Shown here: piece after piece, positions 1 to 64,000 of the stretch
Layout of the letters: the number at the start of each line of letters is the position of its first letter
Numbering within the stretch: the stretch's first letter is position 1
Translations under genes and position numbers: made by a program
Notes under the pieces: model-generated
What the model was told of the DNA's origin: nothing
Databases searched by the model: none
The model's input: the letters and a program-made list of their open reading frames with translations, nothing else
Source of the DNA: Escherichia coli
GTDB taxonomy: Bacteria; Pseudomonadota; Gammaproteobacteria; Enterobacterales; Enterobacteriaceae
Reading direction: 5' to 3' (one strand)
DNA length: 64,000 bases
Assembly (NCBI RefSeq): GCF_013315695.1
Contig: NZ_CP054353.1

Positions 1-899
<899 letters not shown>

Positions 900-967
900 C
901 CTTAAAGAAGCGTACTTTGAAGTGCTCACACAGATTGTCTGATGAAAATGAGCAGTAAAACCTCTAC

Positions 968-1044
<77 letters not shown>

Positions 1045-1086
1045 AATTTGCACCGCAAATTTGAAGAGGTTTTAACTACATGTTAT

Positions 1087-1162
1087 GGGGCTATAGCTCA
1101 GCTGGGAGAGCGCCTGCTTTGCACGCAGGAGGTCTGCGGTTCGATCCCGCATAGCTCCACCA
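1087..1162 (+). tRNA. alaV: tRNA-Ala (anticodon TGC), 16S-23S spacer
   Basis: GGGGCTATAGCTCAGCTGGGAGAGCGCCTGCTTTGCACGCAGGAGGTCTGCGGTTCGATCCCGCATAGCTCCACCA, 76 nt. Confidence 0.96.
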
Positions 1163-1345
1163 TCTCTGTAGTGATTAAATAAAAAATACTTCAGAGTGTA
1201 CCTGCAAAGGTTCACTGCGAAGTTTTGCTCTTTAAAAATCTGGATCAAGCTGAAAATTGAAACACTGAACAACGAAAGTTGTTCGTGAGTCTCTCAAATT
1301 TTCGCAACACGATGATGAGTCGAAAGAAACATCTTCGGGTTGTGA

Positions 1346-4249
<2,904 letters not shown>

Positions 4250-4343
4250 ACAACGCCGAAGATGTTTTGGCGGAAGAGACATCGATAAGTAAGCTTGATA
4301 ACAGATTAAATCAGAACGCAGAAGTGGTCTGATAAACAGAATT

Positions 4344-4463
4344 TGCCTGGCGGCCTTAGCGCGGTGGTCCCACCTGACCCCATGCCGAACTCAGAAGTGA
4401 AACGCCGTAGCGCCGATGGTAGTGTGGGGTCTCCCCATGCGAGAGTAGGGAACTGCCAGGCAT
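4344..4463 (+). rRNA. rrfH: 5S ribosomal RNA
   Basis: TGCCTGGCGGCC...GGGAACTGCCAGGCAT, 120 nt. Confidence 0.96.
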
Positions 4464-4515
4464 CAAATTAAGCAGTAAGCCGGTCATAAAACCGGTGGTT
4501 GTAAAAGAATTCGGT

Positions 4516-4592
4516 GGAGCGGTAGTTCAGTCGGTTAGAATACCTGCCTGTCACGCAGGGGGGCGCGGGTTCGAGTCCCGTCCGTTCCGCCA
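4516..4592 (+). tRNA. aspU: tRNA-Asp (anticodon GTC), distal tRNA of the rRNA operon
   Basis: GGAGCGGTAGTTCAGTCGGTTAGAATACCTGCCTGTCACGCAGGGGGGCGCGGGTTCGAGTCCCGTCCGTTCCGCCA; differs by one base (G at 4562) from the second tRNA-Asp copy at 13517..13593. Confidence 0.93.
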
Positions 4593-4602
4593 CTTATTAA
4601 GA

Positions 4603-4632
4603 AGCCTCGAGTTAACGCTCGAGGTTTTTTTT
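4603..4632 (+). terminator. Rho-independent terminator of the rRNA operon
   Basis: Hairpin CCTCGAG-ttaacg-CTCGAGG followed by T8. Confidence 0.75.
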
Positions 4633-5272
4633 CGTCTATATTTCTATTATTGCTTAAATCGCAAAAATCCTCTGCGTTTTACGCCCTTTTTCCGCAACAT
4701 TCTAAAGCCCATAATCACTTCAGTTAACGAAAATAGCATTAAAAGAGGCATATTATGGCTATCCCTGCATTTGGTTTAGGTACTTTCCGTCTGAAAGACG
4801 ACGTTGTTATTTCATCTGTGAAAACGGCGCTAGAACTTGGTTATCGCGCAATTGATACCGCACAAATCTATGATAACGAAGCCGCAGTAGGTCAGGCGAT
4901 TGCAGAAAGTGGCGTGCCGCGTCATGAACTCTACATCACCACTAAAATCTGGATTGAAAATCTCAACAAAGCTAAATTGATCCCGAGTCTGAAAGAGAGC
5001 CTGCAAAAATTGCGTACCGATTATGTTGATCTGACGCTAATCCACTGGCCGTCACCAAACGATGAAGTCTCTGTTGAAGAGTTTATGCAGGCGCTGCTGG
5101 AAGCCAAAAAACATGGGCTGACGCGTGAGATCGGTATTTCCAACTTCACGATCCCATTGATGGAAAAAGCGATTGCTGCTGTTGGCGCTGAAAACATCGC
5201 TACTAACCAGATTGAACTCTCTCCTTATCTGCAAAACCGTAAAGTGGTCGCTTGGGCTAAACAGCACGGCAT

Positions 5273-5281
5273 CCATATTAC
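5273..5281. repeat. IS1 target-site duplication, left copy (CCATATTAC)
   Basis: Identical 9-mer at 6050..6058 directly flanking the other IS1 end. Confidence 0.9.
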
Positions 5282-5336
5282 GGTGATGCTGCCAACTTAC
5301 TGATTTAGTGTATGATGGTGTTTTTGAGGTGCTCCA

Positions 5337-5612
5337 GTGGCTTCTGTTTCTATCAGCTGTCCCTCCTGTTCAGCTACTGACGGGGTGGTGCGTAACGGCA
5401 AAAGCACCGCCGGACATCAGCGCTATCTCTGCTCTCACTGCCGTAAAACATGGCAACTGCAGTTCACTTACACCGCTTCTCAACCCGGTACGCACCAGAA
5501 AATCATTGATATGGCCATGAATGGCGTTGGATGCCGGGCAACAGCCCGCATTATGGGCGTTGGCCTCAACACGATTTTACGTCACTTAAAAAACTCAGGC
5601 CGCAGTCGGTAA
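5337..5612 (+). CDS. insA: IS1 InsA (transposition inhibitor / DNA-binding protein)
   Basis: 91 aa [37 protein letters not shown]... zinc-finger-like N-terminus. Confidence 0.9.
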
Positions 5613-6034
5613 CCTCGCGCATACAGCCGGGCAGTGACGTCATCGTCTGCGCGGAAATGGACGAACAGTGGGGCTATGTCGGGGCTAAATCGCGCCAGCG
5701 CTGGCTGTTTTACGCGTATGACAGGCTCCGGAAGACGGTTGTTGCGCACGTATTCGGTGAACGCACTATGGCGACGCTGGGGCGTCTTATGAGCCTGCTG
5801 TCACCCTTTGACGTGGTGATATGGATGACGGATGGCTGGCCGCTGTATGAATCCCGCCTGAAGGGAAAGCTGCACGTAATCAGCAAGCGATATACGCAGC
5901 GAATTGAGCGGCATAACCTGAATCTGAGGCAGCACCTGGCACGGCTGGGACGGAAGTCGCTGTCGTTCTCAAAATCGGTGGAGCTGCATGACAAAGTCAT
6001 CGGGCATTATCTGAACATAAAACACTATCAATAA
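5531..6034 (+). CDS. insB: IS1 InsB frame (transposase made as InsAB' fusion by -1 frameshift)
   Basis: ORF in -1 frame relative to insA; slippery AAAAAAC at 5589..5595 in the insA/insB overlap. Confidence 0.85.
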
Positions 6035-6049
6035 GTTGGAGTCATTACC

Positions 6050-6058
6050 CCATATTAC
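6050..6058. repeat. IS1 target-site duplication, right copy (CCATATTAC)
   Basis: Identical to 5273..5281. Confidence 0.9.
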
Positions 6059-6331
6059 TTCCTATATGACGCTGGCGTATGGTAAGGCCCTGAAAGATGA
6101 GGTTATTGCTCGTATCGCAGCTAAACACAATGCGACTCCGGCACAAGTGATTCTGGCGTGGGCTATGGGGGAAGGTTACTCAGTAATTCCTTCTTCTACT
6201 AAACGTAAAAACCTGGAAAGTAATCTTAAGGCACAAAATTTACAGCTTGATGCCGAAGATAAAAAAGCGATCGCCGCACTGGATTGCAACGACCGCCTGG
6301 TTAGCCCGGAAGGTCTGGCTCCTGAATGGGA

Positions 6332-7246
6332 TTAAGCCTCTCTGACAGCTCCTCCGGGAGCTGTTTTTACATGCTCGCTAAGGAAATCGATAAAAGCCCG
6401 GATGCGTGTACTTACCGCACGGTCGCTGTAATATACGGCACTGAATGGCATTTCCACTGGCAATACTTTATCTGCCATTAACTCCACCAATTCTCCGCGA
6501 GCGATTTCTCTGTCGATCATGTAGTCGGACAAACACGCAATCCCGTTGCCACTCAGGCAAAGCTGTTTCAGTGTTTCCCCACTATTGGATGACAAACCGT
6601 ACTTCACCTCATGTAATTGTCCATCGCTACAGGCTATCGGCCAGGTATTGAGGGAAGCGGGTTCAGTGAATCCCAGGCAAACATGTTGCTTTAAATCGTC
6701 GATCGTTTCTGGCTTCCCGTAGCGGGAAATATAATCGGGGGAGGCGATAATTTTTCGATAACTGTTAAATAACGGCCTGGCACGTAAGCTGGAATCCGTT
6801 AACGTACCGGCGCGTATCGCGACATCCACTTTTCTTTCGATCAAATTAATAATTGTTTCGGAGGAGACTAGTGATAAAGTGACTTCCGGATAGCGTTCAC
6901 GGAAAGGCTTAATCAACGGCATCAGAAAGTGCAGCACCACTGGAGTTGCGGCATCGATGCGCAACAGTCCACGCGGTGTATTACGCGTCTCCATAATTTC
7001 TGATTCTGCCGCTGCCATCTCCTGCAAAATTGACTGTACGCGACGAAAATAACGCTCGCCTTCTTCCGTCAGGCTAAGTTGCCGCGTGGTCCGATTAAGC
7101 AGGCTAACGCCAAGTTTCATCTCCAGCTTTTTCACCGCCCGGCTTACCGCTGAGTTTGCTTGCCCTAATTGTTCCGCTGCCCGGCTAAAGCTGCCGCTTT
7201 CGACGACCGAAACAAAAATGGCGAGTTCTTCCGACGTGGCTTTCAT
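6332..7246 (-). CDS. yafC: LysR-family transcriptional regulator
   Basis: 304 aa; N-terminal HTH ([23 protein letters not shown]) and LysR substrate-binding domain. Confidence 0.9.
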
Positions 7247-7435
7247 TTTTGCTCCTGTTGCAAAATAGATGAGATATTTTGAATTTATTTGTCATTAAAC
7301 CATCAGGATGCGTGATATGTCATCCGATTTAATGTTCTCAATAATGAGCAAATTTCTGACCGGTGTAAGCACTTGCTTACATGACAATATACAATTGCTC
7401 GTTGAAAGAGTGAGCTAAAATCCCTATAACAGTAG

Positions 7436-8287
<852 letters not shown>

Positions 8288-8363
8288 GGTATGTCAGGTC
8301 TGCCACAGGGCAGACCAACGTTTGGCGCTGCCCTTTTTAATCAAACAATAAAAGGACAGCGCA

Positions 8364-9134
8364 ATGACAACACAATCCCACCATGACCACGTAGAAAAGC
8401 AGTTTAGCTCGCAGGCCAGTGAGTATTTAACCAGTACCGTACATGCATCCGGGCGAGATTTACAGCGCCTGGCGGTGCGTCTGGCTGATTATCCTGATGC
8501 AAGTGTACTTGATATGGGCTGCGGAGCAGGGCATGCCAGCTTTGTCGCTGCGCAGAACGTGAGCGCGGTGGTGGCGTATGACTTATCTGCCCAAATGCTG
8601 GATGTCGTGGCACAAGCTGCCGAAGCCCGGCAACTGAAAAATATCACCACCCGCCAGGGTTATGCCGAAAGTCTGCCATTTGCCGATAACGCATTTGATA
8701 TTGTTATCAGCCGTTATTCTGCCCATCACTGGCATGATGTTGGTGCAGCACTGCGTGAAGTGAATCGGGTATTGGAACCCGGCGGTAGGCTGATTGTGAT
8801 GGACGTAATGTCTCCGGGTCATCCAGTGCGCGACATCTGGTTACAGACGGTAGAAGCATTACGCGATACCTCTCACGTACGAAACTACGCCAGCGGTGAG
8901 TGGTTGAAGTTAATCAATGAAGCCAATCTGATAGTTGATAATTTAATTACAGATAAGTTACCGCTGGAATTTTCTTCATGGGTAGCGAGAATGCGTACGC
9001 CAGAAGCGTTAGTAGACGCTATTCGCATTTACCAACAGAGCGCATCGACAGAGGTGAAAACGTATTTTGCCTTGCAGAATGATGGCTCTTTCACCAGTGA
9101 TATCATCATGCTAGAAGCACATAAAGCGGCATAA
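8364..9134 (+). CDS. yafE: SAM-dependent methyltransferase (UbiE/COQ5-like)
   Basis: 256 aa; SAM-binding motif LDMGCGAGH; SD AAAGGA upstream of ATG 8364. Confidence 0.85.
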   Translation: MTTQSHHDHVEKQFSSQASEYLTSTVHASGRDLQRLAVRLADYPDASVLDMGCGAGHASFVAAQNVSAVVAYDLSAQMLDVVAQAAEARQLKNITTRQGYAESLPFADNAFDIVISRYSAHHWHDVGAALREVNRVLEPGGRLIVMDVMSPGHPVRDIWLQTVEALRDTSHVRNYASGEWLKLINEANLIVDNLITDKLPLEFSSWVARMRTPEALVDAIRIYQQSASTEVKTYFALQNDGSFTSDIIMLEAHKAA

Positions 9135-9136
9135 AT

Positions 9137-9170
9137 AAAAAAGGCACCGGGGGAATCGGTGCCTTTTTTA
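9137..9170. terminator. Bidirectional rho-independent terminator between yafE and mltD
   Basis: AAAAAAGGCACCG-ggggaat-CGGTGCCTTTTTT, A-tract/T-tract flanked hairpin. Confidence 0.65.
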
Positions 9171-9182
9171 TTATCTGGTTTG

Positions 9183-10541
9183 TCAGGAGTCTGGCATGCT
9201 GTTGTTTTTCACAAACAACGTCAGCTTATCGCCTGGTTGCAGATTCGCAGTATCGCTGTTCCAGCGCATTACATCTTTGATGTTCACGCCGTGGCGTTTA
9301 GCAATGCTTGAAAGCGAATCGCCTTTGCGCACACGATACGTAATGCTATCGCTGTTGTTTGCCAGTCGCTGTGCGCTACTGCCTGCACCAATCGTCAAAC
9401 TTTGGCCTGGCTTCAGCTTAGATCCGCGCAGTTTGTTCCACTGCTGCAAATCTTTGGTGCTTACGCCGAGACGTGAAGCGATACTTGAAAGCGTGTCGCC
9501 AGAGCGTACGGTGTAAACACGGCTGTTAAGCGGCGTATTGTCAGCAACCAGCGTCGACTGTACAGCAGCAATTTCGCCTGAAGCCAGAGATTCACGCAGT
9601 TGATCTGCATGCTTCTTTGGCACCATCACGTACTGCGGACCACTCGCGCCCAGCGTGGAGCCTTTTACGCCTGCGTTGAATGTCTTCAGCTTGCTGACGG
9701 AAATCCCCGCCATATCTGCAACCTTTGCCATTTCAACCGGGCTGCTCAGGTGCACACGCGCCAGAGCACGGCTTTCATCGGTCGTTGGCAGACGTACGCC
9801 ATAACGCTTGCTGTTTTTGAGAATATCACTCAATGCCAGCATCTTAGGCACGTACTGCTTCGTTTCCTGCGGCAACGGTAACGACCAGAAGTCCGTGGAT
9901 TTCCCTCGCGCTTTGTTCGTTTTAATTGCCTTCATGACTCGACCTTCGCCGCTGTTATAAGCAGCTACGGTCAGAAGCCAGTCGCCGTCAAACATCTTGT
10001 TCAGACGCTGCATCATGTTCAGCGCGGCAGTTGTTGAAGCAACAACATCGCGACGCGCGTCATAATTGCGGGTCTGTTTCAAACCATAATTGCGCCCCGT
10101 GCTCGGAATGATCTGCCAGATGCCCGCGGCATTGGCGCCAGACGTTGCGTGAGGATCAAAAGCGCTCTCCACTATGGGTAGTAGTACCAGTTCCATAGGC
10201 ATGTTACGTTTTTTAACTTGCCCGGCTATCCAGTACATATACGGCTCTGCCCGTAAAGTTACATCGTGGAGATAGCTCTTATTGCGTAAATATTTCTGTT
10301 TCTGTTCGCGAATCCGGTCGTTTTCCGGAATTCCCATCTTTAGCTCGTCGCCAATGAAAGCCCACAAGTCACCATCTGGCGCGATAGACGTCCCATCGTC
10401 CATCCATCGAGCCTGACTTGTAAACTTTGCTGCTTCCCCTTGACCAGCTGCAGAAAGGCTCTGTGCGTGCTGTTGAACGTTGCCGGTGCTCTGGCAACCC
10501 ACGAGCAGGACAGAGGCGAGTAATATCGCTTTTGCCTTCAT
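9183..10541 (-). CDS. mltD: Membrane-bound lytic murein transglycosylase D (lipoprotein with LysM repeats)
   Basis: 452 aa; lipoprotein signal LLVGCQS; SLT domain; C-terminal repeated LysM motifs (YTVRSGDTLSSIASRLGV / YRVRKGDSLSSIAKRHGV). Confidence 0.92.
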   Translation of the reverse strand: MKAKAILLASVLLVGCQSTGNVQQHAQSLSAAGQGEAAKFTSQARWMDDGTSIAPDGDLWAFIGDELKMGIPENDRIREQKQKYLRNKSYLHDVTLRAEPYMYWIAGQVKKRNMPMELVLLPIVESAFDPHATSGANAAGIWQIIPSTGRNYGLKQTRNYDARRDVVASTTAALNMMQRLNKMFDGDWLLTVAAYNSGEGRVMKAIKTNKARGKSTDFWSLPLPQETKQYVPKMLALSDILKNSKRYGVRLPTTDESRALARVHLSSPVEMAKVADMAGISVSKLKTFNAGVKGSTLGASGPQYVMVPKKHADQLRESLASGEIAAVQSTLVADNTPLNSRVYTVRSGDTLSSIASRLGVSTKDLQQWNKLRGSKLKPGQSLTIGAGSSAQRLANNSDSITYRVRKGDSLSSIAKRHGVNIKDVMRWNSDTANLQPGDKLTLFVKNNSMPDS

Positions 10542-10612
10542 GTGTGTGTCAATAGTTGCTTAAAAGACGACCGATCATAACGGCGAACGGAGCCGATGAC
10601 AAGAAAGTTTTA

Positions 10613-11371
<759 letters not shown>

Positions 11372-11401
11372 TTACCTCTCAGTGTGAAACGGAAGGTTGT
11401 G

Positions 11402-12124
11402 ATGAAACCGGCAAGAGTCCCTCAAACTGTCGTGGCTCCTGATCGCTGGGGCGATTTGCCCTGGGGAGAGCTTTATCGCAAGGCGCTGGAGCGCCAGCTC
11501 AACCCGTGGTTCACTAAAATGTATGGTTTTCATCTGCTTAAGATTGGCAATTTAAGCGCAGAAATCAATTGCGAAGCGAGCGCGGTTTCTCATCAAGTGA
11601 ATGTTTCTGCGCAAGGACTGCCCGTCCAGGTGCAGGCGGACCCACTTCATCTTCCTTTTGCCGATAAATCCGTTGATGTTTGTCTACTGGCACATACATT
11701 GCCGTGGTGCACCGATCCGCATCGTTTATTGCGTGAAGCCGATCGGGTATTGATTGATGATGGCTGGCTGGTGATTAGTGGCTTCAATCCCATCAGTTTA
11801 ATGGGATTACGCAAACTTGTGCCGGTATTGCGCAAAACCTCGCCCTATAACAGCCGGATGTTTACTCTGATGCGGCAGCTGGACTGGCTCTCTTTGTTGA
11901 ATTTTGAAGTGCTACACGCCAGCCGTTTCCACGTTCTCCCGTGGAACAAACACGGTGGAAAACTATTGAATGCGCATATTCCTGCGCTTGGTTGCTTACA
12001 ACTTATTGTCGCCCGGAAACGGACTATTCCTTTAACGCTAAATCCGATGAAACAGAGTAAAAACAAGCCACGAATTCGCCAGGCGGTTGGAGCCACCCGG
12101 CAATGTCGTAAACCACAGGCTTAA
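11402..12124 (+). CDS. yafS: SAM-dependent methyltransferase
   Basis: ORF track start 11384 is GTG; ATG at 11402 preceded by SD GGAAGG gives the 240 aa form MKPARVPQ... Confidence 0.83.
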
Positions 12125-12588
12125 ACTTCGACTTGATAGCCCGTATCTTCCAGTGTGGGATTCATCGCTGCGGCACGAGCCAGTTCATCGCAACGTTCGT
12201 TTTCTGGATGACCGGCATGGCCTTTAACCCATTCCCATTTGATTTGATGCTGCCCCAGCGCAGCATCAAGACGTTGCCAGAGATCGACATTTTTTACTGG
12301 TTTTTTGTCTGCTGTTTTCCAGCCACGTTTTTTCCAGTTATGGATCCACTGGGTGATACCCTGGCGGACATACTGGCTGTCGGTACTCAAAATGACTTCG
12401 CAATGTTCTTTTAACGCCTCCAGCGCGACAATAGCGGCCATCAACTCCATACGGTTGTTGGTGGTGCGGGTGTAGCCTGCGCTAAAGGTTTTCTCGCGTC
12501 CGCGATAGCGTAAAATAGCGCCGTAACCCCCAGGTCCAGGATTACCCAGACACGAACCATCGGTGAAAATTTCTACCTGTTTAAGCAT
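12121..12588 (-). CDS. rnhA: Ribonuclease HI
   Basis: 155 aa [26 protein letters not shown]...; track ORF extends upstream from an alternative start, ATG at 12588 chosen. Confidence 0.93.
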
Positions 12589-12652
12589 CTCTGGTAGACT
12601 TCCTGTAATTGAATCGAACTGTAAAACGACAAGTCTGACATAAATGACCGCT

Positions 12653-13384
12653 ATGAGCACTGCAATTACACGCCAGATCGTTCTCGATACCGAAACTACC
12701 GGTATGAACCAGATTGGTGCGCACTATGAAGGCCACAAGATCATTGAGATTGGTGCCGTTGAAGTGGTGAACCGTCGCCTGACGGGCAATAACTTCCATG
12801 TTTATCTCAAACCCGATCGGCTGGTGGATCCGGAAGCCTTTGGCGTACATGGTATTGCCGATGAATTTTTGCTCGATAAGCCCACGTTTGCAGAGGTAGC
12901 CGATGAGTTCATGGACTATATCCGCGGCGCGGAGCTGGTGATCCATAACGCAGCGTTCGATATCGGCTTTATGGACTACGAGTTTTCGTTGCTTAAGCGC
13001 GATATTCCGAAGACCAATACCTTCTGTAAGGTCACCGATAGCCTTGCGGTGGCGAGGAAAATGTTTCCCGGTAAGCGCAACAGCCTCGATGCGTTATGTG
13101 CCCGCTACGAAATAGATAACAGTAAACGAACGTTGCACGGGGCATTACTCGATGCCCAGATCCTTGCGGAAGTTTATCTGGCGATGACTGGTGGTCAAAC
13201 GTCGATGGCTTTTGCGATGGAAGGAGAGACACAACAGCAACAAGGTGAAACAACAATTCAGCGCATTGTGCGTCAGGCAAGTAAGTTACGCGTTGTTTTT
13301 GCGACAGATGAAGAGCTTGCGGCACATGAAGCCCGTCTCGATCTGGTGCAGAAGAAAGGCGGAAGCTGCCTCTGGCGGGCATAA
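12653..13384 (+). CDS. dnaQ: DNA polymerase III epsilon subunit (3'-5' proofreading exonuclease)
   Basis: 243 aa [19 protein letters not shown]...; divergent from rnhA. Confidence 0.93.
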
Positions 13385-13516
13385 ATACCTGTAAAAGGCG
13401 CTAAAAATAGCGACTTGGGCGATTTTTGCAGCAAACGATTCAAAAGATGAGAAAAACCGTTGACGAAGGGTGAGGCAATCCGTAATATTCGCCTCGTTCC
13501 CAACGGAACACAACGC

Positions 13517-13593
13517 GGAGCGGTAGTTCAGTCGGTTAGAATACCTGCCTGTCACGCAGGGGGTCGCGGGTTCGAGTCCCGTCCGTTCCGCCA
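13517..13593 (+). tRNA. aspV: tRNA-Asp (anticodon GTC)
   Basis: GGAGCGGTAGTTCAGTCGGTTAGAATACCTGCCTGTCACGCAGGGGGTCGCGGGTTCGAGTCCCGTCCGTTCCGCCA. Confidence 0.96.
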
Positions 13594-13602
13594 ATATTCA
13601 GA

Positions 13603-13640
13603 AAGCCCGAATCATTACTGATTCGGGCTTTCGTCGTTTA
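13603..13640 (+). terminator. Rho-independent terminator after aspV
   Basis: AAGCCCGAATC-attactg-ATTCGGGCTT followed by TCGTCGTTT. Confidence 0.65.
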
Positions 13641-13691
13641 AGTTCCAGAGAAAAATAGCCACGAAACTTATCTCGTAGCCATATTCACCCT

Positions 13692-14462
13692 CTAACGAAA
13701 TGTGAATTCATCCGCATCCCGCCATGCCGGAAACTTTTCTCTATACTCCCGCAACGCCACCATCGACAGCTCCGCATCAATGCGCGTTGCCTGATGCGCG
13801 TCGGCAGTAGCGATAATCTCGCCCTGTGGATTAATCACCCTGCTGTCACCACGATAATGGCAGCCGTTGCCATCGCTGCCGACGCGATTGCATCCCGCCA
13901 CATACGCCTGATTCTCAATCGCGCGGGCTGTCAGCAATGCCTGCCAGTGCAGAGAGCGCGGAGCAGGCCAGTTGGCGACGTACAGGGCGAGGTCATAATC
14001 GTTGAGATTGCGCGACCACACCGGAAAACGTAAGTCGTAGCACACCAGCGGCAAAATACGCCAGCCGCGCCATTCCACAATTACTCGCGCATTGCCCGCT
14101 TTATAATGCAGATGCTCATCTGCCATTCGGAACAGATGACGCTTATCATAAAAATGTACCGTGCCGCCCGGCTCAACCAGCAAAAAGCGGTTAACCGAAC
14201 CAGACTCCGTTTGTAATGCAACACTGCCTGCAATCAGCGCATTGCACCGCTGCGCTTTGGCTGTCATCCAGTTCACTACGTCATTTTGTGCTAGCGACGA
14301 AGCTGCCGCTTCCATGGCAAAGCCGCTGGTAAACATCTCCGGCAGAACGATCACATCGCGCCCGGTAATACCTTCCAGTTGACGATCAAAATGGCGCAGG
14401 TTGGCAGGGCCATCCATCCACACCAGTGGTTGCTGCAAAAGCGTAATCTTCAAACCAGGCAC
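13692..14462 (-). CDS. yafV: Carbon-nitrogen hydrolase family protein (omega-amidase-like)
   Basis: Nitrilase-superfamily ORF; GTG at 14462 preceded by SD AAGGAG preferred over track TTG start at 14471. Confidence 0.85.
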   Translation of the reverse strand: MPGLKITLLQQPLVWMDGPANLRHFDRQLEGITGRDVIVLPEMFTSGFAMEAAASSLAQNDVVNWMTAKAQRCNALIAGSVALQTESGSVNRFLLVEPGGTVHFYDKRHLFRMADEHLHYKAGNARVIVEWRGWRILPLVCYDLRFPVWSRNLNDYDLALYVANWPAPRSLHWQALLTARAIENQAYVAGCNRVGSDGNGCHYRGDSRVINPQGEIIATADAHQATRIDAELSMVALREYREKFPAWRDADEFTFR

Positions 14463-14615
14463 GGTGTACAACTCCTTTATGCGAAGGGTTTTATAACTCT
14501 AACACCTTATCAGGCAGTTGCCTTAGCGCAGAATAAATTGATAACAAATGCTGATATTGGAAATATCTGATTTGCAAATTATCGTGTTATCGCCAGGCTT
14601 TAGGAGGTTAATAAC

Positions 14616-15089
14616 ATGGGCAGGATAAGCTCGGGAGGAATGATGTTTAAGGCAATAACGACAGTCGCCGCTCTGGTCATCGCCACCAGTGCAATGGCGC
14701 AGGATGATTTAACCATTAGCAGCCTGGCAAAGGGCGAAACCACCAAAGCTGCATTTAATCAGATGGTACAAGGGCATAAGCTGCCAGCCTGGGTGATGAA
14801 AGGCGGTACTTATACCCCCGCACAAACCGTGACATTGGGAGATGAGACGTATCAGGTGATGAGCGCGTGCAAACCGCATGACTGTGGCTCGCAACGTATC
14901 GCTGTGATGTGGTCCGAGAAATCTAATCAGATGACGGGGCTGTTCTCGACCATTGATGAGAAAACGTCGCAAGAGAAACTCACCTGGCTGAATGTGAACG
15001 ATGCGCTTTCGATTGATGGTAAAACGGTGCTGTTCGCGGCGTTGACCGGCAGCCTGGAAAACCATCCGGATGGCTTTAATTTTAAATAA
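14616..15089 (+). CDS. ivy: Inhibitor of vertebrate lysozyme (periplasmic)
   Basis: 157 aa; signal peptide; conserved CKPHDCG loop motif. Confidence 0.9.
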   Translation: MGRISSGGMMFKAITTVAALVIATSAMAQDDLTISSLAKGETTKAAFNQMVQGHKLPAWVMKGGTYTPAQTVTLGDETYQVMSACKPHDCGSQRIAVMWSEKSNQMTGLFSTIDEKTSQEKLTWLNVNDALSIDGKTVLFAALTGSLENHPDGFNFK

Positions 15090-15102
15090 TTAGCCGATAA
15101 AG

Positions 15103-15125
15103 AAACGGAGCCTTTCGGCTCCGTT
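15103..15125. terminator. Bidirectional terminator between convergent ivy and fadE
   Basis: AACGGAGCC-tttc-GGCTCCGTT perfect hairpin. Confidence 0.65.
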
Positions 15126-15131
15126 ATTCAA

Positions 15132-17576
15132 TTACGCGGCTTCAACTTTTCGCACTTTCTCCGGCAACTTTACCGGCTTCGTCGCAAGCTCTTCCGGATC
15201 AAAGTCATCAACATTAATACTGCGCAGACGGCTTTCTTCAGCTTTCACAAGAATAGCTGCTTCATCTTTATCAATCAGCCCCTTCGCCAGCGCGTTGTGC
15301 GCCAGTTCATCCAGACGGGTAAACGGCAGGTTTTTACCCAACTCTTTACAGATCCGCTGATGAATCGGGTCGGCGGCAATCACATCCACCAGCGCCTCTT
15401 CCAGTAAACCAACCGGGTTATGCTTGCTCGGCGTCAGGTACTGACCGCGGCCAATACGTGAGCGGGTGGCGTTTGGCACTTGTAAAATCTTCGCCACTTT
15501 ATGATCCAGCTTGTCAGACGGTGCCAGATAATGACGTCCGGTCGGGAAGATCACCACATTCAGCAGCCCGGCAACCACGCGGTTCGGGAAGTTTTGCAGT
15601 AAATCATCCATCGCCTGTTCTGCCTGATACAGCGCATCCTGTACGCCCCAGTGCACCAGCGGCAGGTCGGCTTCATTACGGCCTTCGTCGTCATAACGCT
15701 TCAGAACGGCAGAGGCGAGGTAAAGCTGGCTTAAAATATCCCCCAGACGTGCCGAGATACGCTCGCGACGTTTCAGGCTGCCGCCCAGGACCGCCATCGA
15801 GACATCAGAAAGCAGGGCGAGGTTGGCGCTCAGGCGGTTCAGATGCTGATAATAACGTTTAGTGGCATCGCCAGTTGGTGTGCTGCTGGTTAAACCGCGC
15901 GTCAGGCCCAGCCAGAAGCTGCGAACTTTGTTGCTACCGACGTGACCGATATGTTTGAACAGCAGTTTATCGAACGCGTTGACGTCATTGTTCTTCGCCG
16001 CTTCCATCTCTTCCAGCACGTACGGATGGCAACGAATCGCTCCTTGTCCGAAGATCATCATGCTGCGGGTCAGAATGTTGGCCCCTTCAACGGTGATGGC
16101 AATCGGTGCGCCCTGGTAAGCTCGTGCCAGGAAGTTGCTCTGCCCGAGCATAATGCCTTTACCACCAGTGATATCCATCGCATCAATAATCGACTGCTGC
16201 CCACGGTGGGTACAATGATACTTAACGATAGCCGACAGCACGGCAGGTTTTTCACCGATCATAATGCCGTAGGTAATCAGCGATGCCGCAGCATCCATTA
16301 CATAAGCGTTTCCGGCAATACGCGCCAGCGGCTCTTCAATCCCTTCCATCTTACCAATAGAGATTTTGAACTGACGGCGGATGTGCGCATACGCACCCGT
16401 TGCCAGCGCTACCGATTTCACGCCGCCGGTTGAGTTGGAAGGCAGGGTGATACCGCGGCCTACCGAGAGGCACTCCACTAGCATCCGCCAGCCTTGCCCG
16501 GCCATTTTTGGTCCGCCGATAATGTAATCGATCGGTACGAAGACATCTTTACCGCGCGTCGGTCCGTTCTGGAACGGCACGTTCAGCGGGAAGTGGCGAC
16601 GACCAATTTCCACGCCCGGCGTGGTGGTCGGGATCAGCGCACAGGTAATACCTAAATCTTCTGCGCCACCCAGCAGTTTTTCCGGGTCGGAGAGTTTAAA
16701 CGCCAGACCAAGCACGGTCGCAATCGGTGCGAGCGTAATGTAACGTTTGTTCCAGGTCAGACGCATCCCCAGCACCTGCTGGCCCTGCCATTCCCCCATG
16801 CAGACAATCCCGGTATCCGGGATAGCGCCTGCATCGGAACCCGCTTCCGGGCTGGTCAGTGCAAAGCAAGGGATTTCCTGACCACGCGCCAGACGCGGCA
16901 GATAGTGATCTTTCTGCTCGTCAGTGCCGTAATGTTGCAGTAGCTCACCCGGGCCTAATGAGTTTGGCACGCCGACGGTAATCGCCAGGATCCCGCTCAC
17001 GCCGGAGAGTTTTTGCAGCACGCGAGACTGGGCATAAGCCGAGAACTCCAGCCCGCCGTACTCTTTTTTGATGATCATCGCGAAGAAGCGATGCTCTTTA
17101 AGATACGCCCACAGCTCCGGCGGCAAATCCGCCAGCTCATGGGTAATCTGGAAATCATTCGCCATCCGGCAGGCTTCTTCTACCGGACCGTCGAGAAACG
17201 CTTGCTCTTCAGCGGTCAGGCGCGGCTGCGGATAGTTATGCAGCTTTTTCCAGTCCGGCTTGCCCTGGAACAAATCGCCTTCCCACCAGGTGGTGCCCGC
17301 ATCAATCGCTTCTTTCTCAGTGCGCGACATCGGCGGCATCACCTTACGGAAACCGCGAAATACCGGCGCGGAAATCATCGACTTACGCATAGGCGCAAAG
17401 TTAAATGGCACGAGGATAATGGCCAGAGGCACCAGTACCCACGCCGACCACAGACCAGCAACGCCGAGTGCGGCTGTCCAGGCGAGCAAAATCAGACTGC
17501 TGATAAATAAGCTCACGCGGTGATAGAACAACGCGCCGAGCAGGACAACCGTAGCGAGAATACTCAAAATCATCAT
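15132..17576 (-). CDS. fadE: Acyl-CoA dehydrogenase
   Basis: 814 aa from ATG-ATG at 17576 ([14 protein letters not shown]...); SD AAGGGG upstream; track ORF begins at an upstream TTG. Confidence 0.93.
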
Positions 17577-17597
17577 AACGAAAAGCCCCTTACTTGT

Positions 17598-17614
17598 AGG
17601 AGGTCTGACCACTT
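17598..17614 (-). promoter_or_regulatory. Putative FadR operator in fadE promoter region
   Basis: Minus-strand AAGTGGTCAGACCTCCT resembles FadR consensus (CTGGTCnGACCTG core), about 21 nt upstream of fadE start. Confidence 0.5.
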
Positions 17615-17815
17615 GTGATGATATGGTTGTAGTGGATGTAAAAACATTTAGCAATACGTTTACAATATAATTACAACAAAGCTCACATTGTTGCTGTTTT
17701 TATCCGCACTTCAGGTCAAAAAGTCCTGGTCATAGCACCTGCCCGTACTTCTCGCTTTTGGCGGTATCCGGTACACTGCATTTTGTCTATTACATTTATG
17801 CTGAAGGATATCCTC

Positions 17816-18394
17816 ATGTACCAGGATCTTATTCGTAACGAACTGAACGAAGCGGCGGAAACGCTGGCTAATTTTTTAAAAGATGACGCCAATATTCACG
17901 CCATTCAGCGCGCGGCGGTCCTGTTAGCAGACAGCTTTAAAGGCGGTGGCAAAGTGCTTTCTTGCGGCAACGGCGGCTCCCATTGCGACGCTATGCACTT
18001 TGCCGAAGAGTTGACCGGTCGCTACCGTGAAAACCGTCCGGGCTACCCGGCGATTGCCATTTCTGACGTCAGCCATATTTCCTGCGTCGGTAACGATTTT
18101 GGTTTCAATGATATTTTCTCCCGTTACGTTGAAGCGGTAGGTCGCGAAGGCGATGTACTGCTGGGGATCTCCACCTCCGGTAACTCTGCAAACGTGATCA
18201 AAGCGATCGCGGCGGCGCGTGAGAAGGGGATGAAAGTGATCACCCTGACCGGTAAAGACGGCGGCAAAATGGCTGGCACGGCGGATATCGAAATTCGCGT
18301 ACCGCACTTTGGTTATGCCGACCGCATTCAGGAGATCCACATTAAAGTGATCCATATCCTGATCCAGTTAATTGAAAAAGAGATGGTTAAGTAA
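17816..18394 (+). CDS. gmhA: Sedoheptulose-7-phosphate isomerase
   Basis: 192 aa [21 protein letters not shown]...; SIS domain; SD AAGGA before ATG 17816. Confidence 0.93.
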
Positions 18395-18509
18395 GGTCTT
18401 TTCTCCCTTTCAGGGAGAGGGCCGGGGTGAGGGTAACAGCCTGCACCTTTTTACTTTTTAATCAATCTTCGCCGGGGGCCATGCGCTCCCGCTGTTGTGG
18501 AGGTTACCC

Positions 18510-19277
18510 ATGTGCGAATTGCTCGGGATGAGCGCCAACGTCCCTACCGATATCTGCTTTAGTTTCACCGGACTTGTACAGCGTGGTGGTGGAACCGGGC
18601 CACATAAAGATGGCTGGGGCATTACCTTTTACGAAGGTAAAGGCTGTCGCACATTTAAAGATCCGCAACCCAGCTTTAATTCCCCCATCGCCAAACTTGT
18701 CCAGGACTACCCGATAAAATCCTGTTCGGTTGTGGCTCATATTCGCCAGGCCAATCGGGGCGAGGTGGCGCTGGAAAATACTCACCCGTTTACCCGCGAG
18801 TTATGGGGACGTAACTGGACTTATGCCCATAACGGGCAACTGACGGGGTACAAATCACTGGAAACCGGCAACTTCCGCCCGGTCGGTGAAACCGACAGCG
18901 AAAAAGCCTTCTGCTGGCTCCTGCATAAATTAACGCAGCGTTACCCGCGCACACCGGGCAATATGGCGGCAGTGTTTAAATATATCGCCTCACTGGCGGA
19001 TGAACTGCGGCAGAAGGGCGTTTTCAACATGCTGCTTTCTGACGGACGCTATGTAATGGCGTATTGCTCGACTAATTTACACTGGATCACCCGCCGCGCG
19101 CCGTTTGGCGTGGCAACGTTGCTGGATCAGGATGTGGAAATCGACTTCAGCTCGCAGACCACACCGAATGATGTGGTCACGGTGATTGCAACACAGCCGC
19201 TGACGGGCAATGAAACCTGGCAAAAGATTATGCCAGGCGAATGGCGCTTATTTTGCCTCGGGGAGCGTGTAGTTTGA
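18510..19277 (+). CDS. yafJ: Class II glutamine amidotransferase-like protein
   Basis: N-terminal MCELLGM nucleophile Cys motif; SD GGAGG before ATG 18510. Confidence 0.88.
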
Positions 19278-19988
19278 TGCCAGCTGTGGCTGCACAACTT
19301 CGTGGCTTAACGGCTTGCTGACCACGTAACGGCCATTGACCACAGAAACGGTCGGTGGCTTACGGGTTTGCTCAAAGTAGTCGTAACCTGGCTTCAGCTG
19401 CTCCCAGAAGTCCTTAAAGTTGGAATATTTATGGCGCTTCATATTGGCGTCGGTCATGCGGAACGGGTAAATACTCACTTGCACGCTCGGCTGACCAAAA
19501 ACCAGCGCACCAGTAACGAACTGGAAGATCTCATCAATACCCTGATTGGTCATCGCGTAGCAGCCGATGGAAACACAATCGCCGTGGATCATCAGATATT
19601 TCCCTTCATAACCATGCGCACGGTCATAGGCATTGGGGAATCCAATATTAATCGCTTTGTAGTAACGGCTGTCTGGTTTTAACTGATTACGCTGGACGCT
19701 ATAAAACCCTTCCGGGCTTTTGAAATCGCCCTGACGCTGTTTTGGCCCTAAGCCGCCGGAATATTTACAGATTTTATAGCTGTCGAGCAGTTGATATTGC
19801 TCGCCCATTTTGACGTAGAGATCGAGCGTACGTTCTTCCTTGAAGATCTGGATGTAGACAGGGGATCCCATCAACTGCTGCTTATACTCTTTGCTCACTG
19901 GCGTGGTCGAGCTACTGCTGCCCAGCAAACCGGCAAACGAAACGCACGGGATCAACAACATCGCAAGAATTAATGCGATTTTACGCAT
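19248..19988 (-). CDS. yafK: L,D-transpeptidase-family periplasmic protein
   Basis: 246 aa; signal peptide; YkuD-like catalytic region with HGxxxxxxxSxGC-type motif ([14 protein letters not shown]). Confidence 0.88.
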
Positions 19989-20143
19989 ACTGCTTATTCC
20001 TTGATAAAACGGTTACACACGCCAGGACGGCAAAATGGATCCCAAATCGGAATAGTCTGGATTGGGAAGGCTCACATTATCACCAAAAGAGTTTTACGCA
20101 AGCCTGTCGGCGCAGGGTTTACAAATTTCATCGGCAGCGGGCT

Positions 20144-20422
20144 TTACCCAAAGAGCGCCGCGTGAGTTCCAGTTCTCTCAAATCGTAAAAGTTTATCGGT
20201 AAGTTTGTAAATCAGGATCCAGTCCGGTTCGACATGAGCATCGCGATAACCTTTCCATGAACCTTGCAGCGGGTGGTCTTTATAAACAGCTGGAAGCAGT
20301 AAAGTATTATTGATAAGAAGCGTCATAAGATATTTCAATTTATTCATATCCTTATGACGCTTTTGTGCAAGTTTTACATCCTTTGAAAATTGTCCCGAGT
20401 ATTCAATATCCCTTTGAATCAT
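20144..20422 (-). CDS. yafQ: Toxin YafQ (ribosome-dependent mRNA endoribonuclease, RelE family)
   Basis: 92 aa MIQRDIEYSGQFSKDVKLAQKRHKDMNKL...; immediately downstream of dinJ. Confidence 0.92.
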   Translation of the reverse strand: MIQRDIEYSGQFSKDVKLAQKRHKDMNKLKYLMTLLINNTLLLPAVYKDHPLQGSWKGYRDAHVEPDWILIYKLTDKLLRFERTGTHAALFG

Positions 20423-20424
20423 AT

Positions 20425-20685
20425 TTAAATTCCTAATTTATCAAATAAATCATCGGCGTCTTTGGCCTTATGAACACCAACGCCAGCTTCGCTGTTTTTG
20501 ATTGATTGAATAGTTAATTGATTAGGCTCGCGTAAATCAAACGGCAATGCCTTTTCACGCGCGACCTTTGTGAGGGTTATGCGAACCAGGTCAGAGATGG
20601 TCAGCCCCATCCCGGCCAGTACGTCCGCCGCCTGATTCTTCAGATCTTCATCGATTCGGGCGCGAACAAACGCGTTAGCAGCCAT
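20425..20685 (-). CDS. dinJ: Antitoxin DinJ
   Basis: 86 aa MAANAFVRARIDEDLKNQAADVLAGMGLTISD... RHH antitoxin. Confidence 0.92.
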   Translation of the reverse strand: MAANAFVRARIDEDLKNQAADVLAGMGLTISDLVRITLTKVAREKALPFDLREPNQLTIQSIKNSEAGVGVHKAKDADDLFDKLGI

Positions 20686-20699
20686 TGGGGTATCTCCTG

Positions 20700-20719
20700 T
20701 GCTGTATATTTATTCAGCT
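20700..20719 (-). promoter_or_regulatory. LexA box (SOS operator) of dinJ-yafQ
   Basis: Minus-strand AGCTGAATAAATATACAGCA: CTG-N10-CAG palindrome 15 nt upstream of dinJ start codon. Confidence 0.7.
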
Positions 20720-20894
20720 TGAATTGTAGCTCAAATGAGCAACAGCGACAATCTATGAGTAATTTAATAAACGGATGTTTTTACATAATTAACTGAAATA
20801 TATTTATTAATTTTATAATAATGGTTTATTAAGTTTGTTCAGGTACGGGCCGGGATACACTGCAACATCAATGCATGACCAGCCATTATTGAGT

Positions 20895-21725
<831 letters not shown>

Positions 21726-21820
21726 AATCTGTGCATTTTTTGCGAGCCGCTTTCCCGTTTTTCCATCACCTCATTGCTGACCTTTCCTTTTCTTCTTACC
21801 GTTGAGAAAAAGGAGTCGCT

Positions 21821-22318
21821 ATGTCTGAATATCGTCGTTATTACATCAAGGGGGGAACATGGTTTTTCACGATAAATTTGCGGAATCGTCGAAGCCAACT
21901 TTTGACCACCCAGTACCAGACGCTCCGTAACGCCATTGTTAAAGTTAAGCGAGCCAGACCTTTTGAAATTAACGCCTGGGTAGTCTTGCCAGAGCATATG
22001 CACTGTATCTGGACATTACCTGAAAGCGATGATGATTTTTCCTCTCGCTGGCGTGAGATTAAAAAACAGTTCACTCAAACTTGCGAAATGAAAAATATCT
22101 GGCAACCGCGTTTTTGGGAGCACGCCATCCGCAATACCAAAGATTATCGCCATCATGTTGATTATATTTATATAAATCCAGTAAAACATGGCTGGGTAAA
22201 GCAAGTGAGTGATTGGCCATTCTCAACGTTCCATCGCGATGTCGCGAAAGGGTTATATCCCATCGATTGGGCGGGGGACGTAACGGATTTAAATGCTGGC
22301 GAGCGTATTATTTTATAA
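21821..22318 (+). CDS. rayT: REP-associated tyrosine transposase RayT
   Basis: 165 aa; HuH motif (PEHMHCIW) and catalytic Tyr region; flanked on both sides by REP elements. Confidence 0.92.
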   Translation: MSEYRRYYIKGGTWFFTINLRNRRSQLLTTQYQTLRNAIVKVKRARPFEINAWVVLPEHMHCIWTLPESDDDFSSRWREIKKQFTQTCEMKNIWQPRFWEHAIRNTKDYRHHVDYIYINPVKHGWVKQVSDWPFSTFHRDVAKGLYPIDWAGDVTDLNAGERIIL

Positions 22319-22325
22319 TTGTGCG

Positions 22326-22412
22326 CTGATGCCGGATGCGCTTACGCTTATCCAGCCTACGAATCGTGCCTTAACAGTAGGACGGATAAGGCGTTTACGC
22401 CGCATCCGGCAG
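22326..22412. repeat. REP/BIME element at left boundary of Flag-2
   Basis: CTGATGCCGGATGCGCTTACGCTTATCCAGCCTAC ... GTAGGACGGATAAGGCGTTTACGCCGCATCCGGC. Confidence 0.85.
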
Positions 22413-22433
22413 TTGTGCACCGGTGCCGGATAC

Positions 22434-24527
22434 CTACATCAACGCCCCCATAATCTTCAACTCCAGCTCGTCCGGCACTTCGTTATACGACAGCACATGC
22501 AGCCCCGGTGCAAACAATCTCGCATAGCGCGCCAGCAAAGGGCGCAACTGCGGTGGCACCAGCAGCACAGGGTCTTTCCCCGCCGCTTTCATCTGCTCCT
22601 TCACCTGCGGCATCGTGTTCTGGAACTGGTTAAGCATATTCGGGTCCACCGGCACGCTGTCGAGCATCACTTTGCCGCCCTGTTGCGCCTGATTCACTAC
22701 GTTGGTCAGCAGATTTTCCAGCTCATTATTCAGCGTATACACCGTCAGCTCCTGTTTGCGAACGAACGGATGGGTAATGCTGCGCCGCAGCGCCAGGCGC
22801 ACATCGGCCGCCAGCAGAATATGATCTTTAGTCACCGCACTACTGGCGACCAGCACGGTGGCGATGGTGACGATATCGCGCAGGGAAACGCCTTCGGTCA
22901 GCAGCGTCCGGTACACTTTCAGCAACTGGCTGTAGTTGAGCGCCGCGCTCAAATCTTCCGCCAGGCGCGGTGCCATCGACGACAGGCGGTTATGCAACTG
23001 CGTGATGTCATCATAGTTAAATAATTCAGGAATATAGCTGCGCACAATCTTATTCACATGGGTGGCAATCACGCTGGCGCTGTCGATCACCTGATACCCC
23101 ATATTCAGCGCCTTCGCTTTCTGCGCAGGCTGGATCCAGGTGACCGGCATCCCATATGCCGGGTCATTCCCCAGTACGCCGTCAATCTCGCCGTAGGTTT
23201 CGCTGGAGGGCAACGCCATCAGTTTATCTGCCGGAATATCCGCTTCATCGGCCTTAATGCCGTTGATGAATATGGCGTACTGGCTGGGCTTGAGGCGGAA
23301 GTTTTCCCGAATACGGATCTCCGGCAGCAGCACGCCGTTGCCGTCGGAAATCACCTGCCGCACGCCGCGAATCCGCTGGGTGAGCGGGTTACCTTGGGCT
23401 TTATCGACCAGCGCCACCAGCTTGTAGCCGAGACTTAAGCTGATAGGCTCGATCAGCGGAATGGTTTCCCAACTGACCTGTTGCTCGCTGGTTTCGGTGA
23501 TGGTGCGGGTCAGTGTTTCGAGGCTTTTCTCTTCCGCCTCCGCCGCCTGCGGGCGTTTGCTCATCCGCCAGCCGGTAAAGCCAAGCAGGGCGCTGAACAG
23601 CAAAAATGGCAGATGCGGCATCCCCGGCACCACCGCCAGCACAAACATGATCCCGGTGGCGGTGTAGAGCACCGACGGGCTTGCCAGCAGCTGGTGGCGC
23701 ACGTCATGGGCGATATCGCCGTTGTCGCTGACGCGGGTGACGATAATTGCCGCCGCGGTGGAGAGCAGCAGGGACGGGATCTGCGCCACCAGGCCGTCGC
23801 CGATGGTCATCAGCACATATTGCTGGAAGGCGGCGTCGGCGCTCAGGTTGTATTTGAAGATGCCGATACAGACGCCGCCGATCAGGTTGATCGCCAGAAT
23901 CATCATCCCGGCGATGGCATCGCCGCGCACAAACTTCGATGCCCCGTCCATCGCGCCGTAGAAATCGGCCTCGCTGGCAACATCTTTACGCCGTGTTTGC
24001 GCCTGCGCCTGGTTGATCAATCCGGCGTTAAGATCGGCGTCAATCGCCATCTGCTTGCCGGGCATCGCGTCCAGGGTAAAGCGGGCAGAAACCTCGGAAA
24101 TACGCTCGGCCCCTTTGGTGACGACGATAAAGTTGATGATCATCAGGATGATAAACACCACAAAGCCGACGACAAAGTTGCCGCCAATCACCACCTGACC
24201 AAATGACTCAATCACCTTACCCGCCGCGCCTGCGCCGAGATGCCCGTGCAGCAGCACCACGCGCGTAGAAGCAACGTTAAGCGTCAGGCGCATTAAAGTG
24301 GTGATCAGCAAAATGGTCGGGAACAGGCTGAATTCCAGCGGTCGTTTCGCCGACACCGCCACCAGCAGCACCATCACCGCCAGCACAATGTTGAAGGTGA
24401 ACAGAATATCCAGCAGCGCAGGCGGCAGCGGCAGAATAACCATCGCCAGAATACAAAGTATAACCAGCGGTACGCCGAGATTACCGCCGCGCAGCAGCGC
24501 GAGGAACGATTTAGTTGTTTTCGCCAT
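22434..24527 (-). CDS. lfhA: Flag-2 flagellar export apparatus protein, FlhA homologue (full length)
   Basis: 697 aa; FlhA/LcrD family transmembrane N-domain plus cytoplasmic C-domain. Confidence 0.9.
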   Translation of the reverse strand: MAKTTKSFLALLRGGNLGVPLVILCILAMVILPLPPALLDILFTFNIVLAVMVLLVAVSAKRPLEFSLFPTILLITTLMRLTLNVASTRVVLLHGHLGAGAAGKVIESFGQVVIGGNFVVGFVVFIILMIINFIVVTKGAERISEVSARFTLDAMPGKQMAIDADLNAGLINQAQAQTRRKDVASEADFYGAMDGASKFVRGDAIAGMMILAINLIGGVCIGIFKYNLSADAAFQQYVLMTIGDGLVAQIPSLLLSTAAAIIVTRVSDNGDIAHDVRHQLLASPSVLYTATGIMFVLAVVPGMPHLPFLLFSALLGFTGWRMSKRPQAAEAEEKSLETLTRTITETSEQQVSWETIPLIEPISLSLGYKLVALVDKAQGNPLTQRIRGVRQVISDGNGVLLPEIRIRENFRLKPSQYAIFINGIKADEADIPADKLMALPSSETYGEIDGVLGNDPAYGMPVTWIQPAQKAKALNMGYQVIDSASVIATHVNKIVRSYIPELFNYDDITQLHNRLSSMAPRLAEDLSAALNYSQLLKVYRTLLTEGVSLRDIVTIATVLVASSAVTKDHILLAADVRLALRRSITHPFVRKQELTVYTLNNELENLLTNVVNQAQQGGKVMLDSVPVDPNMLNQFQNTMPQVKEQMKAAGKDPVLLVPPQLRPLLARYARLFAPGLHVLSYNEVPDELELKIMGALM

Positions 24528-25650
24528 CCAGTTTAAGCACCTCTTTGGGAATGGAAATATGTCTGTTCAGGGCCGGGCGCGGCTGTGCGCCCTCGCGCCA
24601 GTGTTTCATTTGCAGGACGTAGGTCAGAACGTGGGCGATAGCCCGGTAAAGCTGAAACGGAATTTGTTGGTTCACCTGCGTGGTGTAGTAAACCGAGCGC
24701 GCCAGCCGCGGGAACTCGACCACTTCCACCTGATTCTCAGCGGCGACCTGGCGAATATAGAGGGCGATTTCATCGGTGCCTTTTGCCACCACAAACGGCG
24801 CGGCGGCGCGAGACTGGTCATACTGCAACGCCACGGCGTAGTGGGTCGGGTTGGTGATCACCACGTTGGCTTTCGGCACCACTTTGCGGATTTGCCCCAT
24901 CGCCAGCTGCCGTTGCAGCCGTCGCACGCGCGCCTTCACTTCCGGCTTGCCTTCCTGATTTTTGTACTCTTCTTTCAGCTCCTGCTTGGTCATCTTCAGC
25001 CCTTTGGTAAACAGGGCTTTCGCCAGCGGCACGTCGATAAGCGCAAAGAAGATAAACAGGATGACAAAGTTGCGCATCACGCTGGCGTAGAGCGACAAAC
25101 CCTCATTCATCGCCAGTTTGAACGGCAGCGCTTGCAGGCCGAGGAAGGCGGCAAAGTTATTGCGCAGGCTAATCCACAGCATCACCAGCACCACCACCGA
25201 CTTCGCCGTCATCTTTCCCGTTTCCGCCAGATGTTCACTGGAAAACAGCCGCCCAATCCCTTTTAACGGGCTAATTTTGCTGAAATCCGGGAGGATTTTT
25301 TTCGGCAGAAACAGCCAGCCGCCAGGCACCAGCGAGGAGAGCAGCGCAGCGGCGGGCATCGGCAGCAAGGTAAGAATAAACTTGCCGAGAATTAACAGGT
25401 GATGGCGCAGAAACTGGCCGATCACATCCGGGTTATTAATCTCCTGCGCGTACTGATGCACGCTGATAAAACTCTCACGCACAAAATCGGCATACCACGG
25501 GAAGCTGCTGGAGATCACCACAAACGCCGCAAACAGGCTCGCCGCCAGCCCCATATCCTTCGAGCGCGGCAGTTGCCCCTCTTCACGCGCTTTACGCAGC
25601 TTTTGCGCCGAGGGTTTCTCTGTTTTTTCTTCGCTGCTGCTATCCGCCAT
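24511..25650 (-). CDS. lfhB: Flag-2 flagellar export switch protein, FlhB homologue
   Basis: 379 aa; conserved NPTH autocleavage motif (VITNPTHYAVAL); overlaps lfhA start by 17 nt. Confidence 0.9.
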   Translation of the reverse strand: MADSSSEEKTEKPSAQKLRKAREEGQLPRSKDMGLAASLFAAFVVISSSFPWYADFVRESFISVHQYAQEINNPDVIGQFLRHHLLILGKFILTLLPMPAAALLSSLVPGGWLFLPKKILPDFSKISPLKGIGRLFSSEHLAETGKMTAKSVVVLVMLWISLRNNFAAFLGLQALPFKLAMNEGLSLYASVMRNFVILFIFFALIDVPLAKALFTKGLKMTKQELKEEYKNQEGKPEVKARVRRLQRQLAMGQIRKVVPKANVVITNPTHYAVALQYDQSRAAAPFVVAKGTDEIALYIRQVAAENQVEVVEFPRLARSVYYTTQVNQQIPFQLYRAIAHVLTYVLQMKHWREGAQPRPALNRHISIPKEVLKLDGENN

Positions 25651-26422
25651 AGTGACCTTTCAGCGCGTCGAGTTGCTGCAACACAAAATTCGCCAGATGC
25701 AGATAGTGATCCGGCAGGTTGTAGAGCAGGGTGGCGAAGCAAACCAGCCCCGCCAGCATGTTGATGGGAAAGCCGAGCGAAAAAAGGTTCAGCGGCGGCG
25801 CAATGCGGTTAAGCAGGCCAAAGCAGCCCTGCACAATCAGCATGATAAAAGTGGTCGGCAGCGCCAGCAGTGATGCGGACGCCAGCACCCAGCTAAAGGC
25901 CAGCGCGATGGTGCGCAGGGGTTGCGGATGCAGCGCGTTGCCAATCGGCCAGTAGGTGAAGCCCTTATACAGCACGCTTACCAGCAGCAGATGCCCGTCC
26001 ATGGCAAAAAACAGCAGGATCGCGTAGACGTTAATTAACTCTGCCAGCACGGTTGTTGATGCGCCGCTGCTCGGGGCGTTCATCACCGCCATGCTCATCC
26101 CCATATTGAACGAGAGAATTTGCCCGGCCAGTTGCAGCGCCAGAAACAGAAACTGAAACATCAGCCCGAACAACATGCCCCATAATATTTGCTCCACCGT
26201 CAGGATCAGGCTATTGAGCGATAGCAGGTCGTGGGGAATGGGATGGGGGATCAACGGCGTGATGATGATCGCCAGCGCCAGCGACAATATAATCCGCACG
26301 CGCACGGTCAGGGCGCTGTTATCCAGCACCGGCACATAGCGCAGAAACGCCATAATGCGCACGAAGGGGAACCACAGCCCCAGCACCAGATCCATCAGTT
26401 GCGTAACGTCGCTTGTGCGCAT
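25640..26422 (-). CDS. lfiR: Flag-2 export apparatus protein, FliR homologue
   Basis: Polytopic membrane protein; ATG at 26422 directly follows lfiQ stop; track ORF extends 17 codons further upstream. Confidence 0.85.
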   Translation of the reverse strand: MRTSDVTQLMDLVLGLWFPFVRIMAFLRYVPVLDNSALTVRVRIILSLALAIIITPLIPHPIPHDLLSLNSLILTVEQILWGMLFGLMFQFLFLALQLAGQILSFNMGMSMAVMNAPSSGASTTVLAELINVYAILLFFAMDGHLLLVSVLYKGFTYWPIGNALHPQPLRTIALAFSWVLASASLLALPTTFIMLIVQGCFGLLNRIAPPLNLFSLGFPINMLAGLVCFATLLYNLPDHYLHLANFVLQQLDALKGHYGG

Positions 26423-26423
26423 C

Positions 26424-26696
26424 TTAATGCACCAGCAGGGCGGCCTGACTAAACAGATGAATGCAGAGATCATGCAACTGGATAATCATCCATTTGCCGC
26501 ACACCCCCAGCACCACCAGCGTGACAATCAGCCTTGGCAAAAAGCTCAGGGTCTGTTCGTTAATCTGCGTCACCGCCTGGAACACGCTCACCAGCAGGCC
26601 GACCAGCAGGCTTGGCACCACCAGTACCGAAACCAGCAAAATCACTACTTTAATGCCGCTGGCGACAATGTCGGCGGCTACGTCTACGGTCAACAT
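26424..26696 (-). CDS. lfiQ: Flag-2 export apparatus protein, FliQ homologue
   Basis: 90 aa, two TM helices. Confidence 0.9.
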   Translation of the reverse strand: MLTVDVAADIVASGIKVVILLVSVLVVPSLLVGLLVSVFQAVTQINEQTLSFLPRLIVTLVVLGVCGKWMIIQLHDLCIHLFSQAALLVH

Positions 26697-26698
26697 AA

Positions 26699-27451
26699 TC
26701 AGCCCAGCCCCAGCCCGCGAATGCTGGTGGTGAGCGTGCCGATGGTCAGCGACCAGCCGTCAATCAGCACAAACAGCATCAGTTTAAAGGGCAGCGAAAC
26801 AATCAGCGGCGACAGCATCATCATCCCCATCGCCATCAGTACGCTGGCGACAATCAGGTCGATAACCAGAAACGGGATGTAAATCATAAAGCCAATCTGG
26901 AAAGCGGTTTTCAGCTCGCTCAGTACATAGGCGGGCACCACGATGGAGAGATCCTGGTCGGCGGCATTGCCCTTCGCGCCGCCGATGGTCATGATTTGCG
27001 CCATCGCTTTTTTGTCGGTCTGCGCCAGCATAAAGCGTTTTAGCGGCGTCGCGGCGGTGCTTAACGCATCGGTCAGGGTAATCTGATCGTTTTCAAACGG
27101 CACTACCGCGTGGTCGTAAATATTGAGCCAGATGGGGCGCATTACCAGCAGGGTGAGTGAGAGCGCAATACCTATCAGAATGCGGTTCGGCGGCGTTTGT
27201 TGCAGCCCCAGCGCCTGGCGCAGCAGCGACAGCACGATAATAAAGCGCGTAAAGCAGGTCATCATCAGCACCATCGTCGGCAGCAAACCGACGAGGGTCA
27301 TCAGAATCAGTACCTGAATTTTGACGCTGTACTCCTGAGTGTTGCCGTGGGTCACCACGTTAAGTAGCGCAATATCGCCACCCTGGGCCAACGCCAGCGG
27401 CGCAAGCGCCAGCAGCCCAAGGCCCAGCGCCAGTTGAGTGCGGCGTTTCAT
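26699..27451 (-). CDS. lfiP: Flag-2 export apparatus protein, FliP homologue
   Basis: 250 aa with signal peptide and FliP family membrane core. Confidence 0.9.
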   Translation of the reverse strand: MKRRTQLALGLGLLALAPLALAQGGDIALLNVVTHGNTQEYSVKIQVLILMTLVGLLPTMVLMMTCFTRFIIVLSLLRQALGLQQTPPNRILIGIALSLTLLVMRPIWLNIYDHAVVPFENDQITLTDALSTAATPLKRFMLAQTDKKAMAQIMTIGGAKGNAADQDLSIVVPAYVLSELKTAFQIGFMIYIPFLVIDLIVASVLMAMGMMMLSPLIVSLPFKLMLFVLIDGWSLTIGTLTTSIRGLGLG

Positions 27452-27819
27452 GGTGCCAGGTCGTTGATATCGCGGGTGTTAAACTCCAGCACGCGCAGGC
27501 CGTACTTCTCGTTGACCACCACCACTTCCGCTTTGCCCAGCAGGATATTGTTCACTTTAATATCCAGCGGCTCCCCGGCGAGTTTATCCAGCTCAATCAC
27601 CGTGTCGTCGTCGATGTTAAGCAGGTCGGCTAACATAATTTCCACCGACGACACTTCCAGCGTTAAGGTCACCGGAATGCGTTTCAGCAGCGTCATCGAG
27701 TCGGAAAAGCGGTCTTCCAGGCGGGTGACCAGCGTTTCGGCGTCGGCGGATTTCGTGACAGGCGCAACTTCATCGGCGAGGCCAAAATCCCCGGCTAAAA
27801 TATCGTCTTGTTTACTCAT
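27448..27819 (-). CDS. lfiN: Flag-2 C-ring protein, FliN homologue
   Basis: SpoA domain; ATG at 27819 (MSKQDD...) chosen over upstream track start; ATGA overlap with lfiP. Confidence 0.85.
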   Translation of the reverse strand: MSKQDDILAGDFGLADEVAPVTKSADAETLVTRLEDRFSDSMTLLKRIPVTLTLEVSSVEIMLADLLNIDDDTVIELDKLAGEPLDIKVNNILLGKAEVVVVNEKYGLRVLEFNTRDINDLAP

Positions 27820-28663
27820 GGCTATTCTCATTCTTGCCCGCCAGCTCCGACAAAAACAGTTTGTCTTTGTCTTCCACAATCAGGGCGCTAAATAATTCAG
27901 ATTGCCCAATCGCCACCGGGAACGTTTCTCCCAGCGAGATGGGTAAAATATCCCCGGCTTTTATCTGCGCCAGATCGGCGACATTCATCGATAGCTCGGC
28001 GATTTTGACGTTCAGGGTCAGCGGCAGGGAGCGGATGATTTCTTTAATCAGGGCCGGTTTATTAACGGATTTCGCCACCTGCTGCGGTTTACTGTGCTCG
28101 CTGTGGCGGATCAGATTCAAAATAAAATCGGTGTGGGCGTCGTCGAGCAAAATACGAAAACTGCTCTCTTCATCGCCCGCAAGGGTAAAGGTTAATTGAT
28201 ACGCCCAGTGGGTAATCACCGTGCTGCTGTCCAGTTTTAATTTCAGCGCAATACCGGAGGTTTGCAGATTAAAGATCAGCGTGCAGATATCCAGCGCGAG
28301 TCGGTTCTTTAACCGCGTTTCGGTTTTGGTCGGCAGCCCGTTATGCGCTTTCGCCTCTTCAAGAGAGGACTCCAGACCATAAAAATTGCCCAGCAGCATT
28401 AACAGCAAGGAGCGATCAATATCAAACGCCAGATGCCCGACCTGGGAAACCATCAGTTCGGCGTTTTTATTAATAATATCCATTTCGCAGCCAATCTTTT
28501 TTAGGGTGATATTGCTGCGATGCTTTTTGAGAAAGTAGCTGCCAAGATGCGAATCAATCACGTCAAAATTCCCCGTAAACAGGGTCGGCAGGCGATGGTA
28601 GGGGCGTCCGAGCCGATTACCTTCTAATTTAAAGATGCCTGGCGTTTTACTGTACTTCAGCAT
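27812..28663 (-). CDS. lfiM: Flag-2 C-ring switch protein, FliM homologue
   Basis: 283 aa; first gene of the lfiMNPQR-lfhBA operon. Confidence 0.85.
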   Translation of the reverse strand: MLKYSKTPGIFKLEGNRLGRPYHRLPTLFTGNFDVIDSHLGSYFLKKHRSNITLKKIGCEMDIINKNAELMVSQVGHLAFDIDRSLLLMLLGNFYGLESSLEEAKAHNGLPTKTETRLKNRLALDICTLIFNLQTSGIALKLKLDSSTVITHWAYQLTFTLAGDEESSFRILLDDAHTDFILNLIRHSEHSKPQQVAKSVNKPALIKEIIRSLPLTLNVKIAELSMNVADLAQIKAGDILPISLGETFPVAIGQSELFSALIVEDKDKLFLSELAGKNENSHE

Positions 28664-28841
28664 GGCTTACTTTCTCTGCTGTAATGGTATGGGCGTTGTT
28701 GTGCACGCAAATCCGGCAGTGACACAAGGTGAGGTATTAAATAGAGGGGGCGTGAAAGGGGCAAATTATTAATAGGGTGAAAAAATAATTAAATTATTAA
28801 AGGGCGAGGTATCGGGCATCGTCATAAAACATTGCACGAAT

Positions 28842-28926
28842 TGTAGGCCTGATAAGAGGCGCAGCGTCGCATCAGGCATCGGTGCACAATTGCCGGATGG
28901 CGGCGTAAACGCCTTATCCGGCCTAC
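28842..28926. repeat. REP/BIME element in lfiM-lafK divergent intergenic region
   Basis: TGTAGGCCTGATAAGAGGCGCAGCGTCGCATCAGGCA ... TTGCCGGATGGCGGCGTAAACGCCTTATCCGGCCTAC. Confidence 0.8.
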
Positions 28927-29050
28927 GGTTCTAACTCATTGTTTATCAACAAATAATATTTTTATTATCGTTTAATTCGAACTTGTTAATCCCGCCGGTG
29001 ATACGCTTCAGAACATCCTGTTTTCTGTCGCTACTTATATCGTTCACCCT

Positions 29051-30037
29051 ATGTCTGAACTTATTGCAACTGCCGCTTCCAGCATTAACGCTTTTACTCT
29101 GGCAAAGCGTGTCGCCGCCTTTAACGTGCCGGTGCTCATTCAGGGCGAAACCGGCGCGGGCAAAGAATGCGTGGCGAAATATATTCACACCGTAGCCTTT
29201 GGTGAAAATGAAAGCGCACCCTATGTCGGCGTGAACTGCGCGGCGATCCCGGAAAATATGCTGGAATCCACGCTATTTGGCTATGACAAAGGCGCATTTA
29301 CCGGCGCAATTGCCAGCGTGCCAGGAAAAATGGAACTGGCAAATAACGGCTCCTTATTGCTCGATGAAATTGGTGAAATGCCGCTGGCGCTACAGGCCAA
29401 AATATTACGCGTGTTGCAGGAACAACAGGTTGAGCGATTAGGCAGCAACCGACAAATCAAACTCAATTTTCGCCTGATTGCCTGCACCAATAAAAACCTG
29501 GAGCAGGAAGTTGCCGCCGGACGTTTTCGTGAAGATCTCTATTATCGTCTGGCGGTTATCCCTATTACCATGCCGCCACTGCGTGAACGCCTGAACGATA
29601 TTATTCCGCTGGCGGAGTCATTTATTAAAAAATACTCCACGGTGCTGGTGAAAAATATCACCCTGTCCGAATCCACCCGCCGTGCGCTGCTTAATTACCG
29701 CTGGCCCGGTAACGTGCGCCAACTGGAAAACGCCATTCAGCGGGGAATGATTTTAAATCGCGACGGCGTAATTTACCCGGATGCATTAGGCCTGCTGGAA
29801 ACGGACGTTGCTGACCACAGCGAACTGCAATGGCCTGTTCAGCCCGCCGTCCACATTGCCGAAACCAGCGATTTGGGCCAGCACGGACGAAGCGCGCAAT
29901 ATCAATATATCGCCGACCTGATGCGTAAATATCAGGGCAACCGCAGCAAAATCGCCGACCTGTTAGGCATTACCCCGCGCGCACTGCGCTATCGACTGGC
30001 CTCCATGCGCAAGCAAGGTATCGAAGTTTTCTCCTGA
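29051..30037 (+). CDS. lafK: Sigma-54-dependent transcriptional activator (AAA+ domain plus C-terminal HTH, no N-terminal receiver or sensor domain)
   Basis: 328 aa; Walker A GETGAGKE at residues ~32-39; GAFTGA sigma-54 contact motif; C-terminal Fis-type HTH. Confidence 0.88.
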   Translation: MSELIATAASSINAFTLAKRVAAFNVPVLIQGETGAGKECVAKYIHTVAFGENESAPYVGVNCAAIPENMLESTLFGYDKGAFTGAIASVPGKMELANNGSLLLDEIGEMPLALQAKILRVLQEQQVERLGSNRQIKLNFRLIACTNKNLEQEVAAGRFREDLYYRLAVIPITMPPLRERLNDIIPLAESFIKKYSTVLVKNITLSESTRRALLNYRWPGNVRQLENAIQRGMILNRDGVIYPDALGLLETDVADHSELQWPVQPAVHIAETSDLGQHGRSAQYQYIADLMRKYQGNRSKIADLLGITPRALRYRLASMRKQGIEVFS

Positions 30038-30051
30038 CCCGGAAGTTAAAA

Positions 30052-30393
30052 ATGAGCATTACCACAATCAACAGCACCATGCAGGCGCAAATCATGCAGG
30101 ACGTGCAGCGGATGCAGGCCAACGCCCAGGCACCGGTGCTGCCCGCCATGACCTTCAGTTCCACCGACCCGGACGTTTCGTTTAACCGCATTATGAGCGG
30201 TGCGCTCGGTCATGTTGACCAGTTCCAGCAGGTGGCGGAGCAGCAGCAAACGGCTGTCGACACGGGCAAAAGTGATGACCTTGCCGGGGCGATGATCGCC
30301 AGCCAGCAGGCGTCGCTCTCTTTCTCCGCGCTGGTGCAGGTGCGCAACAAAATCGCCACCGGATTTAACGATCTGATGAGTATGTCGATCTAA
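30052..30393 (+). CDS. lfiE: Flag-2 basal body protein, FliE homologue
   Basis: 113 aa. Confidence 0.85.
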   Translation: MSITTINSTMQAQIMQDVQRMQANAQAPVLPAMTFSSTDPDVSFNRIMSGALGHVDQFQQVAEQQQTAVDTGKSDDLAGAMIASQQASLSFSALVQVRNKIATGFNDLMSMSI

Positions 30394-30397
30394 CCCT

Positions 30398-32053
30398 ATG
30401 AATGCACAAATAAAGAAGTTAACCCAGGCGTTTCCGGCGTTTCGACTGCGTCTTGCAGATAACAAACGCTGGGCATTGATGGCGGGAGTGGGGCTTGCCG
30501 TTGCGGCGACGGCGATTATCGTCAGCGTACTGTGGACCGGTAATCGCGGCTACGTCTCGCTCTACGGACGCCAGGAAAATCTGCCCGTGTCGCAGATTGT
30601 CACCGTGCTGGATGGCGAAAAGCTCAGCTACCGCATCGACCCGCAAAGCGGGCAGATTCTGGTGCCGGAAGATGAACTGTCGAAAACGCGCATGACCCTT
30701 GCTGCCAAAGGCGTGCAGGCGATCTTGCCCAGCGGCTACGAGCTGATGGACAAAGACGAAGTGCTCGGCAGCAGCCAGTTCGTGCAGAACGTGCGCTACA
30801 AACGCAGCCTCGAAGGGGAGCTGGCGCAGAGCATTATGTCGCTGGACGCGGTGGAGAGCGCGCGGGTGCATCTGGCGCTCAACGAAGAGAGCTCGTTTGT
30901 GGTCAGCGATGAGCCGCAAAACAGCGCCTCGGTGGTGGTGCGTCTGCATTACGGCGCGAAGCTGAATATGGACCAGGTGAACGCCATTGTGCATCTGGTT
31001 TCCGGCAGCATTCCGGGGCTGCACGCCAGCAAAGTTAGCGTCGTCGATCAGGCGGGAAATCTGCTGACCGACGGCATTGGCGCGGGCGAAGCGGTTTCAG
31101 CCGCTACCCGTAAACGCGATCAGATCCTCAAAGATATTCAGGACAAAACCCGCGCCAGCGTGGCGAACGTGCTGGATTCGCTGGTCGGCAGCGGGAATTA
31201 CCGCGTCAGCGTCATGCCGGATCTCGACCTCAGTAATATCGATGAAACTCAGGAACACTACGGCGACGCGCCGAAAATCAACCGCGAAGAAAACGTGCTG
31301 GACAGCGATACCAATCAGGTGGCGATGGGTGTGCCCGGTTCGCTTAGCAACCGCCCGCCGGTTGCACCTAATCAGGTTACTAACGGCGCGATGCCCGCCG
31401 ACGAAAATCGCTCGCCGGAAGCCCTTTCGAAACACAGCGAAAGCAAGCGCGATTACTCTTACGACCGCAGCGTCCAGCATATTCAGCATCCCAGCTTTAC
31501 GGTGAAACGCCTCAACGTGGCGGTGGTGCTCAATCAAAACGCTCCGGCGCTGAAAAACTGGAAGCCGGAGCAGACCACGCAGCTTACCGCGCTGCTGAAC
31601 AATGCCGCCGGGATCGACGCGCAACGTGGAGACAATCTCACCTTATCGCTGCTTAACTTTGTCCCGCAGGCGGTGCCGGTCGAACCAATTATTCCGTTGT
31701 GGAAAGATGACAGCGTGCTGGCCTGGGTGCGGCTGATTGGCTGCGGCCTGCTGGCGCTGTTGTTGCTGTTCTTTGTGGTGCGCCCGGTAATGAAACGACT
31801 GACGGCGGTACGTGCGCCGGTTATCACACCAGAACCGGAAGCTGTCAGCGAACCGTGGATTGCCATGCCGGAAGAGGAACGCAAAAACGTCGATCTGCCG
31901 TCGCTGCCCGGCGATGACAGCCTGCCGTCCCAGAGTTCCGGCCTCGAAGTAAAACTCGAGTTCCTGCAAAAACTGGCCATGAGCGACACCGATCGCGTAG
32001 CCGAAGTTCTCAGACAATGGATCACCAGCAATGAGCGAATTGACAACAAATAA
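30398..32053 (+). CDS. lfiF: Flag-2 MS-ring protein, FliF homologue
   Basis: 551 aa; N-terminal and C-terminal TM segments flanking a periplasmic ring-building domain. Confidence 0.9.
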   Translation: MNAQIKKLTQAFPAFRLRLADNKRWALMAGVGLAVAATAIIVSVLWTGNRGYVSLYGRQENLPVSQIVTVLDGEKLSYRIDPQSGQILVPEDELSKTRMTLAAKGVQAILPSGYELMDKDEVLGSSQFVQNVRYKRSLEGELAQSIMSLDAVESARVHLALNEESSFVVSDEPQNSASVVVRLHYGAKLNMDQVNAIVHLVSGSIPGLHASKVSVVDQAGNLLTDGIGAGEAVSAATRKRDQILKDIQDKTRASVANVLDSLVGSGNYRVSVMPDLDLSNIDETQEHYGDAPKINREENVLDSDTNQVAMGVPGSLSNRPPVAPNQVTNGAMPADENRSPEALSKHSESKRDYSYDRSVQHIQHPSFTVKRLNVAVVLNQNAPALKNWKPEQTTQLTALLNNAAGIDAQRGDNLTLSLLNFVPQAVPVEPIIPLWKDDSVLAWVRLIGCGLLALLLLFFVVRPVMKRLTAVRAPVITPEPEAVSEPWIAMPEEERKNVDLPSLPGDDSLPSQSSGLEVKLEFLQKLAMSDTDRVAEVLRQWITSNERIDNK

Positions 32054-33041
32054 GAGCAACAGCTACCTGGAACAGGCGGCGATCCTGCTGCTGTGTCTGG
32101 GCGAAGAGGCGGCGGCAACGGTGATGCAAAAACTCAGCCGTGAAGAAGTGGTGCGCCTGAGCGAAAACATGGCGCGGCTTTCCGGTGTCAAAACCAGCAT
32201 GGCGCGCAAAGTGATCAACAACTTCTTTGATGAGTTCCGCGAACAGAGCGGGATCAATGGCGCGTCGCGATCTATGTTGCAGGGCATTCTCAACAAAGCG
32301 CTAGGCACCGAGATCGCCAGCAGCGTGATCAACGGCATCTACGGCGATGAGATCCGCTCGCGGATGGCGCGACTGCAATGGGTGGAACCGCGCCAGCTGG
32401 CGATGCTGATCTCCGAAGAGCATCTGCAATTGCAGGCAGTATTCCTCGCGTTTCTGACGCCGGAAATCTCGGCGGCGGTGCTCTCGTATCTCAATGAATC
32501 GGTGCAAAACGAAATTCTCTATCGGGTGGCGAAACTCAACGACGTCAACCGCGACGTGGTGGATGAACTGGACAGGCTGATTGAACGCGGCCTGTCGGTG
32601 CTTTCGGAGCACGGCTCGAAGGTGAAAGGCATCAAACAGGCGGCGGATATCGTCAACCGCTTCCAGGGCAACCAGCAGGTGATCCTCGACCAGATGCGCG
32701 AGCGCGACGAAGACGTGCTGGAGCAGCTTCAGGATGAGATGTACGACTTCTTTATCCTCAGCCGCCAGAACGAAGAGGTGCGTCGACGTCTGCTCGACGA
32801 AGTACCGATGGAAGACTGGGCGGTAGCGCTGAAAGGCACCGAAGCCCTGTTGCGCCGTTCCATTTACGCGGTGATGCCAAAACGTCAGGCGCAGCAACTG
32901 GAAGCGATCACCGCGCGTCTGGGGCCGGTGCCGGTCAGCCGTATCGAACAGATCCGCCGCGAAATCATGGGCATTGCCCGTGAACTGGAAGAGGCGGGCG
33001 AAATTCAGCTACAGCTCTTTGCGGAACAGACGGCGGAGTAA
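32031..33041 (+). CDS. lfiG: Flag-2 rotor/switch protein, FliG homologue
   Basis: 336 aa. Confidence 0.9.
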   Translation: MSELTTNKSNSYLEQAAILLLCLGEEAAATVMQKLSREEVVRLSENMARLSGVKTSMARKVINNFFDEFREQSGINGASRSMLQGILNKALGTEIASSVINGIYGDEIRSRMARLQWVEPRQLAMLISEEHLQLQAVFLAFLTPEISAAVLSYLNESVQNEILYRVAKLNDVNRDVVDELDRLIERGLSVLSEHGSKVKGIKQAADIVNRFQGNQQVILDQMRERDEDVLEQLQDEMYDFFILSRQNEEVRRRLLDEVPMEDWAVALKGTEALLRRSIYAVMPKRQAQQLEAITARLGPVPVSRIEQIRREIMGIARELEEAGEIQLQLFAEQTAE

Positions 33042-33043
33042 CC

Positions 33044-33754
33044 ATGACCATTGAAACACTGCGCGGGCGCTATCGCCTGCACCGTTTTCCGCCGCGCCAG
33101 CGTGCGGTGACCGGAGAACCGCTCACCGCCAGCATTAGCGCCGCCGATTACCAGCGCCAGTTGATGGACGGTTTTCAGGAAGGGCTGCAAAAAGGGTTTG
33201 CTCAGGGAATGACCGAAGGCCAGGAGCAGGGCTTTAGCGAAGGTCATCAACAAGGTTTTGCCGAGGGGCGACGCCAGGGCTACACCGAAGGCAGCCTCGC
33301 CGGGCAGCAGGAAGGGCGCAAACAGTTTGTTGACGCGGCACAGCCGCTGGAAGCCATCAGCGGAAAAGTGAACGACTTTCTCGCCCATATCGAACGCAAA
33401 CAGCGGGAAGATTTGCTGCAACTGGTGGAAAAAGTCACCCGCCAGGTGATCCGCTGCGAACTGGCGCTGCAACCGACGCAGTTGCTGGCGCTGGTGGAAG
33501 AGGCACTGGCGGCCTTCCCGGCAATGCCGGAGACCCTCCAAGTGATGCTAAGTACGGAAGAATTTAACCGCTTGCGCGACGCGGTGCCGGAAAAGGTCAG
33601 CGAATGGGGGCTGACGCCTTCGCCGGATCTGCCGCCGGGTGAATGCCGGGTGATCACCGATAAATCCGAACTGGATATCGGCTGCGAGCACCGCCTGGAA
33701 CAATGCATGACCGCGCTACAAGAGACGCTAACGCCGGAGTCACAGGGTGAGTGA
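33044..33754 (+). CDS. lfiH: Flag-2 export ATPase regulator, FliH homologue
   Basis: 236 aa; glycine-rich repeats GFAQGMTEGQEQGFSEGHQQGFAEGRRQGYTEG. Confidence 0.85.
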   Translation: MTIETLRGRYRLHRFPPRQRAVTGEPLTASISAADYQRQLMDGFQEGLQKGFAQGMTEGQEQGFSEGHQQGFAEGRRQGYTEGSLAGQQEGRKQFVDAAQPLEAISGKVNDFLAHIERKQREDLLQLVEKVTRQVIRCELALQPTQLLALVEEALAAFPAMPETLQVMLSTEEFNRLRDAVPEKVSEWGLTPSPDLPPGECRVITDKSELDIGCEHRLEQCMTALQETLTPESQGE

Positions 33755-35084
33755 TTTTTCCGCTTTCGATAACGCCCTGCGCTCGCTGGAGTCGATCCCG
33801 CTGGCCCGCGTCGCCGGGCGGCTGGTGCGCCTTAATGGCATCCTGCTGGAGAGCGTCGGCTGCCCGCTAATGACCGGGCAGCTGTGTCGCATCGAAAGCG
33901 CCAACCACACGCTTATCGACGCGCAGGCCGTAGGCTTTAATCGCGATATCACTTACTTAATGCCGTTTAAACAGCCGGTCGGCCTGATGGCGGGGGCGCG
34001 CGTCTTCCCGGAAGAAAAAGCCCACGACATCCTGATTGGCGAAAGCTGGTTAGGCCGCGTGGTTAACGGCCTCGGCGAACCGCTGGATGGCAAAGGCCGC
34101 CTGAACGGCAACGACCTTCTGCCGCCGCTGCCGCCGTCGGTTAATCCCTTAACCCGCCGTTCGGTGGACGAACCGCTGGACGTGGGCGTGAAAGCGATCA
34201 ACGGCCTGCTGACCATCGGCAAAGGCCAGCGTGTCGGGCTGATGGCGGGCAGCGGCGTCGGGAAAAGCGTGCTGCTGGGGATGATCACCCGCCAGACCAA
34301 AGCCGACATTGTGGTGGTCGGGTTGATTGGCGAACGCGGGCGCGAAGTAAAAGAGTTTATCGACCACTCGCTGGGCGCGGACGGGCTGGCAAAGTCTATC
34401 GTCGTCGTCGCGCCCGCCGATGAATCGCCGCTGATGCGCCTGAAAGCCACCGAACTGTGCCACTCCATCGCCGCCTGGTTTCGCGACCGCGGGCATCACG
34501 TTTTACTGCTGGTGGATTCCCTGACCCGTTACGCGATGGCCCAGCGGGAAATAGCTCTCTCGCTCGGCGAACCGCCCGCCACCAAAGGCTATCCGCCGTC
34601 GGCATTCGGCATGATCCCCAAACTGGTCGAGAGCGCAGGCAACAGCGAAAGCGCGGGATCGATGACCGCCATCTACACCGTGTTGGCGGAAGGCGACGAT
34701 CAGCAAGATCCGATTGTCGACTGCGCCCGTGCGGTGCTGGACGGGCATATCGTATTAACCCGCAAACTGGCGGAAGCGGGGCACTATCCGGCTATTGATA
34801 TCGGCCAGTCGATCAGCCGTTGCATGAATCAGGTGACCAGCCTGGAACATCAGCAATCCGCCCGTGCGTTAAAGCAAAACTACGCCGCGTATATGGAGAT
34901 CAAACCGCTGATCCCGCTCGGCGGCTACGTGGCAGGTGCCGACGCCAGCGTCGACAAAGCGGTAAAAATGTTCCCGGCTATCGAGCGTTTTTTGCGCCAG
35001 GAGATGCGCGAACCTGCCTCCCTGGAACTGGTGCAAAGCCGCCTGCAAATTCTCTTTCCTGGTGTCAAAAAGGCAGAACAGTAA
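33747..35084 (+). CDS. lfiI: Flag-2 flagellum-specific ATPase, FliI homologue
   Basis: 445 aa; Walker A GSGVGKS, F1/T3SS ATPase family. Confidence 0.93.
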   Translation: MSDFSAFDNALRSLESIPLARVAGRLVRLNGILLESVGCPLMTGQLCRIESANHTLIDAQAVGFNRDITYLMPFKQPVGLMAGARVFPEEKAHDILIGESWLGRVVNGLGEPLDGKGRLNGNDLLPPLPPSVNPLTRRSVDEPLDVGVKAINGLLTIGKGQRVGLMAGSGVGKSVLLGMITRQTKADIVVVGLIGERGREVKEFIDHSLGADGLAKSIVVVAPADESPLMRLKATELCHSIAAWFRDRGHHVLLLVDSLTRYAMAQREIALSLGEPPATKGYPPSAFGMIPKLVESAGNSESAGSMTAIYTVLAEGDDQQDPIVDCARAVLDGHIVLTRKLAEAGHYPAIDIGQSISRCMNQVTSLEHQQSARALKQNYAAYMEIKPLIPLGGYVAGADASVDKAVKMFPAIERFLRQEMREPASLELVQSRLQILFPGVKKAEQ

Positions 35085-35086
35085 CC

Positions 35087-35521
35087 ATGCGACAAATCAT
35101 CGACACCCTGGCGCAGTTGCAGCGCCTGCGGGATAAATCGGTCAAAGACAAAACCGTCGAGCTGGCAAAGCAAAAACAGATTTGTGCGGGTTATGACAAC
35201 AATATCAAAGCATTAGGCTACCTGGTGGAGAAAACATCTGCGGGCGCGGCAGCGTCGGTGGAATCGCTGAAAAACGTCAGCGACTACAAAGGCACCTTGC
35301 GCAAGGTGATCGCCTGGCAGGAGCAGGAAAAAACGCTGGCTAACATCAAAGCCACGCGAATGCAGAAAAACCTGACGGCGGCGGCGTGCGAAGAGAAAGT
35401 GGTGGCCCTGACGCTGGACGACAAACGCCGCGAGCAGCAAGAAAGTGCCACGGCGAAAGCGCAAAAAGCGGTGGATGACATCGCCGTCCAGTGCTGGCTG
35501 CGGCATAAGTTAGCGGAGTAG
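35087..35521 (+). CDS. lfiJ: Flag-2 export chaperone/stalk protein, FliJ homologue
   Basis: 144 aa coiled-coil protein starting at ATG 35087 right after lfiI stop. Confidence 0.8.
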   Translation: MRQIIDTLAQLQRLRDKSVKDKTVELAKQKQICAGYDNNIKALGYLVEKTSAGAAASVESLKNVSDYKGTLRKVIAWQEQEKTLANIKATRMQKNLTAAACEEKVVALTLDDKRREQQESATAKAQKAVDDIAVQCWLRHKLAE

Positions 35522-35523
35522 CC

Positions 35524-35928
35524 ATGAAAACGGTCATCACCTTCGGCACCTTCGATGTGTTTCATGTCGGTCATCTGCGCCTTTTACAACGCGCCCGCAC
35601 GCTGGGCGAACGGCTGCTGGTCGGCGTATCGTCCGACGCCTTAAATATCGCCAAAAAGGGCAGAGCACCGGTTTACCCTCAGGATGACCGCATGTCGATC
35701 ATCGCCGGGCTGGCGTGCGTGGATGGCGTATTTCTGGAGGAATCGCTGGAGCAGAAAGCGGAGTATCTGCGGGGGTACCGTGCGGATATTTTAGTGATGG
35801 GCGATGACTGGGCAGGAAAGTTTGACAGCTTCGCGTATATTTGTGAGGTAGTGTATTTCCCCCGCACGCCGTCGGTGTCGACGACGGGGATTATTGAGGT
35901 GATTAGGGGTAAATCAGCCACCTACTGA
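35524..35928 (+). CDS. Glycerol-3-phosphate cytidylyltransferase (TagD-like, makes CDP-glycerol)
   Basis: 134 aa MKTVITFGTFDVFHVGHLRLLQRA... with HxGH motif and ...VVYFPRTPSVSTTGIIEVI; start codon 2 nt after lfiJ stop with SD GGAG. Confidence 0.85.
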   Translation: MKTVITFGTFDVFHVGHLRLLQRARTLGERLLVGVSSDALNIAKKGRAPVYPQDDRMSIIAGLACVDGVFLEESLEQKAEYLRGYRADILVMGDDWAGKFDSFAYICEVVYFPRTPSVSTTGIIEVIRGKSATY

Positions 35929-35976
35929 TTTAATTCCCGCAGTGAGAGAAGATGATGCCGTTTGGCTATGTTAAAT

Positions 35977-36079
35977 ATGTTTAAAAAATCGCGTTTTTTC
36001 GACATATCCCCAAAACATGTCGATGGCATAAACGTATTCCAACGACATGTTTAAAAATCGCATTTTATCGACATATCCC
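35977..36079. repeat. Two copies of a ~34-bp imperfect direct repeat plus a 10-bp inverted repeat
   Basis: ATGTTTAAAAAATCGCGTTTTTTCGACATATCCC (35977..36010) and ATGTTTAAAAATCGCATTTTATCGACATATCCC (36047..36079); inverted arms AAACATGTCG 36013..36022 / CGACATGTTT 36043..36052. Confidence 0.7.
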
Positions 36080-38521
36080 TGACGATTCCTTGCCCGCCAA
36101 CGCCTCCACAATCACCATCGTCGCCCGTTCTCCCGCCTTGCCATCCATAAACGCATCGCAATAGTGATGACGAATCTTCGTAAGCCGCGCCTGCACCGCC
36201 CCCCAGTCAAACGCCTCTGACAACAAGTAACGCAACTCTGCCATATCATGAGCCACCGGCAATATTTCGCGGATTTGCTGATCGGCGCTCTCCGGCGTGG
36301 AGTAGCTTTTCTCGCCGTCGAGCAATTCACTCATGCCCGGAAAGTCGAGCAGGATCACCCGCTTATCAACGTGGATAGCATCGAAAATAAAGCCGCTGTT
36401 ATCGGTCAGCACGTAATCGGCCTTTGCCAGCAGCGCCAGCGTGTGACGGGCGGAGTCGGTGCGCTGTTTTAAATGCCTGCGAGCCAGGGCCAGCGATGCA
36501 GCTTCTTCCGGGCGCGAGCAGGTGCCGTGGTGCAGTTTGCAAATCAGGTTCACATCATCGCTTAAGCGCCCCAATTTTTCTGCCCAGTGGGGCAGGGAGC
36601 TTAATGCGCCAAACGTTGGGGCGTAGAGTACGGTGGGTTTACGCTCGTCCAGTTTGATATTTTCCGGCAACGCGCGGTCGAACGTGGCGTTATGCCAGGC
36701 GTCGAAGCGCGGGTTGCCGACCACTATTGCGTTGCTGAGGTGCGCCAGCGCCTGCTGGCTGTAGTGGCTGTAACACAAAATGCGCTGATAAAAACGGTTC
36801 CAGTCGGCGTGGTTCCACGTTTCTTTGGCTAAGCCGTACATGGCGCGAATGTTCAGGGGGGAAAGGCCACTGAGCGCAGGCGTGTGATAGGGGCTGACCA
36901 GGCATTTTACTCGCTGACCGTGTGCCTGCATTTCTGACAGACGCATACCTTTAAGCTGCGGATCGTCGATGTTTTTCAGTGTTTCCAGCATCTCATCCAG
37001 AAACGGTTTAAACACGCGGTCATTGATCACCAGTGTGCAGCTCTGCCCCTGCGCCTGCAGGGCGGTGATGATTGGGCGGTAGAGCGCGTAGTGGAATGAG
37101 GTTTCCATAAAAAAGCCGATGGTATCGGCGATAGGTAATGTAGATGGCTTGGTGGCTACGGGTAACTTATTGAAGTAGTGGTTAATGTTATCAGTCGCTT
37201 TTTTCTCGATATCACTAAAGCCCGGTCGCTGATAACAAAGGCTCGGGTAACAGGCCAGCCATTTGTCGGTGCGCAGCAGCGGCTGCCAGCCGTCTTCCAG
37301 CGAATGCTCATCGTTGTTCATCTGCTGCGCCAGCTGCGGGTAGTAGCGGCGGTTCACCAGATAAGCGCACACTTTGCGGCAGTCCCGCGCGTGCACCAGC
37401 CCAGGCAAACTTTTTAGCATCGTTCCCTGCGAAATTTCGCCGCCGAGGATCATCACCTGCCAGGGAATTTTCGCCAGGCTCGCCAGCAGCGCGTTCAGCA
37501 CCTGAATATGTTTCTCCTGTTTGAGAATAACCGCGTCATCTTCCAGCAGCAGGTAGTTTTGCCAGCCGCGTTGTTGCGCCAGACGCAGTGCCTGCAAGTG
37601 TGATTGCTGGCGGCCCCGTTGACCGTTTTCATTTTCACTGGCGGCAAGGCGGGTGATCTTCTCAGGAGGAATATGCAGCAATGTGAGTTCTTCACGGATC
37701 TGCTGTAAGCGATCCGGGCGTTTATCCAGATTCAGCAGAACGATCTGATCGATCGCCTGATGATGAGTGGCGTTATGCAGACTCAGATAAGCATTGCGGA
37801 GCAGCGGATCGCGGACGATATCCGTAAGCGTCGCGTTTACTGGCGTGCTGGCCCCGAGAATAAAGTCTTTATCAAAGGTGTTGTGGCTGTGCGAGATACA
37901 CAAAATCGTGCGCTCGCCGGGCAGTTGTAGCGGGTTAACGCTGAAATTGTCGGTGAAACTTTTCTCTTCGCCTAAATTGCAATCGTCATCGTAGCGGTGC
38001 TTTTTCAGGTAGTTACGGTGATAGCAAAAGGTGCCGTTGAGGATGTTATGCGGGCCGAAGCTGCGGCTTTGAAAGATGCGATTGATGTGGCTGTACCAGA
38101 TGGGGATCTGGTCGGAACCGGAGATGAGCGCCCGGTTTTTTTGCATCATAGCGATGGTGTAAGAGATTTTATCTGCCGGGTAGTAGTCGTCATCGTCCAT
38201 GCAGAGGATGTATTCGCCGCGCGCCAGTTCGTTGAGCATATTGCGTTTTTTGCCCAGCGGCAGTTTTTCCGGGTGATGGATGTAGCGGATGTTGAAGGCT
38301 TCCGGTGTGCCATTGGTCAGGCGGTCGATGATGTGTTGATGGCTTTGCGGGGAATCGTCGAGGATGATGAGTTCGCGGCGGTCTGCCGGGTAGTCCTGAT
38401 AGCGGTACATATAAAGCAGGTACGGCAGGAATGCGCTGCGGTTCCAGGTTGGCGTGACGACGCTGACGGACGGTTTTTCGCGCTGGGTGGCGAGTGTTTT
38501 GATAATGGTTGGTGTTGGCAT
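36065..38521 (-). CDS. Large multidomain glycosyltransferase: N-terminal GT2 domain, central GT25-like domain, C-terminal CDP-glycerol glycerophosphotransferase (TagB/TagF-like) domain
   Basis: GT2: VSVVTPTWNR...ILDDSP...CMDDDDYY; GT25-like: IVLLNLDKRPDRLQQI...YLLLEDDAVIL; TagF-like: VLYAPTFGALSS...VLTDNSGFIFDA; start set to ATG 38521 (MPTPTII), track start 38593 is GTG inside a repeat. Confidence 0.75.
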   Translation of the reverse strand: MPTPTIIKTLATQREKPSVSVVTPTWNRSAFLPYLLYMYRYQDYPADRRELIILDDSPQSHQHIIDRLTNGTPEAFNIRYIHHPEKLPLGKKRNMLNELARGEYILCMDDDDYYPADKISYTIAMMQKNRALISGSDQIPIWYSHINRIFQSRSFGPHNILNGTFCYHRNYLKKHRYDDDCNLGEEKSFTDNFSVNPLQLPGERTILCISHSHNTFDKDFILGASTPVNATLTDIVRDPLLRNAYLSLHNATHHQAIDQIVLLNLDKRPDRLQQIREELTLLHIPPEKITRLAASENENGQRGRQQSHLQALRLAQQRGWQNYLLLEDDAVILKQEKHIQVLNALLASLAKIPWQVMILGGEISQGTMLKSLPGLVHARDCRKVCAYLVNRRYYPQLAQQMNNDEHSLEDGWQPLLRTDKWLACYPSLCYQRPGFSDIEKKATDNINHYFNKLPVATKPSTLPIADTIGFFMETSFHYALYRPIITALQAQGQSCTLVINDRVFKPFLDEMLETLKNIDDPQLKGMRLSEMQAHGQRVKCLVSPYHTPALSGLSPLNIRAMYGLAKETWNHADWNRFYQRILCYSHYSQQALAHLSNAIVVGNPRFDAWHNATFDRALPENIKLDERKPTVLYAPTFGALSSLPHWAEKLGRLSDDVNLICKLHHGTCSRPEEAASLALARRHLKQRTDSARHTLALLAKADYVLTDNSGFIFDAIHVDKRVILLDFPGMSELLDGEKSYSTPESADQQIREILPVAHDMAELRYLLSEAFDWGAVQARLTKIRHHYCDAFMDGKAGERATMVIVEALAGKESSGICR

Positions 38522-38570
38522 GGTGTTTGGGTGAGTTAATGGGTGAATGTGATGAATGTGCGTGCTGATG

Positions 38571-38684
38571 CCCTCACCCCGACCCTCTCCCACAGGGAGA
38601 GGGAGAAAACCAGCGCCGATTTTAACACCGTGCTCGATCGGTTCCCTCGCCCCTTTGGGGAGAGGGTTAGGGGGAGGGGAAAAG
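38571..38684. repeat. GC-rich composite palindromic intergenic repeat (CCCTCTCCC/GGGAGAGGG and GGTGAGGG-type motifs)
   Basis: Perfect hairpin CCCTCTCCC-aca-GGGAGAGGG at 38583..38603 and CCCTCGCCCCTTTGGGGAGAGGGTTAGGGGGAGGGG at 38644..38679; related copy at 18402..18436. Confidence 0.6.
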
Positions 38685-38699
38685 CGCGCACAGAGCGAC

Positions 38700-39629
38700 T
38701 CACGTCAGCAGCGAAAATGCTGACAGCAGCGGCTCTGCCGCACATAACGACTGGAGCTGCTGGCGAATCGCCGCAGCATTTTCACTCTCTCGCCAGCGTT
38801 CAAACACCGCAAAAAGGGCGAAAATATCCTCCTTCCGCAGCGGTGAACCATCCAGCGTCCATAAACTGATTAACGTGCGGATGAGATAAAAATCACACAC
38901 CAGCGGGCAATAATCTGCTCCGTCTGCCTGCCCAATCACGTCGTGATAAACGCGGTAAATCAGCCAGTTGCGCATCATCCACGGCGCGGCGGCAAAATGC
39001 TGTTGCCAGGTGGTTTGCCACTGCACCTTAAGCTGCTGTTGCAACAAAGCTTCGCTGTTGGCGTCATGCAACGTCAGCAAAGTCACCTGCAACGGTAGCG
39101 AGGCTTTGCGCGGGCTTTCCGGCAAAATCGACCAGTCAAACGCAAAACTCCCGAGCAGCGTCACCAGTTGGCGCGCCAGTTGTGGCACGGGTGGGAGTTG
39201 GGCGAACTGTGCCTGTAGCGTGCCTTTTTGTGCATGATCCCCCAGCGCCTGTGGCAGCGTCGTCAAGCGGGCAAGAATATCTCCGTCTCTGCCCGGCATT
39301 TTACTGGCGCGGGAGAGCAAAATCCCGACGGCATACAGGGAAAGCTCCGGGGTTAAATCGGGGAGCGTAAGGGTGCTCAAAATGGCCTGGTTTACTATCG
39401 CATCGCGCGCGGATAGCTCGGCGGCATTGTCTTCCACAGGGCGGTAGGTGAGCTGTAAATCAAAGGCCCTGGCATCGTTGAGCACCGCTTTGCAACTTTC
39501 AATATCGGTCAATGCCAGGCTCTGGCGAATCTCATTCTTCCAGACCTTGCGGACGTACAAAGGCGAATCGGGATATTGCGTCATAAAATTGCGCACGTAT
39601 TCCGGTTCGTAACATTCAATAAAACTCAT
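38700..39629 (-). CDS. Hypothetical protein, Flag-2 internal, function unknown
   Basis: 309 aa from ATG 39629 (MSFIECYEPEYVRNF...); no motif I can recognise; track ORF starts at upstream TTG 39668. Confidence 0.6.
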   Translation of the reverse strand: MSFIECYEPEYVRNFMTQYPDSPLYVRKVWKNEIRQSLALTDIESCKAVLNDARAFDLQLTYRPVEDNAAELSARDAIVNQAILSTLTLPDLTPELSLYAVGILLSRASKMPGRDGDILARLTTLPQALGDHAQKGTLQAQFAQLPPVPQLARQLVTLLGSFAFDWSILPESPRKASLPLQVTLLTLHDANSEALLQQQLKVQWQTTWQQHFAAAPWMMRNWLIYRVYHDVIGQADGADYCPLVCDFYLIRTLISLWTLDGSPLRKEDIFALFAVFERWRESENAAAIRQQLQSLCAAEPLLSAFSLLT

Positions 39630-39756
39630 AGGTGGCTTCCAGTCTTTATTACTTTGCGGAATGTGCAATAAGCGTGCCGGGAATTTTTGTAATCAAAAAC
39701 AAGGGATTGAGAATCAGGCGGAAAATCCGTTTCCGCGATGGGGGAAGGAATTGTCG

Positions 39757-40185
39757 TTATTCCTGGTACAGAAAATCTGTTTCGCCGCCTAAAAAAAACT
39801 GAATAAATTCATACTGGCGAATCAACAGCTCGCCGTTTTTGTCGTTGTAGGCTTTGCAGCGTTCCGCTTTTTGCTCAAGGCGTTGCCACAACTGTTGTGC
39901 TGCTGCTTTTTGCACAGCCGGAAGCCAGGCAAAAACCTGCGCCAGACCGTCACGATTTACACTGACATTAAGCATTTTCAGCAGGCTGTGCCGCTGATGG
40001 CTATGCCCATGCAACTGTTCATAGTGCTGCGTTATCTCGTCGTTTACCGCCAGCAGATCTTCGCTGGCGCGGCGAATCATGCAGATCCGCTGACGCTGGA
40101 GAAGTTCGCGCAGGGAATCGTACAGTGCGTCGTCGTCACGAATGCCCTGCAACAACGCCTTCACCTGTTGTAACCGGATACTCAC
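39757..40185 (-). CDS. lfgN: Flag-2 export chaperone, FlgN homologue
   Basis: 142 aa; GTG start with SD AAGAGG overlapping the lfgM stop; position downstream of flgM homologue. Confidence 0.78.
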   Translation of the reverse strand: MSIRLQQVKALLQGIRDDDALYDSLRELLQRQRICMIRRASEDLLAVNDEITQHYEQLHGHSHQRHSLLKMLNVSVNRDGLAQVFAWLPAVQKAAAQQLWQRLEQKAERCKAYNDKNGELLIRQYEFIQFFLGGETDFLYQE

Positions 40186-40197
40186 TTCATCGGCCTC

Positions 40198-40476
40198 TTA
40201 GTTCTGGAAAAAACTCAGCATGTCGCTGGCTAACTGTTCGGTGTCCACTTGCAGGCTGCCGGACGCCAGCATCGCCTGCATTTGCGCCACTTTATCGCTG
40301 TCGATATCGCTCTCTTGCTGGTCGTTCAGCGTTTGCTGGGCAGACTGCAATCCCGCCTGGGTAATGTCGTCTGCGCTCTGCGTAGTGGTGGTGGTCGCCG
40401 TGCTTTTGCGTGGCTGGCTGGAGCCAGCCGTTGTGGCTGTCGGGCGATTGCCTGGCATAGTCGGGGTGATTTTCAT
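40198..40476 (-). CDS. lfgM: Flag-2 anti-sigma-28 factor, FlgM homologue
   Basis: 92 aa; Thr/Ser-rich N-terminus and conserved C-terminal region. Confidence 0.8.
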   Translation of the reverse strand: MKITPTMPGNRPTATTAGSSQPRKSTATTTTTQSADDITQAGLQSAQQTLNDQQESDIDSDKVAQMQAMLASGSLQVDTEQLASDMLSFFQN

Positions 40477-40512
40477 CGCAACCTCGTCTCGGTATTTAGG
40501 TGGGTTACTCCA

Positions 40513-40542
40513 GTAAAGCGGTTAACAGGCGGCAAAACTTTA
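40513..40542 (-). promoter_or_regulatory. Candidate sigma-28 (LafS)-type promoter upstream of lfgM-lfgN
   Basis: Minus strand TAAAGTTT-N14-CGCTTTAC; -35 element is a perfect match to the FliA TAAAGTTT consensus; 37 nt upstream of lfgM ATG. Confidence 0.45.
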
Positions 40543-40556
40543 ATCGCCTGCGCAAA

Positions 40557-41294
40557 TTACTCCGCGCTTACCGTCGTCACCACGCCGCTTTCTGCCACCC
40601 TCGCGCTAATGACCCGCTGGCTGCTGGCGTTACGCACTTTCACCATCTCGCCCTTACGACCATTTTTCAGCGCCACGCCGGGCATCGAGGCGCTGAGCCC
40701 CGCGCTCTGGTAAACAATCATCACCGGTTGATCGCGCTCGACCAGCACCGGAGATATCAGTTCTTCTTTGGTGATTGGCCTGCCCGGTTGCAGCGCGTGT
40801 TTACTGCTGAAACCAATCGCGTCATTGGGTTCCATCAACACCTCCCGGTGCTGGGCACTGACGTTGTAAGGCTTCAACTCCACATCATTCGCCGTGAGCG
40901 GCGTATCGCGGGCAACCAGTGACTTTGCCATCACCACCGGCACCAGAACATCCGGGCGTACCGCGACGTTCATCTGCCAGCTTTGCGGGCAACTGACGGT
41001 GAAGTTCATCCGGTTGAGGGCGATTTCCGCAGGCGAAGTCAGCGTGACGCCGGGGGCCGTAGCGCAGGGCGTGGCGGTCGCAATCTGCGAGGGAATGTAG
41101 ACCTTAAAGGTGTAGCGATAGTCATGCCACTGCCGTTGTTGCGCCAGCGATTCAATCTGCTGGCTCGCGGCATTCAGCACCTGGGCGTTGACTTGTTCCC
41201 GCGCGCTGTGTTGCACGGGGTGGACGGCGGCGTAGCCCGGTAAGGTCAGCGCCAGGAGGAAATAAAACTTCCGCCTGCAAAATTGAAAACTCAT
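40557..41294 (-). CDS. lfgA: Flag-2 P-ring assembly chaperone, FlgA homologue
   Basis: ATG 41294 (MSFQFCRRKFYFLLALTLPGYAA...) with signal peptide; SD AAGGG. Confidence 0.83.
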   Translation of the reverse strand: MSFQFCRRKFYFLLALTLPGYAAVHPVQHSAREQVNAQVLNAASQQIESLAQQRQWHDYRYTFKVYIPSQIATATPCATAPGVTLTSPAEIALNRMNFTVSCPQSWQMNVAVRPDVLVPVVMAKSLVARDTPLTANDVELKPYNVSAQHREVLMEPNDAIGFSSKHALQPGRPITKEELISPVLVERDQPVMIVYQSAGLSASMPGVALKNGRKGEMVKVRNASSQRVISARVAESGVVTTVSAE

Positions 41295-41323
41295 AAACCC
41301 TTTCTCATCAGTCACTTAAAAAA

Positions 41324-41339
41324 TGGCACGGCAATTGCT
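41324..41339 (+). promoter_or_regulatory. Sigma-54 promoter upstream of lfgB operon
   Basis: TGGCACG-gcaa-TTGCT, exact match to -24/-12 consensus TGGCACG-N4-TTGCW; 37 nt upstream of lfgB ATG. Confidence 0.75.
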
Positions 41340-41375
41340 TAGCGTATGCGGATTGAAGCAGGAGTGACGCAGAGA

Positions 41376-41711
41376 ATGGGGATCAGTTTTCAACAAGCAT
41401 TGGGAGTGCATCCGCAGGCAGTGAAGTTACGTCTTGAGAGGACCGAGCTACTGACTGCGAATCTGGCGAACGTCGATACGCCAAATTTCAAGGCTAAAGA
41501 TATTGATTTTGCCAGGGAGATGCAACGGGCAAATAACGCGGCGGTGGATGTCCAGTACCGCGTGCCGATGCAGCCGTCAGAAGATGGCAACACCGTGGAA
41601 CTGAACAGCGAACAGGCACGGTTTTCACAAAATAGTATGGATTATCAAAGCTGTCTGACCTTTCTGAATCTGCAAATCAGCGGCATCAGAGAGGCCATTG
41701 AAGGGAAATAA
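41376..41711 (+). CDS. lfgB: Flag-2 proximal rod protein, FlgB homologue
   Basis: ATG 41376 preceded by SD AGGAG; conserved rod N-terminal motif. Confidence 0.88.
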   Translation: MGISFQQALGVHPQAVKLRLERTELLTANLANVDTPNFKAKDIDFAREMQRANNAAVDVQYRVPMQPSEDGNTVELNSEQARFSQNSMDYQSCLTFLNLQISGIREAIEGK

Positions 41712-41713
41712 GC

Positions 41714-42145
41714 ATGTCATTTACTGATATCTATCAGATTTCCGGCTCGGCGATGACGGCGCAAACGCTACGTCTGAATACCGTCGCCAGTAACCTGGCG
41801 AATGCTAATGCACCTGCCAGCAGCGAGGCGCAGGCGTATAAAGCGCGCAGCCCGGTGTTTGCGACGGTGTATCACCACAGCTTGCTGGTGGGTACACATC
41901 GTCATGCCATTGATGGTGCCAGCGTGCAGGTGCAGGACGTGCTGCAAACCGGCGGGGCGGTGAAACGCTATGAACCGCATTCGCCGCTGGCGGATGCTAA
42001 CGGGGATGTCTGGTATCCCGACGTCAACGTGGTGGAACAGATGGCGGACATGATGTCGGCCTCGCGCGATTTTGAAACCAATGTCGATGTGCTCAACAAC
42101 GTGAAAAGTATGCAGCAAAGCCTGCTGAAACTGGGAGAAGCCTGA
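41714..42145 (+). CDS. lfgC: Flag-2 proximal rod protein, FlgC homologue
   Basis: 143 aa. Confidence 0.9.
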   Translation: MSFTDIYQISGSAMTAQTLRLNTVASNLANANAPASSEAQAYKARSPVFATVYHHSLLVGTHRHAIDGASVQVQDVLQTGGAVKRYEPHSPLADANGDVWYPDVNVVEQMADMMSASRDFETNVDVLNNVKSMQQSLLKLGEA

Positions 42146-42858
42146 TGAATACCCTGGCGCTGAATGCGCAATCGCCGCAGCCGACCGCCACGGCGGAAAG
42201 CAACAACGTGGCGGCCAGCGACACGACAAGCAGCAGCGATAGCTCGCCCGTTGATACTTTCCTGACGCTGTTTGTCGCTGAGATCCAAAACCAGGACCCG
42301 ACCGACCCGACCGACGCCACCGAATATATCGACCAGCTTTCGTCAATGGCGCAGGTGGCGATGATGGAAGAGATGAGCGTGCAGGCGAATACCAACGCGG
42401 TGTTGATGAGCAACATTCAGGTGATGGCGCTCGGCAACCTGGTGGGCGACGACATTATGGTGCAGACCACCGCCTTGCAGGTGAGTGACCAGACCATTAA
42501 CGGTCGCGCCACGCTGGATGACGCCTGTACCACCGCCGATCTCCACTTTACCGATGCTGCGGGCGATGACTACACCGTCTCGCTGATCCCGGAAGGGAGT
42601 TCGTCGGTTGGGCCAGGCCAGGTCGATTTCTCGATTAATCCGGCGGATTACGGCATCCCGCCGGGCGATTACGACGTCTCGGTGGTGACCAACACCGGGG
42701 AAGAAGAGGTGCCGATTGAAGTCTCCGGCGAAGTGGAAGATGTACGCATCCCGCTCGACGGCAGCTCTCCGGTGCTCAACGTTGCAGGTGTGGGCGAAGT
42801 GCCGTTCACCATGATTAGCCAGTTTGGCGTACCCGATGCCGACAGTGATGTGGCGTGA
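42145..42858 (+). CDS. lfgD: Flag-2 hook capping/scaffold protein, FlgD homologue
   Basis: 237 aa. Confidence 0.85.
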   Translation: MNTLALNAQSPQPTATAESNNVAASDTTSSSDSSPVDTFLTLFVAEIQNQDPTDPTDATEYIDQLSSMAQVAMMEEMSVQANTNAVLMSNIQVMALGNLVGDDIMVQTTALQVSDQTINGRATLDDACTTADLHFTDAAGDDYTVSLIPEGSSSVGPGQVDFSINPADYGIPPGDYDVSVVTNTGEEEVPIEVSGEVEDVRIPLDGSSPVLNVAGVGEVPFTMISQFGVPDADSDVA

Positions 42859-42874
42859 TGTCTGGTGCCAAATT

Positions 42875-42971
42875 GCCTGATGCGCTTCGCTTATCAGGCC
42901 TACATGAAACTGCAATGTATTGAATCTGCATGGTTTTGTAGGCCGGACAAGGCGTTCACGCCGCATCCGGC
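42875..42971. repeat. REP/BIME element between lfgD and lfgE
   Basis: GCCTGATGCGCTTCGCTTATCAGGCCTAC ... GTAGGCCGGACAAGGCGTTCACGCCGCATCCGGC. Confidence 0.8.
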
Positions 42972-43017
42972 AAAACAACGGGCACGCAGTCAAAATTTGA
43001 ATTAACAGGACGAAACA

Positions 43018-44220
43018 ATGAGTTATGAAATTGCCGCAACGGGGTTGAATGCCGTTAACGAACAACTGGACGGGATCAGTAACAACATCGCCAACGCCGG
43101 AACGGTAGGCTATAAGTCGATGACCACCCAGTTTTCAGCCATGTATGCCGGAAGTCAGGCGATGGGCGTCAGCATGGCAGGCACCGCGCAAAGTATTTCG
43201 CGCGGCGGTTCGCTGGTATCCACCGGTAACGCGCTGGATCTGGCGATTAACGACGACGGCTTTTTTGTTACCTGCGACAGCGCGGGCAACATTTCTTATA
43301 CCCGCGCCGGATCGTTTGAAACCGACAAAAACGGCTATATCGTCAACGCCTCAGGCGCTTATTTGCAGGGCTATCCGGTCGATGACACGGGCACTCTGCA
43401 AACCGGTACAGTCACCGATATCCAGATCAAAACTGGCAATATTCCGGCGCAGGCCAGCAGCAGCCTGACCTTTACCGCCAACTTCGATGCCAGCGACGAC
43501 GCTATCGACCGCACTACCGTACCGTTCGACGCGACCAACAGCAGCTCGTATACCGACAGCTACACCACCACGGTGTACGACTCATTAGGTAACGAACACT
43601 CGGTATGCCAGTACTTCACCAAAACCAGCGACAACACCTGGGAAGTGCAGTACACCTTCGACGGTCAGCAGCAGACCGGCGTTCCGGCGACGACGTTAAC
43701 CTTCGACCCGAACACCGGAAAACTGACCTCGCCAACTACGCCGCAGACCATTGAGTTTCAGACCGACGCCGCCGCGCCCATCGATTTAACCGTCGATTAC
43801 TCCACCTGTACGCAATACGGTTCTGAATTTTCTGTCACCACCAACGCCGCCGACGGCTACGCCTCCGCGACTCAGAACGGTGTGCAGGTCGATGACGATG
43901 GCAAAGTTTACGCCACCTACAGCAACGGCGAGCGCATGTTGCAGGGCCAGGTGGTGCTGGCGACTTTCCCGAATGAAAACGGCCTGGAGGCAGTGAGCGG
44001 CACCGCGTGGGTACAAACCGGGGAATCCGGCACCCCGCTGATTGGCGTTCCCGGCTCCGGCACCTGCGGTACGCTGTCGTCCGGCGTGCTCGAAAGCTCT
44101 AACGTCGATATCACCAGCGAGTTAGTCAACCTGATGACCGCCCAGCGTAACTATCAGGCCAACACCAAAGTTATCGCTACCAGCACGCAGCTCGATGACG
44201 CGCTGTTCCAGGCAATGTAA
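43018..44220 (+). CDS. lfgE: Flag-2 hook protein, FlgE homologue
   Basis: 400 aa; conserved flagellar rod/hook N- and C-terminal helices. Confidence 0.9.
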   Translation: MSYEIAATGLNAVNEQLDGISNNIANAGTVGYKSMTTQFSAMYAGSQAMGVSMAGTAQSISRGGSLVSTGNALDLAINDDGFFVTCDSAGNISYTRAGSFETDKNGYIVNASGAYLQGYPVDDTGTLQTGTVTDIQIKTGNIPAQASSSLTFTANFDASDDAIDRTTVPFDATNSSSYTDSYTTTVYDSLGNEHSVCQYFTKTSDNTWEVQYTFDGQQQTGVPATTLTFDPNTGKLTSPTTPQTIEFQTDAAAPIDLTVDYSTCTQYGSEFSVTTNAADGYASATQNGVQVDDDGKVYATYSNGERMLQGQVVLATFPNENGLEAVSGTAWVQTGESGTPLIGVPGSGTCGTLSSGVLESSNVDITSELVNLMTAQRNYQANTKVIATSTQLDDALFQAM

Positions 44221-44957
44221 TGGATCGCCTGATTTATACCGCCCTGAGCGGGGCTTCTCAGACGTTGTACGAGCAGCAAATTAGCGCCAACAACCTGGCG
44301 AACGTCAACACCAACGGTTTTCGCGCCGATATGGCGATGGCGACCAACGACAAGGTGAAAGGCGGCGGCTTCGACACGCGCTATATGGCGCAGGAAGGGG
44401 CCAGCGGCGTGAACGACAGCACAGGTGTGGCGGAGAAAACAGAACGCCCGCTGGACGTGGCGATTCAGGGCGCGGGTTACATTGCGGTGCAGGATAAAAA
44501 CGGCAACGAAGTCTATACCCGCAACGGCAACATTCAGCAGGACGACCAGGGGCAACTGACCATCGACGGCAATCTGGTGCTGGGGGATAACGGGCCGATT
44601 ATTCTGCCGCCGAACGCCATCGCCTCGTTTGGCAGCGACGGCACGCTGTCGGTGACGCCCGATGACGGCGACGTGACCGCGACGATGGATATCGACCGCC
44701 TGAAGCTGGTGGATATTCCGGTCGCTAACCTGGCGAAAAATCCTGAAGGGATGCTGATAACTGCCGACGGCGTTCCGGCCCAGCGCGATGAAAACATCAA
44801 AGTCAGCGGCGGTTTTCTCGAAGGCAGCAACGTCTCGGCGGTGAGCGAAATGATGTCGTCCATCGCCATGAATCGCCAGTTTGAAGCGCAGATCAAGATG
44901 ATGAAAACCGCCGAAGATATCAGCGACGCGGGCAACCGCTTATTGCGCGGCTCGTAA
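44220..44957 (+). CDS. lfgF: Flag-2 rod protein, FlgF homologue
   Basis: 245 aa. Confidence 0.9.
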   Translation: MDRLIYTALSGASQTLYEQQISANNLANVNTNGFRADMAMATNDKVKGGGFDTRYMAQEGASGVNDSTGVAEKTERPLDVAIQGAGYIAVQDKNGNEVYTRNGNIQQDDQGQLTIDGNLVLGDNGPIILPPNAIASFGSDGTLSVTPDDGDVTATMDIDRLKLVDIPVANLAKNPEGMLITADGVPAQRDENIKVSGGFLEGSNVSAVSEMMSSIAMNRQFEAQIKMMKTAEDISDAGNRLLRGS

Positions 44958-44966
44958 CCGCACATC

Positions 44967-45001
44967 GTAGGCCGGATAAGGCGTTCACGCCGCATCCGGC
45001 A
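44967..45001. repeat. REP element between lfgF and lfgG
   Basis: GTAGGCCGGATAAGGCGTTCACGCCGCATCCGGCA. Confidence 0.8.
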
Positions 45002-45035
45002 ACTGCGGCCCAAAAATAACACGGAATTTACCACC

Positions 45036-54470: not shown

Positions 54471-55787
54471 ATGATCAACCCAAGAACCATTGCGCAAGAA
54501 ATCGCCTATGCGGATGTTGCCACTCAGGCGGCAAACTTGCAGGAGAAGCAGAGCGAGCTGGATGCGGAAAGCAGCGGCCTGGACTCGCTCAGCTCAGCGT
54601 TGAGCGATTTTCAGAGCGCCGTTGACGCGCTGAACAGCGATACTGACGGCCCGGTGACGTTTGCCGCCACCAGCAATAATGACTCGGCGACCGTTTCCGC
54701 CAATTCCCAGGCGCAGGCGGGAAGCTACTCATTTTTCGTTGAGCAACTGGCACAGGGGCAGCAAACCACGTTCAGTATGGGCGACGACGCCTTTTCCGCT
54801 ACCGGCACCTTCGAACTGACGATGGGCGGCAGCACCATGGATATCGATCTGTCGGCGGCGGATCAAAACGGTGACGGCGACGGTTTTATCGACGCCAGTG
54901 AACTGGTGAATGCGATTAACGACTCTGATGACAATCCGGGCGTGTCGGCGGCACTGGTAAAAACCGACGGCACCACCACGATTATGCTCACCTCCGATAG
55001 CACCGGGGCGCAGAGCGCATTTTCGGTGAGCGTAACGGGGCATGACGCCAGCAACGACAGCGCCAGCGCGCCTGTTGCTACGGATGTTTCCTCCGCCCAG
55101 GACGCGATTATTCATCTCGGCAGCGCCACGGGGCCAGAGATCACTAATAGCAGCAATACCTTTGATGATGTGATCCCCGGCGTCACCATGACTTTCACCG
55201 AAGTCAGCGATTCTGACAGCGATCTCACTACCTTTAACATCAGCGAAGATTCCAGCGCCAGCCAGGAGAAAGTACAGACCTTTGTCGATGCATATAACAC
55301 CTTGATTGATACGGTTGATTCGCTGACCACCCACGGTGATGACAGTACCAGCGCCGGGGTATTTGCAGGCGACGCCGGACTCAGCTCACTGGCAAACCAG
55401 CTCGATGACATCGCCCATGCCAGCTACAACGGCGTGTCGATTGTCGACTATGGCATTACGCTCGATTCTCACGGCCATTTACAGATTGATTCAGACCAGT
55501 TCAACGACGCGATGAAGAGCGATCCCGACGGCCTGACCTCTATTTTCGTCGGCGATAACAGCATGGTGGCGCAGATGGACAGCCTTATTGACACCTATAC
55601 CGACTCCAGCAACGGCATCATCACCCTGCGCCAGCAGAACATTGACGATCAGATGAGCAAAATTCAGGACGAAGGCGATCAGCTTACCGATACCTATAAC
55701 GCCAACTACGACCGTTATCTGGAGGAGTACACCAACACGCTGGTTGAGGTGTACACCATGAAAGCCAGCATGGCGGCATTCGCGTAA
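54471..55787 (+). CDS. lafB: Flag-2 filament cap protein, FliD homologue
   Basis: 438 aa. Confidence 0.85.
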   Translation: MINPRTIAQEIAYADVATQAANLQEKQSELDAESSGLDSLSSALSDFQSAVDALNSDTDGPVTFAATSNNDSATVSANSQAQAGSYSFFVEQLAQGQQTTFSMGDDAFSATGTFELTMGGSTMDIDLSAADQNGDGDGFIDASELVNAINDSDDNPGVSAALVKTDGTTTIMLTSDSTGAQSAFSVSVTGHDASNDSASAPVATDVSSAQDAIIHLGSATGPEITNSSNTFDDVIPGVTMTFTEVSDSDSDLTTFNISEDSSASQEKVQTFVDAYNTLIDTVDSLTTHGDDSTSAGVFAGDAGLSSLANQLDDIAHASYNGVSIVDYGITLDSHGHLQIDSDQFNDAMKSDPDGLTSIFVGDNSMVAQMDSLIDTYTDSSNGIITLRQQNIDDQMSKIQDEGDQLTDTYNANYDRYLEEYTNTLVEVYTMKASMAAFA

Positions 55788-55809
55788 CTCAGAAGGAATA
55801 TCCCTAAAG

Positions 55810-56202
55810 ATGTACCAAGTACAGGATGGCTATTCGCAATACAAAGAGGTCGATCTCGCGGCGCGTACCGCTGCGGCATCGCCTCTTGAACTGGTGCTGG
55901 TGCTGTTTTCTGGCCTGATGGACGAGCTGGAACGCGCCAGAAGCCACATTGAAGGGCGGCGTTTCGAGAAGAAAGCCCAGAGCATCAATAAATGCATCGA
56001 CATTCTCAATGCGCTCACCAGTTCGCTGGAGTTTGAAACCGGTGGCGAGCTGGTGGTGAATCTTTCTCGCCTCTATGACCACTGCGTGTATCGCTTGTAT
56101 GAAGCCAGTGGCGAACTGTCGGCAGAGAAAATCGATGAAGTGATGCTGATCTTAAGCAACCTGCGTGAAGGCTGGGAAGGGCTTTCGGGCAAGCTGGGTT
56201 AA
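55810..56202 (+). CDS. lafC: Flag-2 flagellin chaperone, FliS homologue
   Basis: 130 aa. Confidence 0.88.
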   Translation: MYQVQDGYSQYKEVDLAARTAAASPLELVLVLFSGLMDELERARSHIEGRRFEKKAQSINKCIDILNALTSSLEFETGGELVVNLSRLYDHCVYRLYEASGELSAEKIDEVMLILSNLREGWEGLSGKLG

Positions 56203-56206
56203 GACG

Positions 56207-56518
56207 ATGGAAAAACAACGCAGGCAACTTTTCGCGCTGGTTGAAGCGATGAACGAAGCCCTCGACAAGCAACGCTGGCGACGCCTTCCGGCACTGCATC
56301 AGCAGTTGATGCGCCAGTTTCACGATTACGTGGCGGCGGAAACCGACGCGGCGCAGTTGTGTGCGGTGAAGGCGCAGCTGTACGGCGCGTTTAATGCCCT
56401 GATTAAACGGCGCGAGCAGCGTGCAGAAGTGTTGAAGGCGCGTATGGAACAGCATCAGCGGCATCAGGAAGGCGTACTGGCCTACTCAATTGTTAATTTA
56501 CTTTCGGAGAAGTCATGA
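56207..56518 (+). CDS. lafD: Flag-2 small helical protein, probable FliT-like chaperone
   Basis: 103 aa from ATG 56207 right after lafC stop; assignment by position after fliS homologue, sequence not diagnostic. Confidence 0.55.
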   Translation: MEKQRRQLFALVEAMNEALDKQRWRRLPALHQQLMRQFHDYVAAETDAAQLCAVKAQLYGAFNALIKRREQRAEVLKARMEQHQRHQEGVLAYSIVNLLSEKS

Positions 56519-57603
56519 ATCCGGCATTGCTTGCCACGCTCGGAACACTTGCGGAAACGGCGTCGCTGAAAGCGGATATTTTACCGCCGGTGAGTAGTGA
56601 AAACGCGCCCGCGTTTACCCTGCCGAAAATGGCGGTCGCGGCGGTGGCGGAGCGCGTTCATAGCGCTAAAACCAGTCAGCATCAGGCGACGCGCCCGCAG
56701 GAGAACGATCCGGTGGCGATGCAGGCGCTAATGGCGCTGTTACTTCCGCAACCTGCCGCGCCGCATCAGGACACGCCGCAGCCGCGAAACGTCGCAACAT
56801 CGCCGGTTATCCAGCAATTGACGAAAGCGGTGGTGCAAAACGCGCCGCAACGCCCGACGCAGCAGCAGGAACTCACGTCGTTGCCGCCGCAGTTGCAGGA
56901 ACTCACGTCGTTGCCGCCGCAGTTGCAGGAACTGATCGGTCAGTTGCCGCAGGCGAAACCCGAACAGCAGGCCAGACTGGCGACTTACGCCAGTGACGAT
57001 TTACATGCCATTGCGCCGACGCAGCCGCGCGTCTCAACACCGCCAGCTCGCCCGAAACCTGAACTACCCCGTGTGAACGCGCGCCCGCAGGTCGAGCGTA
57101 AAACGGAAAAAGTGCCGGACAGCGAACCGGTTATTGCGCGTGCGGTGTTGCAGGTTAAGACGCCGGATCTGGTCAGCGAACATCATGAGATTGTCGCCAA
57201 ACCAGCCACGCTTTCGATGGACGAACTGGGCGAAAAACTGACGACGCTGTTGAAAGATCAGATCCACTTTCAGCTCAACAAACAACAGCAGATCTCCACC
57301 ATCCGTCTCGATCCACCGTCGCTTGGCAAGCTTGAGATCGCCGTACAACTCGATAACGGCAAACTGATGGTGCACATCGGCGCGAACCAAAGTGAAGTTT
57401 GCCGCGCGTTACAACAGTTTAGCGACGATCTCTGCCAGCATTTGACGGCGCAAAATTTTATGGAGGTGAACGTACAGGTTTCCTCCGAAGGGCAGTCGCA
57501 GCAACAACAGTCGGGCCATCAGCAGGAAGAGGTGAGTGCCGCCTTACAGCTTGATGATGCGCCTCAATTTCAACAGAACGAATCCGTTTTGATCAAAGTG
57601 TAA
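56515..57603 (+). CDS. lafE: Flag-2 hook-length control protein, FliK homologue
   Basis: 362 aa; Pro/Gln-rich central region; conserved C-terminal FliK domain; contains in-frame 30-bp tandem repeat. Confidence 0.8.
   Translation: MNPALLATLGTLAETASLKADILPPVSSENAPAFTLPKMAVAAVAERVHSAKTSQHQATRPQENDPVAMQALMALLLPQPAAPHQDTPQPRNVATSPVIQQLTKAVVQNAPQRPTQQQELTSLPPQLQELTSLPPQLQELIGQLPQAKPEQQARLATYASDDLHAIAPTQPRVSTPPARPKPELPRVNARPQVERKTEKVPDSEPVIARAVLQVKTPDLVSEHHEIVAKPATLSMDELGEKLTTLLKDQIHFQLNKQQQISTIRLDPPSLGKLEIAVQLDNGKLMVHIGANQSEVCRALQQFSDDLCQHLTAQNFMEVNVQVSSEGQSQQQQSGHQQEEVSAALQLDDAPQFQQNESVLIKV
56866..56925 (+). repeat. Perfect 30-bp tandem direct repeat (2 full copies plus 8 bp) inside lafE
   Basis: CAGGAACTCACGTCGTTGCCGCCGCAGTTG x2, encoding QELTSLPPQL twice. 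Confidence 0.92.
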
Positions 57604-57610
57604 AGGCAAT

Positions 57611-58078
57611 ATGAAGAAAATCGTGGTGGCGGGCGTGGTCAGCGCCGTTCTGGCGTTGGTGGTGGGGGCCGGAGCTGGATGGGGTGTCTGGCATCATTAT
57701 GCCGGAAAAGGAAAACCGACTGCCGCCGCGCAGACGGAAACGGTGGAAACCCTGGATGAAAGCAAAAGCGTATTTGTGACGTTGCCGGAAACCATTGTCA
57801 CGCTGCATGACAACAACGGCGCGGACCATTATTTGTCGGCGGAATTAGTGATGGTGGTCGCCAGTGACAAAGAAGCGGAAAAAATAAAACATCAGGAGCC
57901 GCTGTATCAAAGTATTGCAGTTGAATGCCTGACGGAAATGAAATTTGAAGATTTGCGTGGCATGAAAATATCCGCCATCCGCAAACTGATTTCGGATGCG
58001 TTAAAGAAAGATCTTCAACGTCGCAAAATGAGCGCACCGTATAAGGATTTGCTGGTGAAAAAAGTGGTCTTCCAGTAA
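57611..58078 (+). CDS. lafF: Flag-2 FliL-like basal-body-associated protein
   Basis: 155 aa; N-terminal TM helix then FliL-like periplasmic domain. Confidence 0.78.
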   Translation: MKKIVVAGVVSAVLALVVGAGAGWGVWHHYAGKGKPTAAAQTETVETLDESKSVFVTLPETIVTLHDNNGADHYLSAELVMVVASDKEAEKIKHQEPLYQSIAVECLTEMKFEDLRGMKISAIRKLISDALKKDLQRRKMSAPYKDLLVKKVVFQ

Positions 58079-58097
58079 TCACCAGGCGGATATAAAC

Positions 58098-58817
58098 ATG
58101 CTACAGGACGTATTATTCGAGTCAGAAGAATTTGCTGCCGCGCCGGTATTAACCCCGCAGCAGGAGAGCCACTACTTGCAGGCCTATTTACCTCTGGTGC
58201 GTAAAGTGGTGCGGCAACTTGCCCCGCAGTGTAATTGCATTATTGATCGTCAGGATATGGAACAAACGGCGTTAATGGGGCTGTTGAACGCCATTCGTCG
58301 CTATGGGCTGCCGGACGAAGGTTTTGCGGGCTATGCCGTGCACCGGATTCGCGGCGCGATCCTTGATGAGCTGCGCGCTCTCGACTGGCGACCGCGCCAG
58401 CTGCGACAGAAATATCATCAGATGAAAGACCTGATTCGCGAAACGCGTAAAAAACTGGGGCACGAACCGGAGTGGCAGGAGCTGGCTGAGGAAGGGATCT
58501 CGCATGAAGATTATCTCGAATATCAGCAACTGGAAGGGGCGGAAACGCTCGCCAGCCTGGACGAACTGCTGAACGGCGAAGGGCCAGGCATTCCGCTTGC
58601 TGGCAGAGACCTGGAAGATCAGTTTGTCACCCAGCAAATGCTGCAACACGCGCTTTCACAATTAAGCGAAAAAGAGCAACTGATCCTCTCCATGTATTAC
58701 CAGCATGAGATGAATCTCAAAGAGATTGCGCTGGTATTAGGGCTAACCGAGGCCCGAATTTGTCAACTGAATAAACAGATCGCGCAGAAAATTCGTGATT
58801 TTGTCTATCCGAATTAA
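58098..58817 (+). CDS. lafS: Flag-2 sigma-28-type alternative sigma factor, FliA homologue
   Basis: 239 aa; sigma-70 family regions 2 and 4. Confidence 0.9.
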   Translation: MLQDVLFESEEFAAAPVLTPQQESHYLQAYLPLVRKVVRQLAPQCNCIIDRQDMEQTALMGLLNAIRRYGLPDEGFAGYAVHRIRGAILDELRALDWRPRQLRQKYHQMKDLIRETRKKLGHEPEWQELAEEGISHEDYLEYQQLEGAETLASLDELLNGEGPGIPLAGRDLEDQFVTQQMLQHALSQLSEKEQLILSMYYQHEMNLKEIALVLGLTEARICQLNKQIAQKIRDFVYPN

Positions 58818-58829
58818 AGTGAAGAAATC

Positions 58830-59693
58830 ATGCAAAAAATATTAGGTTTACTGGTGGTGCTCGGCTGCGTATTTGGCGGTTATTTTGAAGCGGGCGGCCA
58901 ATTAGTGGCTATCTGGCAGCCTGCAGAGATAGTTATTATTTTAGGTGCTGGTTTCGGGGCGATGATTATTGGGAACCCGAAACATGTGCTGAAAGAGATT
59001 GCCCATCAAATTAAAGGCGTGATCAGTAAAAAACAGCTCGGGCCGGAGTTTCAGCGCCAGCTATTAATGTGCCTGTATGAGTTGCTTGAAATGGTACAAA
59101 ACGGCGGTCTGCGGATGTTGGATCAGCATATTGAGCAGCCGGAAGAGAGTACCGTTTTCCAGAAATACCCGCTGGTGTTAACCCAGAAGCGGCTGGTGAC
59201 TTTTATTGCCGATAACTTTCGCCTGATGGCGATGGGTAAAATCGACGCCCATGAACTGGAAGGCATTCTCGATCAGGAGCTGGATACCGCCGAAGAGTCG
59301 CTGCTAACGCCGTCACGCTCGCTGCAACGGACCGCCGAAGCGATGCCGGGATTTGGTATTTGTGCAGCAGTGTTGGGCATCATCATTACCATGCAGTCGA
59401 TTGACGGCTCTATCGCCCTGATCGGCCTGAAAGTGGCGGCAGCGCTGGTGGGGACGTTTTTAGGCGTGTTTATCTGCTACTGCCTGATGGATCCGCTTGC
59501 CAACGCCATGGAACAACAGGCGCGGGCGGAACATTCGCTGCTGGAGTGTGTGCGTACCGTGCTGGTGGCCCAGGCGGGCGGCAAACCGACGCTGTTGGCG
59601 GTGGACGCCGGGCGTAAGTTGCTGCATCTGGCGTCCAAACCGACCTTCGCCAACCTCGACGCGTGGGTGAATGCGATGCTGGAGCAAGAATAA
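58830..59693 (+). CDS. lafT: Flag-2 stator protein, MotA homologue
   Basis: 287 aa, four TM segments. Confidence 0.9.
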   Translation: MQKILGLLVVLGCVFGGYFEAGGQLVAIWQPAEIVIILGAGFGAMIIGNPKHVLKEIAHQIKGVISKKQLGPEFQRQLLMCLYELLEMVQNGGLRMLDQHIEQPEESTVFQKYPLVLTQKRLVTFIADNFRLMAMGKIDAHELEGILDQELDTAEESLLTPSRSLQRTAEAMPGFGICAAVLGIIITMQSIDGSIALIGLKVAAALVGTFLGVFICYCLMDPLANAMEQQARAEHSLLECVRTVLVAQAGGKPTLLAVDAGRKLLHLASKPTFANLDAWVNAMLEQE

Positions 59694-59695
59694 GC

Positions 59696-60619
59696 ATGAG
59701 AAAGACGGGCAACCGCCGCGAGCGTGGGGCAAAAACCACCATCGTCCGGCGGCAGATCAAAAAGAATCATGCCGGGCATCATGGCGGGGCGTGGAAGGTG
59801 GCGTTCGCCGACTTTACCCTGGCGATGATGGCGCTATTTATGACGCTGTGGATTGTCAACAGCGTCAGTAAATCCGAGCGTGAAAGCATTATCGCCGCGC
59901 TGCACGGGCAGTCGATTTTTAATGGTGGAGGGCTGTCGCCGTTAAATAAAATCAGCCCGTCTCATCCGCCAAAACCTGCCACCGTGGCGGTGCCGGAAGA
60001 GACGGAGAAAAAAGCGCGTGACGTCAATGAGAAAACGGCGCTGCTGAAGAAGAAATCCGCTACTGAGCTTGGCGAGCTGGCGACCAGTATCAACACTATT
60101 GCCCGTGATGCACATATGGAAGCGAATCTGGAGATGGAGATTGTTCCCCAGGGACTGCGCGTGCTGATTAAAGATGACCAGAACCGCAATATGTTTGAAC
60201 GCGGCAGCGCACAGATTATGCCGTTCTTTAAAACTTTGCTGGTGGAGTTAGCGCCGGTTTTTGATTCGCTCGACAATAAGATCATCATCACCGGGCATAC
60301 CGATGCGATGGCCTACAAAAACAATATCTACAACAACTGGAACCTTTCGGGTGACCGCGCGCTTTCGGCTCGTCGGGTGCTGGAAGAGGCAGGAATGCCG
60401 GAAGATAAAGTGATGCAGGTGAGCGCAATGGCGGACCAGATGCTGCTGGATGCCAAAAATCCGCAAAGCGCGGGCAACCGGCGCATTGAGATTATGGTGC
60501 TGACTAAAAGCGCGTCCGATACGCTGTATCAATACTTTGGTCAGCATGGGGATAAAGTGGTGCAGCCGCTGGTGCAAAAGCTGGATAAGCAGCAGGTACT
60601 TTCACAGCGAACGCGCTAG
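59696..60619 (+). CDS. lafU: Flag-2 stator protein, MotB homologue (full length)
   Basis: ATG 59696 (MRKTGNRRERG...); single TM helix; C-terminal OmpA-like peptidoglycan-binding domain. Confidence 0.88.
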   Translation: MRKTGNRRERGAKTTIVRRQIKKNHAGHHGGAWKVAFADFTLAMMALFMTLWIVNSVSKSERESIIAALHGQSIFNGGGLSPLNKISPSHPPKPATVAVPEETEKKARDVNEKTALLKKKSATELGELATSINTIARDAHMEANLEMEIVPQGLRVLIKDDQNRNMFERGSAQIMPFFKTLLVELAPVFDSLDNKIIITGHTDAMAYKNNIYNNWNLSGDRALSARRVLEEAGMPEDKVMQVSAMADQMLLDAKNPQSAGNRRIEIMVLTKSASDTLYQYFGQHGDKVVQPLVQKLDKQQVLSQRTR

Positions 60620-60655
60620 ATGCTGAATCTTTACGCATTTCTCAAACCCTGAAAT

Positions 60656-60675
60656 CACTGTATACTTTACCAGTG
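60656..60675 (+). promoter_or_regulatory. LexA box (SOS operator) of dinB
   Basis: CACTGTATACTTTACCAGTG, CTG-N10-CAG palindrome 15 nt upstream of dinB ATG. Confidence 0.8.
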
Positions 60676-60689
60676 TTGAGAGGTGAGCA

Positions 60690-61745
60690 ATGCGTAAAAT
60701 CATTCATGTGGATATGGACTGCTTTTTCGCAGCGGTGGAGATGCGCGACAATCCCGCTCTGCGCGATATCCCTATTGCTATTGGCGGCAGCCGCGAACGT
60801 CGGGGGGTGATCAGCACCGCCAATTATCCCGCGCGTAAATTTGGCGTACGCAGCGCTATGCCGACAGGGATGGCGCTCAAATTATGCCCACATCTCACCT
60901 TGCTTCCGGGGCGCTTTGACGCCTACAAAGAAGCCTCAAATCATATCCGAGAAATTTTCTCGCGCTATACCTCGCGCATTGAACCGTTATCACTGGATGA
61001 AGCCTATCTCGACGTCACCGATAGTGTGCATTGCCACGGTTCTGCGACCCTCATCGCCAAGGAAATCCGTCAGACGATCTTTAACGAGCTGCAACTGACG
61101 GCATCTGCGGGCGTTGCGCCGGTAAAGTTTCTCGCCAAAATTGCTTCCGACATGAATAAACCCAACGGTCAGTTTGTGATTACGCCGGCAGAAGTTCCGG
61201 CATTTCTGCAAACCTTACCGCTGGCAAAAATTCCCGGCGTCGGCAAAGTCTCGGCGGCAAAACTGGAAGCGATGGGGCTACGGACCTGCGGCGATGTACA
61301 AAAGTGTGATCTGGTGACTCTGCTCAAACGTTTTGGCAAATTTGGACGCATTTTGTGGGAGCGTAGTCAGGGCATTGACGAGCGCGACGTTAACAGCGAG
61401 CGGTTGCGAAAATCCGTCGGCGTGGAACGCACGATGGCGGAAGATATTCATCACTGGTCTGAATGTGAAGCGATTATCGAGCGGCTGTATCCTGAACTTG
61501 AACGCCGTCTGGCAAAGGTAAAACCTGATTTACTGATTGCTCGCCAGGGGGTGAAATTAAAGTTTGATGATTTTCAGCAAACCACTCAGGAGCACGTCTG
61601 GCCGCGGCTGAATAAAGCTGACTTAATCGCCACCGCGCGTAAAACCTGGAATGAACGCCGTGGCGGGCGCGGTGTGCGTCTGGTGGGGCTGCATGTGACG
61701 TTGCTTGACCCTCAAATGGAAAGACAACTGGTGCTGGGATTATGA
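60690..61745 (+). CDS. dinB: DNA polymerase IV (Y-family translesion polymerase)
   Basis: 351 aa [33 protein letters not shown]... Confidence 0.95.
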
Positions 61746-61796
61746 TGTATACTATTATGTATATTCTGATGTGCATTATTATGAGGGGATCACTGT

Positions 61797-62090
61797 ATGC
61801 ATCGAATTCTCGCTGAAAAATCGGTCAATATCACTGAGTTACGTAAAAACCCAGCTAAATACTTTATTGATCAACCGGTTGCGGTTCTTTCTAATAATCG
61901 CCCCGCAGGATATCTCTTAAGTGCCAGCGCATTTGAAGCGTTAATGGACATGCTTGCTGAACAAGAGGAGAAAAAACTGGTTAAGGCGCGCTTCCGTCCG
62001 AGTGCCGCAAGATTAGAGGAAATTACACGCCGCGCTGAACAATATCTTAATGATATGACGGATGATGATTTCAATGACTTTAAGGAATAA
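61797..62090 (+). CDS. yafN: Antitoxin YafN
   Basis: 97 aa. Confidence 0.9.
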   Translation: MHRILAEKSVNITELRKNPAKYFIDQPVAVLSNNRPAGYLLSASAFEALMDMLAEQEEKKLVKARFRPSAARLEEITRRAEQYLNDMTDDDFNDFKE

Positions 62091-62092
62091 GG

Positions 62093-62491
62093 ATGCGGGT
62101 ATTCAAAACAAAACTTATTCGCCTGCAACTTACAGCAGAGGAACTTGATGCGTTAACGGCGGATTTTATTTCCTATAAGCGTGACGGTGTTTTGCCAGAT
62201 ATATTTGGTCGCGATGCACTCTACGACGACTCGTTTACCTGGCCATTAATCAAATTTGAGCGAGTTGCTCATATTCATCTGGCAAATGTGAATAATCCAT
62301 TTCCGCCACAGTTGCGCCAATTCAGCAGAACGAATGACGAAGCGCATTTGGTATATTGTCAGGGTGCGTTTGATGAGCAAGCATGGTTGCTCATTGCCAT
62401 TCTGAAACCTGAACCTCATAAACTGGCTCGAGATAACAACCAAATGCATAAAATTGGGAAAATGGCAGAAGCGTTTCGCATGCGTTTTTGA
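62093..62491 (+). CDS. yafO: Toxin YafO (ribosome-dependent mRNA interferase)
   Basis: 132 aa. Confidence 0.9.
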   Translation: MRVFKTKLIRLQLTAEELDALTADFISYKRDGVLPDIFGRDALYDDSFTWPLIKFERVAHIHLANVNNPFPPQLRQFSRTNDEAHLVYCQGAFDEQAWLLIAILKPEPHKLARDNNQMHKIGKMAEAFRMRF

Positions 62492-62500
62492 ATTTATATT

Positions 62501-62953
62501 ATGAATAACATACAAATAAGAAACTATCAGCCTGGCGATTTTCAGCAACTATGCGCTATTTTCATTAGAGCGGTTACGATGACCGCCAGTCAGCATTATT
62601 CACCACAACAAATTGCCGCCTGGGCGCAGATTGACGAATCTCGCTGGAAGGAGAAACTCGCGAAATCACAAGTGCGGATTGCAGTCATTAATGCAAAACT
62701 GGTCGGCTTTATTACCTGCGTTGAACACTATATCGATATGTTATTTGTTGACCCTGAGTACACCCGCCGTGGGGTTGCCAGCGCTTTGTTAAAACCTTTG
62801 ATTAAGTCTGAATCCGAACTTACTGTGGACGCCAGCATAACCGCAAAACCCTTTTTTGAACGTTATGGTTTTCAGACAGTTAAGCAGCAGCGCGTTGAAT
62901 GCCGGGGAGCGTGGTTTACTAATTTTTATATGCGATATAAACCGCAACATTAA
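62501..62953 (+). CDS. yafP: GNAT-family N-acetyltransferase
   Basis: 150 aa. Confidence 0.88.
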   Translation: MNNIQIRNYQPGDFQQLCAIFIRAVTMTASQHYSPQQIAAWAQIDESRWKEKLAKSQVRIAVINAKLVGFITCVEHYIDMLFVDPEYTRRGVASALLKPLIKSESELTVDASITAKPFFERYGFQTVKQQRVECRGAWFTNFYMRYKPQH

Positions 62954-63143
62954 ATCCAGCTTGCAAAGAAAATAACGCCCGCCTAGTATGTGCGCGTTTT
63001 CTTATTCCACAAACTGCAAGGAGGTAAATCATGACAAATCCTTTATCAATGACTCTTTCCAGACCTTTCCAGGATTAATTCTTTTTTTCTTGCCCTGGAT
63101 TCGTCTGCCATTTCCTGATTTTTATTCATAAATGGAATGGTAC

Positions 63144-64000
63144 ATGGGCAAATATATTCGTCCCTTATCTGATGCGGTACTTACCATCGCATCTGATGAC
63201 CTGTGGATCGAGAGTTCAGCGATCCAACAATTACACACCACGGCAAATTTACCCGACATGCAACGCGTAGTAGGGATGCCAGATTTACACCCCGGACGCG
63301 GCTATCCGATTGGCGCAGCGTTCTTCTCCGTAGGCCGTTTTTACCCGGCACTGGTCGGCAATGATATCGGCTGCGGTATGGCGCTATGGCAAACAGATAT
63401 TTTCGCGCGCAAATACAACGCCGATAAGTTTGAAAAGCGATTATCTGCGCTGGATGACGTTGCTGAAGAAAGCTGGCTGGAGGAAAACCTGCCGTCAGCG
63501 TTAGCACAGCATCCGTGGCGCAGCTCGCTGGGTTCCATCGGTGGCGGAAACCACTTCGCAGAACTGCAACAAGTTGATCAAATTATCGACGCTGAACTGT
63601 TTGCACTGACAGGTCTGGATGCGCAGCATCTGCAACTGCTGGTTCATAGCGGCTCGCGGGGTTTGGGCCAGTCTATTTTACAGCGGCATATTGCCTCGTT
63701 TTCGCATCATGGTTTGCCTGAAGGCAGTGACGACGCGCTAAGTTATATTGTGGAACATGATGATGCGCTGGCGTTTGCGCGTATTAATCGCCAGATGATC
63801 GCTTTGCGCATAATGCAACAGGTTAAGGCCACCGGAAGTCCTGTTCTGGATGTGGCGCATAACTTTGTTAGCGCCTGTCAAATCGGCGATCAACAGGGCT
63901 GGTTGCATCGTAAAGGTGCCACGCCGGATGACAACGGTCTGGTGATTATTCCCGGTTCACGCGGTGATTACTCCTGGCTGGTTAAACCTGTTGCGAACGA
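63144..64000 (+). CDS. RtcB-family RNA ligase-like protein, 5' portion (continues past window end; not in ORF track because no stop is reached)
   Basis: Manual translation from ATG 63144 is open to the window end: MGKYIRPLSDAVL...VGMPDLHPGRGYPIGAAF...GNDIGCGM...GGGNHFAEL...HSGSRGLG; an in-frame ATG also exists at 63132. Confidence 0.8.
   Translation, partial: MGKYIRPLSDAVLTIASDDLWIESSAIQQLHTTANLPDMQRVVGMPDLHPGRGYPIGAAFFSVGRFYPALVGNDIGCGMALWQTDIFARKYNADKFEKRLSALDDVAEESWLEENLPSALAQHPWRSSLGSIGGGNHFAELQQVDQIIDAELFALTGLDAQHLQLLVHSGSRGLGQSILQRHIASFSHHGLPEGSDDALSYIVEHDDALAFARINRQMIALRIMQQVKATGSPVLDVAHNFVSACQIGDQQGWLHRKGATPDDNGLVIIPGSRGDYSWLVKPVAN

What the first reader, a model, noticed from the sequence alone, without database searches (positions are those of the whole stretch)
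4516..4592. Single-base difference between the two tRNA-Asp copies
The rRNA-operon copy has G at 4562 (variable-loop region) where the second copy (13517..13593) has T; the sequences are otherwise identical. It could be a real allelic variant or a sequencing/assembly error in a repeated gene.
Basis: seen in the sequence. Interest (0 to 1): 0.3.

Follow-up and report, generated by a model that had tools for sequence, protein, structure and literature searches.

The report
Recurrent U47G variant of tRNA-Asp
The two aspartate tRNA genes in this E. coli window do differ by one base, and the same T-to-G change turns up independently in about 2% of complete E. coli genomes and in distant bacteria, so it is most likely a real and harmless product of a mutation hotspot rather than a sequencing error.

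Summary
aspU (4516-4592, end of the rrnH operon) and aspV (13517-13593) differ at a single base, but it is window 4563 (G) versus 13564 (T), not 4562. [quoted passage not shown]

The window is E. coli. Its two closest complete genomes (99.97% identical) carry T at aspU, so the G is a private, recent change.

The change is not unique:
- The exact G allele occurs at 111 places in 110 of 5,426 complete E. coli genomes: 35 at aspU, 60 at aspV and 7 at aspT.
- It sits on at least 9 different flanking haplotypes.
- It is inherited within one ST95-like clade sequenced by four laboratories, and it occurs in a K-12 laboratory derivative.
- It appears as a minority copy in Actinobacillus and Flammeovirga, and in one examined copy each of Proteus, Trabulsiella and a Flavobacteriaceae MAG.

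Controls were negative or low. A or C at the same site gave 0 hits. The equivalent U47G change in tRNA-Ile and tRNA-Ala gave 0 hits. G-run length variants gave 1 and 6 genomes.

Best reading: a genuine allele made by a site-specific T>G hotspot, where five Gs are followed by a T and the polymerase slips and realigns. It is probably near-neutral, because position 47 is unpaired and is not an aspartate identity element. A sequencing error in this particular assembly is not excluded without reads.

The parts
4516..4592 (+). aspU, the tRNA-Asp(GUC) gene at the end of the rrnH operon, carrying the G47 allele
   Evidence: ARAGORN; Rfam tRNA 67.7 bits; annotated as tRNA-Asp after 5S rRNA in the near-identical genomes AF3 and MSB1_4I
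4563..4563 (+). The variant base: G here, T in aspV and in aspU of the nearest relatives. Gene position 48, canonical tRNA position 47.
4558..4563 (+). Run of six Gs in aspU (tRNA positions 42-47). The ancestral state is five Gs followed by T.
   Evidence: sequence read; the only internal repeat that can template the change is the run itself shifted by one base
13517..13593 (+). aspV, the stand-alone tRNA-Asp(GUC) gene downstream of dnaQ, with the ancestral T at 13564
13559..13564 (+). The ancestral GGGGGT context in aspV
   Evidence: sequence read
4346..4461 (+). 5S rRNA (rrfH) immediately upstream of aspU; context only
   Evidence: Rfam 5S_rRNA 93.2 bits
4605..4632 (+). Hairpin (cctcgag...ctcgagg) followed by a T run, just after aspU. 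It looks like the operon terminator. Context only.
   Evidence: read directly; no terminator scan was run

Best explanation
The G at 4563 is most likely a genuine U47G allele of aspU, one of the three E. coli tRNA-Asp genes. It arose recently in this strain's lineage. It comes from a site-specific T-to-G mutational hotspot that is built into the tRNA-Asp gene sequence 5'-GGGGG-T-C-3'.

The inferred mechanism is polymerase misalignment. While the five-G run is being copied, the growing strand slips back by one base and an extra G is added. The strands then realign, so that this G sits where the T should be. The product is six Gs with the gene length unchanged.

Position 47 is an unpaired variable-loop nucleotide. 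It is not among the listed aspartate identity determinants. Two wild-type copies also remain in the genome. The allele is therefore expected to be tolerated, being neutral or slightly deleterious. That fits its pattern: many shallow lineages, always a minority copy, never fixed.

Shown here: the difference itself, its recurrence, its base specificity, its independent origins and its inheritance. Inferred: the slippage mechanism and the near-neutrality.
For: Population frequency:
- The exact G-centred 40-mer hits 111 places in 110 of 5,426 complete E. coli genomes, all chromosomal and all annotated tRNA-Asp.
- Locus-specific queries give 35 genomes at aspU, 60 at aspV and 7 at aspT.

Base specificity:
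- The same 40-mer with A or C at the site gives no match.

Matched controls:
- U47G in tRNA-Ile(GAU) and tRNA-Ala(UGC) gives no match. Both have the same loop position and are taken, from general knowledge of E. coli K-12, to have three copies per genome. Both have only a two-G context before the T.

Independent origins:
- Thirteen aspU-G sequences fall on at least 9 downstream haplotypes, differing by up to 27 of 690 nt.
- Identical haplotypes carrying T also exist: MG1655 versus RM11911/A41/PI6, and AF3 versus the window.
- K-12 derivatives from Basel carry G at aspV, whereas MG1655 has T.

Heritability:
- S88, MS7163, APEC O18 and ExPEC XM come from France (my knowledge; no country in the record), Slovakia, the USA and China. 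They share aspV-G plus a linked SNP on a 6-kb flank that is otherwise almost identical to UTI89, which has T.

Other species:
- Actinobacillus porcinus has G in 1 of 2 tandem copies.
- Flammeovirga sp. has G in 1 of 3 tandem copies.
- Trabulsiella, Proteus penneri and a Flavobacteriaceae MAG each carry the G allele in the one copy examined.

Mechanism:
- No direct or inverted repeat of 5 nt or more inside the gene can template the change, except the G run shifted by one.
- DinB-family polymerases slip on runs and then realign to give substitutions (PMC3643592).
- T-to-G dominated the Pol IV substitution spectrum on lacZ-alpha, 19 of 66 (quoted in PMC3643571).
- Dislocation at homopolymers has been described elsewhere (PMC3105016).

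Tolerance:
- The canonical cloverleaf energy is identical for both alleles, -26.3 kcal/mol.
- The Rfam tRNA score is equal for both.
- The aspartate identity set is G73, G34, U35, C36, C38, G10 and G2-C71, and does not include position 47 (PMC9976931).
- A damaged single copy, aspT[t8c], has no major growth effect because two identical genes remain (PMC5389703).

Assembly quality:
- The window has 4 private substitutions and 0 private indels over 64 kb against two relatives.
Against: - Both nearest genomes have T at aspU, so this particular G rests on one assembly and no reads are available.
- The slippage mechanism is inferred from sequence context only. The run-length dependence rests on two control tRNAs that also differ in other ways; for example, tRNA-Ile carries acp3U47.
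- No wild-type positive-control search was run for the tRNA-Ile and tRNA-Ala 40-mers.
- Slippage should also give run-length changes, and these are rare: +1 G in 1 genome and -1 G in 6 genomes. Selection against them in a tRNA could explain the shortage.
- G47 stabilises non-canonical folds by about 2.3 kcal/mol in the nearest-neighbour model, so the allele may not be strictly neutral.
- About 9 of the 111 places were not assigned to a locus.
- The number of independent origins across all 110 genomes was not counted on a tree.
Confidence: 0.68

Rival explanations
1. The G at 4563 is a base-calling, polishing or assembly error in this one assembly, produced at a T that follows a G homopolymer in a repeated gene.
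For: Both closest genomes (99.97% identical) have T at aspU. The change extends a homopolymer, a context in which sequencers are known to err (general knowledge). No reads can be inspected.
Against: - A context-driven error should hit every copy with the same surrounding sequence. Here it hits 1 of the 2 copies in the window, and 1 of 3 in 109 of 110 carrier genomes.
- The same allele is inherited in a clade sequenced by four laboratories.
- Run-length errors, the typical homopolymer artefact, are 16 to 100 times rarer at this site than T>G: 1 and 6 genomes against 111 places.
- The window has no private indels and only 4 private substitutions in 64 kb.
Confidence: 0.13
2. The recurrence is driven mainly by positive selection for G47 in one tRNA-Asp copy. 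One possibility is a mildly impaired tRNA-Asp that raises (p)ppGpp and stress tolerance. Another is escape from a factor that recognises U47.
For: - A single-copy tRNA-Asp mutation, aspT[t8c], has selectable phenotypes that require RelA and raises persistence (PMC5389703).
- The allele appears in K-12 strains named 'Sel(...)' that may come from a selection experiment.
- G47 is predicted to favour misfolded alternatives.
- The allele recurs in several phyla.
Against: - Selection to lose or alter U47 should also recover A or C, and none is seen.
- The allele stays at about 2% of genomes in shallow clades and never spreads to all copies.
- No factor that reads position 47 of tRNA-Asp is known to me, and the identity review lists none (PMC9976931).
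- No paper describing the 'Sel' strains was found.
Confidence: 0.12
3. The G was imported rather than mutated in place. The source could be gene conversion from another G-bearing tRNA-Asp copy, recombination with another strain, or replacement of the tRNA 3' half by an integrating element.
For: - Genes in and near rrn operons undergo conversion. The 23S differences at 2515-2563 between the window and AF3 look like this.
- aspV is followed by different DNA in different strains.
- Strain E7 carries G at two loci.
Against: - The sequence downstream of aspU is identical to AF3, which has T.
- There is no extra copy of the tRNA 3' end in the window.
- Neither close relative appears in any of the G-carrier lists.
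- No viral contig carries the G 32-mer, against 44 with T.
- A K-12 laboratory derivative acquired G.
- G sits on many haplotypes that also exist with T.
Confidence: 0.04

Closest known systems
E. coli K-12 tRNA-Asp(GUC) genes aspT, aspU and aspV
   Same: Same gene, same locus order (rrnH 5S - aspU - dkgB ... dnaQ - aspV), and 76 of 77 bases identical. aspV in the window is identical to K-12.
   Different: aspU here has G instead of T at position 47. The three K-12 genes are identical to one another (PMC5389703).
Slip-and-realign ('dislocation') substitution hotspots next to homopolymer runs, as described for DinB/Pol kappa-type polymerases and for HIV-1 subtype C K65R
   Same: The mutated base becomes the same as the adjacent run, the length is conserved, and the change is strongly base-specific and recurrent (PMC3643592, PMC3105016).
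   Different: Here the evidence is population-genomic only. No polymerase or rate has been measured, and the site lies in a highly conserved tRNA gene, where selection filters what can be seen.
aspT[t8c], a single-copy tRNA-Asp mutation that suppresses rep uvrD lethality (PMC5389703)
   Same: [quoted passage not shown] The mutation is tolerated without a major growth defect.
   Different: t8c hits a conserved structural nucleotide (s4U8) and was selected in the laboratory. U47G hits an unpaired loop nucleotide and recurs in natural isolates.

Membership tests
Bacterial tRNA-Asp(GUC) gene | Cloverleaf with anticodon GTC | tested here: met
   ARAGORN calls both copies tRNA-Asp (gtc). Rfam tRNA scores 67.7 bits for both.
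Bacterial tRNA-Asp(GUC) gene | Aspartate identity determinants G73, G34, U35, C36, C38, G10 and G2-C71 (PMC9976931) | tested here: met
   Read from the sequence. Gene positions 74 G, 35-37 GTC, 39 C, 10 G and 2 G/72 C are present in both copies. The variant position is not a determinant.
Bacterial tRNA-Asp(GUC) gene | The G47 transcript is processed, modified, aminoacylated and used in translation | not testable with these tools
   Only indirect evidence: equal canonical fold energy and persistence of the allele in a clade.
Misalignment (dislocation) mutational hotspot | The new base equals the adjacent homopolymer base and the length is unchanged | tested here: met
   GGGGGT becomes GGGGGG. 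The run shifted by one is the only internal template.
Misalignment (dislocation) mutational hotspot | Only that one substitution recurs at the site | tested here: met
   G at 111 places; A at 0; C at 0.
Misalignment (dislocation) mutational hotspot | Independent recurrence across backgrounds, loci and species | tested here: met
   Three loci. At least 9 haplotypes among 13 aspU-G sequences. A K-12 derivative. Five other species.
Misalignment (dislocation) mutational hotspot | Dependence on run length | tested here: inconclusive
   U47G after a two-G context in tRNA-Ile and tRNA-Ala gives 0 hits. These are only two controls, in different tRNAs, and no wild-type positive-control search was run.
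Misalignment (dislocation) mutational hotspot | Elevated measured mutation rate at the site, and dependence on a particular polymerase or repair background | not testable with these tools
   Needs fluctuation, mutation-accumulation or duplex-sequencing experiments.
Sequencing or assembly artefact | Reads do not support the consensus base | not testable with these tools
   No reads are available.
Sequencing or assembly artefact | Not heritable, and scattered without regard to relatedness | tested here: not met
   Four assemblies from four laboratories share aspV-G together with a linked SNP.
tRNA 3'-half replacement by an integrative element | Foreign DNA downstream plus a direct repeat of the tRNA 3' end | tested here: not met
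   The downstream sequence is identical to T-bearing AF3. There is no third copy of the 3' end in the window. No viral contig carries the G allele.

The most novel reading that the evidence does not exclude
Position 47 of the widely conserved bacterial tRNA-Asp gene is an exceptionally strong, phylum-spanning T>G hotspot. It continually seeds a second tRNA-Asp isodecoder (G47) into populations. That isodecoder is not neutral: it changes folding, modification next to m7G46, or charging enough to be favoured under some stresses. It would then act as a recurrent 'contingency' allele rather than as mutational noise.
Probability: 0.12. Interest if true: 0.55.

Novelty: new member of a known kind. 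Interest (0 to 1): 0.33.

Why it matters
For this genome it matters little. One of three tRNA-Asp genes carries a probably harmless loop variant, and annotation should keep it as a functional tRNA-Asp.

The wider pattern is more useful. The same T>G change recurs in about 2% of complete E. coli genomes, at all three loci, and in distant bacteria, while the other two possible bases and the matched sites in two other tRNAs are never seen. This has four consequences:
- The site is homoplastic and should not be trusted as a phylogenetic marker or automatically flagged as an error.
- It may be a natural, countable example of slip-and-realign mutagenesis next to a short G run in vivo.
- It offers a simple assay site for testing which polymerase or repair pathway produces such changes.
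- It is a naturally occurring tRNA-Asp isodecoder whose function could be tested.

Tried and rejected
- **Templated (quasi-palindrome or direct-repeat) mutation.** No direct or inverted repeat of 5 nt or more covering the site exists in the gene, apart from the G run itself. Rejected.
- **Mobile-element or phage donor of the G allele.** 0 viral contigs carry the G 32-mer against 44 with T. There is no att-like repeat in the window. Rejected.
- **mutT-like mutator signature in the source strain.** Of 4 window-private SNPs, 2 are A:T>C:G (4563 and 7468), 1 is A:T>G:C and 1 is G:C>A:T. Too few to conclude anything; not pursued.
- **Thermodynamic folding as a test of function.** Both alleles give non-canonical minimum-energy folds, and the canonical energy is equal. 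Only weakly informative.
- **Is U47 of tRNA-Asp an acp3U site?** The acp3U47 paper lists tRNA-Phe plus seven others in an m7G-acp3U-C context and never mentions tRNA-Asp in its main text. A second paper gave nothing. Left open.
- **Literature on the K-12 'Sel(hit)' strains, or on any aspU/aspV/aspT position-47 polymorphism.** Nothing found.
- **Wagner & Nohmi 2000.** The paper is not held, so my recollection of its sequence-context result is not used as evidence.
- **Metagenome scan.** Not run. It would not have changed the conclusion, and no denominator could have been obtained.

Full report
**What is in the window.** ARAGORN finds four tRNA genes: Ile and Ala in the rRNA spacer, and two tRNA-Asp(GTC) genes at 4516-4592 and 13517-13593. 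Rfam places the first tRNA-Asp gene directly after 16S (partial), 23S and 5S rRNA. Near-identical annotated genomes show the order rrnH - tRNA-Asp - dkgB (interrupted by IS1) - yafC ... dnaQ - tRNA-Asp - yafV, followed by a lateral-flagella (Flag-2) cluster. These two genes are therefore aspU and aspV of E. coli (K-12 names).

**The observation.** The two 77-nt genes differ at exactly one base: gene position 48, which is window 4563 (G) versus 13564 (T). The flanks are unrelated. The D loop has one extra nucleotide, so this is canonical position 47 of the five-nucleotide variable loop (G44 G45 G46 U/G47 C48). The change turns GGGGGT into GGGGGG.

**Whose genome, and what the relatives have.** The window is E. 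coli. Over window 4600-28000 it is 100.0% identical to isolate AF3 (UK) and strain MSB1_4I (Australia). Over 33 kb it is 99.97% identical to each. Both relatives have T at aspU and at aspV. Across the full 64 kb the window has only four private substitutions relative to these two genomes: 4563 T>G, 7468 A>C, 45047 A>G and 60097 C>T. It has no private indel. That is fewer private differences than either relative. The G is therefore a recent, private change in an assembly that otherwise looks clean.

**The same change elsewhere in E. coli.** I used a 40-mer centred on the variant, so that every 28-base seed must contain it.
- It matches 111 places in 110 of 5,426 complete genomes. All are chromosomal and annotated as tRNA-Asp, with at most two places per genome.
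- Locus-specific queries assign 35 genomes to aspU, 60 to aspV and 7 to aspT. About 9 places remain unassigned, probably because of flank variants.
- Carriers include strains labelled O157:H7, O111:H8, O39:NM, O78:H4, S88 and APEC O18, as well as ETEC strains and K-12 derivatives.

**Controls.**
- The same 40-mer with A or with C at the site gives no match.
- The equivalent U47G change in tRNA-Ile(GAU) and tRNA-Ala(UGC) also gives no match. Both have A44 G45 G46 U47 C48, are taken from general knowledge of E. coli K-12 to have three copies per genome, and lie in rrn operons.
- Run-length variants of the tRNA-Asp G run are rare: one extra G in 1 genome and one fewer G in 6 genomes.
- The excess is therefore specific to T>G at this site in this gene.
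- Caveat: I did not run wild-type positive controls for the tRNA-Ile and tRNA-Ala 40-mers. The low-complexity filter is not the reason for the zeros, because the most G-rich query of all did return hits.

**Independent origins and inheritance.**
- I compared the 690 nt downstream of aspU in 13 G-bearing sequences. They fall into at least 9 haplotypes, differing by up to 27 positions.
- Haplotypes identical to G carriers also exist with T. MG1655 matches RM11911, A41 and PI6. AF3 matches the window.
- Two K-12 derivatives from Basel carry G at aspV at the K-12 coordinate, whereas MG1655 has T.
- S88, MS7163, APEC O18 and ExPEC XM come from four submitters and three hosts (human, chicken, duck); three records name Slovakia, the USA and China, and S88 is a French isolate from my own knowledge. 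They all carry aspV-G together with one linked SNP. Their 6-kb flank differs from UTI89 at only a few sites, and UTI89 has T at both aspU and aspV.
- The allele therefore arises repeatedly and, once present, is stably inherited.

**Other species.** An exact 32-mer with G occurs in the representative genomes of five species.
- Trabulsiella odontotermitis: the gene is otherwise identical to E. coli.
- Proteus penneri.
- Actinobacillus porcinus: one of two tandem copies.
- Flammeovirga sp.: one of three tandem copies.
- A Flavobacteriaceae MAG.

In both tandem arrays the sister copies have T. The same change therefore recurs wherever this very conserved gene sequence exists.

**Real or artefact?** An error caused by local sequence context should affect every copy that shares the context. 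Instead one copy is affected in the window and in 109 of 110 carrier genomes. The allele is heritable. Homopolymer length errors, the usual artefact at such a site, are far rarer than T>G. These points make the allele real as a class. For this particular assembly, reads are needed. I put the chance of an error at roughly one in eight.

**Mechanism (inferred).**
- No direct or inverted repeat of 5 nt or more inside the gene could template the change, other than the G run shifted by one position. This argues against quasi-palindrome correction and for slippage within the run.
- In the classical dislocation model, the nascent G strand slips back on the C template, one more G is added, and realignment puts that G opposite the A. 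The result is a T>G substitution with no change in length.
- A run of five stabilises the slipped intermediate. The two-G contexts in tRNA-Ile and tRNA-Ala would not, which is consistent with their zero counts.
- DinB-family polymerases are documented to slip on runs and then realign into substitutions (PMC3643592).
- T>G was the commonest Pol IV substitution on lacZ-alpha, as quoted in PMC3643571.
- Template-dependent dislocation at homopolymers is described in PMC3105016, and boundary-shifting substitutions between repeats in PMC3755907.
- Which polymerase acts here is unknown.
- A donor-based origin is unlikely. No viral contig carries the G 32-mer (0 against 44 with T). There is no att-like repeat in the window. 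The downstream DNA is unchanged.

**Consequence for the tRNA (inferred).**
- Position 47 is unpaired in the cloverleaf, so the canonical structure has the same energy in both alleles (-26.3 kcal/mol). The covariance-model score is also the same.
- The published aspartate identity set is G73, G34, U35, C36, C38, G10 and G2-C71 (PMC9976931). It is intact in both copies and does not include position 47.
- One altered copy among three identical genes is tolerated even when the change is structurally serious, as with aspT[t8c] (PMC5389703).
- In the nearest-neighbour model, the extra G stabilises register-shifted alternatives by about 2.3 kcal/mol.
- That, together with the allele never spreading to all copies and occurring only in shallow clades, fits a neutral to slightly deleterious variant maintained by recurrent mutation.
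- Selection for G47 remains a minority possibility. It is weakened by the complete absence of A and C at the site.

**Verdict.** The finding is correct, with a one-base coordinate correction, and on its face ordinary. The variant is most likely real. The noteworthy by-product is that it marks a strongly base-specific, recurrent T>G site in tRNA-Asp genes. I could not find this described in the searchable literature. It fits a known class of mutational mechanism.

Noticed in passing
window 4755-6335: dkgB is split by an IS1 element. By offset from the AF3 annotation, the pieces are: dkgB N-terminal part about 4755-5282, IS1 transposase about 5337-6034, and the dkgB remainder about 6051-6335. 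The insertion is shared with AF3 and MSB1_4I but absent from most other genomes. It explains why aspU and aspV are 9,001 nt apart here and 8,003 nt apart in K-12.
   Followed up: partly
window 2515-2563 (23S rRNA): A cluster of five differences from AF3 within 50 nt of the 23S gene, where MSB1_4I agrees with the window. It looks like an exchange between rrn operon variants (gene conversion) rather than point mutation.
   Followed up: no
window about 22434-60619: A complete lateral-flagella (Flag-2) gene cluster runs from flhA/flhB/fliR through lafA and motA to lafU. It is present in only some E. coli lineages.
   Followed up: no
window about 60690-61745: dinB (DNA polymerase IV) followed by yafN-yafO-yafP lies in the same window. 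It is a coincidence that the candidate slip-and-realign polymerase is encoded 56 kb from the variant. No link is implied.
   Followed up: no
window 21644-21721, 28846-28923, 48073-48150, 48191-48267: Four matches to Rfam naRNA4 (REP-derived nucleoid-associated RNA elements). A rayT REP-associated transposase gene is annotated nearby in AF3, at about window 21821-22318.
   Followed up: no
L012, L015, L016, L019, L023 versus L013, L014, L017, L018, L020-L022 (5S to aspU spacer): The spacer between 5S rRNA and aspU comes in two lengths among E. coli genomes: about 54 nt, as in the window, and about 193 nt. The extra segment was not examined.
   Followed up: no
L007 502-802; L008 38-114: tRNA-Asp genes of Bacteroidota (Flammeovirga sp. 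and a Flavobacteriaceae MAG) differ from the E. coli gene at only 3-6 of 77 positions. That is unusually strong conservation across phyla.
   Followed up: no
L005 (strain E7, NZ_CP104523.1) and hit H254: One poultry isolate carries the G allele at both aspV and aspT. It is the only genome of the 110 with two G copies. This could be two independent hits or a gene conversion between copies.
   Followed up: partly
L004 (NZ_CP152468.1, strain 'Sel(hit)') and NZ_CP152465.1 ('Sel(0 hit star)'): K-12-sized laboratory strains from Basel carry aspV-G at the exact MG1655 coordinate. The experiment they come from could not be identified in the literature searches.
   Followed up: partly
window 7468: The second window-private substitution (C here, A in both relatives) is also an A:T>C:G transversion, like 4563. 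With only four private SNPs this does not amount to a mutator signature.
   Followed up: partly

Follow-up and report, generated by a model that had tools for sequence, protein, structure and literature searches.

An IS1 element with a 9-bp target duplication splits dkgB in a sub-lineage of Escherichia coli

The insertion sequence IS1 has been described as a 768-bp element with imperfect terminal repeats and a weak promoter that partly overlaps its left end, IRL (PMC12428005). Production of its transposase InsAB' requires frameshifting at an A6C motif, its target duplications measure 8 or 9 bp, and in BW25113 over 99.9% of IS1 transposition is due to the sequence type represented by IS1A and IS1E (PMC12428005). 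In E. coli, glyoxal and methylglyoxal are also substrates of five aldo-keto reductases (AKRs), among them YafB/DkgB, which act besides the glyoxalase system and YqhD (PMC5297802). Here we describe how IS1 and dkgB meet in what we call the window, i.e. the whole 64-kb stretch of E. coli DNA that was analysed. Like the IS1A and IS1E copies of K-12, which represent the 'consensus' IS1, the element in the window is 768 bp long, ends in identical inverted repeats, encodes an identical InsA, and has the same A6C motif and insB' frame, but while K-12 IS1A adjoins nhaR, the present copy lies within dkgB. The dkgB (yafB) gene of MS 21-1 and of K-12-type strains, encoding 2,5-didehydrogluconate / methylglyoxal reductase B of the AKR superfamily, is found in the same aspU-dkgB-yafC-yafD order as in the window. 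In those strains, however, it is uninterrupted, whereas the gene in the window is broken within codon 176 and present as fragments only. The surroundings read 16S-tRNA-Ile-tRNA-Ala-23S-5S-tRNA-Asp-dkgB-yafC-yafD, which is the standard rrnH/aspU neighbourhood.

The element occupies positions 5282..6049 on the plus strand, in the same orientation as dkgB, and fills the gap between two copies of the 9-mer CCATATTAC, a left one at 5273..5281 and a right one at 6050..6058. A preceding sequence-only reading had reported a 768-bp IS1 with intact inverted repeats and with 9-bp direct repeats at exactly these places, and both statements hold. The two 9-mers are identical on re-inspection, and the repeat finder returned them as a 100% direct repeat whose copies directly abut the ends of the IS, the same 9-bp duplication as has been described for IS1 (PMC12428005). 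CCATATTAC occurs twice in the whole 64-kb window, both times at the IS1, compared to an expectation of 0.37 copies per window from shuffled sequences. The left arm, IRL (GGTGATGCTGCCAACTTACTGAT; 5282..5304, plus strand), and the right arm, IRR (GGTAATGACTCCAACTTATTGAT on the reverse complement; 6027..6049, minus strand), form a 23-nt imperfect inverted repeat with 18/23 positions matching, i.e. 78% complementary. A search with an IS1-end pattern recovered precisely these two arms, 5282-5304 on the plus strand and 6027-6049 on the minus strand, with 0 mismatches and at a chance expectation of 0.00 for the window, and the 64 kb thus hold a single IS1.

Its coding content is that of a complete element. 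The insA gene (5337..5612, plus strand) has 91 codons and a GTG start, and its product, the repressor and DNA-binding protein, is identical over 91 aa to K-12 InsA and matches the IS1/IS1595 zinc-binding domain NF050000 in a profile search. At 5588..5594 on the plus strand, the A6C motif (AAAAAAC) provides the programmed -1 frameshift site through which insA and insB' are joined into the InsAB' transposase, of which the insB' frame (5593..6034, plus strand) encodes the catalytic part; this -1 frame belongs to an ORF at 5531-6034 and is open to its stop. When the -1 frameshift is modelled, the resulting InsAB' fusion has 232 aa, is free of internal stops, and scores 245 bits against NF033558 (IS1 family transposase, transpos_IS1; cutoff 100) over profile positions 1-199 of 199. 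A promoter-like site for insA, CTGCCA-16-TATGAT, was found at 5289-5316, where it overlaps IRL, and it was the sole plus-strand site in our consensus scan. Length, inverted repeats, overlapping frames with an A6C site, the transposase model and the 9-bp duplication all place the element in the IS1 family. Compared to K-12 IS1A (NC_000913.3 19796-20563), 767/768 positions are identical, the sole difference being a G for the T of K-12 at IS position 444, which replaces Ser by Arg in InsB'. Because of this near-identity to IS1A/E, the active type according to PMC12428005, the copy in the window would be of a transposition-competent type and is probably still mobile.

On either side of the element, dkgB can be followed in two fragments on the plus strand. 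The 5' fragment (4755..5281) holds codons 1-175 and ends two bases into codon 176, and the 3' fragment (6059..6335) takes up the last base of this codon and runs to the stop codon. The insertion point lies after nt 527 of the coding sequence, at the second base of codon 176, which is within one base of the split after codon ~176 that had been proposed for this aldo-keto reductase gene. Once IS1 and one of the 9-mers are taken out, 4755-5281 continues in frame into 6059-6335, and the resulting ORF has 804 nt and 267 codons, as expected if the two fragments once formed a single dkgB. The protein reconstructed in this way supports the earlier naming of the gene, since it matches the DkgB equivalog NF008377 over its full length (positions 1-267 of 267) with 529.2 bits against a cutoff of 327, while the score against the DkgA model, 226 bits, stays under the cutoff of 425 for that model. 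Taken separately, the N-terminal fragment matches NF008377 over residues 1-178 (350 bits), and the C-terminal fragment over profile positions 174-267 (171.6 bits). The reconstruction further matches Pfam Aldo_ket_red (PF00248) over residues 8-250 (E = 6.6e-53), and among proteins of solved structure its best relative is 3up8 (E = 1.6e-63), which is described as a 'putative 2,5-diketo-D-gluconic acid reductase B'.

What is left of the gene would no longer amount to a reductase. The upstream ORF (4755-5303) runs six codons into IRL, ending in the tail VMLPTY, and stops at 5303, yielding a product of 182 aa. Upstream of IS1 lie three conserved AKR motifs, AIDTAQIY (with Asp34 and Tyr39), TTKIW (Lys64) and LIHWP (His97), and based on the position of these motifs in the AKR superfamily, we take the four residues to be the putative catalytic tetrad. 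Downstream of IS1, from residue 219 on, lies a putative cofactor-binding segment of 13 residues, which presumably binds NADPH. A DkgB protein would be expected to have an uninterrupted frame with both the tetrad and the cofactor-binding C-terminus. As the frame is broken within codon 176, and the catalytic motifs and the cofactor segment are on separate sides of IS1, the locus is a dkgB pseudogene rather than a functional member of the DkgB family. The (beta/alpha)8 barrel would be cut after about two-thirds and parted from its cofactor clamp, and should be inactive.

To see the site without its insertion, the flanks were joined into an empty-site query of 4,124 nt, from which IS1 and one 9-mer had been removed, and searched in 5,426 complete RefSeq E. 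coli genomes. At least 80% of this query was covered in one place in 5,415 of the 5,426, and in MS 21-1, AF14 and AF10 it was found at ~100% and in a single piece. Alignment to an uninterrupted dkgB, by which the sequence-only reading could be checked, gave 804/804 identical positions between the reconstruction and the annotated gene of MS 21-1, which carries one CCATATTAC. This exact empty site with its single 9-mer shows decisively that the insertion caused the duplication, and also that no deletion or rearrangement took place at the site. The nearest named strains outside the IS-bearing group are Rb-50, CE10, IAI39 and SMS-3-5, at 99.1-99.3% identity for the empty-site query. IAI39, CE10 and SMS-3-5 (99.1-99.2%) belong to phylogroup F, which suggests that the lineage of the window may lie in phylogroup F as well.

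Searching the same 5,426 genomes with 300-nt queries spanning the junctions, we found both IS1-dkgB junctions fully covered in two of them, AF3 (NZ_OZ547117.1; UK, blood culture) and MSB1_4I (NZ_LR898874.1; Australia, rectal swab). In both, the 786 bp made up of IS1 and the two 9-mers match the window exactly, at the same point and in the same orientation. RefSeq annotates the locus in these two genomes as 'dkgB, incomplete, missing C-terminus', an IS1A-family transposase with 'programmed frameshift', and 'aldo/keto reductase, incomplete, missing N-terminus'. Over the first 11.4 kb, both records depart from the window at 4563 and 7468, and a few further differences are private to each of them; the window is a third genome, from an isolate or assembly separate from AF3 and MSB1_4I. 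The 182-aa product allows carriers to be recognised more widely and is diagnostic, because its sequence requires IS1 to be located exactly at this site of dkgB and in this orientation. An exact-protein look-up in NCBI, ENA, JGI and Logan placed it on 128 contigs (181 index blocks), compared to 241 contigs for the identical intact DkgB protein allele, with contigs not de-replicated in either count; its sources include E. coli KTE69 and KTE143 (NCBI) and one JGI metagenome. Among the further loci that were fetched, the left junction was identical in 10/10, and the right junction in all 9 that were long enough to include it. The IS1 itself was identical at 768/768 positions in three of them and carried a single change, G401A, in one, while the rest have scaffold gaps within the IS; the private bases of the window were found in none of the 10. 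The allele dkgB::IS1 is already known, in that it is annotated in public records and has been sampled more than 100 times, and our literature search found no paper naming dkgB together with IS1.

For the region downstream, 49.6 kb of ungapped alignment were compared between the three IS-bearing genomes (the window, AF3 and MSB1_4I) and the three nearest IS-free ones (MS 21-1, AF14 and AF10). The IS-bearing genomes form a clade, with 9 SNPs and a 15-bp indel in common against the IS-free ones, and pairwise distances over these 49.6 kb are 6-12 SNPs within the IS-bearing group, versus 27-31 from IS-bearing to IS-free. From this distribution we conclude that the insertion was very probably a single event, vertically inherited by an established, intercontinental E. 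coli sub-lineage. Its absence from more than 99.9% of the complete genomes makes it young relative to the species, but its age is only loosely bounded, since some of the within-clade SNP counts may stem from assembly errors. The 'recent strain-specific event' of the sequence-only reading does not hold as phrased: the insertion is young for the species, but it is not private to the strain, given that its junctions are found in AF3 and MSB1_4I, its product on 128 contigs, and the 9 SNPs and the indel in all three genomes. 'Clade-specific' is the term that fits dkgB::IS1. The lineage is also IS1-rich, with at least 40 IS1-matching places in each of AF3 and MSB1_4I, compared to a median of 10 over the genomes and to just 384 records that reach 40 or more, and an IS1 insertion in dkgB is therefore unsurprising. 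A second IS1 event near dkgB, in strain IH5, was considered and rejected, as dkgB is annotated as intact in this strain and the two-piece match arose from a chance join. In IH5 (NZ_CP168949.1), an unrelated urinary isolate, moaA-E, ybhL and a truncated ybhL-like fragment lie upstream of the intact dkgB and replace rrnH and aspU, pointing to a large rearrangement that has a breakpoint immediately before this gene.

The bases by which the window stands apart deserve a description of their own. Position 4563 falls in the tRNA-Asp gene aspU (4516-4592) and is a G, in contrast to the T found in the second copy of the window, aspV (13517-13593), and in all close relatives that were examined; by our own count, the base belongs to the variable loop and is tRNA-Asp position 47. 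Both ARAGORN and Rfam still classify this copy as a normal tRNA-Asp(GTC), and the exact 77-nt allele is present in 110 of 5,428 E. coli records, so that we are dealing with either a minor allele or a consensus error in a G-run, recurrent in either case. At 7468, in the yafC-yafD spacer, the window has a C for an A, beside a GAGG motif that precedes the GTG start of yafD by 15 nt, unlike every relative compared at that site. Two further positions, 45047 and 60097, are private with respect to all five compared genomes over the 49.6 kb, and both are synonymous: 45047 affects codon 4 of the lateral-flagellar flgG, and 60097 affects codon 134 of lafU. Positions 7468, 45047 and 60097 show that the window represents a further member of the clade.

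The window also contains a complete Flag-2 lateral-flagellar cluster (~22,400-60,600), which extends from flhA/lfhA to lafU and includes lafA, a sigma-54 activator, a FliA-like sigma factor and motA. Of this cluster, K-12 is known to keep only lfhA and lafU remnants. It is also present in the annotated relatives, and no frameshifts were seen relative to AF3, in which all of its genes are annotated as intact. The 15-bp indel is located at 37760 in the large glycosyltransferase gene of the cluster, where the three IS1-bearing genomes lack the 15 bp relative to MS 21-1, AF14 and AF10; the CDS remains in frame, at 2457 nt in IS1-bearing genomes versus 2472 nt, and the indel serves, next to IS1, as another marker of the clade. 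In the Australian MSB1_4I, a deletion of 243 bp, equivalent to 47394-47636 of the window, turns the lateral-flagellar flgI into a pseudogene, whereas the window and AF3 are intact at this point. AF14 and AF10, for their part, lack 30 bp of the lateral-flagellar fliK (56876-56905), with a CDS of 1059 nt versus 1089 nt in the other three genomes, as well as 9 bp of fliQ (26502-26510). Both changes are in frame, and the difference in fliK may represent repeat-length variation. Finally, four matches to Rfam naRNA4 (RF02564), at 21644-21721, 28846-28923 and 48073-48267, correspond to repeat elements of the REP/BIME type, and one of them is near rayT, the gene of a REP-associated tyrosine transposase.

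Taken together, we are highly confident that the locus goes back to one transposition of an IS1A-type element into codon 176 of dkgB in the ancestor of the sub-lineage, followed by vertical inheritance, with DkgB being lost. A single IS1 of the IS1A type would have jumped once into this NADPH-dependent aldo-keto reductase gene, in a host ancestral to one E. coli sub-lineage, to which IAI39, CE10 and SMS-3-5 are the closest named strains at this locus. Staggered cleavage of the target CCATATTAC and its repair would have produced the 9-bp direct duplication. The reductase would thereby have been split into the 182-aa N-terminal piece, with the putative catalytic residues Asp34, Tyr39, Lys64 and His97, and a promoterless C-terminal piece with the cofactor-binding segment, and a functional DkgB could no longer be made. 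Passed down vertically, the lesion would by now have become a clade marker on several continents. IS1 is rarely excised precisely. Structurally, this is a textbook case of simple IS1 insertion, and nothing observed speaks against it. The anatomy of the locus, its exact empty site, its distribution in the clade and the family memberships are shown directly, while the loss of activity, the near-neutral effect on fitness and the continuing mobility of this copy are inferred.

Could the insertion instead be very recent and private to this strain? The perfect duplication, an IS1 that carries no disabling mutation, and the fact that carriers make up just 2 of 5,426 complete genomes would all agree with it. 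Yet AF3 and MSB1_4I, from which the window differs at its private SNPs, have the identical IS1 and duplication, the junction protein is present on 128 contigs from independent projects, the IS-bearing genomes lie 6-12 SNPs apart per 49.6 kb while having the clade-defining changes in common, and one copy at the site has already acquired the point change G401A. We regard a private insertion as very improbable. Much the same improbability attaches to the idea that the site is a hot spot which IS1 has hit independently and convergently in different strains. IS1 favours AT-rich targets, and the G+C content around the target, 42.5%, is indeed lower than the 46.4% of dkgB as a whole, but repeated hits would hardly have yielded the same position, orientation and 9-mer in every occurrence examined, nor would they be confined to genomes that are each other's closest relatives and have 9 SNPs and an indel in common. 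Moreover, there is no IS1 at the site in the other ~5,400 genomes, most of which do carry IS1 (median of 10 matching places). As genomes of this lineage carry many copies of IS1, each genome having at least 40 matching places, and such repeats are a classic source of misassembly, one might also suspect that repeat collapse has misplaced an IS1 in dkgB. An artefact of this kind would not be expected to be flanked exactly by a target duplication or to restore dkgB precisely upon removal, and the same structure recurs in complete genomes assembled independently from long reads, as well as in over 100 further contigs, which leaves the chance of an assembly error vanishingly small.

A further possibility is that the insertion is adaptive or regulatory rather than a neutral knockout: loss of DkgB might be beneficial, convergent transcription into yafC might be altered, or IS1 might drive the 3' fragment. 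Immediately downstream, yafC (6332..7246, minus strand) encodes a LysR-type regulator as an intact ORF of 304 aa; it is convergent with dkgB and overlaps its last 4 bp, and such an arrangement would lend itself to an effect on yafC. The allele has also persisted and spread, with 128 contigs versus 241 for the intact protein allele, and dkgB expression has been reported to be under selection during glyoxal stress (PMC5297802). Against this, hitch-hiking in a successful clone predicts persistence equally well, and the contig counts are not de-replicated. In addition, the consensus scan found no outward promoter at IRR, neither toward the 3' fragment of dkgB nor antisense to yafC, and expression of either from IRR was dropped as a candidate, the sole plus-strand site of that scan being the insA promoter in IRL. 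Both yafC and its terminator-like hairpin, located on the minus strand at 6298-6265 inside the kept 3' fragment of dkgB, are untouched; the yafC protein, WP_000648583.1, is annotated in IS-bearing and IS-free relatives alike, and no further gene follows dkgB in its transcription unit. Side effects of IS1, whether polar or activating, are therefore not indicated. We therefore consider an adaptive or regulatory insertion unlikely, and that dkgB::IS1 aided the success of this extra-intestinal sub-lineage, either through the handling of glyoxal and methylglyoxal or by removing convergent transcription into yafC, is if anything slightly more doubtful.

Under the single ancestral transposition that we favour, the consequence is likely no more than the loss of DkgB, a non-essential detoxifying enzyme and one among several reductases with redundant activity on glyoxal/methylglyoxal. 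A mild phenotype would be expected, since five overlapping AKRs, the glyoxalase system and YqhD act on these compounds, and judging from the functional overlap of the other reductases, the effect on fitness would be near-neutral. The IS-bearing lineage lives without one of its five overlapping glyoxal/methylglyoxal reductases, and dkgB::IS1 provides a PCR-able marker for one E. coli sub-lineage, with ~1.1 kb across the site versus ~0.3 kb. Beyond such bookkeeping its significance is small: it adds one further example of IS1 activity in an IS1-rich background, and raises no new question on IS1 or on aldo-keto reductases.

What the first reader, a model, noticed from the sequence alone, without database searches (positions are those of the whole stretch)
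13594..13691. tRNA-Asp integration hotspot appears unoccupied
aspV is followed after ~100 bp by yafV with only a terminator between them, whereas this tRNA 3' end carries inserted genes in some strains. The observation is a negative one and rests on remembered comparative knowledge.
Basis: established knowledge. Interest (0 to 1): 0.25.

Follow-up and report, generated by a model that had tools for sequence, protein, structure and literature searches.

The report
Empty aspV–yafV island site
In this E. coli strain the tRNA-Asp gene aspV sits 98 bases from yafV with only two back-to-back transcription terminators between them, the original island-free layout that about 14% of complete E. coli genomes keep; this was already known and is ordinary.

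Summary
aspV (tRNA-Asp GTC, 13517-13593, +) is followed after 98 bp by the stop codon of yafV (13692-14462, -). The spacer holds two convergent terminator hairpins, not one, and nothing else. There is no gene, no integrase, no IS remnant and no second copy of the tRNA 3' end.

Of 5,426 complete E. coli genomes, 771 (14%) have this contiguous dnaQ-aspV-yafV layout, including E2348/69 and ST131. About 77% carry yafT, the first gene of the type VI secretion (T6SS) island or its K-12 remnant. Smaller groups carry a CFT073-type island (288) or a second T6SS type (88).

The empty layout looks ancestral. Ten other enterobacterial lineages have the same tight junction, with a conserved aspV terminator showing three compensatory pairs. 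A divergent Escherichia lineage has the same two-hairpin spacer, at the same 94% identity as its flanks.

The occupied alleles examined carry no tRNA-fragment repeats either. The better evidence is the intact ancestral terminator pair and the absence of the ISAs1 (H-repeat) scar that abuts yafV in the five occupied genomes examined.

The aspV hotspot and its emptiness in E2348/69 are published. Interest is low.

The parts
12644..13384 (+). dnaQ, the conserved left-flank core gene
   Evidence: ORF. Annotated dnaQ in the 100%-identical strain MSI001. Found next to aspV in 16 of the 80 yafV loci from other species.
13460..13489 (+). Sigma-70-like promoter of aspV (TTGACG, 17-18 nt spacer, TAATAT)
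   Evidence: Consensus scan, (9 of 12 matches). The link to aspV is inferred from position only.
13517..13593 (+). aspV, tRNA-Asp (GTC), intact
   Evidence: ARAGORN. Rfam RF00005 at 67.7 bits.
13594..13600 (+). 7-nt tRNA trailer (ATATTCA). The ATTCA core (ATTC in CFT073) is present in every allele examined; the first one or two bases vary, and the yafT-type and CFT073-type islands begin right after it.
   Evidence: Junction alignments.
13601..13639 (+). aspV terminator: a 14-bp hairpin (13601-13632) plus its CGTCGTTT tail. It is ancestral, and the AR_0077-type T6SS genomes keep it.
   Evidence: Fold of -23.7 kcal/mol, z -7.75. Perfect inverted repeat I1. Conserved in 14 sequences from 12 lineages, with 3 compensatory pairs. 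Homology to AR_0077, GmM077 and Z0117EC0005 runs to 13639. The T-tail is weak (4 T in 8 nt), so the strict terminator scan did not call it.
13640..13704 (.). 65-bp segment found only in 'empty' genomes. It holds the yafV terminator and the last three codons plus stop of yafV.
   Evidence: Full-length matches to 13596-13704 occur in only 756 genomes. The segment is absent from K-12, CFT073, AR_0077 and Z0117EC0005. It is homologous to the spacer of the divergent Escherichia locus L006.
13645..13682 (-). yafV intrinsic terminator: a 12-bp hairpin (13682-13655) followed by a T-run on the - strand
   Evidence: Terminator scan hit. Fold of -20.1 kcal/mol, z -5.0. Nine of the ten outgroup spacers (all but Trabulsiella) and L006 show a hairpin-forming stretch of different sequence at the same place on inspection of the alignment.
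13692..14462 (-). yafV (2-oxoglutaramate amidase), ending ...DEFTFR* where occupied alleles have ...DEFRLW* or ...DEFRLL*
   Evidence: NCBIfam PRK10438 at E 8.5e-165. C-terminus comparison.

Best explanation
Window 13594-13691 is the island-free, ancestral-type allele of the enterobacterial dnaQ-aspV-yafV junction. The 98-bp spacer consists of two convergent Rho-independent terminators. One ends the single-gene aspV transcript on the + strand; the other ends yafV on the - strand. Nothing has been inserted and there is no deletion scar. In most E. coli, the stretch from 6-7 nt (or 46 nt) past the tRNA to codon -3 of yafV has been replaced by a T6SS/Rhs/H-repeat island or its derivatives. This strain carries the allele that was never interrupted.

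Shown here: the coordinates, the hairpins, their conservation, and the population counts. Inferred: that the hairpins terminate transcription, and that the empty state is inherited rather than restored.
For: (1) Anatomy: the tRNA, two strong hairpins and the yafV stop account for all 98 bp.

(2) Ten other enterobacterial lineages have dnaQ-aspV-yafV with gaps of 54-217 bp (nine of them 54-126 bp): Leclercia, Pseudocitrobacter, Pseudescherichia vulneris, Escherichia sp. ESNIH1, Enterobacter sp. ENT03, Trabulsiella, Kluyvera, Siccibacter, K. oxytoca and isolate RIT691. The aspV terminator aligns across all of them, with compensatory changes at 3 of 14 pairs.

(3) Locus L006, a divergent Escherichia (94-96% identical in four of the five flanking segments, 91% in yafV), has the same two-hairpin spacer. 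It aligns over 295 nt at 94.2%, so it has diverged in step with its flanks, as vertical descent predicts.

(4) All five occupied genomes examined at the right junction (K-12, Z0117EC0005, CFT073, AR_0077, and E. albertii) have an ISAs1 (H-repeat) end abutting yafV at the same base, giving a different yafV C-terminus. The window has neither feature.

(5) No tRNA 3' fragment, integrase or IS lies in the spacer.

(6) 771 of 5,426 complete genomes share the layout, including E2348/69 and ST131. This agrees with the LF82 genome paper, which lists 0 ORFs of the aspV T6SS island in E2348/69 (PMC2941450).
Against: The spacer is 100% identical to E2348/69 and 99.1% identical to ST131 over 109 bp, although the yafV body differs from theirs by 3.6%. 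The left flank is 99.3-99.8% identical to the occupied strain AR_0077. The allele may therefore have moved between lineages by homologous recombination rather than descended strictly vertically in this strain. The occupied state is also old, because the H-repeat/yafV junction is shared with E. albertii, so polarity within Escherichia is not settled by parsimony alone. Terminator function was not measured, and the aspV hairpin has only a weak T-tail.
Confidence: 0.9

Rival explanations
1. The empty allele was restored by allelic replacement. This strain's lineage once carried the aspV island and lost it when homologous recombination in dnaQ and in yafV-fadE brought in the island-free allele from another E. 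coli. The sequence is still the ancestral-type allele, but its presence here is secondary.
For: The spacer is 100% identical to E2348/69 and 99.1% to ST131 over 109 bp, whereas the adjoining yafV body is only 96.3-96.4% identical to theirs; about 4 differences would be expected and 0-1 are seen. The left flank from gloB through the aspV terminator is 99.3-99.8% identical to AR_0077, which is occupied, while the right flank is 96.7-98.4% identical. That is a mosaic pattern. All flanks are unusually diverse, with fadE 95.5-97.6% identical between E. coli strains.
Against: 109 bp is too short for a firm test; the Poisson probability of 0-1 differences at 3.6% divergence is about 0.02-0.10. Constraint on the two terminator hairpins could also keep the spacer conserved. 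No recombination breakpoints were mapped.
Confidence: 0.25
2. Deletion scar: an island was present and was cut out by an IS-mediated or illegitimate deletion, leaving a short junction that only looks empty.
For: Deletion does happen at this locus. K-12 keeps only yafT-ykfM, a gene fragment and an ISAs1 fragment (2.4 kb) where other strains have a full T6SS. Z0117EC0005 keeps a truncated tssA and an ISAs1 fragment.
Against: Every base of the spacer is accounted for by sequence homologous to outgroups that lack the island. There is no ISAs1 end, no yafT or tss fragment and no tRNA fragment. The yafV C-terminus is of the non-island type. A deletion could not recreate the 65-bp segment 13640-13704 that all occupied alleles lack.
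Confidence: 0.03
3. Vacant attB: the aspV 3' end plus trailer (…CCA-NTATTC) is the core of a site-specific recombination site used by integrase-carrying elements, and this strain has a free, functional attB.
For: Two unrelated island sequences, yafT type and CFT073 type, begin at almost the same base, +7 and +6 after the CCA. aspV is called a hot-spot in both E. coli and Salmonella (PMC2907695; PMC5363993).
Against: No integrase gene lies next to aspV in any occupied locus examined. In CFT073 the only integrase fragment is 22 kb away, and the CP4-like module faces the wrong way. No attR-like repeat of the tRNA end occurs in K-12, in the complete AR_0077 island or in the 80 kb of the CFT073 island scanned. 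The right junctions are an IS end inside yafV, not an att site. The shared left breakpoint can be explained by selection to keep the tRNA and its 3' processing trailer.
Confidence: 0.05

Closest known systems
Island-free aspV locus of EPEC E2348/69 and of ST131
   Same: The same contiguous dnaQ-aspV-yafV arrangement. The 109-bp spacer query is 100% identical in E2348/69 and 99.1% in ST131 strain 751. The LF82 genome paper lists 0 of 29 PAI I (aspV, T6SS) ORFs in E2348/69 (PMC2941450).
   Different: The flanking genes differ by 2-4%. This strain also carries a complete Flag-2 cluster further downstream, so it belongs to a different lineage.
aspV-associated T6SS island of E. coli (LF82 PAI I; the 37-kb aspV-associated T6SS cluster of EDL933; the K-12 yafT-ykfM remnant)
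   Same: The same chromosomal site between aspV and yafV, with the same flanking core genes.
   Different: The window has none of the island: no yafT, hcp, vasL or tss genes, no Rhs, and no ISAs1 (H-repeat) fragment. In island carriers, window 13601-13704 (or 13640-13704) is replaced.
PAI-CFT073-aspV (the 100-kb mosaic island of UPEC CFT073)
   Same: The same insertion site. Its left junction is 6 nt past the tRNA and its right junction is the same ISAs1 fragment at yafV.
   Different: It carries cdiA, pic, an iron-uptake system and CP4-like modules, all absent from the window.
Salmonella SPI-6 and SPI-20 at aspV
   Same: The same tRNA gene serves as a hot-spot in a neighbouring genus, again for T6SS islands. 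SPI-20 lacks obvious direct repeats (PMC2907695).
   Different: A different genus with different islands. The Salmonella diarizonae locus fetched here has 2.9 kb between aspV and yafV, which was not analysed further.
Tight dnaQ-aspV-yafV junction of other Enterobacteriaceae (Leclercia, Kluyvera, Trabulsiella, Pseudescherichia and others)
   Same: The same gene order. The aspV terminator hairpin is homologous, and in most of them a second hairpin lies downstream of yafV.
   Different: The second hairpin and the last codons of yafV are not conserved in sequence outside Escherichia.

Membership tests
Integrase-type genomic island integrated at a tRNA gene (occupied attB) | Tyrosine integrase gene next to the tRNA gene | tested here: not met
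   Only 98 bp separate aspV from yafV. The spacer has no room for a gene.
Integrase-type genomic island integrated at a tRNA gene (occupied attB) | Direct repeat of the tRNA 3' end (attR) downstream | tested here: not met
   There is no extra match to the 14- to 30-nt 3' end, with 1-6 mismatches allowed, anywhere in the 64-kb window; only the aspU gene itself matches.
aspV-associated T6SS/Rhs island of E. coli | yafT and T6SS genes (hcp, vasL, tss) between aspV and yafV | tested here: not met
   No ORFs fit in the spacer. BLAST of the window junction against the K-12, AR_0077, CFT073 and Z0117EC0005 islands matched only the flanks.
aspV-associated T6SS/Rhs island of E. coli | ISAs1 (H-repeat) end abutting yafV, giving a YafV C-terminus of ...DEFRLW or ...DEFRLL | tested here: not met
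   The window's YafV ends ...DEFTFR*, and the sequence downstream of its stop codon is the terminator hairpin, not ISAs1.
Ancestral island-free dnaQ-aspV-yafV junction of Enterobacteriaceae | dnaQ, aspV and convergent yafV within about 50-220 bp | tested here: met
   The gap is 98 bp in the window. It is 54-217 bp in ten other lineages and 105 bp in the divergent Escherichia L006.
Ancestral island-free dnaQ-aspV-yafV junction of Enterobacteriaceae | Conserved aspV trailer and terminator hairpin directly after the tRNA | tested here: met
   All 14 pairs are kept in 14 sequences apart from one U-U mismatch, and 3 pairs carry compensatory changes.
Rho-independent terminator (aspV, + strand) | GC-rich hairpin followed by a U-tract | tested here: inconclusive
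   The hairpin is strong (-23.7 kcal/mol). The tail CGUCGUUU has only 4 U in 8 nt and was not called by the scan. Function was not measured.
Rho-independent terminator (yafV, - strand) | GC-rich hairpin followed by a U-tract | tested here: met
   The scan reports a 12-pair stem with a 4-nt loop followed by TTTTTCTC. The fold is -20.1 kcal/mol, z -5.0. Function was not measured.

The most novel reading that the evidence does not exclude
The empty and occupied states of the aspV-yafV junction are both older than E. coli. The ISAs1/yafV junction of the occupied allele is shared with E. albertii. The two-hairpin empty allele is shared with a divergent Escherichia lineage and with other genera. Under this reading the locus is a long-lived, trans-species presence/absence polymorphism. 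The empty allele would be passed between lineages by homologous recombination in the flanking core genes, in effect 'curing' the T6SS island, rather than by integrase-mediated gain and excision.
Probability: 0.3. Interest if true: 0.3.

Novelty: already known. Interest (0 to 1): 0.08.

Why it matters
It matters little beyond annotation. It shows that this strain lacks the aspV-linked T6SS/Rhs island that most E. coli carry, which bears on predicting its inter-bacterial competition and virulence gene content. It also gives a clean reference sequence for the uninterrupted junction. The useful methodological point is that a missing tRNA-fragment repeat does not show that this hotspot is unoccupied, because the islands examined there have no such repeats. 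The intact ancestral terminator pair and the missing ISAs1 scar are the informative markers.

Tried and rejected
(1) Duplicated tRNA 3' ends were sought in the window and in occupied loci (K-12, the complete AR_0077 island, both ends of the CFT073 island, four other yafT-type left junctions, and the Salmonella, Citrobacter and E. albertii loci). None was found, so the test does not discriminate.

(2) An 11-mer, CGGGCTTTCGT, is shared between the aspV terminator and the K-12 sequence upstream of yafV. I considered it as a possible terminator remnant at the right junction. I rejected it: BLAST E is 0.5, it lies inside the ISAs1 transposase fragment, and the surrounding sequence does not align.

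(3) The 7-mer ATATTCA occurs at 13594 and again at 13681, bracketing both hairpins. I considered it as a target-site duplication or att core. I rejected it because the terminator between the copies is ancestral across genera, the island right junction is at 13705 and not 13687, and L006 has ATAATCA at the second position.

(4) Rfam with a permissive threshold found only the tRNA. The sub-threshold hits (Thr_leader at 20 bits against a cutoff of 55; HPnc0260 at 29.6 against 59) merely reflect the hairpins.

(5) The first literature search, on 'aspV' or 'yafV', returned almost only apple stem pitting virus papers. The refined search worked.

(6) Typing the yafT-type left junction with a 199-nt AT-rich query undercounted (2,860 genomes). 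The yafT coding sequence gave 4,181.

Full report
**1. What is in the sequence**

ARAGORN finds four tRNA genes in the window. Two are tRNA-Asp(GTC): aspU at 4516-4592, at the end of an rRNA operon, and aspV at 13517-13593 on the + strand. Rfam confirms the tRNA at 67.7 bits.

Upstream lies dnaQ (12644-13384, +), with a sigma-70-like promoter at 13460-13489. Downstream, on the - strand, an ORF ends at 13692. It is YafV: NCBIfam PRK10438 matches at E 8.5e-165, and it is annotated yafV in strain MSI001, which is 100% identical over the 1.2 kb around the junction.

The finding's coordinates, 13594-13691, are therefore exactly the 98-bp aspV-yafV spacer.

**2. What the spacer contains**

It contains two hairpins rather than one.
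- The first is a perfect 14-bp inverted repeat at 13601-13632. It folds at -23.7 kcal/mol (z = -7.75) on the + strand and is followed by CGTCGTTT.
- The second is a 12-bp stem at 13655-13682. On the - strand it is followed by a T-run, the terminator scan calls it, and it folds at -20.1 kcal/mol (z = -5.0).

Together with a 7-nt tRNA trailer, these account for the whole spacer. The simplest reading is a pair of convergent intrinsic terminators, one for aspV and one for yafV. Termination itself is inferred, not measured, and the aspV hairpin has a weak T-tail.

**3. No sign of a past integration**

No second copy of the tRNA 3' end occurs in the 64 kb. The 14- to 30-mers were tested with 1-6 mismatches allowed, and shuffled controls gave 0-2 hits. 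The spacer has no room for an ORF. BLAST of the junction against four different occupied loci matched only the flanks.

**4. How E. coli genomes compare**

Of 5,426 complete E. coli genomes, 771 (14%) match contiguously across dnaQ-aspV-yafV. The private part of the spacer is present at full length in 756. They include E2348/69 and O25b:H4-ST131. The collection is biased toward clinical isolates, so 14% is not a population frequency.

The other genomes fall into at least three configurations.
- **yafT type.** The order is aspV, yafT, effector/immunity genes, hcp, vasL and onward. All occupied genomes sampled evenly down the ranking were of this type, including O157:H7. K-12 has a 2.4-kb remnant: yafT, ykfM, a gene fragment and an ISAs1 fragment. 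yafT is present in 4,181 genomes, or 77%.
- **CFT073 type.** This is the 100-kb mosaic island with CP4-like modules, cdiA and pic. Its left-junction sequence is present in 288 genomes.
- **AR_0077 type.** This is a 41-kb T6SS (tssA through tssM, vgrG, rhs, ISAs1) that keeps the aspV terminator. Its left-junction sequence is present in 88 genomes.

The four counts sum to 5,328 of 5,426. The categories come from separate marker searches and may overlap.

**5. Where the junctions lie**

Homology to the window ends at 13600 in K-12, at 13599 in CFT073 and at 13639 in the AR_0077 type. In the E. coli loci compared by BLAST (K-12, Z0117EC0005, CFT073) it resumes at 13705, inside the last three codons of yafV.

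In K-12, Z0117EC0005, CFT073 and AR_0077, the sequence abutting yafV is an ISAs1 (H-repeat) element or fragment. It supplies a different C-terminus...DEFRLW* or ...DEFRLL*, against ...DEFTFR* in the window. E. albertii NBRC 107761 has the same ISAs1/yafV junction.

So the insertions are not in the tRNA 3' end. No integrase lies beside aspV in the genomes examined. No tRNA-fragment repeat occurs in K-12, in the complete AR_0077 island or in the 80 kb of the CFT073 island scanned. This matches the remark of Blondel et al. that the aspV-linked SPI-20 has no obvious direct repeats (PMC2907695).

Better markers of an uninterrupted allele are the intact terminator pair and the absence of the ISAs1 scar.

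**6. Is the empty state ancestral?**

A scan of one genome per species with YafV returned 80 loci. dnaQ-aspV-yafV with a gap of only 54-217 bp occurs in ten non-Escherichia lineages: Leclercia, Pseudocitrobacter, Pseudescherichia vulneris, Escherichia sp. ESNIH1, Enterobacter sp. ENT03, Trabulsiella, Kluyvera, Siccibacter, Klebsiella oxytoca and isolate RIT691.

Their aspV trailer and terminator align with the window's. The 14-pair stem is kept in all 14 sequences, with compensatory changes at three pairs. Most of these spacers, and L006, also show a second hairpin-forming stretch, unrelated in sequence, downstream of yafV.

Locus L006 is a species-level divergent Escherichia. It is 94-96% identical to the window in four of the five flanking segments and 91% in yafV. 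It has the same two-hairpin spacer, aligning over 295 nt at 94.2%. The empty allele has thus diverged in step with its flanks. The 65-bp segment 13640-13704, which every occupied E. coli allele examined lacks, is old.

A deletion could not have recreated that segment, so the 'scar' reading is rejected.

**7. What stays open**

The occupied state is also old, because its junction is shared with E. albertii. The window's spacer is 100% identical to E2348/69 and 99.1% to ST131, although the adjoining yafV body differs from theirs by 3.6%. Its left flank is 99.3-99.8% identical to the occupied strain AR_0077.

This mosaic pattern fits transfer of the empty allele between lineages by homologous recombination. 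However, 109 bp is too short to prove it, and constraint on the hairpins is an alternative explanation.

The near-coincidence of the yafT-type and CFT073-type left breakpoints (+7 and +6) could hint at a recombination core. With no integrase and no attR, selection to keep the tRNA and its processing trailer is the more economical explanation.

**8. Comparison with the literature**

aspV is described as a known hot-spot in Salmonella, for SPI-6 and SPI-20 (PMC2907695). It is described as the site of T6SS islands in EHEC EDL933 (PMC5363993), in EAEC 042 (PMC2808357) and in LF82 and most B2 ExPEC. E2348/69 has 0 of the 29 island ORFs (PMC2941450).

Both the hotspot and its emptiness in some strains are already published.

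**9. Verdict**

This is an ordinary, already-known configuration. Interest is 0.08.

Noticed in passing
window 24138-59847: A 35.7-kb segment is absent from the closest genome, MSI001, where only a truncated flhA-like pseudogene abuts lafU. In the window it encodes FlhA, FlhB, FliF, FliI, FlgE, FlgK, FliD and MotA homologues, which indicates a complete Flag-2 lateral-flagella cluster. It also explains why thrW is not in the window.
   Followed up: partly
window 4563 (aspU, 4516-4592) versus 13564 (aspV): aspU differs from aspV by one base at tRNA position 48: T to G, extending a G-run, in the variable-loop region. Only 35 of 5,428 E. coli records carry a tRNA-Asp copy with this variant, scattered across strains including some O157:H7. 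It may be a rare polymorphism or a homopolymer sequencing error.
   Followed up: partly
window 5282-6049: A 768-bp IS1 copy, 99.3% identical to the IS1B of MSI001, lies in the region after rrnH, at a place where MSI001 has none. MSI001 instead has ISKpn26 in mltD, which is intact in the window.
   Followed up: no
window 13594-13600 and 13681-13687: The 7-mer ATATTCA occurs directly after the tRNA and again 4 nt before the yafV stop, bracketing both terminator hairpins. It is probably chance: the divergent Escherichia L006 has ATAATCA at the second site, and island right junctions lie at 13705.
   Followed up: yes
window 13705-17654 (yafV, ivy, fadE) compared with L001, L003, L087, L092, L096, L097: The core genes to the right of the hotspot are unusually diverse among E. 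coli: yafV is 95.9-97.9% identical and the fadE 3' part 95.5-97.6% identical between strains. Groupings are mosaic and do not follow empty versus occupied status. This suggests frequent recombination around the locus.
   Followed up: partly
L007 (E. albertii NBRC 107761), about 5440-6060 in window orientation: E. albertii has an ISAs1 (H-repeat) element abutting yafV at the same base as occupied E. coli. The right-hand island junction therefore either predates the split of the two species or has been exchanged between them.
   Followed up: partly
L086 (CFT073) 8631-31638: The CP4-like module next to aspV in CFT073 (DUF4942, cbtA/yeeU, an antirestriction gene and others) faces the tRNA tail-to-tail. 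The only integrase fragment is 22 kb away. The module is therefore inverted relative to the usual order of tRNA, integrase, then the rest of the island.
   Followed up: no

Follow-up and report, generated by a model that had tools for sequence, protein, structure and literature searches.

BoxC of Escherichia coli, also named PIT (potential intrastrand triplex) and TMECO, is a repeat that was described by Bachellier and Blattner in the 1990s, by Hoyne et al. (2000 and 2002) and by Holder et al. (2015, PMC4666352). Its pattern was given as 5'-CCCTCNCCC-N3-6-GGGNGAGGG-N3-GGGNGAGGG-3', and its copies were divided by loop into type A (TTA) and type B (CCG or TCG), inverted pairs always consisting of one A and one B (Holder 2015, PMC4666352). 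A 'palindrome effect' and local variability at these loci were published in the same study. A BoxC unit is about 56 bp long and contains three blocks: a C-rich arm of 9 nt, a G-rich arm complementary to it, and another G-rich block. The first and second blocks pair as a hairpin, onto which the third can fold in single-stranded DNA to give a purine-motif triplex.

The closest described systems are the REP, BIME and REPIN sequences, which are mobilised by RayT (TnpA-REP). Like BoxC they are short GC-rich intergenic palindromes, which stand alone or in inverted pairs; a pair joins two subtypes (Y with Z in REP, A with B in BoxC) and folds into one long hairpin. Both families are often found just past stop codons, and both occupy the same intergenic slots of different strains, as is the case for three sites considered here. 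Their sequences are nevertheless unrelated. BoxC lacks the GTAG tetranucleotide, possesses a third G-rich block, reaches only some 20-30 copies per genome instead of hundreds, and has no known cognate transposase. MITEs and intrinsic terminators also resemble parts of the locus described below, in which two BoxC copies stand between two genes of the Flag-2 cluster.

Results

BoxC copies in the window and among genomes

The window is a 64-kb stretch of E. coli DNA, which we searched on both strands for GGGAGAGGG-NN-GGGGTGAGGG, allowing 3 mismatches at most. Three matches were obtained, at 18413-18433 (+), 38571-38591 (-) and 38658-38678 (+), against a mean of 0.01 in shuffled windows (0 of 100 shuffles reached 3), and the three are members of a single family of GC-rich palindromic repeats, as originally predicted. 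All three are intergenic, and a profile search of the window found no further copies, degenerate ones included. Judged by sequence, all three are copies of BoxC. When a 145-nt query covering the Flag-2 pair was run against 5426 complete E. coli genomes, 5413 gave matches, at 17 places per genome in the median and at most 30. The motif is thus repeated genome-wide, and the outcome that would have refuted the original prediction did not occur. Almost no phage carries the family (4 of 50,697 records) and few plasmids do (160 of 72,556 records, the top-ranked E. coli matches being records of 0.4-4.9 Mb).

The strict TMECO regular expression matches both Flag-2 copies, at 38644-38678 (+) and 38571-38603 (-). 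The minus-strand copy (38570-38603) is 100% identical to K-12 TMECO no. 20, and the plus-strand copy (38644-38679) is one base away from K-12 nos. 7, 11 and 15 on direct comparison with Table 1 of Holder et al. (2015), with G replacing T in its third block. Both copies are listed verbatim for strain SMS-3-5 in Table S8 of that study (PMC4666352), at 272864-272831 and 272905-272940, and these intervals map base for base onto 38570-38603 and 38644-38679. The BoxC identity is therefore real but ordinary, as the repeat has been described since the 1990s and the Flag-2 pair was already catalogued. The K-12 GenBank record contains 33 BoxC copies of 51-59 bp, and flanks beyond the 36-nt core are kept among paralogues, with AGAAAACC or ATCGGTC on the inner side and ATCAGCGCGCAC or CAAAGCGCGCAC on the outer side.

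No Rfam family covers the BoxC sites. Rfam naRNA4 matches lie in the window at 21644, 28846, 48073 and 48191, none of them at a BoxC site. Membership of the BoxC sites in REP/BIME was considered and rejected, as the naRNA4/REP covariance model misses them and allele alignments reveal no similarity.

The same three 9-mers were also seen at high copy number in unrelated bacteria, with other loops and flanks. The triple gave 150 matches in the loci retrieved from Mitsuaria chitosanitabida, while one MAG each of Methylomirabilota and Contendobacter gave 13 and 3.

An inverted BoxC doublet between lafV and the glycosyltransferase gene

The Flag-2 copies lie, as predicted, between a hypothetical gene and a glycosyltransferase start, inside a spacer of 178 nt (38522-38699). 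Both genes are on the minus strand. The upstream gene (38700..39629) is annotated as 'hypothetical protein' or 'lysine-N-methylase' and is LafV/FliB-like, its FliB match being below cutoff; LafV belongs to the VR1 region of Flag-2 (PMC6993521). The downstream gene (36065..38521) encodes a GT2-type glycosyltransferase with its ATG at 38519-38521. The first of the two copies was found to be on the opposite strand, so that they form an inverted pair, an orientation that the original prediction did not mention.

Together they make up a 134-bp doublet (38558..38691) of two inverted BoxC units with their C-rich arms facing inward. It opens with a left terminal octamer GTGCGTGC (38558..38565, + strand; family consensus GTGCGCGC), followed by a type-B (TCG) element, CCCTCTCCC-TGT-GGGAGAGGG-TCG-GGGTGAGGG-C (38570..38603, - strand). 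A 40-nt spacer (AGAAAACC...ATCGGT, 38604..38643) separates this element from a type-A (TTA; 'A mm') element, CCCTCGCCCC-TTT-GGGGAGAGGG-TTA-GGGGGAGGGG (38644..38679, + strand), and the doublet closes with a right octamer GCGCGCAC (38684..38691, + strand), the inverted complement of the left one. The pair thus follows the A plus B rule. Whole-unit doublet paralogues occur at no fewer than four loci, including phnK-phnL, yjdP-phnP and lfgJ-lfgK; the spacer is common to them, and so are the terminal octamers GTGCGCGC and GCGCGCAC, the ends reading GTGCG(T/C)GC and GCGCGCAC.

The doublet begins 8 nt past the lafV-like stop codon and ends 36 nt short of the glycosyltransferase ATG (38521). The RefSeq start is thus not inside the repeat, a point that had been raised for checking. 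This ATG is kept in an allele without the repeat, and the GT2 domain starts at residue 11-19. Only the mechanically longest ORF, with a GTG at 38593, starts within the repeat, which explains this spurious longer reading frame; the GTG should not be chosen as the start.

Possible terminator features at the two loci

When only Watson-Crick and wobble pairs were allowed, RNA folding of BoxC gave the hairpin of the first two blocks. Over its full length the doublet forms one hairpin, at -80 and -82 kcal/mol (z-scores -7.3 and -7.6); overall, its folds lie between -80 and -86 kcal/mol, and their z-scores are close to -7. An earlier proposal was that the Flag-2 copy could act as an intra-operon terminator; such an intrinsic terminator or attenuator would lower glycosyltransferase transcription relative to lafV. 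Stable GC-rich hairpins between two co-oriented genes would suit this role, and 3 terminator-like matches were found in a 600-nt region compared with 0.4 in shuffles. Inspection of both strands, however, revealed no U-tract after either BoxC hairpin of the pair. The sole terminator-like match in the pair is a weak stem in the inter-copy spacer; it is on the correct strand (38630 to 38611, -) and is followed by GTTTTCT, but has only 7 pairs, of which 3 are G-C, and includes G-U pairs. Doublets are also found within other operons, for example phnK-phnL, and a Flag-2 allele without any BoxC exists. PIT/BoxC elements had neither promoter nor terminator activity in the assays of Hoyne and Maher (2002), as these are summarised by Holder et al. 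(2015, PMC4666352). The published tests used single elements rather than a doublet with its spacer, where the weak stem lies, a point that counts against reading the doublet as a passive repeat. Taken with the published assays, the missing U-runs make a terminator at the Flag-2 doublet very improbable.

The third copy follows gmhA, whose stop codon (18392-18394) precedes the element by 4-7 nt. Its core, TTTTCTCCC-TTTCA-GGGAGAGGG-CCG-GGGTGAGGG-T (18399..18434, + strand), escapes the strict regular expression owing to 4 substitutions in the C arm. It matches a profile built from K-12 copies with E = 1.3e-8 and is closest to K-12 TMECO no. 10, from which it differs by 4 substitutions, all in the C-rich arm. 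A remnant of the BoxC outer flank, AACAGCCTGCAC (consensus ATCAGCGCGCAC), follows at 18435..18446 (+). By these comparisons the gmhA copy is a degenerate member of the family, a decayed single type-B unit.

Its third G block and BoxC flank form a predicted RNA hairpin of -12.1 kcal/mol (18424-18449), and a T-run (TTTTTACTTTTT) occupies 18448-18459. Like an intrinsic terminator, this is a GC-rich stem-loop 3' of a gene, here overlapping the 3' part of a BoxC copy, in contrast to the Flag-2 hairpins with neither a U-tract nor, for the BoxC family in published assays, terminator activity. The hairpin and T-run were not called by a simple scan for a terminator consensus. From the folds we infer that 18424..18459 (+) may be a terminator-like feature for gmhA, and that the terminator idea would suit this copy better than the Flag-2 doublet. 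The original prediction had also placed the family in the backbone as well as in Flag-2. The sequences it quoted are present at both places, but the gmhA copy is no fixed backbone feature: only 329 of 5426 genomes carry this allele, and most strains have REP/BIME there.

Alternative alleles and the question of mobility

One group of Flag-2 alleles has the doublet between lafV and the glycosyltransferase gene. In the ST131-type allele this spacer is 46 bp long and contains no BoxC but a small GC hairpin of its own, and in the TUM18530 allele the inner part of the doublet is inverted and parts are deleted. On the evidence of these two alleles, the Flag-2 doublet is dispensable and unstable, in agreement with the 'palindrome effect' and the local variability published for TMECO loci.

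At all three polymorphic sites examined in the window (gmhA-yafJ, lfiM-lafK and lfgJ-lfgK), BoxC and REP/BIME were observed as alternative alleles with identical outer boundaries. BoxC is the minority form at each, in 329 of 5426 genomes at gmhA, in 58 of about 1284 at another site and in about 3 of 60 sampled rows at the remaining one. No empty allele was found at any of the three, and at lafV-glycosyltransferase the sole BoxC-free allele is too divergent for the insertion ends to be defined.

These alleles bear on the idea of a doublet that is mobile but not autonomous, as a REPIN or MITE is, being mobilised in trans and tending to land in or overwrite REP/BIME sites. Its 134 bp with inverted arms and terminal inverted octamers, its whole-unit paralogues, its presence/absence polymorphism and the minority status of BoxC opposite REP/BIME would all fit. 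In 1997, Bachellier et al. reportedly described boxC insertions at BIME loci. A MITE is likewise shorter than 200 bp, with terminal inverted repeats, a long RNA hairpin (the arms of the doublet pair end to end) and insertion polymorphism between strains. No target-site duplication, same-ended parent insertion sequence or clean empty site was found for the doublet, however, and the lack of an empty site means that no target-site duplication can be defined at any locus. Instead of a clean insertion, the segments replaced between BoxC and REP/BIME alleles take in, on either side, some 40-50 nt of unique flanking sequence that is not homologous, and no donor locus sharing these flanks was found. 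A tblastn search with RayT gave no match in TMECO-rich loci of other taxa (1.07 Mb), and the scarcity of the family in phages and plasmids also speaks against mobility. We regard a mobile doublet as unlikely. The broader view that BoxC units and A/B doublets are REPIN-like mobile DNA preferentially overwriting intergenic REP/BIME slots is a little less probable still.

Divergence at the doublet and structures in DNA

Between two alleles, the doublet differs by 4.5%, compared with 21% at third codon positions of lafV and 9% at those of the glycosyltransferase gene. The spacer is probably where, in variable region VR1, lafV and glycosyltransferase alleles of different divergence are joined. Such a step at the lafV edge of the doublet, like the rearranged TUM18530 allele, fits a recombination junction and could be explained if BoxC acts in DNA through an intrastrand triplex, a G-quadruplex or a cruciform, stalling replication and making the site a hotspot of recombination or instability that is possibly adaptive, as Holder et al. 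proposed. Family members form a stable triplex in vitro by CD and NMR, and variability is raised at TMECO loci among 56 strains (Holder 2015, PMC4666352); the G-rich half also reads as a G3N3G3N3G3N3G3 motif. On the other hand, the triplex was undetected by in vivo DMS footprinting in the same study, and in the type-A copy a Watson-Crick mismatch and the T-to-G change in the third strand should, on reading the sequence, weaken a triplex. Mobility, or recombination among dispersed copies, would be just as likely to leave variability next to repeats. We give a DNA-level function only a small chance.

Proximity to stop codons and roles in RNA

Apart from the distances at lafV and gmhA, a BoxC element lies 1 nt past the lfgJ stop codon (in TUM14759) and another 10 nt past that of phnK. 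A REP closer than 16 nt to a stop codon down-regulates translation of the upstream gene (Liang 2015, as quoted in PMC12306157). BoxC could accordingly be a selected 3' or intercistronic stem-loop equivalent to REP/BIME, which shields the mRNA upstream of it from exonucleases or, through its nearness to the stop codon, adjusts how translation of the upstream gene terminates. The interchange of BoxC and REP/BIME within the same boundaries at three sites, and the small GC hairpin of the ST131-type spacer, would agree with such a role. However, BoxC elements have no preference in ORF distance, orientation or gene class (Holder 2015, PMC4666352), and proximity to stop codons may only reflect the shortness of the permissible intergenic space. 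A selected function in RNA appears doubtful.

Discussion

As a default reading, we infer that the Flag-2 doublet is most likely a repeat of a selfish or structural kind, to which Flag-2 owes no dedicated regulation and whose effects are probably passive. In the lafV-glycosyltransferase transcript, a very stable long hairpin starting 8 nt past the lafV stop codon would block 3'-5' exonucleases, making it possible, on the predicted folds, that the doublet serves as an mRNA 'stabiliser', the other role suggested in the original prediction. By analogy with REPs closer than 16 nt to a stop codon, the hairpin might also dampen completion of lafV translation. In DNA, the palindrome would be prone to deletion, inversion and recombination. 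Against the passive reading, there is a hint of constraint on BoxC in the A plus B-only pairing, the recurrence of the 9-mers in unrelated bacteria and the low divergence of the doublet.

If BoxC did overwrite REP/BIME slots, this would imply either a shared pathway of hairpin-targeted insertion or that BoxC and REP are interchangeable as modules adjacent to stop codons, and the 9-mers in Burkholderiales, Competibacteraceae and Methylomirabilota would point to widespread machinery. For the biology of Flag-2 itself the doublet has little consequence, being a catalogued E. coli intergenic element that one allele of the same locus does without. For the family, the allelism between BoxC and REP/BIME offers a cheap and testable handle on the function and spread of BoxC, about 30 years after its description.

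The repeat is a known family, and its Flag-2 copies form an inverted pair

The motif sequences quoted in the original prediction read as written at both of its sites, one after gmhA and the other in the second flagellar gene cluster, Flag-2. Searching the window for the core GGGAGAGGG-NN-GGGGTGAGGG with up to 3 mismatches returned three copies, at 18413-18433 (+), 38571-38591 (-) and 38658-38678 (+), compared with a mean of 0.01 in shuffled sequence. The repeat is genuine, its copy number lying far above chance expectation. At the Flag-2 site the predicted copies are present, and what had been overlooked is that the first of them lies on the opposite strand; the Flag-2 site is therefore an inverted pair. 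No extra copies in the window, even degenerate ones, turned up by fuzzy pattern matching or in either of two profile searches. The palindrome-only pattern CCCTCTCCC-N4-GGGAGAGGG gave zero matches in the window, as it does not allow for the actual loop lengths of 3 or 5 nt.

The family left unnamed in the original prediction is BoxC, also known as PIT or TMECO. Holder et al. 2015 took as their subject an E. coli repeat known since the 1990s as 'BoxC' and renamed it TMECO, 'PIT' elements being BoxC as rediscovered by Hoyne and Maher (PMC4666352). The published pattern is CCCTCNCCC-N3-6-GGGNGAGGG-N3-GGGNGAGGG, in which a second loop of TTA marks type A and one of CCG marks type B; K-12 has 23 TMECO copies, with five inverted pairs, each of one A and one B (PMC4666352). 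The K-12 GenBank record has 33 BoxC copies of 51-59 bp. We found the type-B copy of the Flag-2 pair (38570-38603, minus strand; CCCTCTCCCTGTGGGAGAGGGTCGGGGTGAGGGC) to be identical to K-12 TMECO no. 20, of type B. Direct comparison with the published Table 1 placed the type-A copy (38644-38679, plus strand; CCCTCGCCCCTTTGGGGAGAGGGTTAGGGGGAGGGG) one base from K-12 nos. 7, 11 and 15 (type 'A mm'). The gmhA copy (18399-18434, plus strand) does not satisfy the strict published pattern; its nearest K-12 relative is no. 10 (type B), from which it differs by 4 substitutions, all in the C-rich arm.

Both Flag-2 sequences are listed exactly for strain SMS-3-5, at 272864-272831 and 272905-272940, in Supplementary Table S8 (PMC4666352). 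SMS-3-5 272611-273161 aligns with window 38350-38900, so that these positions coincide base for base with the two window copies. The Flag-2 BoxC copies are thus already known from a published table. A 145-nt query across the pair matched 5413 of 5426 complete E. coli genomes, at a median of 17 places per genome, in keeping with the claim of one GC-rich palindromic repeat family repeated genome-wide. Rfam searches of the whole window (gathering threshold) and of the two sites (E <= 1) assigned no family to either site. Sub-threshold matches were to generic long-hairpin miRNA models and to the whalefall-1 RNA model, the latter scoring 16.9 bits at 38570-38605 (-) and 14 bits at 18399-18434 (+), with the gathering score set at 37. 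The whalefall-1 match of both type-B copies is probably no more than a shared GC-rich hairpin.

Anatomy and gene context of the doublet

Paralogue alignment defines the doublet as a conserved 134-bp unit, 38558-38691 in the window. It reads, in order, GTGCGCGC-TGAT, a reversed type-B core, AGAAAACC, a spacer of ~25 nt, ATCGGTC, a type-A core and CAAA-GCGCGCAC. Matches to the whole pair, spacer included, were found at phnK-phnL and yjdP-phnP, and at lfgJ-lfgK in strains TUM14759 and ETEC1738. The K-12 pair of nos. 17 and 18 has its C-rich arms inward, as in the window doublet, whereas the remaining four K-12 pairs have G-rich ends inward with a central GCGCGC in common. On either strand the doublet is predicted to fold from first to last base as a single hairpin (-80 and -82 kcal/mol; z-scores -7.3 and -7.6).

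The window is E. coli DNA running from an rRNA operon (partial 16S, 23S, 5S) through gmhA-yafJ into the Flag-2 cluster. The operon region (1-4600) extends past the window start and also holds two spacer tRNAs, a distal tRNA and a StyR-44 match at 1230-1338; an additional tRNA gene lies at 13517-13590. Within Flag-2 the doublet was correctly placed between a hypothetical gene and a glycosyltransferase gene, in a spacer (38522-38699) flanked by two minus-strand genes. The upstream gene (38700-39629, minus strand), labelled 'hypothetical protein' or 'lysine-N-methylase', has a FliB match below cutoff, as expected for LafV of the Flag-2 variable region VR1. The downstream gene encodes a GT2 glycosyltransferase (GT; 36065-38521, minus strand). 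Its start is outside the repeat: the RefSeq ATG at 38521 is 36 nt beyond the doublet, and the same ATG is used in an allele without the repeat. The GT2 domain begins at residue 11-19, and only the mechanically longest ORF, from a GTG at 38593, starts inside the repeat. Strain MS 21-1 matches the window at 100% across a tested stretch of 551 nt. A comparison spanning 12.5 kb gives 99.84% identity with MS 21-1, apart from an in-frame 15-bp length difference in the GT gene, within 36065-38350 (818 vs 823 codons).

Proposed terminator activity and possible passive hairpin effects

The Flag-2 copy had been proposed as a possible intra-operon terminator or stabiliser. A U-run is missing after both BoxC hairpins of the pair, whichever strand is read, and a consensus terminator scan of the pair detected just a weak spacer stem of 7 pairs (3 G-C) followed by GTTTTCT. 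PIT elements were without promoter or terminator activity in Hoyne & Maher 2002, as that work is reported in PMC4666352. From the missing U-run, the weak stem and these published negative assays, a terminator role for the Flag-2 copy is unlikely; we rejected an intrinsic terminator at this pair, where the evidence does not support that interpretation. No class, distance or orientation is favoured among the genes neighbouring TMECO copies (PMC4666352).

The long doublet hairpin begins 8 nt past the lafV stop codon. A REP hairpin lying fewer than 16 nt from a stop codon reportedly lowers translation of the upstream gene (PMC12306157 citing Liang et al. 2015). By analogy, a passive RNA effect of the doublet hairpin near the lafV stop is plausible. 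At the gmhA site, a hairpin predicted at 18424-18449 (-12 kcal/mol) combines the third G block with BoxC flank sequence and is followed by TTTTTACTTTTT; this arrangement looks like a putative gmhA terminator of the window allele. No sigma-70 promoter was found in either spacer.

Polymorphism at the lafV-GT spacer

About 1270 genomes have these Flag-2 flanks. Among the sampled alleles the spacer is 178 nt long with the doublet, or 159 nt, or shows an addition of just ~43 nt, the last in an ST131-like group with a flank identity of 86.6%. Strain ZH063 has a 46-bp spacer without BoxC. In strain TUM18530 the doublet is rearranged, its inner part and spacer being inverted relative to the window, and deletion of the third G blocks in both arms leaves a simpler palindrome. 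Deletions at 'palindromic' sites and general variability have been described for TMECO sites (PMC4666352), and the lafV-GT variants match that description.

Strain 2313 retains an intact doublet that differs from the window at 6 of 134 positions (4.5%). Of 100 third codon positions in each gene segment, 9 differ between the two strains in the opening 300 nt of GT and 21 in the final 300 nt of lafV; the region looks mosaic, and sequence constraint on the doublet does not follow from these values. For many genomes the GT flank gives a match of 94-95% but the lafV flank gives none. The divergence step at the lafV edge of the doublet (window 38672-38800 vs strain 2313), together with these GT-flank-only matches, suggests a recombination junction at the repeat.

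BoxC and REP/BIME elements as alleles of the same spacers

We found BoxC as an allele of REP or BIME, a separate GC-rich palindromic repeat family (Rfam model naRNA4), in three spacers, and in each of them BoxC is the less common allele. The gmhA-yafJ spacer (18395-18470) is a three-state polymorphism with identical outer boundaries (fetched loci L010, L011 and L012). The degenerate BoxC allele of the window occurs in 329 of 5426 genomes, a three-REP BIME occupies the spacer in NEBExpress, which derives from the B strain, and in an ST131 strain, and a lone REP does so in O157:H7; K-12 yields no full-length match to the window allele, and no TMECO is listed for it at this site. The lfiM-lafK spacer (28801-28929) holds a REP pair in the window and most strains (naRNA4 at 28846-28923, minus strand). 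Between the same flanks (L138:954-1067) a lone type-A BoxC, TMECO no. 153 of Table S8 (PMC4666352), takes its place in 58 genomes, among them SMS-3-5, TUM14759 and ETEC1738. At lfgJ-lfgK (47986-48343; loci L004 and L133-L137) the window BIME is expanded to 358 nt with two naRNA4 matches; other strains have shorter BIMEs of 113-126 nt, the majority form, and TUM14759 and ETEC1738 have a BoxC doublet, which starts a single nucleotide past the lfgJ stop codon.

No empty allele that would define insertion ends was found at gmhA-yafJ, lfiM-lafK or, among 60 sampled rows, lfgJ-lfgK. The replaced segments extend into unrelated unique sequence by some 40-50 nt per side, and the search for a donor locus of the flanks of the lfiM-lafK BoxC allele found none, these occurring at one place per genome. 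The exchange of unrelated flanks and the lack of a donor locus indicate that this is not clean insertion. Insertions of boxC at BIME loci were reportedly described earlier by Bachellier et al. 1997 (Genetics 145:551). Allelism between BoxC and REP/BIME is the sole lead here with some potential for novelty.

Two further observations concern REP-related DNA. In strain PV0838 (L136), a REP of the lfgJ-lfgK BIME is interrupted by a 72-nt insert (TTGTATTATCCCTCCAGTGCAGAGAAAATCGGCCAGTTTTCTCTGCCTGCAGTCCGCATGCCGTATCGGG) that itself contains an inverted repeat, CAGAGAAAA...TTTTCTCTG. The gene for the REP-associated tyrosine transposase, rayT (yafM; 21821-22318, plus strand), sits a short way upstream of Flag-2, with REPs on both sides at 21644-21721 and 22377-22411 ('REPtron') and ~16 kb separating it from the BoxC doublet.

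Distribution outside E. coli chromosomes and overall reading

An association of BoxC with mobile DNA, sought in phage and plasmid records, was rejected. The family is near-absent from phage records, with 4 weak matches among 50,697, and 160 of 72,556 plasmid records match, the best-ranked E. coli matches being records of 0.4-4.9 Mb. A strict-pattern scan of one genome per species listed at least 150 TMECO matches in the fetched loci of Mitsuaria chitosanitabida, at least 13 in a Methylomirabilota MAG, at least 3 in a Contendobacter MAG and others in one further MAG; the matches listed come from about five genomes and are examples of spread, not distribution. Copies in distant taxa (L013-L132) have the same three 9-mers with other loops and flanks, many of them as inverted pairs. 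A tblastn search with the RayT of the window (21821-22318) found no RayT-like gene near TMECO copies of other taxa in the 1.07 Mb fetched.

The best-supported reading takes BoxC for a palindromic repeat, selfish or structural in nature, whose consequences are passive. These would be a hairpin in the mRNA and DNA that may be liable to rearrangement and recombination.

What the first reader, a model, noticed from the sequence alone, without database searches (positions are those of the whole stretch)
33180..33300. Glycine-rich GFxxG(M/H/R)TEG repeats in the FliH homologue
Four consecutive repeats (GFAQGMTEG, GFSEGHQQG, GFAEGRRQG, YTEGSLAG) form the AxxxG-type helix-helix motif known from FliH and YscL. 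Repeat number may vary and affect ATPase-complex geometry.
Basis: partly seen in the sequence, partly recalled or inferred. Interest (0 to 1): 0.25.

Follow-up and report, generated by a model that had tools for sequence, protein, structure and literature searches.

The report
Known glycine-repeat helix in Flag-2 FliH
This is the already described glycine-every-fourth-residue (GxxxG) tract of the flagellar export protein FliH, here in the second (Flag-2, lateral-type) flagellar cluster of E. coli; it is real and unusually long (13 glycines), but it is ordinary for this protein family and fixed in length across E. coli.

Summary
ORF 33044-33754 (+), 236 aa, is FliH of the E. coli Flag-2 cluster, lying between fliG and fliI. 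Residues 43-91 (nt 33170-33316) carry 13 glycines at exact i,i+4 spacing, which is 12 consecutive GxxxG units. In 100,000 shuffles of the protein the longest chain was 6. They miss three glycines and skip a GQEQ unit.

This is the FliH/YscL glycine-repeat motif of Trost & Moore 2009. That paper cites an E. coli 53638 FliH with "a repeat of length 12" as the longest then seen, almost certainly this protein.

AlphaFold2 puts the tract inside one helix (residues 33-140). No solved structure covers it.

Length variation is only weakly supported. None of 1275 complete E. coli genomes has a deletion of 32 nt or more, and 60 sampled rows show no indel. The 13 glycines persist down to about 59% identity. 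Rare in-frame deletions (16 and 44 aa, between short DNA direct repeats) occur in two non-coli Escherichia isolates. Across the wider family, chains reach 37 glycines.

Any effect on ATPase-complex geometry is untested. Verdict: already known, low interest.

The parts
33044..33754 (+). fliH of the Flag-2 (lateral-type) flagellar cluster (lfiH in the Flag-2 nomenclature), 236 aa, ATG start 3 nt after the fliG stop; its last 8 nt overlap the GTG start of fliI
   Evidence: ORF list. Pfam FliH PF02108 E 4e-25. NCBIfam NF009925 at 316.9 bits, cut-off 192. RefSeq annotates the identical 711 nt as fliH, WP_000151515.1.
33170..33325 (+). Glycine-repeat tract: 13 Gxxx units, residues 43-94, with glycines at 43, 47 ... 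91 (12 consecutive GxxxG). It parses as GFQEGLQK GFAQGMTE GQEQ GFSEGHQQ GFAEGRRQ GYTEGSLA GQQEGRKQ.
   Evidence: Shuffles never exceed a chain of 6. G43-G55 and G63-G83 are invariant and G59 is 56/57 in 57 homologues down to 50% identity.
33044..33139 (+). N-terminal segment, residues 1-32, predicted unstructured. It contains a conserved peptide (R11, H13, F15, P16, P17 invariant or nearly so) that is the likely C-ring (FliN-type) anchor.
   Evidence: AF2 pLDDT is below 50 for residues 1-10 and 16-28. Conservation list. The anchor role is inferred from Salmonella FliH and injectisome SctL biology as summarised in PMC6248999.
33140..33463 (+). Single predicted alpha-helix, residues 33-140 (about 162 A if ideal). 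It contains the glycine tract and continues into the segment equivalent to the Salmonella FliH dimerisation helix.
   Evidence: AF2 with a 57-sequence alignment. DSSP gives helix 33-140. Mean pLDDT per 10-residue block is 85-86 for residues 41-70, 78 for 71-90 and 90-93 for 91-120. Length computed.
33335..33706 (+). FliH family domain (Pfam PF02108), residues 98-221: C-terminal part of the long helix plus the globular FliI-binding domain
   Evidence: phmmer hit to Salmonella FliH chain 5b0o_E over query residues 121-220. Foldseek top hits are 5b0o_E/F/G.
33227..33291 (+). Pair of imperfect 17-nt direct repeats 48 nt apart (CAGGGCTTTAGCGAAGG at 33227-33243, CAGGGCTACACCGAAGG at 33275-33291). 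The 48-nt (16-aa, 4-unit) in-frame deletion of the 220-aa allele of Escherichia sp. 20412-1 lies between them.
   Evidence: the repeat finder family D1. Alignment of L002 to the window. Intact fliE-fliJ context for L002.
33176..33317 (+). Pair of exact 10-nt direct repeats CAGGAAGGGC (33176-33185 and 33308-33317) 132 nt apart. The 132-nt (44-aa, 11-unit) in-frame deletion of the 192-aa allele of Escherichia sp. 93.0743 lies between them.
   Evidence: Sequence read. Alignment of L003. Intact gene context for L003.
32031..33041 (+). fliG (Flag-2), immediately upstream
   Evidence: Pfam FliG_N, FliG_M and FliG_C.
33747..35084 (+). fliI (Flag-2 export ATPase), immediately downstream; the binding partner of FliH
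   Evidence: Pfam ATP-synt_ab and T3SS_ATPase_C.

Best explanation
The tract is the FliH-family glycine-repeat segment, (GxxxG)12, of the Flag-2 FliH protein.

Shown here:
- It is coding sequence of a bona fide FliH, lying between fliG and fliI.
- It has 13 glycines in perfect 4-residue register with an octad sub-pattern G-[FY]-x-[EQ]-G-x-x-[QK].
- It aligns to the equivalent 8-glycine tract of the primary (Flag-1) E. coli FliH.
- Both the glycine positions and their number are under purifying selection.

Inferred:
- The tract forms about 74 A of a single long alpha-helix (residues 33-140).
- That helix sits between an N-terminal C-ring-binding peptide and the dimerisation helix plus FliI-binding globular domain.
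- It is therefore part of the shaft of the FliH2 'spoke', the stator-stalk-like arm that tethers the FliI ATPase hub to the C ring.
- The small glycine face, flanked by aromatic x1 residues, would allow very close helix-helix packing in the FliH dimer. The alternating E and K/Q at x3 would give i,i+4 side-chain pairs that offset the low helix propensity of glycine.
- By analogy with Salmonella FliH, where deleting residues 60-100 relieves inhibition of FliI, the segment probably also contributes to regulating the ATPase.
- The number of units sets the length of this shaft segment. That number is fixed in the Flag-2 lineage and is not a strain-variable feature.
For: Identity:
- Pfam FliH E 4e-25 and NCBIfam FliH equivalog above cut-off.
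- fliF-fliG-fliH-fliI-fliJ gene order.
- 100% nucleotide identity to the annotated fliH of E. coli ECCNB12-2.

Repeat:
- 13 glycines at residues 43-91, against a maximum chain of 6 in 1e5 shuffles.
- Aligns to the K-12 FliH repeat A51xxxG55...G83xxxA87.
- The motif class is described in PMC2674601, which also reports an E. coli 53638 FliH with 12 GxxxG.

Helix:
- AF2 predicts a continuous helix 33-140 with pLDDT 78-86 across the tract.
- Composition is Q11, E7, A3, K2, R3 among 39 non-Gly residues.

Stalk-like architecture:
- Foldseek hits are Salmonella FliH 5b0o (E 1e-4), then full-length alignments to V/A-ATPase peripheral-stalk subunit E (3v6i_A E 1e-3, 6wm2_H and others).

Spoke role:
- Cryo-ET shows FliH-dependent spokes between the FliI hub and the C ring. 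The C-terminal domain binds FliI, a central region dimerises, and the N-terminus binds FliN (PMC6248999).

Constraint:
- 10 of the 13 glycines are invariant and G59 is 56/57 in 57 homologues at 50-98% identity, while x positions reach 3 bits of entropy.
- 13 glycines are kept in nearly all full-length orthologues at about 59-98% identity; a few replace one or two with Ala.
- Four of five E. coli alleles have an identical tract with only 3-4 synonymous differences. A divergent allele changes 8 x positions and no glycine. pN/pS is 0.17.
- 1275 of 1275 E. coli genomes have no large deletion.

ATPase regulation:
- Salmonella deletion data as summarised in PMC2674601.
Against: - No experimental structure of any FliH or SctL glycine tract exists. 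5b0o covers only query residues 121-220, and a search with the tract alone finds only low-complexity chance hits.
- The AF2 model is a monomer with pTM 0.39, so it says nothing about helix-helix contacts.
- A 4.0-residue period does not fit a canonical straight interface on a 3.6-residue helix. The glycine stripe would drift +40 degrees per unit, 480 degrees over the tract. A single continuous dimer interface along all 13 glycines would need an unusually tight right-handed supercoil or a distorted helix.
- In-frame deletion alleles lacking 4 or 11 of the units exist in isolates with otherwise intact neighbouring genes, so a full-length tract may not be strictly essential. Whether those Flag-2 systems work is unknown.
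- Whether Flag-2 is expressed at all in E. coli is not established by anything examined here.
Confidence: 0.72

Rival explanations
1. The tract is a flexible, largely disordered glycine-rich linker rather than a helix. It would give the ATPase hub freedom to move relative to the C ring.
For: - Glycine is a poor helix former, and 25% of the tract is Gly.
- The tract is absent from the only solved FliH structure.
- pLDDT dips to 78 for residues 71-90.
- No FliH spokes were resolved in E. coli or Salmonella external flagella by cryo-ET, which is compatible with flexibility (PMC6248999).
Against: - AF2 predicts an uninterrupted helix with pLDDT 78-86, whereas the truly disordered N-terminus scores below 50.
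- Strict 4-residue register, conserved aromatic x1 and alternating E/K-Q at x3 are features of a structured helical face. Disordered linkers tolerate indels of any size and do not keep register across 50% sequence divergence.
- Trost & Moore's secondary-structure predictions also gave helix (PMC2674601).
Confidence: 0.12
2. The tract is primarily a regulatory element that contacts FliI, or FliJ/FlhA, directly to inhibit ATP hydrolysis until docking, rather than a passive spacer or dimer interface. This is not exclusive of the main explanation.
For: In Salmonella FliH, deleting residues 60-100 (which hold the AxxxG(xxxG)mxxxA tract at 59-94) enhances FliI ATPase activity. Deleting residues 70-80 or 90-100 reduces the inhibition (PMC2674601 background).
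Against: - In the FliH2-FliI crystal the contacts are made by the C-terminal domain, and the construct lacks the tract.
- The effect of the deletions could be indirect, through changed dimer geometry.
- Family-wide length variation from 2 to 37 glycines is hard to reconcile with a specific docking surface on the highly conserved FliI.
Confidence: 0.2
3. The tract is a strain-variable (contingency-type) repeat whose copy number changes frequently by slippage and tunes or switches Flag-2 function.
For: - In-frame deletions of 12, 16 and 44 aa occur at short direct repeats within the tract in a few Escherichia sequences.
- A one-unit (SLAG) difference separates two Flag-2 clades.
Against: - There is no DNA-level tandem repeat, and the glycine codons are mixed.
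- 1275 of 1275 complete E. coli genomes lack any deletion of 32 nt or more, and 60 of 60 sampled rows lack any indel.
- No expansion beyond 13 is seen among the 120 closest homologue clusters.
- The amino-acid sequence of the tract is identical in 4 of 5 alleles that differ at 3-4 synonymous sites.
- Two of the deletion variants are single metagenome scaffolds that could be assembly artefacts.
Confidence: 0.03
4. The tract is a chance low-complexity region with no specific role.
For: None beyond its biased composition.
Against: - In 1e5 shuffles no chain exceeded 6, and only 3 reached 6.
- The glycines are invariant across 57 homologues.
- A homologous tract is present in Flag-1 FliH and throughout the family.
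Confidence: 0.01

Closest known systems
AxxxG(xxxG)mxxxA glycine-repeat segment of FliH (Trost & Moore 2009, PMC2674601), e.g. Salmonella FliH residues 59-94 and E. coli K-12 FliH residues 51-87
   Same: - Same protein family and same position, N-terminal to the FliH domain.
- Same 4-residue glycine register and same x-position preferences (Y/F/L at x1, E/Q/K/A elsewhere).
- The two tracts align directly.
- The paper already lists an E. coli 53638 FliH with 12 GxxxG, matching this protein's count.
   Different: - It is longer than the Flag-1 tract of the same species: 13 glycines against 8.
- It lacks both flanking alanines (Q39, F95).
- It has a clear octad sub-period.
- It belongs to a different NCBIfam equivalog (NF009925 rather than NF004266).
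YscL/SctL (injectisome stator protein) glycine repeats
   Same: Homologous family and the same motif type (PMC2674601). The window protein gives weak hits to HrpE/YscL models.
   Different: YscL proteins have only 0-2 GxxxG units (PMC2674601), against 12 here. SctL-specific models score far below their cut-offs for the window protein (27.8 bits against 159).
deca-GX3 motif of eukaryotic Yae1 and Lto1 (Pfam Yae1_N PF09811; Paul et al. 2015, PMC4523923)
   Same: - About ten glycines at 4-residue spacing in a soluble protein.
- Glycine mutations in Lto1 abolish Yae1-Lto1 complex formation. This is the only experimental support for such tracts mediating protein-protein association.
- The paper itself notes that the motif also occurs in FliH.
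- Pfam Yae1_N hits residues 67-93 here.
   Different: - The hit is below the gathering threshold (24.9 bits against 27.5).
- There is no homology outside the tract.
- Yae1 and Lto1 are heterodimeric adaptors for Fe-S cluster insertion, unrelated to secretion ATPases.
N-terminal helix of V/A-type ATPase peripheral-stalk subunit E (e.g. 3v6i_A, 6wm2_H)
   Same: Overall architecture of a long N-terminal helix plus a C-terminal globular head that binds the ATPase. These chains are the best full-length Foldseek matches after FliH itself. From my own knowledge (not checked here): the E-G stalk is a right-handed coiled coil, and a 4.0-residue stripe on an alpha-helix is also right-handed.
   Different: - Sequence identity is only 13-19% with high rmsd.
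- From my own knowledge (not tested here): subunit E has no glycine repeat.
- FliH is a homodimer rather than an E-G heterodimer.
- The 40 degrees per unit drift of the Gly stripe is much steeper than in hendecad-type right-handed coiled coils. The comparison figure is my own knowledge.
GxxxG dimerisation motif of transmembrane helices (glycophorin A type)
   Same: Glycines four residues apart allow close helix-helix approach. This is the origin of the 'helix-helix motif' idea (PMC2674601).
   Different: Those motifs span one to three units in hydrophobic membrane helices. Here there are 12 units in a soluble, highly polar helix.

Membership tests
FliH/SctL family (Pfam PF02108; NCBIfam FliH equivalogs) | Match to the family profile above the curated threshold | tested here: met
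   PF02108 at 88.6 bits against a cut-off of 24.1, residues 98-221. NF009925 at 316.9 bits against 192, covering residues 2-232 of 236.
FliH/SctL family (Pfam PF02108; NCBIfam FliH equivalogs) | Gene located between fliG and fliI in a flagellar export operon | tested here: met
   fliF 30398-32053, fliG 32031-33041, fliH 33044-33754, fliI 33747-35084 and fliJ downstream.
FliH/SctL family (Pfam PF02108; NCBIfam FliH equivalogs) | Fold: long helix plus C-terminal alpha/beta domain as in Salmonella FliH (5b0o) | tested here: met
   AF2 model with mean pLDDT 76. Foldseek top three hits are 5b0o_E/F/G with probability 1.00. This rests on a prediction, not an experiment.
FliH/SctL family (Pfam PF02108; NCBIfam FliH equivalogs) | Forms a dimer, binds the FliI N-terminus and binds FliN | not testable with these tools
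   Needs biochemistry.
FliH/YscL glycine-repeat motif AxxxG(xxxG)mxxxA (Trost & Moore 2009) | Run of consecutive GxxxG units N-terminal to the conserved C-terminal region | tested here: met
   12 consecutive GxxxG at residues 43-91, immediately before the Pfam domain that starts at residue 98.
FliH/YscL glycine-repeat motif AxxxG(xxxG)mxxxA (Trost & Moore 2009) | Flanking Axxx and xxxA | tested here: not met
   Position 39 is Q (Q/K/R in homologues) and position 95 is F (56/57 F). The paper reports that 5 of 44 repeat-bearing FliH sequences lack both alanines, so this feature is common but not obligatory.
FliH/YscL glycine-repeat motif AxxxG(xxxG)mxxxA (Trost & Moore 2009) | Aligns with the repeat of a reference FliH | tested here: met
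   BLASTP against K-12 FliH pairs query residues 49-91 with K-12 residues 53-87 (E 9e-12).
FliH/YscL glycine-repeat motif AxxxG(xxxG)mxxxA (Trost & Moore 2009) | Predicted alpha-helical, with x positions rich in E/Q/K/A and Y/F/L at x1 | tested here: met
   AF2 helix 33-140. x1 = FLFMQFHFRYSQR, x3 = EKQEQEQEQEAEQ.
FliH/YscL glycine-repeat motif AxxxG(xxxG)mxxxA (Trost & Moore 2009) | Mediates helix-helix association | not testable with these tools
   No solved structure contains such a tract. The structure tool returns no coordinates and models monomers only.
deca-GX3 / Yae1_N (Pfam PF09811) | Match to PF09811 above the gathering score | tested here: not met
   24.9 bits against a cut-off of 27.5, residues 67-93. 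Many orthologues carry a precomputed PF09811 hit. This is a resemblance of motif, not family membership.
Enterobacterial Flag-2 (secondary, lateral-type) flagellar locus | Complete second flagellar cluster with lafA flagellin, lafU/motA stator genes, a sigma-54 activator and its own fliA-type sigma factor, at the chromosomal site between yafL/rayT and dinB | tested here: met
   RefSeq annotation of the identical record: flhA through lafU, with lafA, a sigma-54-interaction-domain protein and a FliA/WhiG sigma factor. The locus type is described in PMC6993521.
DNA tandem repeat / contingency locus | Head-to-tail DNA repeats with copy-number polymorphism between strains | tested here: not met
   TRF returns 0 rows. 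1275 of 1275 E. coli genomes have no large deletion and 60 of 60 sampled rows have no indel.

The most novel reading that the evidence does not exclude
The glycine tract acts as a length-quantised 'ruler' segment of the FliH spoke, at about 6 A per GxxxG unit. Its unit number would be matched to the radial distance between the ATPase hub and the C ring of a given motor type.

This would explain three observations made here:
- The Flag-2 lineage holds exactly 13 glycines over 40% sequence divergence.
- The primary E. coli system holds 8.
- Uncultured bacteria carry FliH proteins with 17-37 glycines in perfect register. One of them is verified to sit next to fliG in two independent assemblies.

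The naturally occurring 4-unit and 11-unit in-frame deletion alleles in non-coli Escherichia would then be ready-made tests of the idea.
Probability: 0.25. Interest if true: 0.45.

Novelty: already known. Interest (0 to 1): 0.13.

Why it matters
It matters little as a discovery. The motif, its presence in FliH and YscL, its variable length across species, and a 12-unit E. coli example were all published in 2009.

What remains open is structural. No solved structure shows what a long soluble GxxxG tract looks like or does, either in FliH or in the eukaryotic Yae1/Lto1 adaptors.

The E. coli Flag-2 protein is a convenient long example. This analysis adds three points:
- Its length is fixed within E. 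coli.
- Its length and glycine register are under purifying selection across genera.
- Rare natural in-frame deletion alleles exist, along with very long (up to 37-glycine) metagenomic relatives. These could be used to test whether tract length sets export-apparatus geometry.

Tried and rejected
- DNA-level repeat. Tandem Repeats Finder at minimum score 30 found nothing at 33000-33800. The repeat finder found only two imperfect 16-17 nt families. The periodicity is therefore a protein-level feature, not a recent DNA duplication.
- Solved structure of the tract. phmmer of the whole protein and of residues 34-105 against all PDB chains gave only the Salmonella FliH C-terminal fragment and low-complexity or chance hits such as MepR, a HAD-like hydrolase and Plasmodium repeats.
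- Other strand and RNA. There is no Rfam match at E <= 1 in 30000-37000 on either strand. The two antisense ORFs overlapping the tract (33005-33541 and 33280-33708, minus strand) have no Pfam match. I treat them as the usual spurious ORFs opposite a GC-rich gene.
- Direct confirmation that GenBank EDU66533 (E. coli 53638) is this protein. The accession is not in the paper's supplements and not among the 15 listed cluster members. The identification rests on inference: Flag-1 FliH has 7 GxxxG in K-12 and the Flag-2 FliH has 12, the number the paper reports.
- A linked pseudo-dimer AF2 run was considered and not run. The tool returns no coordinates or inter-chain confidence, so it could not show helix-helix contacts.
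- Contingency-locus reading: rejected (see rivals).
- Two of the four deletion variants (L004 at 224 aa, L005 at 199 aa) are single short metagenome scaffolds with no clean microhomology. I do not rely on them.
Full report
**What is at the coordinates**

The reported span 33180-33300 lies inside a 236-codon ORF, 33044-33754 on the + strand. The ORF starts 3 nt after the stop of a fliG gene (32031-33041). Its last 8 nt overlap the start of a fliI ATPase gene (33747-35084). fliF lies upstream and fliJ downstream.

The protein matches Pfam FliH (PF02108, E 4e-25, residues 98-221). It also matches the NCBIfam FliH equivalog NF009925 end to end (316.9 bits, cut-off 192).

The 711 nt are 100% identical to the annotated fliH of E. 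coli ECCNB12-2, NZ_CP033635.1. The annotation of that record shows that the window holds a complete second flagellar cluster between rayT and dinB. The cluster runs from flhA to lafU and includes lafA flagellin, a sigma-54 activator and its own FliA-type sigma factor. This is the Flag-2, or lateral-type, locus described for Enterobacterales (PMC6993521).

**Checking the observation**

The real feature is larger and simpler than described.

- Glycines occupy residues 43, 47, 51 ... 91 without a single miss. That is 13 glycines, or 12 consecutive GxxxG (nt 33170-33316, with the last unit ending at 33325).
- The tract reads GFQE GLQK GFAQ GMTE GQEQ GFSE GHQQ GFAE GRRQ GYTE GSLA GQQE GRKQ.
- In 100,000 shuffles of the protein the longest glycine chain at 4-residue spacing was 6, against 13 observed.
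Non-glycine identities are 9/33 at lag 8, against 1/36 at lag 4.
- The four units are not strictly consecutive, because GQEQ intervenes. One octad on each side was missed.
- The flanking positions are Q39 and F95, not alanine, so 'AxxxG-type' is only loosely right.
- At the DNA level there is no tandem repeat and the glycine codons are mixed.

**Is it the known FliH repeat?**

Yes. Trost & Moore (2009, PMC2674601) described AxxxG(xxxG)mxxxA tracts in FliH and its injectisome homologue YscL. They reported 0-10 GxxxG in their filtered FliH set and 0-2 in YscL. [quoted passage not shown]

In K-12 the primary E. coli FliH has A51xxxG55...G83xxxA87, which is 8 glycines and 7 GxxxG. The Flag-2 protein has exactly 12. 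The published example is therefore almost certainly this protein. This is an inference, because I could not retrieve the accession.

BLASTP aligns the tract with the glycine tract of K-12 FliH (E 9e-12).

The x-position preferences match the published description. x1 is aromatic or aliphatic, and E/Q/K dominate x3. Pfam's Yae1_N model, the eukaryotic 'deca-GX3' motif, hits residues 67-93 just below threshold. The Yae1/Lto1 paper itself notes the same motif in FliH (PMC4523923).

**Does the repeat number vary?**

Within E. coli it does not.

- The gene is present in 1276 of 5426 complete genomes.
- A 156-nt query spanning the tract finds 1275 genomes, and every one covers at least 80% of it. 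No deletion of 32 nt or more exists in that set. All 60 rows sampled across the ranking are gap-free.
- Five alleles were compared codon by codon. Four have an identical tract, differing only at 3-4 synonymous sites.
- The fifth allele (strain 06-00048) is divergent. It changes eight x positions and no glycine.

Among orthologues the count is also stable.

- Nearly all full-length proteins from Citrobacter, Pseudescherichia, Atlantibacter, Siccibacter and others, at about 59-98% identity, keep all 13 register positions. A few replace one or two glycines with Ala.
- A more distant group at 50-57% identity has 12 positions, lacking the SLAG unit, and often has Ala at the last one.
- Ten of the 13 glycines are invariant in a 57-sequence alignment, while x positions are highly variable.
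- No homologue among the closest 120 clusters has more than 13.

Variation does exist as rare in-frame deletions.

- A 220-aa allele occurs in Escherichia sp. 20412-1. It lacks 16 aa, or 4 units.
- A 192-aa allele occurs in Escherichia sp. 93.0743. It lacks 44 aa, or 11 units.
- Both sit in otherwise intact fliE-fliJ contexts.
- The junctions lie between short direct repeats created by the repeated codon pattern. One pair is a 17-nt imperfect repeat at 33227 and 33275. The other is an exact 10-nt CAGGAAGGGC at 33176 and 33308.
- Two further variants are single metagenome scaffolds that I do not trust.

Across the wider family the range is large. I ran an exhaustive phmmer search of 1.84 billion representatives. 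Among the best 150 hits, FliH proteins carry 16-37 glycines in perfect register. This sample is biased by the repeat-rich query. The 37-glycine protein is encoded directly after fliG in two independent assemblies. Thirteen glycines is no longer the family maximum.

**Structure and likely mechanism**

AlphaFold2 with the 57-sequence alignment predicts the following:

- a disordered N-terminus (residues 1-32, pLDDT below 50) that holds a conserved R-x-H-x-F-P-P peptide;
- one uninterrupted helix from residue 33 to 140, with pLDDT 78-86 across the tract;
- a C-terminal globular domain.

Foldseek matches Salmonella FliH (5b0o) first. It then gives full-length matches to the peripheral-stalk subunit E of V/A-ATPases. 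This is in line with the published view of FliH as a stator-stalk homologue.

Cryo-ET work shows FliH-dependent spokes linking the FliI hub to the C ring. In that picture the N-terminus binds FliN, a central region dimerises and the C-terminus binds FliI (PMC6248999). Placed in that framework, the glycine tract is about 74 A of the spoke shaft, lying between the C-ring anchor and the dimerisation and ATPase-binding module. This placement is inference.

The proposed role of the glycine face in tight helix-helix packing rests on two analogies. One is transmembrane GxxxG motifs. The other is Lto1, where glycine mutations abolish binding to Yae1. It has never been shown for FliH.

A caveat from simple geometry applies. 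A 4.0-residue stripe drifts 40 degrees per unit on an ideal helix, which is 480 degrees over the tract. One continuous straight interface is therefore unlikely without strong right-handed supercoiling or helix distortion.

Salmonella deletion data implicate the equivalent region (residues 60-100) in inhibition of FliI ATPase (PMC2674601). A regulatory contribution is plausible and is not exclusive of the spacer role.

**Rivals**

- A disordered linker is disfavoured by the strict register, the conserved x1 and x3 pattern and the confident helix prediction.
- A contingency-type variable repeat is rejected by the absence of a DNA tandem repeat and by invariance across 1275 genomes.
- Chance is excluded by the shuffles and the conservation.

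**Other strand and RNA**

Nothing was found there. There is no Rfam hit, and the antisense ORFs have no family match.

**Verdict**

It is speculative about function and largely wrong about strain-level variability. The feature is already in the literature, including this very 12-unit E. coli example, so novelty is 'already known' and interest is low.

The residual interest is the unsolved structure of long soluble GxxxG tracts. There is also a possibility, which I put at about 25%, that tract length acts as a ruler for spoke length. The natural deletion alleles and the very long metagenomic FliH proteins would be useful material for testing that.

Noticed in passing
window 22458-61742: A complete Flag-2 (lateral-type) flagellar cluster runs from flhA to lafU. 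It lies between rayT (yafM) and dinB, and no gene in it is flagged as a pseudogene in the identical RefSeq record. The fliH gene of this cluster is present in 1276 of 5426 complete E. coli genomes, about 23.5%.
   Followed up: partly
P0182/P0284 (L009 and L010, 5001-6242), P0183, P0199, P0226: Metagenomic FliH homologues have far longer perfect glycine chains than any reported in 2009: 37, 33, 26 and 26 glycines at i,i+4 spacing, and several others have 16-18. The 37-glycine protein (413 aa) follows fliG in two independent assemblies, but a proton-antiporter subunit gene follows it rather than fliI.
   Followed up: partly
L011 3657-6080 (P0227): An 807-aa protein has 68 glycines in one unbroken GxxxG register (GYNSG/GxTDG type). 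It is encoded immediately downstream of a phage portal gene on a phage-like contig. It was picked up only through its repeat, and its function is unknown.
   Followed up: no
L002 3001-3663 and L003 3001-3579 (equivalent to window 33044-33754): Natural in-frame deletion alleles of Flag-2 fliH occur in Escherichia sp. 20412-1 (16 aa lost) and Escherichia sp. 93.0743 (44 aa lost). The breakpoints lie in short direct repeats within the glycine tract, and the neighbouring genes are intact.
   Followed up: yes
L014 478-1188 (E. coli 06-00048, NZ_CP015229.1): This strain carries a markedly divergent Flag-2 fliH allele, 87% identical in the repeat region against about 97% for other E. coli. Its tract resembles cluster P0010 (QLKD...GFEQ...GIDQGFLEGHQKGFEDG), which suggests import of the locus or gene from another Escherichia lineage.
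   Followed up: partly
window 33165-33320 compared with 33044-33754: Within E. coli the repeat-encoding DNA is more conserved than the gene as a whole. Typical identity to the window is 97.4% for the tract against about 94% for the full gene. Most genomes fall in the 95-99% band for the tract but in the 90-95% band for the gene.
   Followed up: partly
NZ_CP016404.1 (hit H20) and two plasmid records: One swine E. coli genome keeps only the 3' 295 nt of this fliH, annotated as a 'FliH/SctL family protein', which indicates a partly deleted Flag-2 locus. Two of the 1276 matches are on records labelled as plasmids.
   Followed up: no
window 20174-20451 and 63216-63615: The toxin genes yafQ (of dinJ-yafQ) and yafO (of yafN-yafO) flank the Flag-2 island. 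Both are annotated as frameshifted in the identical RefSeq record, while their antitoxin genes are intact.
   Followed up: no
window 35524-40054: This is the variable region between fliJ and flgN. It holds a cytidylyltransferase-like gene (35524-35928; Pfam CTP_transf_like), two hypothetical genes and a 2445-nt glycosyltransferase gene. That content matches the 'VR1' flagellin-glycosylation cargo described for Flag-2 loci (PMC6993521; annotation).
   Followed up: no
window 179-5271: A ribosomal RNA operon occupies the start of the window: 16S, tRNA-Ile, tRNA-Ala, 23S, 5S and tRNA-Asp, according to the annotation of the identical record.
   Followed up: no

What the first reader, a model, noticed from the sequence alone, without database searches (positions are those of the whole stretch)
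35524..35928. TagD-like CDP-glycerol synthase translationally coupled to the flagellar export operon
The 134-aa ORF has the HxGH motif (GTFDVFHVGH) and C-terminal signature of glycerol-3-phosphate cytidylyltransferase, an enzyme of Gram-positive teichoic acid synthesis. Its ATG is 2 nt after the lfiJ stop with SD GGAG in the lfiJ 3' end, so it is probably expressed as the last gene of lfiEFGHIJ.
Basis: partly seen in the sequence, partly recalled or inferred. Interest (0 to 1): 0.85.

Follow-up and report, generated by a model that had tools for sequence, protein, structure and literature searches.

The report
CDP-glycerol synthase gene in Flag-2 locus
The small gene after lfiJ in this E. coli lateral-flagella (Flag-2) locus is very probably a genuine CDP-glycerol synthase that supplies a neighbouring TagF-like transferase, probably to add glycerol phosphate to the lateral flagellin glycan, but the gene and this idea were already published in 2020 and are still untested at the bench.

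Summary
There is a 134-aa ORF at 35524-35928 (+) with HVGH at residues 14-17 and RTPSVSTT at 114-121. Its ATG lies 2 nt after the lfiJ stop, and GGAG lies 5 nt upstream.

The window is the E. coli chromosomal Flag-2 locus. The protein aligns end to end with B. subtilis TagD (PDB 1coz, E 5e-32, 47% identity). It is 65% identical, without gaps, to the C. jejuni HS:1 capsule enzyme HS1.11, which was shown biochemically to make CDP-glycerol.

The convergent neighbour (36065-38521, annotated only "glycosyltransferase") is a three-domain fusion of GT2, a second GT-A domain and a TagF-like glycerophosphotransferase. That supplies a consumer for CDP-glycerol.

The gene occurs in 1276 of 5426 complete E. 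coli genomes, always next to lfiJ, with dN/dS about 0.11.

Most likely mechanism: TagD-like enzyme makes CDP-glycerol, and the TagF-like domain adds glycerol phosphate to an O-glycan on lateral flagellin. This parallels C. difficile FtaD and P. aeruginosa PA1091.

De Maayer et al. 2020 (PMC6993521) already reported TagD in Flag-2 variable region 1 in 235 strains and proposed this role. Modest interest; no experiment exists yet.

The parts
30052..35521 (+). lfiEFGHIJ (Flag-2 fliEFGHIJ homologues). lfiJ is 35087-35521 with stop TAG at 35519-35521.
   Evidence: RefSeq annotation of a 99.99% identical sister strain; ORF list.
35515..35518 (+). GGAG Shine-Dalgarno inside the 3' end of lfiJ, 5 nt before the ATG.
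   Evidence: Read directly from the sequence. Conserved in L008, L009 and L010.
35524..35928 (+). tagD-like gene: 134-aa CTP:glycerol-3-phosphate cytidylyltransferase (predicted CDP-glycerol synthase).
   Evidence: 65% identical to the C. jejuni GCT and 47% to B. subtilis TagD. dN/dS about 0.11.
35975..36052 (.). Two hairpins (35975-36007, and 36013-36052 with 18-nt arms) between the convergent genes. Candidate bidirectional terminator region.
   Evidence: RNA fold z = -2.9. The simple terminator scan found no canonical terminator here.
36065..38521 (-). 818-aa fusion protein of three domains: GT2, a second GT-A (GT25-like fold) and a TagF-like glycerophosphotransferase. It is the predicted consumer of CDP-glycerol.
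   Evidence: Pfam GT2 1.5e-17 and Glyphos_transf 2.4e-5; AF2 model with pLDDT 88.9; Foldseek hits to COLGALT1 and TagF.
37772..38473 (-). GT2 (GT-A) domain, aa about 17-250.
37157..37756 (-). Second GT-A domain, aa about 256-455. The fold resembles the GT25 catalytic domain of COLGALT1, but sequence evidence is not significant.
   Evidence: Foldseek 9evj E 2e-17 over about 550 columns spanning both GT-A domains. Pfam GT25 gives only E 4.2.
36086..37126 (-). TagF-like CDP-glycerol glycerophosphotransferase domain, aa about 466-812. Motifs: ETSFH, GNPRFD, LYAPTFG, KLHHG, TDNSGFIFD.
   Evidence: Homologues are named CDP-glycerol glycerophosphotransferase. Profile A1 hits Cps3D 8qoy 6e-16, TagF 3l7j 4e-12 and TarL 1e-11. 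Foldseek TagF 3l7k TM 0.59. Aligns with the proven glycerol-P transferase domain of HS1.09 across PRxD, YAPT and HH.
38700..39629 (-). lafV, a FliB-like flagellin lysine N-methylase homologue, upstream of the fusion gene on the minus strand.
   Evidence: NCBIfam NF038110 E 6.5e-10, below cut-off; FliB_C Pfam in orthologous loci; named LafV in PMC6993521.
39665..39679 (-). Sigma-54-like element CGGCACGCTTATTGC (1 mismatch to TGGCAC-N5-TTGC) just upstream of lafV. Candidate promoter for lafV and the fusion gene.
   Evidence: A weak, single pattern match; the pattern is not enriched over the whole window.

Best explanation
The gene encodes a CTP:sn-glycerol-3-phosphate cytidylyltransferase (EC 2.7.7.39) of the HS1.11 subfamily common in Gram-negative bacteria. 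It is carried as the last gene of the lafK/lfiEFGHIJ transcription unit, so it would be made together with the lateral-flagellar export apparatus. It converts the housekeeping metabolites CTP and glycerol-3-phosphate into CDP-glycerol. The convergently transcribed 818-aa enzyme then uses its two GT-A domains to build a short O-glycan on the lateral flagellin LafA in the cytoplasm. Its C-terminal TagF-like domain transfers glycerol phosphate from CDP-glycerol onto that glycan, as a cap or a short chain. Shown here: family membership, conservation of key residues, close similarity to a proven enzyme, the TagF-like partner, operon geometry and purifying selection. Inferred: enzyme activity, co-transcription and coupling, the acceptor (LafA glycan) and the number of glycerol phosphates added.
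For: - Family: Pfam CTP_transf_like 3.8e-19. TIGR01518 GCT is the best NCBIfam model. Full-length match to TagD 1coz at 5e-32 and TarD 2b7l at 2.4e-27.
- Similarity to a proven enzyme: 65% identity, 82% positives and no gaps to the C. jejuni GCT sequence P0379. This matches HS1.11, which was purified and shown to form CDP-(2R)-glycerol from CTP and L-glycerol-3-P.
- Residues: those invariant with TagD, TarD and HS1.11 include H14, H17, K44, R56, D67, D95, W96, R114, T115 and S119-T121.
- Control: HS1.11 itself also falls below the TIGR01518 cut-off (89.3 bits; TagD scores 234.2).
- Partner: a TagF-like domain in the adjacent gene.
- Recurrence: the same pairing of tagD-like and Glyphos_transf genes occurs in Cedecea Flag-2, a Salmonella/Citrobacter-type Flag-2, a Methylibium LPS-like cluster and C. 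jejuni HS:1.
- Geometry: 2-nt gap with an SD; ATGA overlap with lfiJ in L011 and with lafV in Cedecea. No promoter-like site was found between 34800 and the ATG.
- Population: present in 1276 of 5426 E. coli genomes, always beside fliJ. dN/dS is 0.11, and 0.145 for the partner gene.
- Mechanistic precedent: the TagF-like FtaD puts a CDP-activated phospho-moiety on O-GlcNAc of C. difficile flagellin, and P. aeruginosa PA1091 fuses glycosyltransferase and phosphotransferase.
Against: - No biochemical or mass-spectrometric data exist for this protein or for E. coli LafA. A literature search found no flagellin shown to carry glycerol phosphate.
- Flag-2 was not expressed and LafA was undetectable in ST131 EC958 under laboratory conditions.
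- The protein scores below the curated TIGR01518 cut-off (113.8 against 165.4).
- TagD Lys46 is not strictly conserved. It aligns to G46 in the HMMER alignment and to R47 in the MAFFT alignment.
- The RYVDEVI dimer motif is ACVDGVF here.
- Close homologues in Opacimonas and Ornithinibacter lie outside flagellar loci with no recognisable TagF-like neighbour.
- Selection on the gene is more relaxed than on the core genes lfiH, lfiI and lfiJ (dN/dS 0.02-0.04).
Confidence: 0.7

Rival explanations
1. It is a cytidylyltransferase of the same fold that activates a different phospho-compound (for example a phospho-amino acid as in C. difficile, phosphoethanolamine, phosphocholine or a phosphonate). 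The TagF-like domain would then transfer that group instead of glycerol phosphate.
For: It scores below the GCT equivalog cut-off. The loop around TagD K46 reads KKGRAPVY, which resembles the K-G-x-P-V loop of ECT (alignment). The TagF-like FtaD uses CDP-N-methylthreonine, so TagF-like domains are not restricted to CDP-glycerol. PDB relatives include ECT, CCT and the Fom1 cytidylyltransferase domain.
Against: The same KK-x-R-x-P-(V/I)-Y loop is present in the C. jejuni enzyme proven to use glycerol-3-phosphate, at 65% gap-free identity. ECT and CCT hits are 15 to 25 orders of magnitude weaker than TagD. No phosphoserine/threonine phosphatase, LicC-type transferase or methyltransferase of the Fta type is present in this variable region.
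Confidence: 0.1
2. It does make CDP-glycerol, but for a non-flagellar acceptor (LPS core, O-antigen, capsule or another surface protein). Its position in Flag-2 would then be incidental cargo.
For: The subfamily is used in capsule and LPS-like loci elsewhere. Variable region 1 is described as a hotspot for cargo genes. ST131 carries an extra 2.9-kb insertion right beside the gene.
Against: In all 1276 E. coli genomes the gene sits directly after fliJ(lfiJ). It is flanked by a flagellin-methylase homologue and embedded in two flagellar operons. Its G+C (0.556) equals that of Flag-2 overall (0.553). Linkage to lfiJ or lafV by 2-nt gaps or 4-nt overlaps recurs in three genera.
Confidence: 0.1
3. 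It is a silent passenger. Flag-2 is cryptic in E. coli, so the gene currently has no physiological role.
For: Flag-2 was not expressed in EC958. Flag-2 is inactivated in strain 042 and deleted in many E. coli according to PMC6993521. The near-identical strain MSB1_4I has a deletion in lfgI.
Against: The reading frame is intact in four divergent lineages, with dN/dS 0.09-0.13 at dS about 0.3. In this window every Flag-2 gene checked is intact, including lfgI.
Confidence: 0.08
4. It is a different nucleotidyltransferase: an ADP-heptose synthase domain, FAD synthase or phosphopantetheine adenylyltransferase. Some RefSeq records name it 'FAD synthase family protein'.
For: Weaker matches to rfaE domain II (74.6 bits), FAD_syn (E 9e-4) and PPAT models. 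The RefSeq name appears.
Against: All of these score lower than GCT and far below their own cut-offs. The FAD_syn match covers only residues 2-29 around HxGH. The C-terminal RTxxxSTT cytidylyltransferase signature is present.
Confidence: 0.02

Closest known systems
TagD in Flag-2 variable region 1 as reported by De Maayer et al. 2020 (PMC6993521)
   Same: The same gene family in the same position, between lfiJ and lfgN. It was reported in 235 strains of ten genera with the same proposal that teichoic-acid-type chemistry decorates the Flag-2 flagellin.
   Different: That paper lists TagB-type phosphotransferases in only 65 strains and classes the common E. coli enzyme simply as GT2. Here the E. 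coli glycosyltransferase is shown to carry a hidden TagF-like domain, and the TagD-like protein is tied to a biochemically proven relative.
C. jejuni HS:1 capsule enzymes HS1.11 (GCT) and HS1.09 (TagF-like plus glycosyltransferase)
   Same: 65% gap-free identity to the GCT, with shared subfamily motifs VGVSSD, KK-x-R-x-P-x-Y, VFLEE and RTPS(V/I)STT. The partner is likewise a multidomain protein that joins a TagF-like domain to glycosyltransferase domains.
   Different: The C. jejuni pair builds a poly(galactosyl-glycerol-phosphate) capsule on a lipid anchor. Here the genes sit in a flagellar locus and the acceptor is presumed to be a protein glycan. The glycosyltransferase domains are GT-A here and GT-B in HS1.09.
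B. subtilis TagD and S. aureus TarD (wall teichoic acid GCT; PDB 1coz/1n1d, 2b7l)
   Same: Same length, full-length alignment, HxGH, K44 and R113/T114/S118-T120 equivalents.
   Different: Only 47% and 40% identity. Below the TIGR01518 cut-off. The RYVDEVI dimer motif and K46 are altered. The cellular role is not wall teichoic acid.
C. difficile FtaABCD (Type A flagellin modification) and P. aeruginosa PA1088-PA1091 (b-type)
   Same: Flagellum-linked genes in which a CDP-activated phospho-group is transferred by a TagF-like enzyme onto an O-linked sugar of flagellin. PA1091 also fuses glycosyltransferase and phosphotransferase.
   Different: Those systems activate phosphothreonine with another type of nucleotidyltransferase and include a phosphatase-like enzyme and an N-methyltransferase. 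Here a TagD-type GCT is the only donor-synthesis gene, which predicts glycerol phosphate.
A. pleuropneumoniae Cps3B/Cps7B with the TagF-like polymerase Cps3D
   Same: A Gram-negative GCT feeding a TagF-like enzyme. Cps3D (8qoy) is the best PDB sequence match of the partner domain profile.
   Different: Cps3B/7B are about 70% identical to TagD and so belong to the TagD clade, not the HS1.11 clade. Their product is a capsule polymer.

Membership tests
CTP:glycerol-3-phosphate cytidylyltransferase (GCT, EC 2.7.7.39) | HxGH motif (TagD His14, His17) | tested here: met
   HVGH at residues 14-17; invariant in alignment A2. The feature list is taken from PMC8262930.
CTP:glycerol-3-phosphate cytidylyltransferase (GCT, EC 2.7.7.39) | RTxGISTT cytidylyltransferase signature (TagD Arg113) | tested here: met
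   RTPSVSTT at 114-121. R, T and STT are invariant. The G to S and I to V changes are shared with the proven C. jejuni enzyme, which has RTPSISTT.
CTP:glycerol-3-phosphate cytidylyltransferase (GCT, EC 2.7.7.39) | Lys44 and Lys46, which contact the phosphates of CDP-glycerol | tested here: inconclusive
   K44 is invariant. TagD K46 aligns to G46 (HMMER) or R47 (MAFFT). The loop KKGRAPVY matches KKHRYPIY of the proven C. jejuni GCT.
CTP:glycerol-3-phosphate cytidylyltransferase (GCT, EC 2.7.7.39) | RYVDEVI dimer-interface motif | tested here: inconclusive
   The motif is ACVDGVF here; only V, D and V are kept. The proven C. jejuni enzyme is equally divergent (KCVSCVF).
CTP:glycerol-3-phosphate cytidylyltransferase (GCT, EC 2.7.7.39) | Score above the curated NCBIfam TIGR01518 equivalog cut-off (165.4 bits) | tested here: not met
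   113.8 bits. Control: the proven HS1.11 also fails (89.3 bits on a machine-read sequence with reading errors) while TagD scores 234.2. The cut-off therefore delimits the TagD clade, not the activity.
CTP:glycerol-3-phosphate cytidylyltransferase (GCT, EC 2.7.7.39) | Full-length homology to a solved GCT structure and close similarity to a biochemically proven member | tested here: met
   1coz E 5e-32 over residues 1-129. 65% identity without gaps to the C. jejuni GCT.
CTP:glycerol-3-phosphate cytidylyltransferase (GCT, EC 2.7.7.39) | [quoted passage not shown] | not testable with these tools
   Needs an enzyme assay.
TagF/TagB-type CDP-glycerol glycerophosphotransferase (partner domain, aa 466-812 of the 818-aa protein) | GT-B-like TagF fold with the conserved PRxD, YAPT(W/F) and second catalytic His (TagF H584) motifs | tested here: met
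   Pfam Glyphos_transf 2.4e-5. Profile hits Cps3D, TagF and TarL at 6e-16 to 1e-11, with KLHH aligned to TagF RMHY. Foldseek TagF TM 0.57-0.59. H208 of the domain is invariant in A1.
TagF/TagB-type CDP-glycerol glycerophosphotransferase (partner domain, aa 466-812 of the 818-aa protein) | First catalytic His (TagF H444) | tested here: inconclusive
   An ETSFH motif resembles the ESFHG of HS1.09, but neither HMMER nor BLAST aligned it. Its equivalence with TagF H444 rests on my recollection of the motif, not on an alignment.
Flagellin post-glycosylation phosphotransfer systems (C. difficile FtaABCD, P. aeruginosa PA1088-1091) | Flagellum-linked glycosyltransferase plus TagF-like phosphotransferase | tested here: met
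   GT2 and TagF-like domains are fused in one gene between lfiJ and lfgN. PA1091 is likewise a fusion.
Flagellin post-glycosylation phosphotransfer systems (C. difficile FtaABCD, P. aeruginosa PA1088-1091) | Donor pathway for CDP-(N-methyl)threonine (FtaA/B/C-type enzymes) | tested here: not met
   Variable region 1 of this window holds only the tagD-like gene, the fusion gene and lafV. It therefore works like these systems but is not a member.
Flag-2 variable region 1 cargo (De Maayer et al. 2020) | Located between lfiJ and lfgN of an enterobacterial Flag-2 locus | tested here: met
   Gene order is lfiJ, tagD-like, GT fusion, lafV, lfgN.

The most novel reading that the evidence does not exclude
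E. coli lateral flagellin (LafA) carries an O-glycan capped or extended with glycerol phosphate. It would be installed in the cytoplasm by a single GT2/GT-A/TagF-like tri-domain enzyme using CDP-glycerol from this gene. That would be the first demonstrated CDP-glycerol-dependent, teichoic-acid-type modification of a flagellin. In the extreme version the filament would carry a poly(glycerol phosphate) chain.
Probability: 0.45. Interest if true: 0.55.

Novelty: already known. Interest (0 to 1): 0.3.

Why it matters
If confirmed at the bench, Flag-2 flagellin would gain an anionic glycerol-phosphate decoration. That could change filament surface charge, antigenicity, phage or TLR5 recognition, and adhesion. 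It would also extend the newly described CDP-activated post-glycosylation modification of flagellins from phosphothreonine (C. difficile, P. aeruginosa) to phosphoglycerol.

In practice, the analysis gives a ready hypothesis for about a quarter of complete E. coli genomes. It also corrects uninformative or misleading database names: "adenylyltransferase/cytidyltransferase family protein", "FAD synthase family protein" and plain "glycosyltransferase". The gene itself and its proposed role are not new.

Tried and rejected
- **Original Flag-2 paper.** Ren et al. 2005 (PMC545627) is not held, so I could not check how the gene was first named.
- **TIGR01518 cut-off.** I first read the failure to reach the cut-off as evidence against GCT function. 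I dropped this after the control showed the proven C. jejuni enzyme also fails.
- **Machine-read HS1.11 sequence.** The supplement text had reading errors that produced spurious gaps (62% identity). I replaced it with the database C. jejuni sequence (65%, no gaps).
- **Middle domain of the partner.** A Pfam scan of this domain alone gave no significant hit (GT25 E 4.2). Only the fold comparison supports a GT-A/GT25-like domain.
- **Terminator.** The simple scan found no canonical terminator after the gene. Only AT-flanked hairpins are present.
- **Sigma-54 pattern.** The search is not enriched over the window (76 matches against 89 expected). Only the exact hits upstream of lfgB and lafB and the 1-mismatch hit upstream of lafV are worth noting.
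- **Published precedent.** A literature search for glycerol-phosphate-bearing flagellin found none.
- **Not done.** I did not run a structure prediction of the 134-aa protein, because the full-length sequence match to solved TagD made it unnecessary. I did not scan genome or metagenome collections for further loci.
- **Rejected alternatives.** ADP-heptose synthase, FAD synthase and PPAT all score lower and only partially. A compositional island is also rejected: G+C is 0.556 against 0.553 for Flag-2 overall.

Full report
**Observation.** The ORF at 35524-35928 (+) is real and encodes 134 aa, MKTVITFGTFDVFHVGHLRLL...PRTPSVSTTGIIEVIRGKSATY. The lfiJ stop TAG is at 35519-35521 and the ATG follows after two bases (CC). 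GGAG lies at 35515-35518, five bases before the ATG. HVGH occupies residues 14-17, and RTPSVSTT (residues 114-121) is a variant of the RTxGISTT signature.

**Where the window comes from.** A 3.5-kb stretch around the gene is 100% identical to the chromosome of E. coli MSB1_4I and 90-99% identical to about 1280 other complete E. coli genomes. The window runs from the rrnH region through fadE, lpcA and rayT, then the whole Flag-2 (lateral flagella) locus from lfhA to lafU, then dinB. The gene lies in what De Maayer et al. call variable region 1, between lfiJ and lfgN. Here that region holds three genes: the cytidylyltransferase (+), an 818-aa "glycosyltransferase" (-) and a FliB-like lysine methylase homologue, lafV (-).

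**What the protein is.**
- Pfam gives CTP_transf_like at 3.8e-19. The only other significant hit, FAD_syn, covers just residues 2-29 around HxGH.
- In NCBIfam the best model is TIGR01518, glycerol-3-phosphate cytidylyltransferase, at 113.8 bits. rfaE domain II scores 74.6 bits. The TIGR01518 score is below the curated cut-off of 165.4, which explains RefSeq's generic name.
- Against solved structures the best matches are B. subtilis TagD (1coz, E 5e-32, residues 1-129 of 134) and S. aureus TarD (2.4e-27). Ethanolamine- and choline-phosphate cytidylyltransferases are far weaker.
- Identity to TagD is 47%.

**Closest characterised relative.** The most informative comparison is with HS1.11 of the C. 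jejuni HS:1 capsule locus. Bourland et al. purified it and showed it forms CDP-(2R)-glycerol from CTP and L-glycerol-3-phosphate. It is itself only 45% identical to TagD. The machine-read sequence in that paper's supplement has reading errors. I therefore recovered the clean C. jejuni sequence from the protein database. The window protein is 65% identical to it (83/128, 82% positives) with no gaps.

Both proteins share features that set this subfamily apart from the TagD clade: VGVSSD, the loop KK-x-R-x-P-(V/I)-Y, VFLEE and RTPS(V/I)STT. As a control, HS1.11 also falls below the TIGR01518 cut-off (89.3 bits) while TagD scores 234.2. The cut-off therefore delimits a clade rather than the activity.

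Residues that the literature names as essential are conserved: His14, His17, Arg113 and Lys44. TagD Lys46 has no strict equivalent. It aligns to G46 or R47 depending on the aligner, but the loop is the same as in the proven C. jejuni enzyme.

The subfamily is large and very conserved, at 68-79% identity across Gammaproteobacteria, Betaproteobacteria and Actinobacteria.

**The neighbour supplies a consumer for CDP-glycerol.** The 818-aa protein has a clear N-terminal GT2 domain and a weak Pfam match to Glyphos_transf at residues 621-747.
- Homologues of its C-terminal 360 residues are free-standing proteins of about 355 aa, named CDP-glycerol glycerophosphotransferase, in Cedecea, Enterobacter, Pantoea, Buttiauxella, Rahnella and Erwinia.
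- A profile of these hits the TagF-like capsule polymerase Cps3D (6e-16), TagF (4e-12) and TarL (1e-11). KLHH aligns to the TagF segment that holds His584.
- An AlphaFold model (mean pLDDT 88.9) shows three domains.
- Foldseek matches the first two domains together to the tandem GT-A enzyme COLGALT1 (E 2e-17, about 550 columns). It matches the third domain to TagF (TM 0.57-0.59).
- The domain also aligns with the experimentally proven glycerol-phosphate transferase domain of C. jejuni HS1.09 across the PRxD, YAPT and HH motifs.

The same pairing recurs elsewhere:
- Cedecea davisae Flag-2 has lfiJ, GT2, lafV, the tagD-like gene and GT9 on one strand, and two Glyphos_transf genes on the other.
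- A Salmonella/Citrobacter-type Flag-2 has the tagD-like gene overlapping lfiJ by ATGA, with a free Glyphos_transf plus an 847-aa fusion.
- A Methylibium LPS-like cluster has the tagD-like gene abutting Glyphos_transf.
- Two other homologues (Opacimonas, Ornithinibacter) have no recognisable TagF-like neighbour.

**Expression.**
- The gene follows lfiJ by 2 nt in four divergent E. coli lineages, with the junction GCGGAGTA(G/A)CCATG conserved.
- It overlaps the upstream gene by 4 nt in two other genera.
- No promoter-like site lies between 34800 and the ATG.
- The 136-bp spacer to the convergent gene folds into two hairpins (z = -2.9), which could end both transcripts.
- The partner gene is the last gene of the lfgA-lfgM-lfgN-lafV string on the other strand, and a sigma-54-like element with one mismatch sits just upstream of lafV.

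Co-transcription and translational coupling remain inferences.

**Population and selection.** The gene is present in 1276 of 5426 complete E. coli genomes, always beside fliJ(lfiJ), at 92-100% nucleotide identity. Among four alleles with dS 0.22-0.34, dN/dS is 0.09-0.13. The partner gene gives 0.145, and the core genes lfiH, lfiI and lfiJ give 0.02-0.04. The gene is thus maintained by selection, though less tightly than the export apparatus. Its G+C (0.556) equals that of Flag-2 as a whole (0.553). In this window lfgI is intact, whereas the sister strain MSB1_4I has a deletion there.

**Most likely mechanism.** The enzyme makes CDP-glycerol from CTP and glycerol-3-phosphate, both housekeeping metabolites in E. 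coli. The tri-domain enzyme glycosylates lateral flagellin, and its TagF-like domain adds glycerol phosphate to the glycan. The closest mechanistic precedent is the C. difficile Type A flagellin modification. There the TagF-like FtaD transfers N-methyl-phosphothreonine from a CDP donor onto O-GlcNAc of FliC. In P. aeruginosa PA1091 the glycosyltransferase and phosphotransferase are fused, as here. This locus lacks the Fta-type donor pathway, so it works like those systems but is not a member.

**Prior knowledge.** De Maayer et al. 2020 reported TagD (cd02171) in Flag-2 variable region 1 of 235 strains across ten genera, together with TagB and LtaS orthologues. They proposed that such glycopolymers form part of the Flag-2 flagellin glycan. 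They list TagB in only 65 strains and the common enzyme GT2-1 in 222. If GT2-1 is the E. coli fusion protein, which I infer from its prevalence and did not check, the hidden TagF-like domain found here would explain that mismatch.

TagD had also been noted in a Geobacillus flagellin glycosylation island. No experimental test exists. Flag-2 was silent in ST131 EC958, and I found no report of a glycerol-phosphate-bearing flagellin.

**Verdict.** This analysis adds three things:
- the link to a biochemically proven close relative;
- a control showing why automated annotation withholds the specific name;
- recognition of the fused TagF-like acceptor enzyme.

Interest is modest (0.3). Enzyme assays and LafA mass spectrometry would settle the question.

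Noticed in passing
window 36065-38521 (-): The gene annotated only as 'glycosyltransferase' is a three-domain fusion: GT2, a second GT-A domain and a TagF-like glycerophosphotransferase. The first two domains together resemble human collagen galactosyltransferase COLGALT1 in fold (Foldseek E 2e-17). The three parts also occur as separate proteins in other genera.
   Followed up: yes
window 35975-36079: The spacer between the convergent tagD-like and fusion genes holds a 30-nt direct repeat (35981-36010 and 36050-36079, 90% identical), an AT-rich hairpin (35975-36007) and an 18-nt-arm inverted repeat (36013-36052). The 12-mer TCGACATATCCC occurs only at these two places in the window. In ST131 a 2.9-kb insertion with three hypothetical genes sits at this spot (L008 6440-8828).
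   Followed up: partly
window 48000-48310 and 21638-21724: A tandem array of 2.6 copies of a 117-bp unit lies between lfgJ and lfgK. The unit is made of two palindromic elements that I recognise from memory as REP-type, so the array looks like a BIME. An 88-bp related copy lies near rayT, the REP-associated transposase gene.
   Followed up: partly
window 41324-41338 (+), 54424-54438 (+), 39665-39679 (-): Exact sigma-54 consensus TGGCAC-N5-TTGC occurs immediately upstream of lfgB and near the 5' end of lafB (fliD). A one-mismatch copy lies upstream of lafV. This fits LafK/sigma-54 control of Flag-2 operons, although the pattern is not enriched over the whole window.
   Followed up: no
window 46569-47684 (lfgI), versus L001 about 33395-33410: lfgI (P-ring protein, 371 aa) is intact in the window. 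The otherwise 99.99% identical strain MSB1_4I has a deletion of about 230 bp there and is annotated as a pseudogene. The window therefore comes from a sister strain with a potentially functional Flag-2.
   Followed up: yes
window about 4755-6335: By the sister strain's annotation, dkgB is split by an IS1A insertion (IS1 at about 5337-6034). The window matches that stretch at 99.97%.
   Followed up: no
RefSeq records: The same protein is named 'adenylyltransferase/cytidyltransferase family protein' in some E. coli RefSeq records and 'FAD synthase family protein' in others. The second name rests on a 28-residue match around HxGH and is misleading.
   Followed up: partly
protein P0456 (E. coli, 131 aa): E. 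coli also has a second, different tagD-like protein, 71% identical to the machine-read HS1.11 query. It presumably sits in a polysaccharide locus outside Flag-2. Its genomic context was not examined.
   Followed up: no
window 30052-30393 versus 30148-30393: The full 113-aa lfiE ORF is present in the window. RefSeq annotates a shorter 81-aa FliE in the sister strain, while other E. coli records use the long form.
   Followed up: no
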